In this document: piece after piece, positions 1 through 24,645 of the stretch | Numbering within the stretch: the stretch's first letter is position 1 | Layout of the letters: the number at the start of each line of letters is the position of its first letter | Origin: a virus | Lineage: Duplodnaviria > Caudoviricetes | DNA: 24,645 nucleotides | Strand: one strand, 5' to 3' | IMG/VR virus record: IMGVR_UViG_3300037461_001246 | Location: 1 to 24,645 of that record | Translations under genes and position numbers: made by a program | The notes under the pieces: model-generated | What the model saw: the letters and a program-made list of their open reading frames with translations, nothing else | The model's database searches: none | What the model was told of the DNA's origin: nothing

Positions 1-489
1 TGCGGTCGCCGCTGGTCCGTTCGCGCTGACCATCGCCCCGATCGCGGTGGAGCTCGTCTGCACGAGCAGGTAGGCGTGGAAGCGGATCGTCTGCCCGGCG
101 AGCACCGCGACGGTCAGGTCTGACACGTCCGACGGCCCGGGGGCGACCGTCTGGTTCTGCGTCACGCGCCGCATCGAGACGAGGCCCGCGGGACCCTGCG
201 GTCCGGTCGGTCCGGTCGGCCCCATCGGCCCCTCCGGGCCAGACCCGCCGGGTGCGCCGGTCGCCCCGACCGGGCCCTGGGGGCCCTCGGGACCCGCAGG
301 ACCCGCCCCTCCCGGGCTGCCCTGAGGCCCCTGCGCACCCTGCGGACCCTCGGGACCCTGGGGCCCCGGGGGGCCCTGCTCGCCGGCGGGAGACGCCACG
401 GGGATGACGGCCTTCCCGTCCTCGCCGATCTGCAGGAACATGCCCGGCGTGCCGCGGCACTTCAGGCGGAGGACGGCGCCGGCTGTCAC
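1..489 (-). CDS. Collagen-like repeat protein (putative tail/head fibre), 3' end outside window
   Basis: Not in the ORF track. Manual translation from GTG 489 (GTGA overlap with the upstream stop): [35 protein letters not shown], then 22 Gly-X-Y triplets, then a beta-rich domain ([24 protein letters not shown]). The frame is open to position 1. Confidence 0.85.
187..384 (-). repeat. Collagen Gly-X-Y repeat, 22 uninterrupted triplets
   Basis: [66 protein letters not shown] read directly from the sequence. Confidence 0.95.
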
Positions 490-1067
490 GGCTCCACCTC
501 GCCGGCGAACCCGAGCGCCGCCGACCGCGCCAGATCGCCCGGCGTCGTGTCCTGGTCGCTGAGCCGCGGGACCAGGTCCACTCCGCCGGCGCGGTAGCAC
601 GCGGCCACGTACTCGGAGCAGATCAGCGACCGGCCGCTGGGCGCCTGGTCGTCCTCGCTCCACTGGCGGCCGCCAGGTACGTACTTCCCGATGACCGGGA
701 TGCGGCGCAGCAGCCAGAGCGGCAGGTGCGCGAGGCCGATCCGGAGGATGTGCGCCCACCCGTACGGAGCCCCGAGGCGCGCGAGCGCCGAGTCCACGAC
801 GCGCTCCCTATCCACCTGGACCCAGGGCATGGGCACGAACCTGCAGACTGTGGCCGATCCGATCGCGTTGGACAGCGGCACGATCCGACAGCCGCGGAGC
901 TCGCGGCTCTCCGCCACCATCAGGCGACCGGAGAACCAGACCGCGAGCCCCGCGTGGGAGTAGGACGACCGGGTCGCCCACTGGATCAGGCGCGAGAACC
1001 GACCCCGTCCGCGGAAGAGGAGCACGTCCGCGTCCTCGATCCCGGAACGGGCGTCGGAGTACTTCAC
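486..1067 (-). CDS. Permuted papain-like NlpC/P60 enzyme, YiiX/YaeF (peptidase C92) family, 193 aa
   Basis: DVLLFRG, SYSHAG (His), G-x-PY, ICSEYV (Cys) and C-terminal TPGDL motifs in the permuted His-before-Cys order. Likely start is GTG 1067 (GTGA overlap), not the ORF-track start at 1298. Confidence 0.85.
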
Positions 1068-1291
1068 GGAGCGGATCCGCCCCTTGAGCCTCCGCCGGGC
1101 ATCTCCGGCGTGGGCCCCGCGTCGCCGCCCTGCTGTCCGCTGGCGCACGGCGCCGGGCACCGGAACTCGACCACGTCGCCCGAGCTCGCCGTCCGGTCCC
1201 ACCTCCACGCGCACCCCCAGCAGGCGCACGCGGCGGCCATCCCGAGGCAGAGCAACGCCAGCGCGACGATGGTCCGCTCGAGCCGGGTCAC
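1064..1291 (-). CDS. Small secreted/membrane protein, possible lipoprotein, 75 aa
   Basis: Basic N-terminus, hydrophobic stretch IVALALLCLGMAAAC, lipobox-like Cys (AAAC or CWGC). GTGA-coupled to both neighbours; GGAGG upstream. Confidence 0.65.
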   Translation of the reverse strand: MTRLERTIVALALLCLGMAAACACWGCAWRWDRTASSGDVVEFRCPAPCASGQQGGDAGPTPEMPGGGSRGGSAP

Positions 1292-2103
1292 TGCCCACCT
1301 CCGATCGGCGGTGCGACCGGCGCAGCCCCCGCCGGGGGCTCGCTAGGGCGGGAGTCAGGTGCCGCCGGAGCAGGCGCCGGCTCCCCCAGCAGGCTCGACC
1401 CGGAGAGGCCGGAAGTAGGAGCGGCAGTCGAAGGCGGGGACGGCTCGCTCAGCACGTTCGCCGCCGCCTCCGCCATCGGCTTCACGACGTCCGGGTTGAT
1501 CGCCTCGTCCGGACCCGTCTTCGACGTGCTGATCCCGAAGAGCTGGACGCGCGCATTCTCGAAGTGGTTGTTCGTGACGTTCGGCGCGTTCGCCGTAGCC
1601 TGCGCGGCGGCAAGGGACTCCTGGGCTCGCGCCAGTTGCTCGCTGAGCAGCGAGATGCGGTCGGGCGGACAGGCCGGGTTGAGCAGCGCGCACTGGAGCA
1701 TGGAGCGGTAGGCCGCCACGGTCCTCGCCGCCTCCTGTACCGCGACCGAGATCCCGCCTCCCGTCGAGGCGTTGGCCTCTGTCGGCAGGACCACGCCCAG
1801 GTTCTGCGCCCCACCGCTCGCCACCTGCCGGTGCTCGGAGTCCGCGCTGGACGAGGTCGTAGCGCCCTGCCCACGCCCGATGGTCACCTGCGGCTGGAGC
1901 CGCGCCGTGTCCTCGGCGAAAGGGGCGTTGTTCGCGCGCTGCCCTCCCGCGGCGGCCGCGGCCGCTGCCTGGGAGCCGGGCCCGACCGGGTTGGCCTCGG
2001 CCTGGGCGCAGGGGTCGCAGTCGACCCCGGGCCCCTGGGACGCGCACGCGGTGAAGGCGGAGAGCGCGAGGCAGGCGGTCAGGATGAGGAGGATCGGTCG
2101 CAT
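1288..2103 (-). CDS. Putative lipoprotein with Pro/Ala-rich C-terminus, about 271 aa
   Basis: MRPILLILTACLALSAFTA-C signal peptide with lipobox, a central helical segment and a low-complexity tail. Alternative ATG at 2118. Confidence 0.75.
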   Translation of the reverse strand: MRPILLILTACLALSAFTACASQGPGVDCDPCAQAEANPVGPGSQAAAAAAAGGQRANNAPFAEDTARLQPQVTIGRGQGATTSSSADSEHRQVASGGAQNLGVVLPTEANASTGGGISVAVQEAARTVAAYRSMLQCALLNPACPPDRISLLSEQLARAQESLAAAQATANAPNVTNNHFENARVQLFGISTSKTGPDEAINPDVVKPMAEAAANVLSEPSPPSTAAPTSGLSGSSLLGEPAPAPAAPDSRPSEPPAGAAPVAPPIGGGQ

Positions 2104-2130
2104 CGGGAGCCCTCGCATGTCGGGGTGGTT

Positions 2131-2160
2131 AGGAGCCCTTAGTCTCCTGCTAAGGCTTCC
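2131..2160. promoter_or_regulatory. Intergenic imperfect inverted repeat (operator or RNA hairpin)
   Basis: ggagcccttag (2132-2142) and ctaaggcttcc (2150-2160) are 9/11 complementary with a 7-nt spacer. Lies directly after the DUF2460 stop; no U-tract. Confidence 0.4.
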
Positions 2161-2736
2161 CTACTCACGGAGGACCTCCTCGAGCTCGACCTGGTAGTCC
2201 ATCCAGTCGACCGTCGCGCCCTGAAAGCTGGGCTCTGCGACGAGCTTCACCAGCCGGAGCCCCGTGAAGTCGCAGGTCATCACCTTCCCGGCCCCGGGGG
2301 CGACCGTCGCGGTGATCGTCCTGGCGTCGGTGTCCACGCTGGCCACGGACACGGGAGCGCCGTCCGCGTACAGCACGACCGTCCCCTGCTTCGGGAAGTG
2401 CCGGTAGTCCTCGTCCGTGACCGTGGTGGTCAGCGGGAAGACCGTCTGCCCCGCGCCGGCGACGCCGAGGGCGACTCCGACCCTGTCCGCGTCCTTCGGG
2501 TCCTCGAACAGGAAGGCGTCCCGCGTCCAGCCCCGTGCCACCAGCCAGGCGTACAGCGTCTGGCGGTCCGTCGTCGTGAGCCCGCGCTCGGGGAGGCTGT
2601 ACCGCCGCAGGGCGAGTGGAGCCAGGGCGACGTCGCGCCGGAAGCCGAACCGGTCGTTCTCGATCCGCGCGACCGGGAACTCGTCCGCGTACTCGAAGTC
2701 GAGCCAGGGTGTCTGGGGCCAGACCGCGTACGCCAC
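2161..2736 (-). CDS. DUF2460 (TIGR02217)-like distal tail protein, 191 aa
   Basis: Pattern ARG...FLFEDPKD...G.AGAGQTVFPL...PKQGTV.LYADG...VDTD..TIT...APGAG..MTCDF...ELEEV resembles DUF2460/GTA Dit; SD GGGGAGG. Confidence 0.75.
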   Translation of the reverse strand: MAYAVWPQTPWLDFEYADEFPVARIENDRFGFRRDVALAPLALRRYSLPERGLTTTDRQTLYAWLVARGWTRDAFLFEDPKDADRVGVALGVAGAGQTVFPLTTTVTDEDYRHFPKQGTVVLYADGAPVSVASVDTDARTITATVAPGAGKVMTCDFTGLRLVKLVAEPSFQGATVDWMDYQVELEEVLRE

Positions 2737-2751
2737 CGGTGCCTCCCCGCA

Positions 2752-3366
2752 TCAGGCGTTCGCGAGGGTGATCGTGCAGCTCGCCTTCAGGCTGTCGCCG
2801 GCCGCCTTGTTCACCGCCGCGAACGTCTTCCGGTTGAACATGGTCCCGCCGGGGGCGACCGCGTCGAAGAGCCCAGCCTCGGTGATGGCGCCCGTCCCCA
2901 CGCCCGCGGCGAACGTCCGCTCGACCACGCACACGCCCACGCCGCCGGCGGTGTAGGTCGTCGTGTCCCGGGCGACCTCGGTACCGAGGGCGACGTCTCC
3001 GGCCGCCTCAGGCACGGCGCCCGTCCCGATGGCGCAGTACCCGAACAGAGCCTGGGCCGTCGCGGGGTTGAAGAGCCGGTCCTTCGCCGCGTCGAGCCCG
3101 GCGTTCACGATCAGGTTCGTGAAGGCCCTCCGGTCCTTCATCTGCCCGTCCGGACCGCGCAGCTCGAGGACCCAGTCGCAGCGCAGGCCGGCGCTCTCGC
3201 GGGGCCCGCTGCGCACGCGCCTCCTCCGCCCCGGGATCGGCGGCGACGACCGCGGCTCGAACCGGCCGAGCCGGCGCGGACGCCCGTCGTCGCCCAGGTC
3301 CCAGTCGTCGGGGCCGACGAAGAGCCAGCGGAGGACGGTCGCGATCGCTTGGAGGAGTTGGCGCAT
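2752..3366 (-). CDS. Tail collar/baseplate-like structural protein (DUF3751-like); start at ATG 3366 (leaderless) or GTG 3216 (SD-led)
   Basis: NLIVNAG, AIGTG, DVALGTEVAR, GTGAITEAGLF, MFNRKTFAAVNK and GDSL motifs typical of this phage family. The ORF-track extension to 4248 overlaps the upstream gene and is not credible. Confidence 0.8.
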   Translation of the reverse strand: MRQLLQAIATVLRWLFVGPDDWDLGDDGRPRRLGRFEPRSSPPIPGRRRRVRSGPRESAGLRCDWVLELRGPDGQMKDRRAFTNLIVNAGLDAAKDRLFNPATAQALFGYCAIGTGAVPEAAGDVALGTEVARDTTTYTAGGVGVCVVERTFAAGVGTGAITEAGLFDAVAPGGTMFNRKTFAAVNKAAGDSLKASCTITLANA

Positions 3367-3372
3367 GCCCAG

Positions 3373-3396
3373 AGGATGCCGCTGAGGGATCGCTAC
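3373..3396 (-). promoter_or_regulatory. 14-bp motif copy 1 plus -10-like hexamer (putative leaderless promoter)
   Basis: Minus strand: GTAGCGATCCCTCA-GCGG-CATCCT-CTGGGC-ATG(3366). Confidence 0.7.
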
Positions 3397-6300
3397 TACG
3401 GCGGGTTGAGTTCCATCGCCCAGACCTCGCCGATCTCCACGCCCTCGGACAGGGCCTTCGTGACGTCCAGGACCCAGGACTCCGCGACGTCCCACTGCTC
3501 GAAGAGGATCAGCGGGGGGTTCAGCTCGAGGGACCAGGACTCCCCGAGGTCGATCCCCTCCGCCCAGGCCTTCCCGAACTCCAGCGCCCAGGCGTCTCCG
3601 AACTCCCCGTGCTCCAGGACGCTGGGATTCGTGTGCACCCAGGCCTCGCCGAGGTCGAGCCCCTCGGCCATCAGGAGCATGTAGCCGCCCTCGACCACGG
3701 CCAGGTCGACCCCGACCCCGATCATGATCACCGTGGCACCGGGCACGGGGATGATCCCGTACATAGCCCCGACGGCCATGGCCCCGGAGGTAGGACCGTA
3801 CGGGGACCGCAGGCCCGTGGGGACGGCGTCCGCGGGGCCCCGCCAGTTCCCCGTCGCCTGGTTCGCCCCGTCGCCCTGGAAGGTCCCGTTGATCGGCGCT
3901 CCCATCGCCCAGGGGCTGGCCTTGTAGGCGTACCGGATCTGCCCTCCGTAGATCCCGCCCAGGGGGACAGGAGCCCCCGCCGGATCCTCCTCGAATACCG
4001 CCTCGATGTGAGGACGGCCACGCGCCCCGGAGGGGAGCGGAATCACGGCGCCGGCCTCCGAAGGCACCACGCCGCCCACCCCGAGGATGATCCCGTCCTG
4101 GTAGCCGAACGGGTTGAGTCCCGCCGCCGGCAAGGTGCTCCCCGGGGTGAGGTCGCTCTCCTGCAGTTCGCCAGGATGGACCTGCTTGTGGATCACGTAC
4201 CCGGCGGCCATGTACTCGTATCCGTTCACGGCCGGGTCCACGTACCACGCCCAGTCGCCGCCGTTGAAGCCGGTCCCCGCGGGCACGGCCTGGACGCGCA
4301 CGAGGACGCGCTCCGGAACCATCACCCGCCAGTACAGCTCAGCGTCCGCGCCCTTCGTGTTCTTCGGCCCCGCCCAGACGAGCCCCCCGGGGTCCGTGAG
4401 GGAGGCCGGTACGACCTGGAGCCAGGGGTTCGCGACGGACGTGAGGACCTCGGCGAGGAGGTCCGCGGGCTGGGTCTGCCCACCGCCGAGGGACTCGCCG
4501 GGAGCCTTCAGCTGCTCCAGCGTGGACTCGACCAGGAGGAGGCGCTCCGCGAGCTGGCGCGAGCGCTCGAGAAGCTGGTGCTGGGTGGATCCCGGGGAGA
4601 GAGCGCTCAGCGGCACCAGGCCGTTGGGGAGGTCCGAGGGCTTCGTCCAGGCGGACCAGGGGCCCGTCGGCGCGCCGTCGGTGCCCGTGGGTGAGTACTC
4701 CAGGGCGACCGCCCCTCCGTACCGCCCCCCCACGTCCACGGCCTTCCGGAAGGCGTAGCCGCCGATGCGGATGATCTCCTGCGGCGCACCGCCCCGCAGG
4801 ACACGGTCCGTCTCGATCAGGCCCCCGTACCTGCCCCGGTCCGCGTTCGGGATCCCGGTCGGTGGTCCACTGAAGGGCGCGTCGTGCTGAGCCGCGGGGC
4901 GGAGCACCGGGCCATCGTGGGCGAGCCTGGCGGATGCGCCGTCCAGCCCCGGGACGGCGATCTTCGCCCCGGGGTTCGAGGACTCGATCCCGCCGAAGAG
5001 GCCGGACTCCAGCTTCTGCCGGAGGGCCTGGTGGTTGATCCACTCCTCCTTGTCCTCGTCGTCCTGGCTGACCGAGCTCACGCGGCGCGTGTTCTCGTTG
5101 ATCACCTGGACGTCACAGCCGTCGATCGCGCCGGCCTGTTGCCCAGCGACGCGATCCTGGGCCTTCGAGATCAGCGCGTTGCGGAACGTCTCCAGGTCCT
5201 TCACGGTCTGGTAGACCTTCCGGAGCACGCGCTTCTCGTTGAAGGCCGCAGCCACGTCCTGGGCCTCGGCGGCCAGCCAGCCGGACGCGGACCCCGCCTC
5301 GAGCTCCGTGGTGTTCCCGCCGATGTCCCACGTGACGGAGAACACCATCAGGCCGGCGGCGGACTCGAACCCCGTGGTCCGCTTCGCGCTCGAGATGGTG
5401 ACGCGCTTCTGGAGCCCGGCCCACCGAGAGGTCGTCGCCGCGGCGACAGGGCCAACGGCGGCCCAGGGCGAGGCGATCTTCAGTCGGTACATGTAGGGCT
5501 TCTGGCTCTTCAGGTCGAGGATGTACTGAGCAGCCAGCAGGAGGTCGGGCTTCTGGGCCAGGTCGACGAAGTCGGGGTCCTCGACGGTGTAGCCCTGGGT
5601 GACGCCCCAGTCGGTGCCGGAGGGCTGACCGCCGCCGTCCCAGTTCGCGGGGTCGTCGGAGTAGGCGGGGCCGTGGAACGTGTCCAGCCCCCCCGCCGTC
5701 AGCGGTGGGTACCGGAAGTAGGGCGCCTCCTCCTCCAGTTCGGAGACGTTGATCTGGACGTCGACCATGGGAATCTGGGCCGGCTTGTTGGAGTTGCCGG
5801 CCTCGCAGGCGCTGTCAGGCGGCGATCCACCCGGCGGCGGAAGGTAGTTGATCAGCGCGATCGGCGGCTTCGGCTTCTCGGAGAGCACGATCAGCGGGTC
5901 GCAGAAGCCGGCTGCCTGCTGCGCCGCCGTCATCGCGTAGACCCGGTACTGGTACTCCTGAGAGTACTCCTCGCCGTCCTCACCCGTCGCGACGGCCTGC
6001 GCCTTCCCACAGATGCCGTTGTAGCGCAGCCCCGCGTCGTAGGCCGACTGGTACCCGCAGATCTCGACCGGCGGGAAGAAGTAGACCCGCCCCACGCCCA
6101 TCGCCGAGAGGGCGGGGATCGCGTCCGGGTCCACGAGCGACAGACCGTACGTGCTGGCCGCCGGAGGAATGCCGCCCCCCCAGAGCGGGCTCGAGAGCCA
6201 GATCCGCGTGGAGGTGTTCCCACACACCCACCGGTCGTAGCCGTCACCGTTCACGGTGCAGATCGCCCCGCGCCAGTCATCGGGCTCGAGACCCTCGGCC

Positions 6301-7973
6301 GCCGGGACGTCGATGTAGACCACGGCGTTCTCGGGCTGGCCAGCGATCGGCGGGAAGGGGGCGTTGGCAGCGACGAGGAAGTTCCCGACGTGGTTCGTCC
6401 GGTGCCTCTTGTCCTTCTTGTAGGTGTCCTCCTGGGTCTTCGTCCAGGCCGGCTCGAGCGTGCCGTCGGACTGCTTGTAGGTGACGGTGTCCTTCTTCTC
6501 CTTCTTCGCCCCGAACCACTCGACGAAGGTGTACGCCTTGTCGCGGTCCGGTTCCACGGCCAGCGTCACCCACTCGGAGCTGAGTCGCACGTCCTCCGCG
6601 GTGAGGGTCGTCACGTCGCGGAAGTGCCAGATCAGCGTCTGCGGGTCTACCCACGGCTGGAACTTCGGGCAGTACCGGAGCAGGGAGGAGACGACGGCGG
6701 GGAACGTGCCGGACAGCGACAGGTCGTAGATCTTCGCGTCGAGAGCCGCGAGCTCCGCGGTCTCGTACGGCACGCGATCGGGCGGGGCGCACCCGTAGAA
6801 CCGGAGCCGGTCCAGGTACCGGTCGAAGAACCACTGGGCGACCGTTCCGATGGTCTGATTCTGGCGGTCGGCCCTGTAGGAGTCCGACGCCGTGTCCCAG
6901 ACGTTGAACGCGAGCGTGCCGGTCCTGTCGTCCTCGGCGACGCGGATCTGGCGAGAGGCCCAGTAGGCGTCGTACGCGATCCAGGTCTGGTCCTCGGCGG
7001 GAGCCAGGCCCTGCTTCCCCTGGGCGACGACGCCGCGGAAGCGGCAGAGTCCGTCGTGGAAGACGCGGATCCGCTGCCCGGGGAAGAGGAACGTCCCGCC
7101 CTCGAACCGCCCGCGCAGGGTGAACTGGAACTGGTTCCCCTGGGGCCCGTACGCCTGGCGTACCTTCGCCGACCAGGACGCCTTCTGCGTCGTCCCCGTC
7201 GCGGGGAAGAGGGCGTTCAGGTCGTCGGTCGAGTACAGGGTGTTCCCGATCTCGATCTGCCAGCCGGTGCCCGGCGATCCCGTCGGCGCCCACTCGTCCG
7301 CCAGGTCGTAGACCTCGAGGTCGTCGACGTAGACGTCGCCCCAGTAGACCAGGTCGCGCAGTTCCACGCCGATCCGGTGGGCGCCGCGCAGCTGCGGGAC
7401 CGCGCCCGTCCAGTCGATCACTGACGTGCCCTTGGCCGTGGCCCCCGTCGGGTTCTTGTAGACCGTGACGCGGGTGTTCCCCGTGCCGTCCTGGAGGTCC
7501 TCGACGCGCACGCGGATCCGGACGCCGGGCGCCTCCATCTGCGCCGCGCCGATGCCCGTGTACGTCGCCCCGAGCTGGGTCTCGACGCCGGCTATCACCT
7601 TGAAGAGCCGGAGCTCGGCACTCGCCCCAACCATCGAACGGAGCCGCGCGACCAGGCAGTTATTCACGTCGAGGCCGCGGACGATGAGCCCCACCTCGCG
7701 GCGGCCGGCGTACCCCGGGTTCTTCCACCGCATCAGGAGGTCGGCCTGGTAGTCGCTCCGCCCGGGGTACGTCGTGCAGATCCCACGCCACGTGACGCCA
7801 CCGATCGACCGGCTCGCGCCCCCGTGGCCGTACCCGTCGACGACCGGGCGCGACCACCCGCTCGGGTTCACGCTGCCGGAGGCGGGAAACGTGAAGCCGG
7901 GCCAAGGGGTCGCGTACGACGGGTATCCGGCACCGTCGAACCGGAGGGCATAGAGGAGGGTGGCGTCCGGCAC
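3396..7973 (-). CDS. Large tail-tip/baseplate hub protein, 1525 aa, with N-terminal lectin-like jelly-roll and C-terminal acidic repeats
   Basis: Located two genes after the tape measure gene. Residues about 1-230 show a ConA-like beta-sandwich pattern (EVGLIVRG..LRLFKV..IRVRV..VYVDDLEV). Hub-like segment FQFTLRG..PGQRIRVFHDG..FRGVV..IAYDA. Strong GC3 codon bias. Confidence 0.8.
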   Translation of the reverse strand: MPDATLLYALRFDGAGYPSYATPWPGFTFPASGSVNPSGWSRPVVDGYGHGGASRSIGGVTWRGICTTYPGRSDYQADLLMRWKNPGYAGRREVGLIVRGLDVNNCLVARLRSMVGASAELRLFKVIAGVETQLGATYTGIGAAQMEAPGVRIRVRVEDLQDGTGNTRVTVYKNPTGATAKGTSVIDWTGAVPQLRGAHRIGVELRDLVYWGDVYVDDLEVYDLADEWAPTGSPGTGWQIEIGNTLYSTDDLNALFPATGTTQKASWSAKVRQAYGPQGNQFQFTLRGRFEGGTFLFPGQRIRVFHDGLCRFRGVVAQGKQGLAPAEDQTWIAYDAYWASRQIRVAEDDRTGTLAFNVWDTASDSYRADRQNQTIGTVAQWFFDRYLDRLRFYGCAPPDRVPYETAELAALDAKIYDLSLSGTFPAVVSSLLRYCPKFQPWVDPQTLIWHFRDVTTLTAEDVRLSSEWVTLAVEPDRDKAYTFVEWFGAKKEKKDTVTYKQSDGTLEPAWTKTQEDTYKKDKRHRTNHVGNFLVAANAPFPPIAGQPENAVVYIDVPAAEGLEPDDWRGAICTVNGDGYDRWVCGNTSTRIWLSSPLWGGGIPPAASTYGLSLVDPDAIPALSAMGVGRVYFFPPVEICGYQSAYDAGLRYNGICGKAQAVATGEDGEEYSQEYQYRVYAMTAAQQAAGFCDPLIVLSEKPKPPIALINYLPPPGGSPPDSACEAGNSNKPAQIPMVDVQINVSELEEEAPYFRYPPLTAGGLDTFHGPAYSDDPANWDGGGQPSGTDWGVTQGYTVEDPDFVDLAQKPDLLLAAQYILDLKSQKPYMYRLKIASPWAAVGPVAAATTSRWAGLQKRVTISSAKRTTGFESAAGLMVFSVTWDIGGNTTELEAGSASGWLAAEAQDVAAAFNEKRVLRKVYQTVKDLETFRNALISKAQDRVAGQQAGAIDGCDVQVINENTRRVSSVSQDDEDKEEWINHQALRQKLESGLFGGIESSNPGAKIAVPGLDGASARLAHDGPVLRPAAQHDAPFSGPPTGIPNADRGRYGGLIETDRVLRGGAPQEIIRIGGYAFRKAVDVGGRYGGAVALEYSPTGTDGAPTGPWSAWTKPSDLPNGLVPLSALSPGSTQHQLLERSRQLAERLLLVESTLEQLKAPGESLGGGQTQPADLLAEVLTSVANPWLQVVPASLTDPGGLVWAGPKNTKGADAELYWRVMVPERVLVRVQAVPAGTGFNGGDWAWYVDPAVNGYEYMAAGYVIHKQVHPGELQESDLTPGSTLPAAGLNPFGYQDGIILGVGGVVPSEAGAVIPLPSGARGRPHIEAVFEEDPAGAPVPLGGIYGGQIRYAYKASPWAMGAPINGTFQGDGANQATGNWRGPADAVPTGLRSPYGPTSGAMAVGAMYGIIPVPGATVIMIGVGVDLAVVEGGYMLLMAEGLDLGEAWVHTNPSVLEHGEFGDAWALEFGKAWAEGIDLGESWSLELNPPLILFEQWDVAESWVLDVTKALSEGVEIGEVWAMELNPP
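3399..3671 (-). repeat. Five 17-20 aa acidic Trp-containing repeats at the C-terminus of the tail-tip protein
   Basis: EGLDLGEAW, EHGEFGDAW, EGIDLGESW, EQWDVAESW, EGVEIGEVW. Confidence 0.85.
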
Positions 7974-7974
7974 G

Positions 7975-8637
7975 TCAGTTGCCCACCGTGCTCGATGAGG
8001 TCCGCTCGTACGTGCTGGTGCCCGGGCCGAGGAACGTGTAGACCAACTCCTTCCCCCACCAGTCGCCCTTCTGCTGCGGCTCGGCGGGAGCGACGCGCTG
8101 GTAGACCATCGGGTACCAGTACTGCTCGACCAGGTAGACGTCGTCGTTCACGGCGATCGCGTGGAGCGCGCCGGCCAGGGACGTGACGTTGAACTCGTCC
8201 GCGTCCACGACGGCGACGGTGCCGAGGCTGTAGAGCCCGACGCCCAGCCGGCGGATCAGGACGACGTCGCCGTTCACGAACCCGTGCCCACCGGTGATCT
8301 TCAGGTTCGGGGCCACCGCGCTGAGAACGCGGGTGGGCAGGTCGTGCTCGATCCAGACGAGCGGATCGGCGCGCTCCGACCGCGCGCGGAGGCCCTTGCG
8401 GAGCGCGGCCATCGTCGAGCGCCAGCCCTTCTGGTCCTTCGACGCGGGGTTCGGGAAGCCGAGCGTTTTCACGACGACCTGGAGGTTGAAGTTCGGGCTC
8501 GCGGGGACGACGAGAGCCTCCGTGCGATCCGCGCCCGGGTGCACCTGCAGGTCGCCACGGACGTCCTCTTCGACGTGCCCGATGCCCTCCCGCCAGAGGA
8601 GGAAGTCGCCGTAGGCGTAGCGGGTCTGGTGGCTCAC
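7975..8637 (-). CDS. Putative tail protein, 220 aa, with an HG-x-x-x-GD-x-V (FCCH-like) beta domain
   Basis: Lies immediately after the tape measure gene (the usual Dit position). KITGGHGFVNGDVVLI...VVDADEF motif is common in phage structural proteins. Confidence 0.7.
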   Translation of the reverse strand: MSHQTRYAYGDFLLWREGIGHVEEDVRGDLQVHPGADRTEALVVPASPNFNLQVVVKTLGFPNPASKDQKGWRSTMAALRKGLRARSERADPLVWIEHDLPTRVLSAVAPNLKITGGHGFVNGDVVLIRRLGVGLYSLGTVAVVDADEFNVTSLAGALHAIAVNDDVYLVEQYWYPMVYQRVAPAEPQQKGDWWGKELVYTFLGPGTSTYERTSSSTVGN

Positions 8638-8640
8638 GGT

Positions 8641-10785
8641 TCACGCCCCCGAGACGATCTTGGCCAGCTGGTCCAGGCCGTCCTCCAGCTTCTTCAGTCG
8701 GCCCTGGACGTCCTCGAGGAGGGTGGCGGCCGCCTCGATCGCGGGGGCCTTGTCGGCCAGCCGGCCGAGCTGGGAGGCCGACTCCTCGACCGCCTTCGTC
8801 AGCTCCGGCACGGACTCGGCCACGGCGGTCGAAGCTTCGGCCATGCGGCGCGCCTCCTCCGCTCCGGTGGCCATGCCCTTCGCGCCGGAGGCGAGGGAGT
8901 CCTGGGTCTGCTTCAGCGCCTCGTTGTGGCGAGCGACGGCCTCCTCGAGGTTCCGGACCTCGCCGCCACCGACGGTGTCGCGGGAGTCCTTGGGGGCGCC
9001 GCCGGTCGGCGTGTACGCGACCTCCGGCGGCTTGTACGCGGTCTCAGGCCCGGCACCCGCCCCAGCGCCACCGCGCCGGCTGGCCCGCTTCCGCCCGTAC
9101 CGCCCGTGCCCCCGGAAGTCCGCCGTGAAGGTCTCCGCGTCCGTGTCCTCGTCGGACTCGGCGCCGAACCAGGAAGCCCCGCCCCCCGCGCGCCCGAACC
9201 CGAACCCGCCCGGTCCGACCGTCATGTCCTCGCCGGTCTCGATGCCGGTGTACCGGCGGGCCCCGAGCTCGCGCCGGCGCTTCCGCATGTGCAGCGCGCC
9301 CCGCCGCTCGGCCCGGTCCCGCGCCAGCCCCTTGTCCATGTGTGACCCGGTCCACCCGGCGCCGTGCTGGGCGGTCTCGCGCGCGGCCTCCTGCTCCTCC
9401 TTCTTGCGCTTGGCCGCCTGCTCGTCCTCCAGGCGCCACCGTTCTTGGAGGGCCTTCACGGCCTCCTCGTGACCCTCCCGTCGCTCGCGCCGGATCTCCT
9501 GCTCCCGCTCGAGCCGCGTCCGGGCCTCCTCGTTCTCGGCCTTGAGGAGCTCGATCGAGTGCCGGATCTCCTGGACCTGGCCCTCCTTCTCCTCGCGGGT
9601 CTGCCTCTCGCGCTCGTACCGCTCGGCGCTGATGACAGCCGACGCGGTCTCCGCGCTGTTGCCGGCCTCGACGAGGTCCTCGTACCGCTGGCGCTCCTCG
9701 ACGGCCTGGCGCTCGGCATCGGTCGAGGCGTAGAGGAGCTCCATGCGCCGGCGGGAACCGGTCTCGGCGCGCTCGGACTTCTCCGCCGCGGTCTTCTCCT
9801 TCTCAGCCGCCTGCTTCTCCCGCTCGAGGGCGATCTCCCGCCGCAGCCTCGCCTCGACCAGGCCGGCGAGGTCGCGCTCCCCGGCGGCCTGCAGCCGCCG
9901 GATCATCTCCACCTGGGAGGCGTGCTTCGCCTCCTCCTCGGTGAGCTGGGAGATCCGCAGGTACTGCTCGGCCTGCTCGCGGAGGGCGACCCGCTTGTCG
10001 GACGCGGCCTTCGCGATCGCCTCGTCCCGGGCCTTGACCGCGTCGGCGTCCTTCTTCGCCCGCTCGGCGGAGGCCTCGGCCTCCTTCGCCTGACGCTCGC
10101 GCTCCTTGGCGGCCCGCTCCGCGCCCTGCCGCTGGAGCTCGGCCTTGTAGATCGAGAGCCCGGACTTCAGCGCCATGTCCTCGCCGCTGGCGTCGCGGAG
10201 CTTCTGCTGGTTCTCGATCGACTTGCGCTCGGACTCGCTCTTGGCGTTGAGGAGAGCCGTCTCGTCCCGGAGGGCCTGGAGCCGGTCCTCGATCTTCTTC
10301 CTGCGCTCGGACTCGGCCTTCAGGGCCTCCTGGTTCCGCTTGACCTCCTCCTCCCAGGCGCGCTGCTGCTCCTCGCGGAGGCGCCGCTGCTGCTCGGCGG
10401 CCTCGGCGGACCTCTTCCCCAGGAGCCCGACCAGGCCCGTCACGACCGACAGGCCCGCCATGACCGGCCCGCCGGCCATGAACGCACCGAGGCCCTGGGA
10501 GACCATCTGCCCCAGCGCGCCGGCCGTCCCCTCGGCGTTCTGGGTCATCATCAGGAGCCCGGTCGCGACCTGGCCCGCGCCCCGCTTGAGGGTCTCCATG
10601 TGGAGGCCGGTCTTCCCGAAGCCGGCCATCTTCCGGTTGGCGGTCTCGGCGGACCCGGCGAGCCGGTCGAACTCCCGGCGGCCCGTCGCCCCCATCTTCT
10701 CGATGATCCCCGAGAGCATGTCCCGGGCCCGGACGACGACGGCAAGTTCGTGCTGGCTCGACTCAGGCACGGCGGGCGGCCTCAC
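8641..10785 (-). CDS. Tape measure protein, about 710 aa (alternative GTG start at 10770)
   Basis: Follows the chaperone frameshift pair. N-terminal ELAVVVRARD motif, Gly/Ala hydrophobic segments and a long E/R/K/A/Q helical region. Confidence 0.8.
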   Translation of the reverse strand: MRPPAVPESSQHELAVVVRARDMLSGIIEKMGATGRREFDRLAGSAETANRKMAGFGKTGLHMETLKRGAGQVATGLLMMTQNAEGTAGALGQMVSQGLGAFMAGGPVMAGLSVVTGLVGLLGKRSAEAAEQQRRLREEQQRAWEEEVKRNQEALKAESERRKKIEDRLQALRDETALLNAKSESERKSIENQQKLRDASGEDMALKSGLSIYKAELQRQGAERAAKERERQAKEAEASAERAKKDADAVKARDEAIAKAASDKRVALREQAEQYLRISQLTEEEAKHASQVEMIRRLQAAGERDLAGLVEARLRREIALEREKQAAEKEKTAAEKSERAETGSRRRMELLYASTDAERQAVEERQRYEDLVEAGNSAETASAVISAERYERERQTREEKEGQVQEIRHSIELLKAENEEARTRLEREQEIRRERREGHEEAVKALQERWRLEDEQAAKRKKEEQEAARETAQHGAGWTGSHMDKGLARDRAERRGALHMRKRRRELGARRYTGIETGEDMTVGPGGFGFGRAGGGASWFGAESDEDTDAETFTADFRGHGRYGRKRASRRGGAGAGAGPETAYKPPEVAYTPTGGAPKDSRDTVGGGEVRNLEEAVARHNEALKQTQDSLASGAKGMATGAEEARRMAEASTAVAESVPELTKAVEESASQLGRLADKAPAIEAAATLLEDVQGRLKKLEDGLDQLAKIVSGA

Positions 10786-11173
10786 GCTCGGCTGCGGTAC
10801 GGAGGCAAGTATGCCAGTGAGGGATCGCTACCTGGACCGCGTCGAGCCAAACCCGGGCCTGGTCCTCGATGCCACCGGGCGCGGGCAGGAACCCCGCTTC
10901 GTACGCCCGGAGCGATCGCAGGAAGTCACCGATCCACGGCTCCCAGAGTGCGGTCGGGCATCGGTCGAACCAGACGCGCCCCCTGACGCACTTCCCGCAG
11001 GAGCCGTCGCTGCACCGCCAGCACGGGACCGAGACCACCCCGTCCTGCCCCGGGCGCAGCACAGCGGGCCGGTCGCAGCCCCACTGCCGGCGTACCTCGA
11101 CGTCCCTGCATCCCTGACCGCACGTCATCGGGAGCAGCCCGAAGGCCGCCGAGATGGCGATTAGGATTTTCCC
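10763..11173 (-). CDS. Tail assembly chaperone, frameshifted (gpT-like) portion
   Basis: -1 frame entered at GGGAAAA: KILIAISAAF...GFLPAPGGIEDQ...; the LP-x-x-GG-x-x-DQ motif is typical of gpT-like chaperones. Confidence 0.8.
   Translation of the reverse strand, partial: GKILIAISAAFGLLPMTCGQGCRDVEVRRQWGCDRPAVLRPGQDGVVSVPCWRCSDGSCGKCVRGRVWFDRCPTALWEPWIGDFLRSLRAYEAGFLPAPGGIEDQARVWLDAVQVAIPHWHTCLRTAAEREAARRA
10808..10831 (-). promoter_or_regulatory. 14-bp motif copy 2 plus -10-like hexamer upstream of the tape measure gene
   Basis: Minus strand: GTAGCGATCCCTCA-CTGG-CATACT, embedded in gpT codons with atypical A/T third positions (GTA, CCT, CAT, ACT). Confidence 0.7.
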
Positions 11174-11571
11174 GCGTCGAGGTCCCCGAAGAGGTTCAGG
11201 TCCCGGATGGCGGCCGCGAGCTCGACCCGGTGCCGCGGCAGGAGGCAGGCGATCGTCTCGTCCGTGGGCGTCCCGCGATCGACGTCGGCCACCCCGTACT
11301 TCGGCCCGTTCGCCCAGTGCCAGGGACGGAGCCCCCCGCGCAGTAGCCGGAGGTCCAGGGTGCCGGGGTCCTCGCGGTCGTCCAGGCACCGGGACCACTC
11401 GTACGCCGTCAGGATCCCGAGGTGGAAGGTGACGGCCTTCTCCGCCCGCTTCCGGTTCTCCTCGGCGATCCGGGCCTGGTCCTCCTCGGATGCACCCGGG
11501 GGGACGGGTAGCGGACGCTCGTCCTCCAGGACGAAGGGGACGCGCTTCCTCGGGTCGATTGCGACGGGCAC
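11161..11571 (-). CDS. Tail assembly chaperone (gpG-like), 136 aa
   Basis: GTG 11571 with SD GGGAGG. Lies between tail tube and tape measure genes and ends ...DAGKS* over a slippery heptamer. Confidence 0.8.
   Translation of the reverse strand: MPVAIDPRKRVPFVLEDERPLPVPPGASEEDQARIAEENRKRAEKAVTFHLGILTAYEWSRCLDDREDPGTLDLRLLRGGLRPWHWANGPKYGVADVDRGTPTDETIACLLPRHRVELAAAIRDLNLFGDLDAGKS
11167..11173 (-). other. Programmed -1 ribosomal frameshift slippery site G-GGA-AAA
   Basis: X-XXY-YYZ heptamer encoding Gly-Lys just before the gpG stop; the -1 frame is open for 134 more codons; same arrangement as lambda G/GT. Confidence 0.85.
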
Positions 11572-11573
11572 GC

Positions 11574-11894
11574 TCAGCCTCCCTTCAACCACGCGGGCAA
11601 CTGCGACAGGACCCACCCGGCGATCGTCCCGACCCCGGCCGCGAGGGCGCTCGTGCGCCTCCGCGCCCCACGCTCCTCGGCGTGCTGCTCCTGGAGCTCC
11701 GACAGCGACTCGCACTGGGACCGGATCTTCTGGTCGTGGCCCTCGAGGCGCTGGTTCACCACGGCCAGGTCGGCGCGGTGTGTGGCGCACGGCAGATCGC
11801 GCCGCCAGTCCTCCATCGCCTTCCGGAGACCAGCGACCTCGCCGGCCAGCCCGTCGATCCGGGCACTGAGGAGCGTCACCGCCTGGTCGTCCAT
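11574..11894 (-). CDS. Small coiled-coil protein with C-terminal membrane segment (XhlA/holin-like), 106 aa
   Basis: ATG 11894 with SD AGGAGG; heptad-rich N-terminus, then ALAAGVGTIAGWVLSQLPAWL. The ORF-track extension to 12866 is an overlap with the tube gene. Confidence 0.65.
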   Translation of the reverse strand: MDDQAVTLLSARIDGLAGEVAGLRKAMEDWRRDLPCATHRADLAVVNQRLEGHDQKIRSQCESLSELQEQHAEERGARRRTSALAAGVGTIAGWVLSQLPAWLKGG

Positions 11895-11902
11895 GCGGCC
11901 TC

Positions 11903-13060
11903 CTACATCATCGAGATCAGGAACTCGTTGTCCCCGCGGGACACGTTCGGCGAGACGCACCCGAGCGTCACGCCGAGGACCTGGACGTCGCCCCTGGCCT
12001 GCTGGCGGACGGCGTCGTAGGAGAGGGCGCCGGCCCCGAGGATGATCTTGTTCCCCGCGGCGCTCCCGACCTGCATGCGCAGGTAGGAGGTCGTGGATGC
12101 CTGGAGCTTCGTCCACCAGTCGAAGTCCGCGACGAGCGTGGCCTCGGGGTCGATCGTGACCGTGGGCTCCCGCGAGCCAACCCGCACCGAGAGCACGCCC
12201 TTGACCGCGTGGGCGCTCTCCCGCGCCGTGACCTGGTTGCCGAGGTCGAAGTCGAGCCCGGCGATGATCGGGTTGATCGTGTCCAGGTAGATCCCCACGT
12301 CCACGACGGCGACCGGGACGGTGGCCTCGTGGGTCGGGTCGGGCATGGCGACGTCGGACGTGTCGTCGTAGACGCCGGTGAACTCGAAGCGGAGCATGGC
12401 GACCCCGCCGTTCTTGCAGGTCCCCTTCACCGTGCCGCGGGCCCCGTAGATCTTGTGGAGCAGCCCGTCGTGCCAGAAGGAGATCGTCGCCGAGGAGTCC
12501 CCGGTCGAGACCGGGCGGTAGTTGTAGCCCTGGGCCGCGGTCGGCGCACCCGAGGCCGTCGCGCTGGCACCCGAGCTCTCGCCCGTGATCACGTCCCCGT
12601 TCGCGAGGACCCCGGAGACGACCACGTACGGCAGGGGCGACGTGCCGGTGGGGATCCGGTCGACCACGATTCCCACGCCGGCCGAGGGCGCGCCCGTGAT
12701 CCGCTCGCCCGGGCGGAACGGCCCGGACGTCACCGCCCCGATCGCGATCGTGGAGATCGCCACCTCCTGCATCTTGCAGGCCTTCAGGCACTTCCCCCAG
12801 GACGGCGCCGTGGCGATCGACCCGGAGCCCTTCAGCTCGACGCCGAAGGAGATCTTCCCCATCCACTTCCCGGGGATGGAGGGGAGGGGCGTCAGGTACT
12901 TGCGGGCCGGGTTGCGCTTCGAGCGCTCGACCTGAGGCTCGAACTCGACGTCGTAGACGAGGAGGTCCGCGTCGGCCGCGGCGGGAGTCTCCGCCGTGCC
13001 CTCGGTGCCCTCAAGCTTGAACCCGATCTGCTGTGCTCTCTGGAGAAGTCCGCCGGCCAT
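11903..13060 (-). CDS. Major tail tube protein (Phage_tube_2-like), 385 aa
   Basis: K.EGTEGTAETP N-terminus, ISFGVELKGSG...P.WG..LKAC, HKIYGARG and FEFTG motifs; follows the tail terminator. Confidence 0.85.
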   Translation of the reverse strand: MAGGLLQRAQQIGFKLEGTEGTAETPAAADADLLVYDVEFEPQVERSKRNPARKYLTPLPSIPGKWMGKISFGVELKGSGSIATAPSWGKCLKACKMQEVAISTIAIGAVTSGPFRPGERITGAPSAGVGIVVDRIPTGTSPLPYVVVSGVLANGDVITGESSGASATASGAPTAAQGYNYRPVSTGDSSATISFWHDGLLHKIYGARGTVKGTCKNGGVAMLRFEFTGVYDDTSDVAMPDPTHEATVPVAVVDVGIYLDTINPIIAGLDFDLGNQVTARESAHAVKGVLSVRVGSREPTVTIDPEATLVADFDWWTKLQASTTSYLRMQVGSAAGNKIILGAGALSYDAVRQQARGDVQVLGVTLGCVSPNVSRGDNEFLISMM

Positions 13061-13075
13061 GGTGTGCCTCCGTCG

Positions 13076-13543
13076 TCAGACCGCGGTGTAGGGATCCGTC
13101 CGCGTCGTCCTGTATTCCACCTCGATGTCTAGCTGTACCTCGACCCAGGGCTCCTGGGGGTCGTCGGAGAAGATCACGTTCGAGACGAGCTTCGTCCCGA
13201 CCGCGTAGCCCCCGCGCTTGGCGTTCGCCAGGACGGCCTTCTCCATGTCCGCCAGGAAGCGATCCGCCTCGTCGGCCGCGCCGTCGCCGGCGCCCTCCGG
13301 AACCTCGAGCTCCCCCACGAGGGTCATGGGCAGCCTCCGGTTCACGTTGGGCCAGGCCAGCTCCTGGTAGGTCTCCCGCCCCGTGGCGATGCAGATGAAC
13401 GGGGTCGGTGCCGCCTGGGGCGCCACCAGTCCGCGGTACACCGCCCGGACGGTCGTCTGGTAGCCGTTCGCGGGCAGGATCGCCTCGAGCGCCGCCTTCA
13501 GGTTGGCGATCACGTTCCGGCGCGTGGAGAGGGGGGACGGCAC
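13076..13543 (-). CDS. Tail terminator/completion protein, 155 aa
   Basis: RRNVIANLKAALEAI..ANGY.T, PFICI..G.E and IEVEYRT...DP pattern; synteny. Confidence 0.75.
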   Translation of the reverse strand: MPSPLSTRRNVIANLKAALEAILPANGYQTTVRAVYRGLVAPQAAPTPFICIATGRETYQELAWPNVNRRLPMTLVGELEVPEGAGDGAADEADRFLADMEKAVLANAKRGGYAVGTKLVSNVIFSDDPQEPWVEVQLDIEVEYRTTRTDPYTAV

Positions 13544-13546
13544 GGG

Positions 13547-14164
13547 CTACCCTCCTCCCTTCCCGCCCACCTGGGTCGGAAACGGCGGCGGGTTCCCCAG
13601 CGACCGCGCGACGGCGTTCGGGAGGATGACCGCGCGCGTCGGGGCGTCCTCCTCAAAGCTCGCGCGGAAGTGCATGCGCGCGGGGATGGTCACGCGCCGC
13701 TTCGAGTACCAGCGGCCCCGCCGGTCCTTCCAGACGAGCATCCGGCGGGTGTAGGTGTACGTGCGCTCGCCGACCGTGAGCGCTCGACCGTCCGGCAGGG
13801 TGGCACGCAGGGCCGCCCGCTTCACCGTGATGGTCCGGTCGGTCTTCGCCTCGATCACCCCACCGGCCTCGTGGATCCAGGCGTACCGCGACCTGGTGAA
13901 GACCCGCGCCCCGACCGTCGCCACGTTCGACGGGTCCGACGTCAGGTCCGCCACCTCGAAGGACCGCGCCAGGTCGCCGGACTGGCGCTTCAGCCCGGGA
14001 CGGCCCCGCATGAACTTCCGCTGCCAGGGACCGTTCACGGCCGCGAACCCGCGGAGGTACCGGAGCAGGGCCCCGTGGAGCTCCTTCGCGAGGCGCTGGG
14101 GGAACCGCCGCAGCGCCTCGAAGGCGTCGTCCCCCTCGAACCCGGTGGTCACGCCGATGGCCAT
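13547..14164 (-). CDS. Neck/virion morphogenesis protein (HK97 gp10/Mu gpG-like), 205 aa
   Basis: QSGDLARS, YAWIHEAGGVI and VTIPAR motifs; Arg-rich; TGATG overlap with the upstream gene. Confidence 0.75.
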   Translation of the reverse strand: MAIGVTTGFEGDDAFEALRRFPQRLAKELHGALLRYLRGFAAVNGPWQRKFMRGRPGLKRQSGDLARSFEVADLTSDPSNVATVGARVFTRSRYAWIHEAGGVIEAKTDRTITVKRAALRATLPDGRALTVGERTYTYTRRMLVWKDRRGRWYSKRRVTIPARMHFRASFEEDAPTRAVILPNAVARSLGNPPPFPTQVGGKGGG

Positions 14165-14766
14165 CAGCGGTACCTCACGTACGGCGCGAGCTTCCGCAGC
14201 ACGTCCGGGAGGAGGTCCACCCCCGGCTCACCGAAGGACATGCTCGCCCCGCCACCGCTCTGGACGTTCGCCCCCAGGGTCGCCCGCCGCTGGAGCAGGT
14301 AGGCCACCTGCATCTCGCACGCGAGCGCCAGGTCCGGGTACCCCGCGACCAGGTTGGCGTCCGTGGCCGCGAGCCCGCCCGTCCACTTCACCCGCAGGAC
14401 CTGCGGCCCGCTCACCAGGGTCGGCCCGTAGAACTCCACGATCCCCAGGCGGGTGTTCGCCACGTAGTCGTCGGAGTCGACCAGGGACGAGGCCTCGGCG
14501 AAGTCGTCCGGGTCCAGGGCGTTGCGGACCTCGGTCAGGGCCGTGATCGGCCAGGCGGGGAGTTGGACGACCATCTGCCCCGGGCGGACGTCGAAGTCCC
14601 GGGTCCGCTCCTCGAGGAAGAACTCGCGGCCGCAGTGGCGCTCGAAGGCGGCCGAGACCTCGGGGATCAGCTGGGTGAGGAGCGTGTCCGCCGCGGTCCA
14701 TGACTTCCCGCCGACCTCCAGGAAGGCCTTCACCCGGGCCGCGGTGGTCAGCGAGAGAACGGTCAC
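14164..14766 (-). CDS. Head-tail connector (gp6/gp15-like adaptor), 200 aa
   Basis: LTT.ARVKAFL...DTLLTQLI..VS..FERHCGR.F...PDLALAC...LAPY pattern; SD GGGAGG. Confidence 0.85.
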   Translation of the reverse strand: MTVLSLTTAARVKAFLEVGGKSWTAADTLLTQLIPEVSAAFERHCGREFFLEERTRDFDVRPGQMVVQLPAWPITALTEVRNALDPDDFAEASSLVDSDDYVANTRLGIVEFYGPTLVSGPQVLRVKWTGGLAATDANLVAGYPDLALACEMQVAYLLQRRATLGANVQSGGGASMSFGEPGVDLLPDVLRKLAPYVRYR

Positions 14767-14784
14767 GGCGAGGCCCTCCCGGCG

Positions 14785-14949
14785 TCAGTTGTGGGGCGGG
14801 CGCCTCCGCCGGCGGCACCCGCAGGGCTCCTCCCGCCCGCGGTGCATGCGATCCCACGTCCCGCCCGGACGCGGTCGAGCCTGCGCCTTCCCACCCTTGG
14901 GCTCGGGCGCAGGCTCGCGCTCGGACTTCTGGTCCTCCTGTCGGCTCAC
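14785..14949 (-). CDS. Small basic hypothetical protein, 54 aa
   Basis: Below the ORF-track cutoff. GTGA overlap with the upstream stop; MSRQEDQKSEREPAPEPKGGKAQARPRPGGTWDRMHRGREEPCGCRRRRRPPHN*; fills the gap almost exactly. Confidence 0.6.
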   Translation of the reverse strand: MSRQEDQKSEREPAPEPKGGKAQARPRPGGTWDRMHRGREEPCGCRRRRRPPHN

Positions 14950-15362
14950 GCGAAGCCGACGGTCAGGTCCGCGGCCGCCTCGGGCTGGCTCGTCTCGCCG
15001 CCCCGGCAGACGTAGGCGGACGCGCAGTAGAAGGTGTCGGTCCCGACCGTGAAGACCAGCCGGAGCCAGCGCTTCACGTTCCGCGTCGCGACGCGGATCA
15101 CCTTCTGCCCGGCGTTCGTCGTGATCTGGGGGAGGGCCCCCGAGGTCACGTCGCCGTAGGACGCCGGCGCCCCGGCCCCGTTGTCGTCGCTCTCCTGGAG
15201 CTTGACGTCGAGGGTGGCGCCGGCCGCCGGGGCCCCCGCGTAGACCAGGAACTCGACGATCTCGTAGCCGGCGCCGTCGACGTCCGTGCCGTTGTGGGCC
15301 GCGACGGCCGCGTTCTGCGGCTCGAGCTCCTCGCCGAACTTCACCGCCCTGTTCTCGCGCAT
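14946..15362 (-). CDS. Capsid cement/decoration protein, Bbp16-like, 138 aa
   Basis: NGTDVD..GYE...TLDVKLQESDD...KRWLRL beta-sandwich pattern; located after the capsid gene. Confidence 0.65.
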   Translation of the reverse strand: MRENRAVKFGEELEPQNAAVAAHNGTDVDGAGYEIVEFLVYAGAPAAGATLDVKLQESDDNGAGAPASYGDVTSGALPQITTNAGQKVIRVATRNVKRWLRLVFTVGTDTFYCASAYVCRGGETSQPEAAADLTVGFA

Positions 15363-15421
15363 CTCAGGATCTCCGTTTCTCGGTTGCCCCGCTCAGCGCG
15401 GGATCAGGACCAGACCTTCGA

Positions 15422-15823
15422 TCAGGCCTCGACGAACCCGCAGAGCTGGCAGTAGCAGTCGCCCGTCGCGGACTGCAGCTGGTAGCCCAGGGCCTTCGCG
15501 ACCGTGCACTCGACGGGCGGGTCGAAGTCCACGACCTTCTCCCCCATCGACGCCGCGGAGACGCACTGCGGCACGAGCGTCAGGACGACGGCCGGCGTGC
15601 CCGCCGGGTCCTCCACGATCTCCGCCACCGGGTACTCCCCGGCGGTCTTGTTGGCGAGCAGCACCTTCGTGATCCAGTGCCGCTTCGAGGCGACGGCCGC
15701 CTTGAGCAGGATCGGGGCCGCGCCGGTGTTCACCGCCGCCGCCCCGCCGGCCACGAAAGGCTTCACCGCGACCCACGCGCCCGCGCTGTCGAGGAGCTTC
15801 CCGTTCTTGAACGTGCTGCACAT
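15422..15823 (-). CDS. Putative head decoration protein, paralog B, 133 aa
   Basis: SD AAAGGA; shares KAAVA.KRHWIT, NKT..E.P, F.PP.E and GDCY....G.VE with the neighbouring gene. Confidence 0.75.
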   Translation of the reverse strand: MCSTFKNGKLLDSAGAWVAVKPFVAGGAAAVNTGAAPILLKAAVASKRHWITKVLLANKTAGEYPVAEIVEDPAGTPAVVLTLVPQCVSAASMGEKVVDFDPPVECTVAKALGYQLQSATGDCYCQLCGFVEA

Positions 15824-15856
15824 GGAAGTCGGTTCCTTTCCGCCAGCCCTCAGGGG

Positions 15857-16231
15857 CTAGTCCTCGACGTAGCCGACGATCGTGACGTAGCAGTCGCCCA
15901 CCGCGGCGACCGCCGCCCCGTCGATCTTGAGGCCGGCGGCGACCTCGATCGGCGGGTTGAACTCCACGAAGTCGCCGCCCGGGCTCACGTCCGGGTCGCC
16001 CGGGCAGAGCGCCGCGAGCAGCGTCGGCGTGCCGTCGTACAGTTGCACGGTCGGCGTCTCGGCGCTGGTCTTGTTGACCGCCTTCGCGGCGGTGATCCAG
16101 TGGCGCTTGCCGGCCACGGCGGCCTTGATCGCGCGCTTGGTCGTGTCGTCGATCAGCGTCCCGTTGATCGCCGAGAACGGCGTCACGGGAGCGCCGTCGA
16201 TCTGGTGCTTCCCGAAGTTGATCGAGCCCAT
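15857..16231 (-). CDS. Putative head decoration protein, paralog A, 124 aa
   Basis: ATG 16231 with SD GGGAGG; directly after the major capsid gene; paralogous to 15422-15823. Confidence 0.75.
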   Translation of the reverse strand: MGSINFGKHQIDGAPVTPFSAINGTLIDDTTKRAIKAAVAGKRHWITAAKAVNKTSAETPTVQLYDGTPTLLAALCPGDPDVSPGGDFVEFNPPIEVAAGLKIDGAAVAAVGDCYVTIVGYVED

Positions 16232-16243
16232 GTCGGTCCTCCC

Positions 16244-16280
16244 GGTCAGGGGCCCGGGTGACACGCCCGGGCCCGCGACC
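16244..16280 (-). other. GC-rich stem-loop after the major capsid gene (mRNA-stabilising or attenuating)
   Basis: gggcccggg (16250-16258) pairs with cccgggccc (16266-16274) around a 7-nt loop, extended by ggtc/gacc; followed by an SD rather than a U-tract. Confidence 0.55.
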
Positions 16281-16288
16281 GTCTACGG

Positions 16289-17524
16289 TCAGGCGTTGTT
16301 CACGCGCGCGTCGCGGATCGCCACGAACGACTCCGTCCGCAGCCGCAGCACGTCCATCTGGAAGAAGAGCACGAACCAGACCTGGTCGTACTCGGCGCCC
16401 CGCTCGAACAGCGGCCGGATCTCGCTCCCGCCCCACCGGGCGACGAGCAGGTCCGCCCAGTTCCCGAACACGATCGGCGAGCAGTCGCTCGCGGTGCCCT
16501 TCGTGTTCGTGATCGGGAGCTGGGTCGTGACCAGCCACTCGTAGCCGATGGCCTGCGCCAGCGCGGCGTCCGAGAGGATCGGGCTCATCGGGAGGCGGAA
16601 CACCCCGCCCGTGTCGCCCGAGAACTGCGCGACCATCTCCTTCTTGACGACCCGGCGCGTCTTCGGGTGGCTGACCATGGCGAGCTTCCCGCGGAGCGCG
16701 TTCGCGTCCTCGAGCTTCCCGATCAGGTCGGCCAGCTTCTTGAACGTCGGGTCGCCGCCGTTCGTGCCGATCGCGACGACCTGGCTCCCGCCCACCAGCA
16801 TCTCGCTGTAGACCAGGAGCCCCTTCGGCTGCCCGCTCGCCCCGGTGCCCGTGAGGCACGCCAGGTCGATGACCTCCGCCTGCTTCAGCGTGAGGTCCTC
16901 GCGGATGTAGGGCTCGATCGACGGGTCGGCCATCGAGAGGAGCGACCGGTCGCACTTCACGAGCATGCCGTACTTGCGCGGCTGCATCTGCTTCAGCGCC
17001 GTGGCCGGCTTCGTCTCGGAGGGGGCGGCGTTGTTGTCGATCCAGCCGCCGCTCACCCCGGCCGTGATCTCGGGCACGCGGTACGGCGCGCCCTTCGGCG
17101 TGACCACGCGGGCCCCCGCCTTGAGGACCACCGTCTCCGGGCGCAGCGACGTGATCGGCGTCGGGTCCGTCTCCGGCGAGATCAGGTACGCGCCCGCCGC
17201 GTCGTCCCCGGACGACATGGCCGCGCGCTTCGAGATCTCGCGCTCGTACTCGAAGCCCTTCCAGGCCTCGTCCGCGGACCGGCCGTCGCGGATCAGCGAC
17301 GCCGCCCGCATCGCCCCCATCATCCGGTAGGGGCGCGCCTGCTCCGGGTCCTGGCCGTCGCTCCCGATCGGACGCGGGTTCGTCTTCACCGCCTCCTCGA
17401 GCGCCCGGATGCGCTCGTCCGTGGCCTTGCGGCTCGCCTTGCCCTCGTCGAACTCCCGCTTGATCTCCGCGATCAGCGTCTCGACGTTGGCGACCGGCGT
17501 CTGGGTCTTCGTGTCCTCGGGCAT
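16289..17524 (-). CDS. Major capsid protein, HK97 fold, 411 aa
   Basis: Coiled-coil delta-like N-terminus, AGAYLI.PE, DLACLTGTGASGQPKGL, IVFGNW and MDV..LRTESF motifs. Confidence 0.92.
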   Translation of the reverse strand: MPEDTKTQTPVANVETLIAEIKREFDEGKASRKATDERIRALEEAVKTNPRPIGSDGQDPEQARPYRMMGAMRAASLIRDGRSADEAWKGFEYEREISKRAAMSSGDDAAGAYLISPETDPTPITSLRPETVVLKAGARVVTPKGAPYRVPEITAGVSGGWIDNNAAPSETKPATALKQMQPRKYGMLVKCDRSLLSMADPSIEPYIREDLTLKQAEVIDLACLTGTGASGQPKGLLVYSEMLVGGSQVVAIGTNGGDPTFKKLADLIGKLEDANALRGKLAMVSHPKTRRVVKKEMVAQFSGDTGGVFRLPMSPILSDAALAQAIGYEWLVTTQLPITNTKGTASDCSPIVFGNWADLLVARWGGSEIRPLFERGAEYDQVWFVLFFQMDVLRLRTESFVAIRDARVNNA

Positions 17525-17534
17525 TTGTGGCTCC

Positions 17535-18575
17535 TCACTTCCCGGTGACGGCCGCGTGCAGCCGCCTGACCACGTCCTGCTGCGATCGCGACTGCGCGGC
17601 GGCCTCCGCCTGCGCAGCCAGGTGCGCCTCCACCTTCGCCATCCGCTCCGCCAGCGGCTTCAGCGCGACCTCGACAGCCTGGCGCACCTGCTCGGCCGTC
17701 GCGCCCTTCGAGCCCTTCGAGCCCTTCGAGCCCTCCGATCCCTCCTCGGAGGCCTCCTCCTCGTCCTCGCCGTCCTCTCCCTCGTCCGCGCCCAGGTCGT
17801 CCGCGATCGCGTCGAGCATGTCGGCGCCCTGGCGGAACGTGCCGGCGATGTCCTTGATCGCCGCCGCGTTCTCGCTCGCGCCCGCCTTCGGGGCCTCGTC
17901 CTCGTCGTCCGGCTGCTCGTCCGCGCGCTTCGTCACGGTCACGTCCTGGAGGGCCTTTGCCAACGCCTCCCAGGATGCGCGTAGCGATCCCTCACCACCC
18001 CCCAGCTGGCGCATGGCCTCCGCGTCCTCCCTCCGGAGGGTCCCCGCGGCCGCCGCCTGGCGCACGAGCGCGACCGCCCCGGAGTCCGCCCCGACCGGCA
18101 CGGCGGAGAGCTCGATCAGCTCGTGCTTCGTCGAGACTCCCCACGCCCCCCGCTCCTTCTCGCTGGGGATCGGGTCGCGCATCTCGAGGACCTTGAAGCC
18201 GACCGAAACCGCCCGCTGGATCCCGGCCTTGACCAAGCGGTAGACGAAGTCCGCGAACGGGTGGTCCTCGGCGGTCGCGAACCGCACCCTCGCCCGGAGC
18301 TCGCCGGCCTCCTCGTCCACCTCTGCGCTGACCGGCACGCCCAGGGGGGGCTTGTCCTCGAACCGGTTGTGCGCCCAGAGGAGCGCCCCGGCCCGCAGGA
18401 ACCGGTCCAGGACCCACCCCTTCGCCAGGAGGATCAGGCCGTCCGTCGCCACCTCCTCGGTGGCGGCAACGAACTCGACGACCCGGTCCTCGCCACCCGC
18501 CTCCTCGGGCGTGAGGGCGCGCGACTGGAACGGCAGGACGGCGCGGCGGCTGAAGGGGGGCTTGCGCTGACGCAC
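17535..18575 (-). CDS. HK97-family prohead protease with acidic scaffold-like C-terminal half, 346 aa
   Basis: LLWAHN (His), AVSVGF and LIELSAVPVGAD (Ser) motifs; SD AGGAGG. Confidence 0.9.
   Translation of the reverse strand: MRQRKPPFSRRAVLPFQSRALTPEEAGGEDRVVEFVAATEEVATDGLILLAKGWVLDRFLRAGALLWAHNRFEDKPPLGVPVSAEVDEEAGELRARVRFATAEDHPFADFVYRLVKAGIQRAVSVGFKVLEMRDPIPSEKERGAWGVSTKHELIELSAVPVGADSGAVALVRQAAAAGTLRREDAEAMRQLGGGEGSLRASWEALAKALQDVTVTKRADEQPDDEDEAPKAGASENAAAIKDIAGTFRQGADMLDAIADDLGADEGEDGEDEEEASEEGSEGSKGSKGSKGATAEQVRQAVEVALKPLAERMAKVEAHLAAQAEAAAQSRSQQDVVRRLHAAVTGK
17703..17738. repeat. 9-bp tandem repeat (gcccttcga x3 plus one variant) encoding SEG-SKG-SKG-SKG
   Basis: Seen directly; in frame within the protease C-terminal linker. 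Confidence 0.85.
17972..17994 (-). promoter_or_regulatory. 14-bp motif copy 3 (inverted) plus -10-like hexamer inside the protease gene
   Basis: Minus strand: TGAGGGATCGCTAC-GCG-CATCCT; surrounding codons are atypical (CTA, GCA, TTG). Confidence 0.6.
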
Positions 18576-18591
18576 GGGTGAATCCTCCTGC

Positions 18592-21072
18592 TCAGATGTC
18601 CATGACCAGCCCCTCGGCGCACCGGCACTGGATGATCTCCTCCGGCTCGCCGTCGGGGTCGCACGGGAACCTGCAGCCGTTCGCGTAGACGCCGCCCGTC
18701 ACCGGGACCACGACGCCGTCGAGCGCCACGTGGGAGTGCCGCACGCGCTCGTCCCCGGCCGTCGTCCACTCCCGTCCCTTGACGTGGGGGTCCTCCGCGG
18801 CCAGGACCTGGGTGCACTCGAACCGCGCGCCGTTCGCCGCCTGGCCCACCTCGGACCGGGCGATCATCCGGGCCCGCCGCTCCTCGACCCCGAGCTCCCG
18901 CTCCAAGTCCAGAGCCAGCGCCGTGACCGGCTTCTTCTCGCCCAGGCCCTCGACCAGCGCCCCCTTCACCCGCTTCACCAGGGTGTCGTTCACCTGGTGC
19001 GCCAGCCGGATCTCCTTCTCCTTCAGGAACTCGAGGACCGCCGGCGGCGTGGTCACGGAGACCCCGAACTCGGTGGGCCCGCCGAGCTGGCGCAGGAGGG
19101 CGTCGATCGCCGACCTAGCCGTCCGCTTGTACTCGGGCCCGGCCAGCCGCTTCAGGTACTCGTCCCACTCGGCGCGCTTGCGCTTCAGGTACTCGTCGAG
19201 CTCGCCCTCGGTCATCCGGACGAGGACGCTCCCGGAGCGCCCCCCGCGGAGCTCGCCGAGGACGTCCTCCCCCACCCGCCGGAAGTGCTTTCGGACGAGC
19301 GCCAGGAAGGCCCGCTCCCGAGGGGCGTACACGCGCACGGCCAGGTCCATCCAGACCCGGAGCCGCCGGCGACGGCCGGCGTCGCGGATGCTGATCGCCG
19401 GGAAGGCCCTGGCGCCACGGTCGGGCAGCTCCAGCTCGGACGGGTCGGCCGCGGCACCGCCCTCCGGCTTGCCGGGAGGAGGAGGAGGCGAGGACGGAGG
19501 CTTCGGGGACGCCGGTTTCTCCTCCGCCTGGGCCGCGGCCGGGTCGACCAGAGCGTCGACCTCCTCCGGCTTCAGGGTCGGGAAGGACGCCAACAGGGTC
19601 GCCTTGGCGCTGTCCGGGTTGAGCTCGCCCGAGGCGACCATCAGGACGACCTCGAGGAGCGACGCGATCTGCGCCCCGTTGAGGGCCGTGTCCTGGACGG
19701 CGTCCGCGCCCTCCGGGGCAGCCGCGCCCTCTGCGGGGGCGGGCTCGTCCGCCTCCAGGTCGATCGGCTGGGTCACGTCCTTCAGCCGCGCCAGCCCGAA
19801 GCTCACCGTCCCGACGTCGCCCTCCTCGGGGGGCAGCGCCGGCAGGCCCGTCTCGAGGTGGTCGTTCGCCACGTTCCGCGGCCAGCCCGCGCCCACGATG
19901 GCCGCCAGGCTCGCCAGGCGCTCGCTGTAGGCGTCCCTGAGCGCCTCCACGCCCGAGACGTCGAACGCCCCCCAGACCACGCGCCGGCCCGCCACGGAGG
20001 CCCTGGCGCGCTCCATCGGGTCCGTCCGCGCCCGGAAGAGCCGCTGCTCCAGGAGCCGCTCGACCATCCCCATCATCGGCGCGATCGTCTGCTCGTGGAA
20101 CACCCGCCGGGACTCGCGCGCCGTCGCGTACTTCAGGTCCTGGGTCAGCCCCAGCAGGAACTGCGGCACGCCCCAGACGGCCCCGATCTCCTCCCGGCTC
20201 CACTTCCGCTGCTCGAGGAACTCCATGTCCGTGTGCGTCGGCAGGACGTTCTTCACGTCCGCCCCGCCCTGGACCACCTTCACGCGCCAGGCCTTCGCCG
20301 ACCCGACGTGCTGGTCCTCGAACTCCTTCCGCGTCTGGTCGACCTGGTCGGACGTCAGGAACCCAGCCTCCTTCGGGATGGAGAGCACGGTCCCGACGGT
20401 CGCCCCGTTGCGGAAGAAGGCTTGGTTCCACGACGCAGCGTGGGTGTCCGACTCGATGCCGATCCGGGCCGCCTCGAGCGGCGCTAGGCCCCGCTCCGGC
20501 TCCTCCGGGTCGATCAGGCGGAGCATCAGGACCTGGTGCCAGGGGTACGGGACCGTCTGCCCGGTCCGCGGGTCCCGGTACTTCCAGCCCACGGCGAGCT
20601 TCGTCTGCGGGTCCCGGACGAGCTCCCAGGTCGCCCGGCCGCCCGGGAGGACGTACAGCTCGCGCGGGACCTCCCGCTCCCCGAGCGTCTCGCCCTTGCC
20701 CTCGAACACCCAGGCCGACTCGCCGCGCAGCGCCAGGTGGAGCCCGAGCAGCGGCCAGAGGTCCGCCCCGTCCAGGTTCGGGTTCGGCCGCTGGAACAGC
20801 TCGTACCAGTCCCCCTCGAGGACCTCCTGCTGGTCGTCGGCGCTCCCGGTGTACAGGCGCCAGGTCGCCGCGGAGAAGCCCTGGGCCCACGCGCGGCAGG
20901 CGGCGTACACGTAGGCGTGGTACTTGAACGGGCTCCCCGTCGGGACGCCCTGGGCGTAGCGCTGGGCGATCTCCCAGGCGGTCATCCAGTCGGTGGGATC
21001 GCCGAAGCGAGAGTCGCCGGCAGTGCGGACCCGGGGAGCCAGAGCGGCACGTAGCCGGCGGAGGAGGCCCAT
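18592..21072 (-). CDS. HK97-family portal protein fused to a MuF/SPP1 gp7-like head morphogenesis domain, 826 aa
   Basis: Portal motifs RPNP, GLAPLEAA, FFRNGA, DMEFLEQRK and WGVP; Pro/acidic linker; MuF motifs RARMIARSE, REWTTAGDERVRHSH..LDG and EIIQCRC. Confidence 0.9.
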   Translation of the reverse strand: MGLLRRLRAALAPRVRTAGDSRFGDPTDWMTAWEIAQRYAQGVPTGSPFKYHAYVYAACRAWAQGFSAATWRLYTGSADDQQEVLEGDWYELFQRPNPNLDGADLWPLLGLHLALRGESAWVFEGKGETLGEREVPRELYVLPGGRATWELVRDPQTKLAVGWKYRDPRTGQTVPYPWHQVLMLRLIDPEEPERGLAPLEAARIGIESDTHAASWNQAFFRNGATVGTVLSIPKEAGFLTSDQVDQTRKEFEDQHVGSAKAWRVKVVQGGADVKNVLPTHTDMEFLEQRKWSREEIGAVWGVPQFLLGLTQDLKYATARESRRVFHEQTIAPMMGMVERLLEQRLFRARTDPMERARASVAGRRVVWGAFDVSGVEALRDAYSERLASLAAIVGAGWPRNVANDHLETGLPALPPEEGDVGTVSFGLARLKDVTQPIDLEADEPAPAEGAAAPEGADAVQDTALNGAQIASLLEVVLMVASGELNPDSAKATLLASFPTLKPEEVDALVDPAAAQAEEKPASPKPPSSPPPPPGKPEGGAAADPSELELPDRGARAFPAISIRDAGRRRRLRVWMDLAVRVYAPRERAFLALVRKHFRRVGEDVLGELRGGRSGSVLVRMTEGELDEYLKRKRAEWDEYLKRLAGPEYKRTARSAIDALLRQLGGPTEFGVSVTTPPAVLEFLKEKEIRLAHQVNDTLVKRVKGALVEGLGEKKPVTALALDLERELGVEERRARMIARSEVGQAANGARFECTQVLAAEDPHVKGREWTTAGDERVRHSHVALDGVVVPVTGGVYANGCRFPCDPDGEPEEIIQCRCAEGLVMDI

Positions 21073-21079
21073 GCCCCGG

Positions 21080-21103
21080 AGCGTAGCGGTGAGGGATCGC
21101 TAC
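21080..21103 (-). promoter_or_regulatory. 14-bp motif copy 4 plus -10 hexamer (putative leaderless promoter of the portal gene)
   Basis: Minus strand: GTAGCGATCCCTCA-CCGC-TACGCT-CCGGGGC-ATG(21072); no SD. Confidence 0.75.
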
Positions 21104-21143
21104 CACCGGCCCTCCGCGGCTTCGGCCCCCCGCCGGGCCTCCG

Positions 21144-22364
21144 TCAGAGCGAGACGACGAATGGACCCACCGGCGCGGCTAGCCGCTGGAACGCCACCGA
21201 GCAGGCGTCGACCTCGTCCTTGAACGCCTCGGGGAACCGTTGGACGGCGTCGAGGAAGTGCCGGTTCCACGGGCCCCGCACCAGGCGGACCCGCCCCATG
21301 CGCGCCGGCGTCGCCCACGTCCCGGCCCTGGTCACCTTGTCGCCCGTCGCCCGCGTCCCCCACGTCCGCCACCCCTGCAGCAGGTTCCGCAGCATGAGCG
21401 ACTGGTCCTTCCCGCTCGAGCCCCCCTCCTCCTCCCAGTCCACCTCGACCTCGCGGCCGTCCGCCACGGCGGTCGCCAGGATCAGCTCGTTGCGCGCCCC
21501 GGGGTCCAGGTGCACGGCGATCAGGTCCTCGACGTACATCACGCCGTCGGGTGCACGGGCCCACCTGGCGCCGGCCGTCGCGCAACCTGCGTCGAGCGTC
21601 GAGGCCATGTCCCAGGCCCGCACGCGCCGGCACCCCGCGGGCGCCCCGTCCACGACCTGGAACCAGGAGGACTGGAACACCTTGCCGCCGCCGGTCGCGT
21701 CCCAGTCGCCCTCCTTCAGCCGCGCGCGCTCGACCGGGTCCAGGAGGTCGAGCTGCTCGCCGTAGGACGGGTCGAGCGCCGGGTTGTCGCGCCAGGACGC
21801 GGGGACGAACCAGCGCTCCTGGTCGTTGCGGTGGAGGACGAACCGGTCCTTCACCCACGTGTGCCCGATGCCGCCCGGGTTCGTCGCGGCACGGGCGCGC
21901 AGGGGCACTGTGGAGAGCGGTCCATCCACGGGACGGCGCAGGCGCGAGAGCAGGTACAAGTACATGCTCTCGGTGAAGTGGGTGAGCTCGTCGAAGCCCA
22001 CGTACTGCAACTCCGCCCCCTGGTGCTGGTACTTGTCGGCCTCGTACTGCAGGTGGGCGAACTGGAGGGACGCGCCCCACGGCCAGGTCCAGCGCGCCTC
22101 CTGGCGGTTGTACACGGCCTCGGTTCCGCTGAGCCACTCCTGCGAGCGCTCGATGAGGCCGCCCTGCTGCGCCAGCTGCGGGTACGTGCGGCGGAACAGC
22201 ATGGCGTGGTAGCCGTGGACGTCGACGTACTGCAGCGCCCCCATCAGGAGCGCATCGGACTTCCCCCCACCGGCGGCCCCCCCGTACAGGACCTCAGCGA
22301 CGTCAGTCAGGGCGAGGAACGCGATCTGCTTCGGGAACGGGTTGTGCCGGATCCACTTCGTCAT
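21144..22364 (-). CDS. terL: Terminase large subunit, about 406 aa
   Basis: Walker A YGGAAGGGKS, Walker B VGFDE, ATNPGG and nuclease RAWD...DEVDA. Likely start ATG 22364 (overlapping terS); the ORF-track start at 22820 is implausible. Confidence 0.92.
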   Translation of the reverse strand: MTKWIRHNPFPKQIAFLALTDVAEVLYGGAAGGGKSDALLMGALQYVDVHGYHAMLFRRTYPQLAQQGGLIERSQEWLSGTEAVYNRQEARWTWPWGASLQFAHLQYEADKYQHQGAELQYVGFDELTHFTESMYLYLLSRLRRPVDGPLSTVPLRARAATNPGGIGHTWVKDRFVLHRNDQERWFVPASWRDNPALDPSYGEQLDLLDPVERARLKEGDWDATGGGKVFQSSWFQVVDGAPAGCRRVRAWDMASTLDAGCATAGARWARAPDGVMYVEDLIAVHLDPGARNELILATAVADGREVEVDWEEEGGSSGKDQSLMLRNLLQGWRTWGTRATGDKVTRAGTWATPARMGRVRLVRGPWNRHFLDAVQRFPEAFKDEVDACSVAFQRLAAPVGPFVVSL

Positions 22365-22845
22365 CCGGAGCCGGCTGACCCTGGCGAGCGAGGATGCGAG
22401 CGGCCTCGGCAAGGGCGGCGGCGTCGGGTTCGTGTACGACATGGATGGGCGTCCCGCCTGGGCCTGAGACCTCGAGCTTCTGGTTCTCGCGGAACTTCGT
22501 GCGGTGCCCCTTAAGGAGGATCTCCAGCATCCGGTCCGAGTACCGCCGGATCGTTCCGATCTGCCCCTTCTCACGGAACACGGGCTCGAGCCAGCCCTCG
22601 ACACCACGACGCCGGGCCTCGGCCTCGAGCGCGTCGGTGGCGATCTCCACGGCGGCGTTCCAGGCGACGGCGAAGTCCGGGTCTTCCTTCCGCCAGGCGT
22701 ATGGCAAGGTCGGGTGAACGCCGACCTTTCGGGCCGCCTCCGACACGTTCCCGGTGCGGGCGAGCGCTGCCAGGAACGTCTCGCGCGTGCGCGCGCGCGA
22801 CGCCTCCGCGCTTGCCTCACGTCGTCTGGGCGGCTGTCTGCTCAC
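22303..22845 (-). CDS. terS: Terminase small subunit, 180 aa
   Basis: FLAALARTGNVSEAA HTH, Y.WRK.DPDF, LEAEARRRGVEG, YSDRML and EVSGPGGTPI motifs; directly upstream of terL. Confidence 0.88.
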   Translation of the reverse strand: MSRQPPRRREASAEASRARTRETFLAALARTGNVSEAARKVGVHPTLPYAWRKEDPDFAVAWNAAVEIATDALEAEARRRGVEGWLEPVFREKGQIGTIRRYSDRMLEILLKGHRTKFRENQKLEVSGPGGTPIHVVHEPDAAALAEAARILARQGQPAPDDEVDPAQPVPEADRVPRPD

Positions 22846-22851
22846 GGGTCC

Positions 22852-22857
22852 AGCCTA
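22852..22857 (-). promoter_or_regulatory. Putative -10 box for a leaderless terS transcript
   Basis: TAGGCT-GGACCC-GTG(22845); no SD; the TAG doubles as the upstream stop codon. Confidence 0.5.
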
Positions 22858-23202
22858 CACCCGGCGGCCGACGACGCGGAAGCGCTTGGGCACGACGGGC
22901 TCTGTTCGCTCGGGGAAGAGGCAGTCGTAGCAGACGCAGTCGGCGGGGTGGACGTACTTCGGCTGCCGTTCCGGCTTCGGGATTCGCTTGGGCTGGCGGC
23001 CGCCCTCGACGTGGAGTAGCACTCCGACGTCGCGGAGGCGGAGGGCTGAGCAGATGCGGTCGAGTGTGTTCAGGTCGATGCGGGTGCTTCGTCCGGTGCC
23101 GAACTCCCAGACGGTGCGGAAGCAGAGGCCGGTACGTCGGGAGAGTGCGCGGTAGGAGAGCTTGTGGGCGCGGAGGATCTCGGCGAGGCGGACGCGGATC
23201 AC
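22855..23202 (-). CDS. XRE/Cro-C1 (HTH_26-like) transcriptional regulator with Cys-rich C-terminal extension, 115 aa
   Basis: MIRVRLAEIL...SYRALSRRTGL...RIDLNTLDRICSAL...VGVLL; tail contains HPADCVCYDC. Confidence 0.85.
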   Translation of the reverse strand: MIRVRLAEILRAHKLSYRALSRRTGLCFRTVWEFGTGRSTRIDLNTLDRICSALRLRDVGVLLHVEGGRQPKRIPKPERQPKYVHPADCVCYDCLFPERTEPVVPKRFRVVGRRV

Positions 23203-23208
23203 GCCCGG

Positions 23209-23230
23209 ACCGTAACGGACAGGGCGGACA
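23209..23230 (-). promoter_or_regulatory. Putative leaderless promoter of the HTH gene with tandem TGTCCG repeats
   Basis: Minus strand: TGTCCG-CCC-TGTCCG-T-TACGGT-CCGGGC-GTG(23202). Confidence 0.55.
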
Positions 23231-23232
23231 GT

Positions 23233-23700
23233 TCACGCGGCGCGGACGCGGGTACGGCAGGCCGGGCAGGTGCAGGGCCGGGGGCGTCGGTCGAAGTCGC
23301 CCGGGACGGTCCAGGAGTCGAGCACGCGCACTTCGAGCGCGCCGCGCGTCACGGGGTCCCTGACGCCCCACGTGCACTCGACGCGGAGCGAGTAGCGCGA
23401 CGGCCGGTTCGTCCAGGGGTTCCAGAGCTTCCGCAGGCATCGCGAGCACACGAGGTCGACCCCGCCGGCCTTGCGTTCCCAGCGCCACCAGTCGTGGCCG
23501 AGGTGCGGGGTGGGTCCGTCGACGGTCGTGCCGTCGCAGAGGAACGCCACGGGCGGCCACGGCGAGGGCCACGAGAGGCGGCCAGGGGCGACGGTGGTAC
23601 GGGCGGCCATCCGGTCGATGGCGACGAGGAGGGCGCCTGCCAGGGCCAGCAGGGCGCGCGCGAGGGCCCACGGGGCGGCGAGGAGGTCGGGGCGGGTCAC
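23233..23700 (-). CDS. Hypothetical Cys/His-rich protein with hydrophobic N-terminus, 155 aa
   Basis: GTG 23700 in a GTGA overlap; HLGHDW, CSRC and CTCPAC motifs. Confidence 0.6.
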   Translation of the reverse strand: MTRPDLLAAPWALARALLALAGALLVAIDRMAARTTVAPGRLSWPSPWPPVAFLCDGTTVDGPTPHLGHDWWRWERKAGGVDLVCSRCLRKLWNPWTNRPSRYSLRVECTWGVRDPVTRGALEVRVLDSWTVPGDFDRRPRPCTCPACRTRVRAA

Positions 23701-23912
23701 GCGGGGCGCTCCGTGGTGGGCGCCTCGACGAGGAACCGTTCGGGCTTCTGGCCCGGTGGGACGGTCCAGATGGGGGCTGGGTAGCCGCGGGTGCGTCCCG
23801 CTGCACGCCAAGCGGCGAGCTCGAGGTGGAACCCGCAGACGGGCTCTCGGCGGGTCGTGATGGGCCTGCCGGCGTGGTCCTTCGAGACGTGCTCGGGGAG
23901 GAGGACGGCAGG
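23697..23912 (-). pseudogene. 3' part of an interrupted small zinc-finger-like gene
   Basis: Frame reads PAVLLPEHVSKDHAGRPITTRREPVCGFHLELAAW...TERPA*. Its stop is GTGA-coupled to the next gene, and there is no ATG/GTG/TTG before the upstream in-frame stop. Confidence 0.6.
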
Positions 23913-24250
23913 GAGTCGCTCCCGGGCTCTCCGTGTCCGCGAAGGACCTCCGCGCCGCCTACGTCGCGTGGTGCGAGGCCGCCGGAGAGGAACCTCTCTC
24001 CGCCCGCCGGGTCGCCGCCAGCCTCACGGACCGCACATTCCAGCCGCCTAGGGGCGGTCGGGCCGGACGAGTCTGGCGGGGGCTGGGACTTGCGTCCCAA
24101 CCGGGAACGCCACGGAACGCGTTCCAGGGGGAACTCCCTCTCACGCGCGCGCAGGGGGGTCATTTCCCGCGGGAACGCGTACCACGCGTTCCGCCCACCC
24201 CGGAGGGGGACGAGGCGCGGGCCGCGATCGCCGAGGGGGGGCGCTCGTGA
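23913..24250 (+). pseudogene. C-terminal winged-helix fragment of a P4/D5-family primase-helicase
   Basis: VAPGLSVSAKDLRAAYVAWCEAAGEEPLS...L....F.......GRVWRGLGL pattern; no helicase domain upstream (in-frame TGA at 23858). Confidence 0.75.
24102..24192. repeat. GGAACGC direct and inverted repeat cluster (origin-like)
   Basis: GGAACGC at 24104, 24114 and 24172; palindrome GGAACGCGTTCC at 24114-24125; GGAACGCGT-acc-ACGCGTTCC at 24172-24192; central CG run at 24143-24152. Confidence 0.7.
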
Positions 24251-24321
24251 AGCCCTCCGACCCCCTCTTCGTCCTCGCGCGCGAGGCGCGCCGAGCGCGG
24301 GCCGAGGAGTCCCTCGCGTGA
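24247..24321 (+). CDS. 24-aa hypothetical peptide
   Basis: MKPSDPLFVLAREARRARAEESLA*; GTGA overlaps at both ends link the primase and resolvase frames. Confidence 0.5.
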   Translation: MKPSDPLFVLAREARRARAEESLA

Positions 24322-24554
24322 CCCGCCGCTCCCCACGGAAGGGCGCCGACGGGGAACGCGAGTGGCGGGACCAGCTCCGCGCCTGGGGCATCCCCGCCGA
24401 CCGCCTGGGCTACCTCCAGCGCGACGGGCTGGCCGCCCCGGACGTGGCGTGCGGCCTACCGGTCACCTGGGAGGTCAAGCGCCGTGGGGGGGCAGGGTTC
24501 GCCCTGCTCTACGGCGCGCTCGAGCAAGCCCGTGGCCTGTGGTGGCGGCCGTAG
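24318..24554 (+). pseudogene. Hjc-like PD-(D/E)xK Holliday junction resolvase, C-terminally truncated
   Basis: RKGADGERE..D.L...G....R.......PD.......EVKR...ALEQA, then runs across the junction near 24535 to a premature stop. Confidence 0.7.
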
Positions 24555-24613
24555 AGGGTGATCCCGCCGTCGCGGACGCACTCGGAGCAGAGGACGGTCT
24601 GAGGGGTGGTCAC
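24534..24613 (-). pseudogene. 5' part of the interrupted zinc-finger-like gene
   Basis: GTG 24613 (GTGA overlap; SD AAGGAG): MTTPQTVLCSECVRDGGITLYGRHHR; joins 23912 in frame. Confidence 0.6.
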
Positions 24614-24645
24614 GCGGCGGGCTCCTTGCGGGCGGCTTCGGCGTC
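24610..24645 (-). CDS. 3' end of an upstream hypothetical gene (partial)
   Basis: ...DAEAARKEPAA* ending in a GTGA overlap. Confidence 0.45.
   Translation of the reverse strand, partial: DAEAARKEPAA

Follow-up and report, generated by a model that had tools for sequence, protein, structure and literature searches.

Four exact copies of a box at a fixed distance from -10-like hexamers mark candidate separate late promoters in a phage contig

The window analysed here is an entire contig of 24,645 bases, entered as a linear virus record with a GC content of 72% and judged to be about 71% complete, the early region being almost wholly missing. The phage contig was detected in wetland runs. All morphogenesis genes are carried on the minus strand, in the order HTH gene, terminase, head and tail (Table 1), and the collagen-like gene at the left end is cut by the end of the contig. 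The HTH gene, of the XRE type, is the only regulator-like gene in the contig. At positions 23915-24530, a plus-strand piece, in which a primase gene ends and a RusA-like resolvase gene begins, lies inside an apparent single minus-strand gene; this piece is probably an assembly artefact or a rearrangement. The capsid stop codon is followed directly, at 16240-16265, by a GC-rich stem-loop that lacks a U run; it may serve as an attenuator or processing site and so adjust the level of capsid relative to the downstream products.

Table 1. Positions of the boxes, hexamers, genes and related prophage sites (window coordinates unless a genome is named; units are the proposed transcription units).
Feature	Positions	Strand	Remarks
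Box copy 1 (15-mer)	21089..21103	-	Intergenic, between terL stop (21144) and portal start
Box copy 2, flipped	17981..17995	-	Within protease gene, codons 194-199, variable linker after protease domain
Box copy 3	10817..10831	-	Within frameshifted tail-chaperone frame
Box copy 4 (14/15)	3382..3396	-	First G is the last base of the stop codon of the large tail gene
-10-like TACGCT (copy 1)	21080..21085	-	Portal ATG (21072) 7 nt on, no SD-like site
-10-like CATCCT (copy 2)	17972..17977	-	Predicted start about 17965
-10-like CATACT (copy 3)	10808..10813	-	Predicted start about 10800
-10-like CATCCT (copy 4)	3373..3378	-	ATG (3366) 6 nt on, no SD-like site
Leaderless-type -10 TACGGT of HTH gene	23209-23214	-	No box
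Leaderless-type -10 TAGGCT of terS	22852-22857	-	No box
Cro/C1-type HTH protein	22855..23202	-	PF13443, E 4e-9; directly before terS
Terminase small subunit (terS)	22303..22845	-	phrog_4044, phrog_979 (terS and terL entered together)
terL	21144-22364	-	Follows terS; stop at 21144
Portal fused to Mu F-like head morphogenesis domain	18592..21072	-	PF04860, PF04233, phrog_2662; first gene of unit 1
Prohead protease, acidic C-terminal part	17535..18575	-	PF04586, phrog_80; hosts box copy 2
Major capsid protein	16289..17524	-	PF05065, phrog_617, 442, 4204, 290 (entry includes downstream genes); main target of unit 2
Small head genes, adaptor, terminator, tail tube, tail chaperones	after capsid	-	Unit 2
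Tail chaperone slip site GGGAAAA	11167-11173		
Frameshifted tail-chaperone frame	10763-11170	-	Hosts box copy 3
Tape measure-like protein	8641..10770	-	Weak phrog_1272 match (E 0.002), length, position after chaperones; first gene of unit 3
Gene after tape measure gene	7975-8637	-	Unit 3
Large tail gene, 1525 aa	3396-7973	-	Unit 3
Virion-type protein, function not assigned	2752..3366	-	phrog_5417, phrog_4176 (entry includes following genes); first gene of unit 4
DUF2460, two small proteins, C92 peptidase, collagen-like gene	after 2752-3366	-	PF09343, PF05708
G368 element sites	G368:C9:26933, 31934, 39592, 50431		L348, L349
G534 extended -10 box CTAGGGTTCC and related site	G534:C20:35774, 40323, 49215 and 31388		L350, L351

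Dispersed among these genes are four exact copies of the 14-mer GTAGCGATCCCTCA, at 3383-3396, 10818-10831 and 21090-21103 on the minus strand and, inverted, at 17981-17994 on the plus strand. This box is the sole dispersed exact repeat in the window that passes a third-order Markov test (E 2.6e-9). The next base added to the 14-mer is C in three of the four copies and G (at 3382) in the remaining one, which yields a 15-mer that reads GT-N11-AC in either direction. Two symmetry registers fit the box: (i) an even one, with the core AG(C/G)GATC(C/G)CT; and (ii) an odd one, corresponding to GT-N11-AC. When up to three mismatches are allowed, six matches are found in the window versus 2.45 expected, the two non-exact ones (three mismatches each) being at chance level. 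The site 13088-13101, well placed some 30 nt ahead of where the tail tube gene starts, was rejected as a fifth, degenerate copy: it has three mismatches, lacks a -10-like hexamer and is at chance level. The copies are not assembly artefacts, since a 13,106-nt contig from run X1, possibly the sample of origin, carries three of them in one piece and without differences, and a 302-nt contig from another study spans the fourth.

Each box is followed by a -10-like hexamer. Read as a 15-mer, the box is separated from YANNCT by exactly 3 nt in all four cases, the flipped copy included, so that the latter fills the same 15 positions relative to the hexamer as the other three. The pattern YANNNT occupies 0.57% of minus-strand positions, and the probability of finding it at the same offset at all four boxes is about 2e-8; when four positions were drawn at random, all of them had YANNNT in a 10-nt range in 5 of 200,000 draws. 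When words at a constant distance from YANNCT were sought without bias, the central heptamer of the box was recovered at every one of the four box sites, and 0 of 100 random site sets reached the count of the window. Placing the -10 at -12 to -7 puts the box at about -30 to -16, with its centre at -23 (as counted from the leaderless ATG at 3366). A search of the whole window gave no sigma-70 -35/-10 pair, and the sequences upstream of the four boxes have no -35-like hexamer in common. The original prediction had described these four exact 14-mers with one of them inverted, hexamers of the form YANNCT at a gap from the 14-mer of 4 nt for three copies and of 3 nt for the flipped one, the absence of a recognisable -35, and rare codons at both intragenic copies; all of these were found as described. 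In codon usage both intragenic boxes are outliers: among 6,403 nine-codon windows, no more than 6 and 24 have scores this low.

A survey of 24 gene starts (two of them entered one codon off) detected YANNNT 6-7 nt upstream of four: those of the HTH gene, terS, the portal gene and gene 2752-3366. None of these four starts has an SD-like site, which is present at 16 of the 20 other starts. The minus strand of the window holds only seven TANNNT hexamers, three of which stand at leaderless-type starts. Since YANNNT at 6-7 nt goes together with missing SD-like sites, the host appears to use leaderless messages, and the portal gene and gene 2752-3366 are predicted to be translated from leaderless mRNA. 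The other two starts are box-free: there is no box at terS, and none within six mismatches before the HTH gene's own -10. C is found at -12 in three of the four box promoters and T in both box-free ones (terS and HTH), a pattern that fits a box compensating for a weak -10.

The two remaining copies lie within genes. Copy 2 sits in a poorly conserved linker of the protease, and its predicted start is located 441 nt before the capsid ATG; an internal GTG at 17936 in the protease gene, with AGGA 7 nt upstream, might speculatively be the internal start of a scaffold-like C-terminal part. From the copy 3 promoter, a leader of about 30 nt with GAGG would lead to the tape measure GTG at 10770. Regarding the placement of the copies ahead of gene blocks, the assignments to the portal, capsid and tape measure blocks stand, while that of the 3383 copy to a distal-tail block had to be corrected: this copy lies downstream of the large tail gene and heads gene 2752-3366 together with the small genes that come after it, and the genes after the tape measure gene belong under the 10818 copy. 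In RNA run X2, 13 contigs match the phage at at least 99% over positions 1-20000, none of them bridging a box, and the deepest among those listed (4.0-6.3) lie downstream of copy 2; such contigs give no starts, strand or levels, and they were left out of the promoter evidence.

The proteins nearest to those of the window share 48-60% (capsid), 58-76% (terminase) and 43-59% (protease) identity with them, and protein-led scans of IMG/VR, metagenomes and GTDB contigs returned only distant loci or a 1.5-kb piece. In three of the four closest capsids (P0002, P0003 and P0005), there is a hydrophobic, signal-peptide-like N-terminal extension that is absent from the window capsid. No peptide trace of the box, in either orientation, was detected in the five closest proteases, and none of 216 more distant loci (2.5 Mb) contains the box at up to three mismatches with the 3-nt gap. 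The exact box has 51 matches in IMG/VR, all of them single; three have a -10-like hexamer (one repeated low-GC sequence) and none is leaderless. A search for a half-box plus -10 plus ATG gave 78 single matches, none of which starts a long ORF or resembles a window protein. The expected conservation of the box in relatives was thus not found, neither in those five proteases nor at the tail chaperone site of the prophage in genome G549. Operator-like sets of other kinds were observed in two further phages: (i) in a prophage of a Myxococcota MAG, three exact copies of an 18-base palindrome-containing site (L245:2078, 9452 and 15001), one of them shortly before the terminase genes, which resemble a dispersed operator system; and (ii) in another phage (L180:1955-6500), seven GTAC-flanked operator-like boxes at gene starts upstream of the terminase.

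Syntenic prophages were found in Planctomycetota, the phylum of a Pirellulaceae genome: 2 of 401 genomes by the capsid profile and 4 of 401 by the tail tube profile, the latter being run on Planctomycetota genomes alone. None was detected in 251 genomes of the Myxococcota phylum (protease profile), nor in 401 Acidobacteriota and 301 Gemmatimonadota genomes (capsid or protease profiles). This distribution gives a weak hint that the phage host is a member of the Planctomycetota. The G549 prophage is a frameshift-ridden tail piece with the same slip site as the window, and its chaperone segment homologous to copy 3 has neither the box nor a -10. At the chaperone frameshift site, 14 bases are letter-identical between the window (11160-11180) and G549 (L358:1912-1926), the proteins being well diverged.

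Two of the syntenic prophages carry signals of their own. In the late module of the G368 prophage (contig C9), four copies of GTYGWCA stand 8 nt before TACGCT, located: (i) before terS; (ii) in the protease linker, some eight codons away from where window copy 2 aligns; (iii) before the tube gene; and (iv) before a tail gene. Elsewhere in this 6.3 Mb genome, the combination of element and hexamer occurs only at a second terS copy, and the control gave none. Two of the G368 sites embed the element in a 22-bp dyad; at two, a perfect -35-type hexamer lies within the element, a mere 8 nt from the -10. The extended -10 box CTAGGGTTCC occurs three times in the G534 genome, each time within the prophage late module; one of these copies precedes a start codon by 7 nt, and among the four related extended -10 sites two do so by 7-8 nt. 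Both patterns were spotted by eye after the fact, and an exact-word scan did not recover them; the G319 prophage has no such repeated late-promoter-like set. Taken with that reservation, the lineage seems to keep its late genes under separate promoters while exchanging the sequence that is recognised, and such turnover fits a phage-encoded reader.

That the four boxes mark late promoters is very likely. The reading that best accounts for them, with a probability of roughly 0.6, is that there are four separate late promoters at which the box acts as an upstream element, bound by a probably phage-encoded activator instead of a -35. The original proposal of separate late promoters with a box near -23 is thereby upheld by the fixed spacing, the two leaderless starts, the rare codons and the signals of the two syntenic prophages. 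As to the mechanism, activation by a phage factor is the best candidate, with somewhat better than even odds. An activator at about -30 to -16 would replace the -35 contact, and the host RNA polymerase would then open the weak -10. The four units thus defined would comprise: (i) portal to protease; (ii) capsid to chaperones; (iii) tape measure to tail; and (iv) the last tail genes and the probable lysis genes. The promoter within the protease gene would provide the high-copy capsid and tail tube proteins with a message of their own, and terS and the HTH gene would use box-free TANNNT promoters, independent of the factor. What points to an activator is that the spacing is exact, that the -10s are weak and the -35 missing, and that late genes of well-studied phages are positively controlled. 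A dimeric phage factor would bind the box; the flipped copy stands in register with the others, which implies a binder with approximate two-fold symmetry or, alternatively, action through DNA bending. Against an activator dimer it must be said that the box is perfectly identical even at asymmetric positions, which is beyond the need of a symmetric dimer.

The HTH protein is one candidate for the binder of the box, which may equally be encoded in the missing part of the genome. It ends in a C-x-C-Y-D-C-L tail, common to three aligned matches out of its 50. P0187, P0188 and P0206 form, together with the window protein, a small Cro/C1-type family with a conserved C-terminal C-Y-D-C-L-(Y/F)-P, possibly a metal-binding motif; no family name was found for HTH proteins bearing it. 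A search for a locus of this family gave none, the only result being an HTH-domain match on another contig of G534, and no homologue was detected in G368. Among the 27 and 9 proteins scanned, from a contig that lacks the early region, none matched a family named as a late activator at E <0.01. A bolder proposal, unlikely as it stands, is that the cysteine-tailed Cro/C1-type protein would be a late activator that reads an asymmetric 15-bp spacer site both ways and replaces the -35, where XRE-type proteins normally repress, and that the lineage would rebuild its late promoter set, even inside coding sequence, whenever the site of the regulator changes.

The main rival to activation is repression: the boxes would be operators of a phage repressor, for instance of the Cro/C1 type, which blocks four -10-only late promoters until late infection or during lysogeny. 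This is fairly unlikely. The box does lie in the spacer and works in both orientations, the sole regulator-like gene of the contig encodes an XRE-type HTH protein, and a site of an XRE-family C protein that covers the -35 represses, according to the available part of PMC2632904. Repressors, too, use spacer sites, and terS and the HTH gene seem to be served by -10-only promoters, so the missing -35 alone demands no activator. Nevertheless, steric blocking would not need an exact gap to the -10 in four of four cases; three of the four -10s are weak, with C at -12; neither terS nor the HTH gene's own promoter has a box; and the late genes of well-studied phages are under positive control, as stated in the available part of PMC10695390.

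It is very unlikely that a host protein, either a transcription factor or an alternative sigma factor, reads the box and ties late expression to the state of the host. No phage binder emerged from a contig without most early genes, which leaves room for such a factor. By contrast, reading an asymmetric box in both orientations is not what one would expect of a sigma factor, and the exact box is absent from five assorted high-GC genomes; the box plus hexamer with one mismatch is at background level in four Planctomycetota genomes (1, 0, 1 and 1 versus 1, 0, 2 and 0 in the control), and the related prophages use different elements, which fits turnover together with a phage gene. Finally, it is extremely improbable that the boxes are recombination, packaging or RNA-structure sites with incidental hexamers: one copy is inverted, as in invertible segments, and the copy 2 region folds better than its shuffles (z -2.8), but no such folding is seen at the remaining three (z -0.8, 0.6 and 1.0), no RNA hairpin shared by the four boxes and no Rfam match of note were found, the X1 contig holds three copies undisturbed, no joint falls at a copy among the 15 entries listed of 49, and the fixed -10 spacing and the leaderless starts speak against it.

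Spacer activation at separate late promoters has a known counterpart. The late promoters of phage P1 lack a -35. In the available parts of the sources, P1 is described as having 11 late promoters; these carry a 9-bp inverted repeat to which Lpa binds, and the lpa gene lies directly before the terminase genes (PMC10695390); the repeat is centred at -22, with SspA as co-activator (PMC3152322), and Lpa is required for the late genes (PMC8198154; PMC8201110). The boxes resemble this system in that: (i) several separate late promoters share one element (here four, in a contig that is 71% complete); (ii) a dyad, here a quasi-dyad, stands near -22 (here -23), just upstream of the -10; (iii) a -10 is present (YANNCT in four of four) and a -35 absent; and (iv) the HTH gene, like lpa, lies directly before the terminase genes. 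Unlike P1, the element is a 15-bp imperfect dyad (as compared by length and symmetry), one copy is flipped, starts are leaderless, two copies are intragenic, a box is missing at terS, the proteins scanned from the contig include none resembling Lpa, and the host is not shown to be an enterobacterium. By analogy, the boxes most likely work like P1 late promoters, without being placed in the P1 Lpa family.

Other systems share fewer features with the boxes. As with Mu C and P2 Ogr, there are several late promoters, a dyad site for a phage activator (here a presumed one) and the polymerase of the host, but the site lies here at -30 to -16 and not upstream of -30; the activator sites are given as -30 to -55 for Mu C and about -55 for P2 Ogr in the available part of PMC3152322. 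The operators of XRE proteins (C proteins and lambdoid repressors) likewise consist of a quasi-palindrome near a leaderless start, and an XRE-type HTH gene is present in the contig; in contrast to the C-protein switch, where two tandem operators are located at the regulator's own gene (PMC2632904, available part), single sites stand here at structural genes and none at the HTH gene. The position of the box between the -35 and -10 regions is shared with the sites of lambda Q and MerR, whereas no -35 hexamer lies upstream of the four boxes. Lambda Q and MerR bind between the -35 and the -10 of promoters that keep their -35, and Q serves one long operon. The stoperators of mycobacteriophage L5 are dispersed exact copies, often in genes, which are asymmetric, oriented with transcription and not tied to a -10. 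The boxes are also dispersed exact copies, some of them in genes, but one copy is flipped and all four stand at a fixed gap to the -10. Literature searches on this box or on flipped late-promoter sites returned nothing relevant, most subscription papers lying outside their scope.

No principle is changed by these results, given that late promoters that occur in several copies and have leaderless starts are already known in outline; the distinctive points are the working flipped copy and the parallel in related prophages. If the preferred reading of activated late promoters is right, the box would represent a compact, orientation-tolerant 15-bp activator site in a phage whose host, perhaps a planctomycete, is poorly studied, and it would add a case of spacer activation to the textbook one of P1 Lpa. 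The flipped copy would then be a natural experiment on the contact between factor and polymerase. The comparison with G368 and G534 suggests, moreover, that the layout (separate late promoters, one of them in the protease gene) outlasts the recognition sequence.
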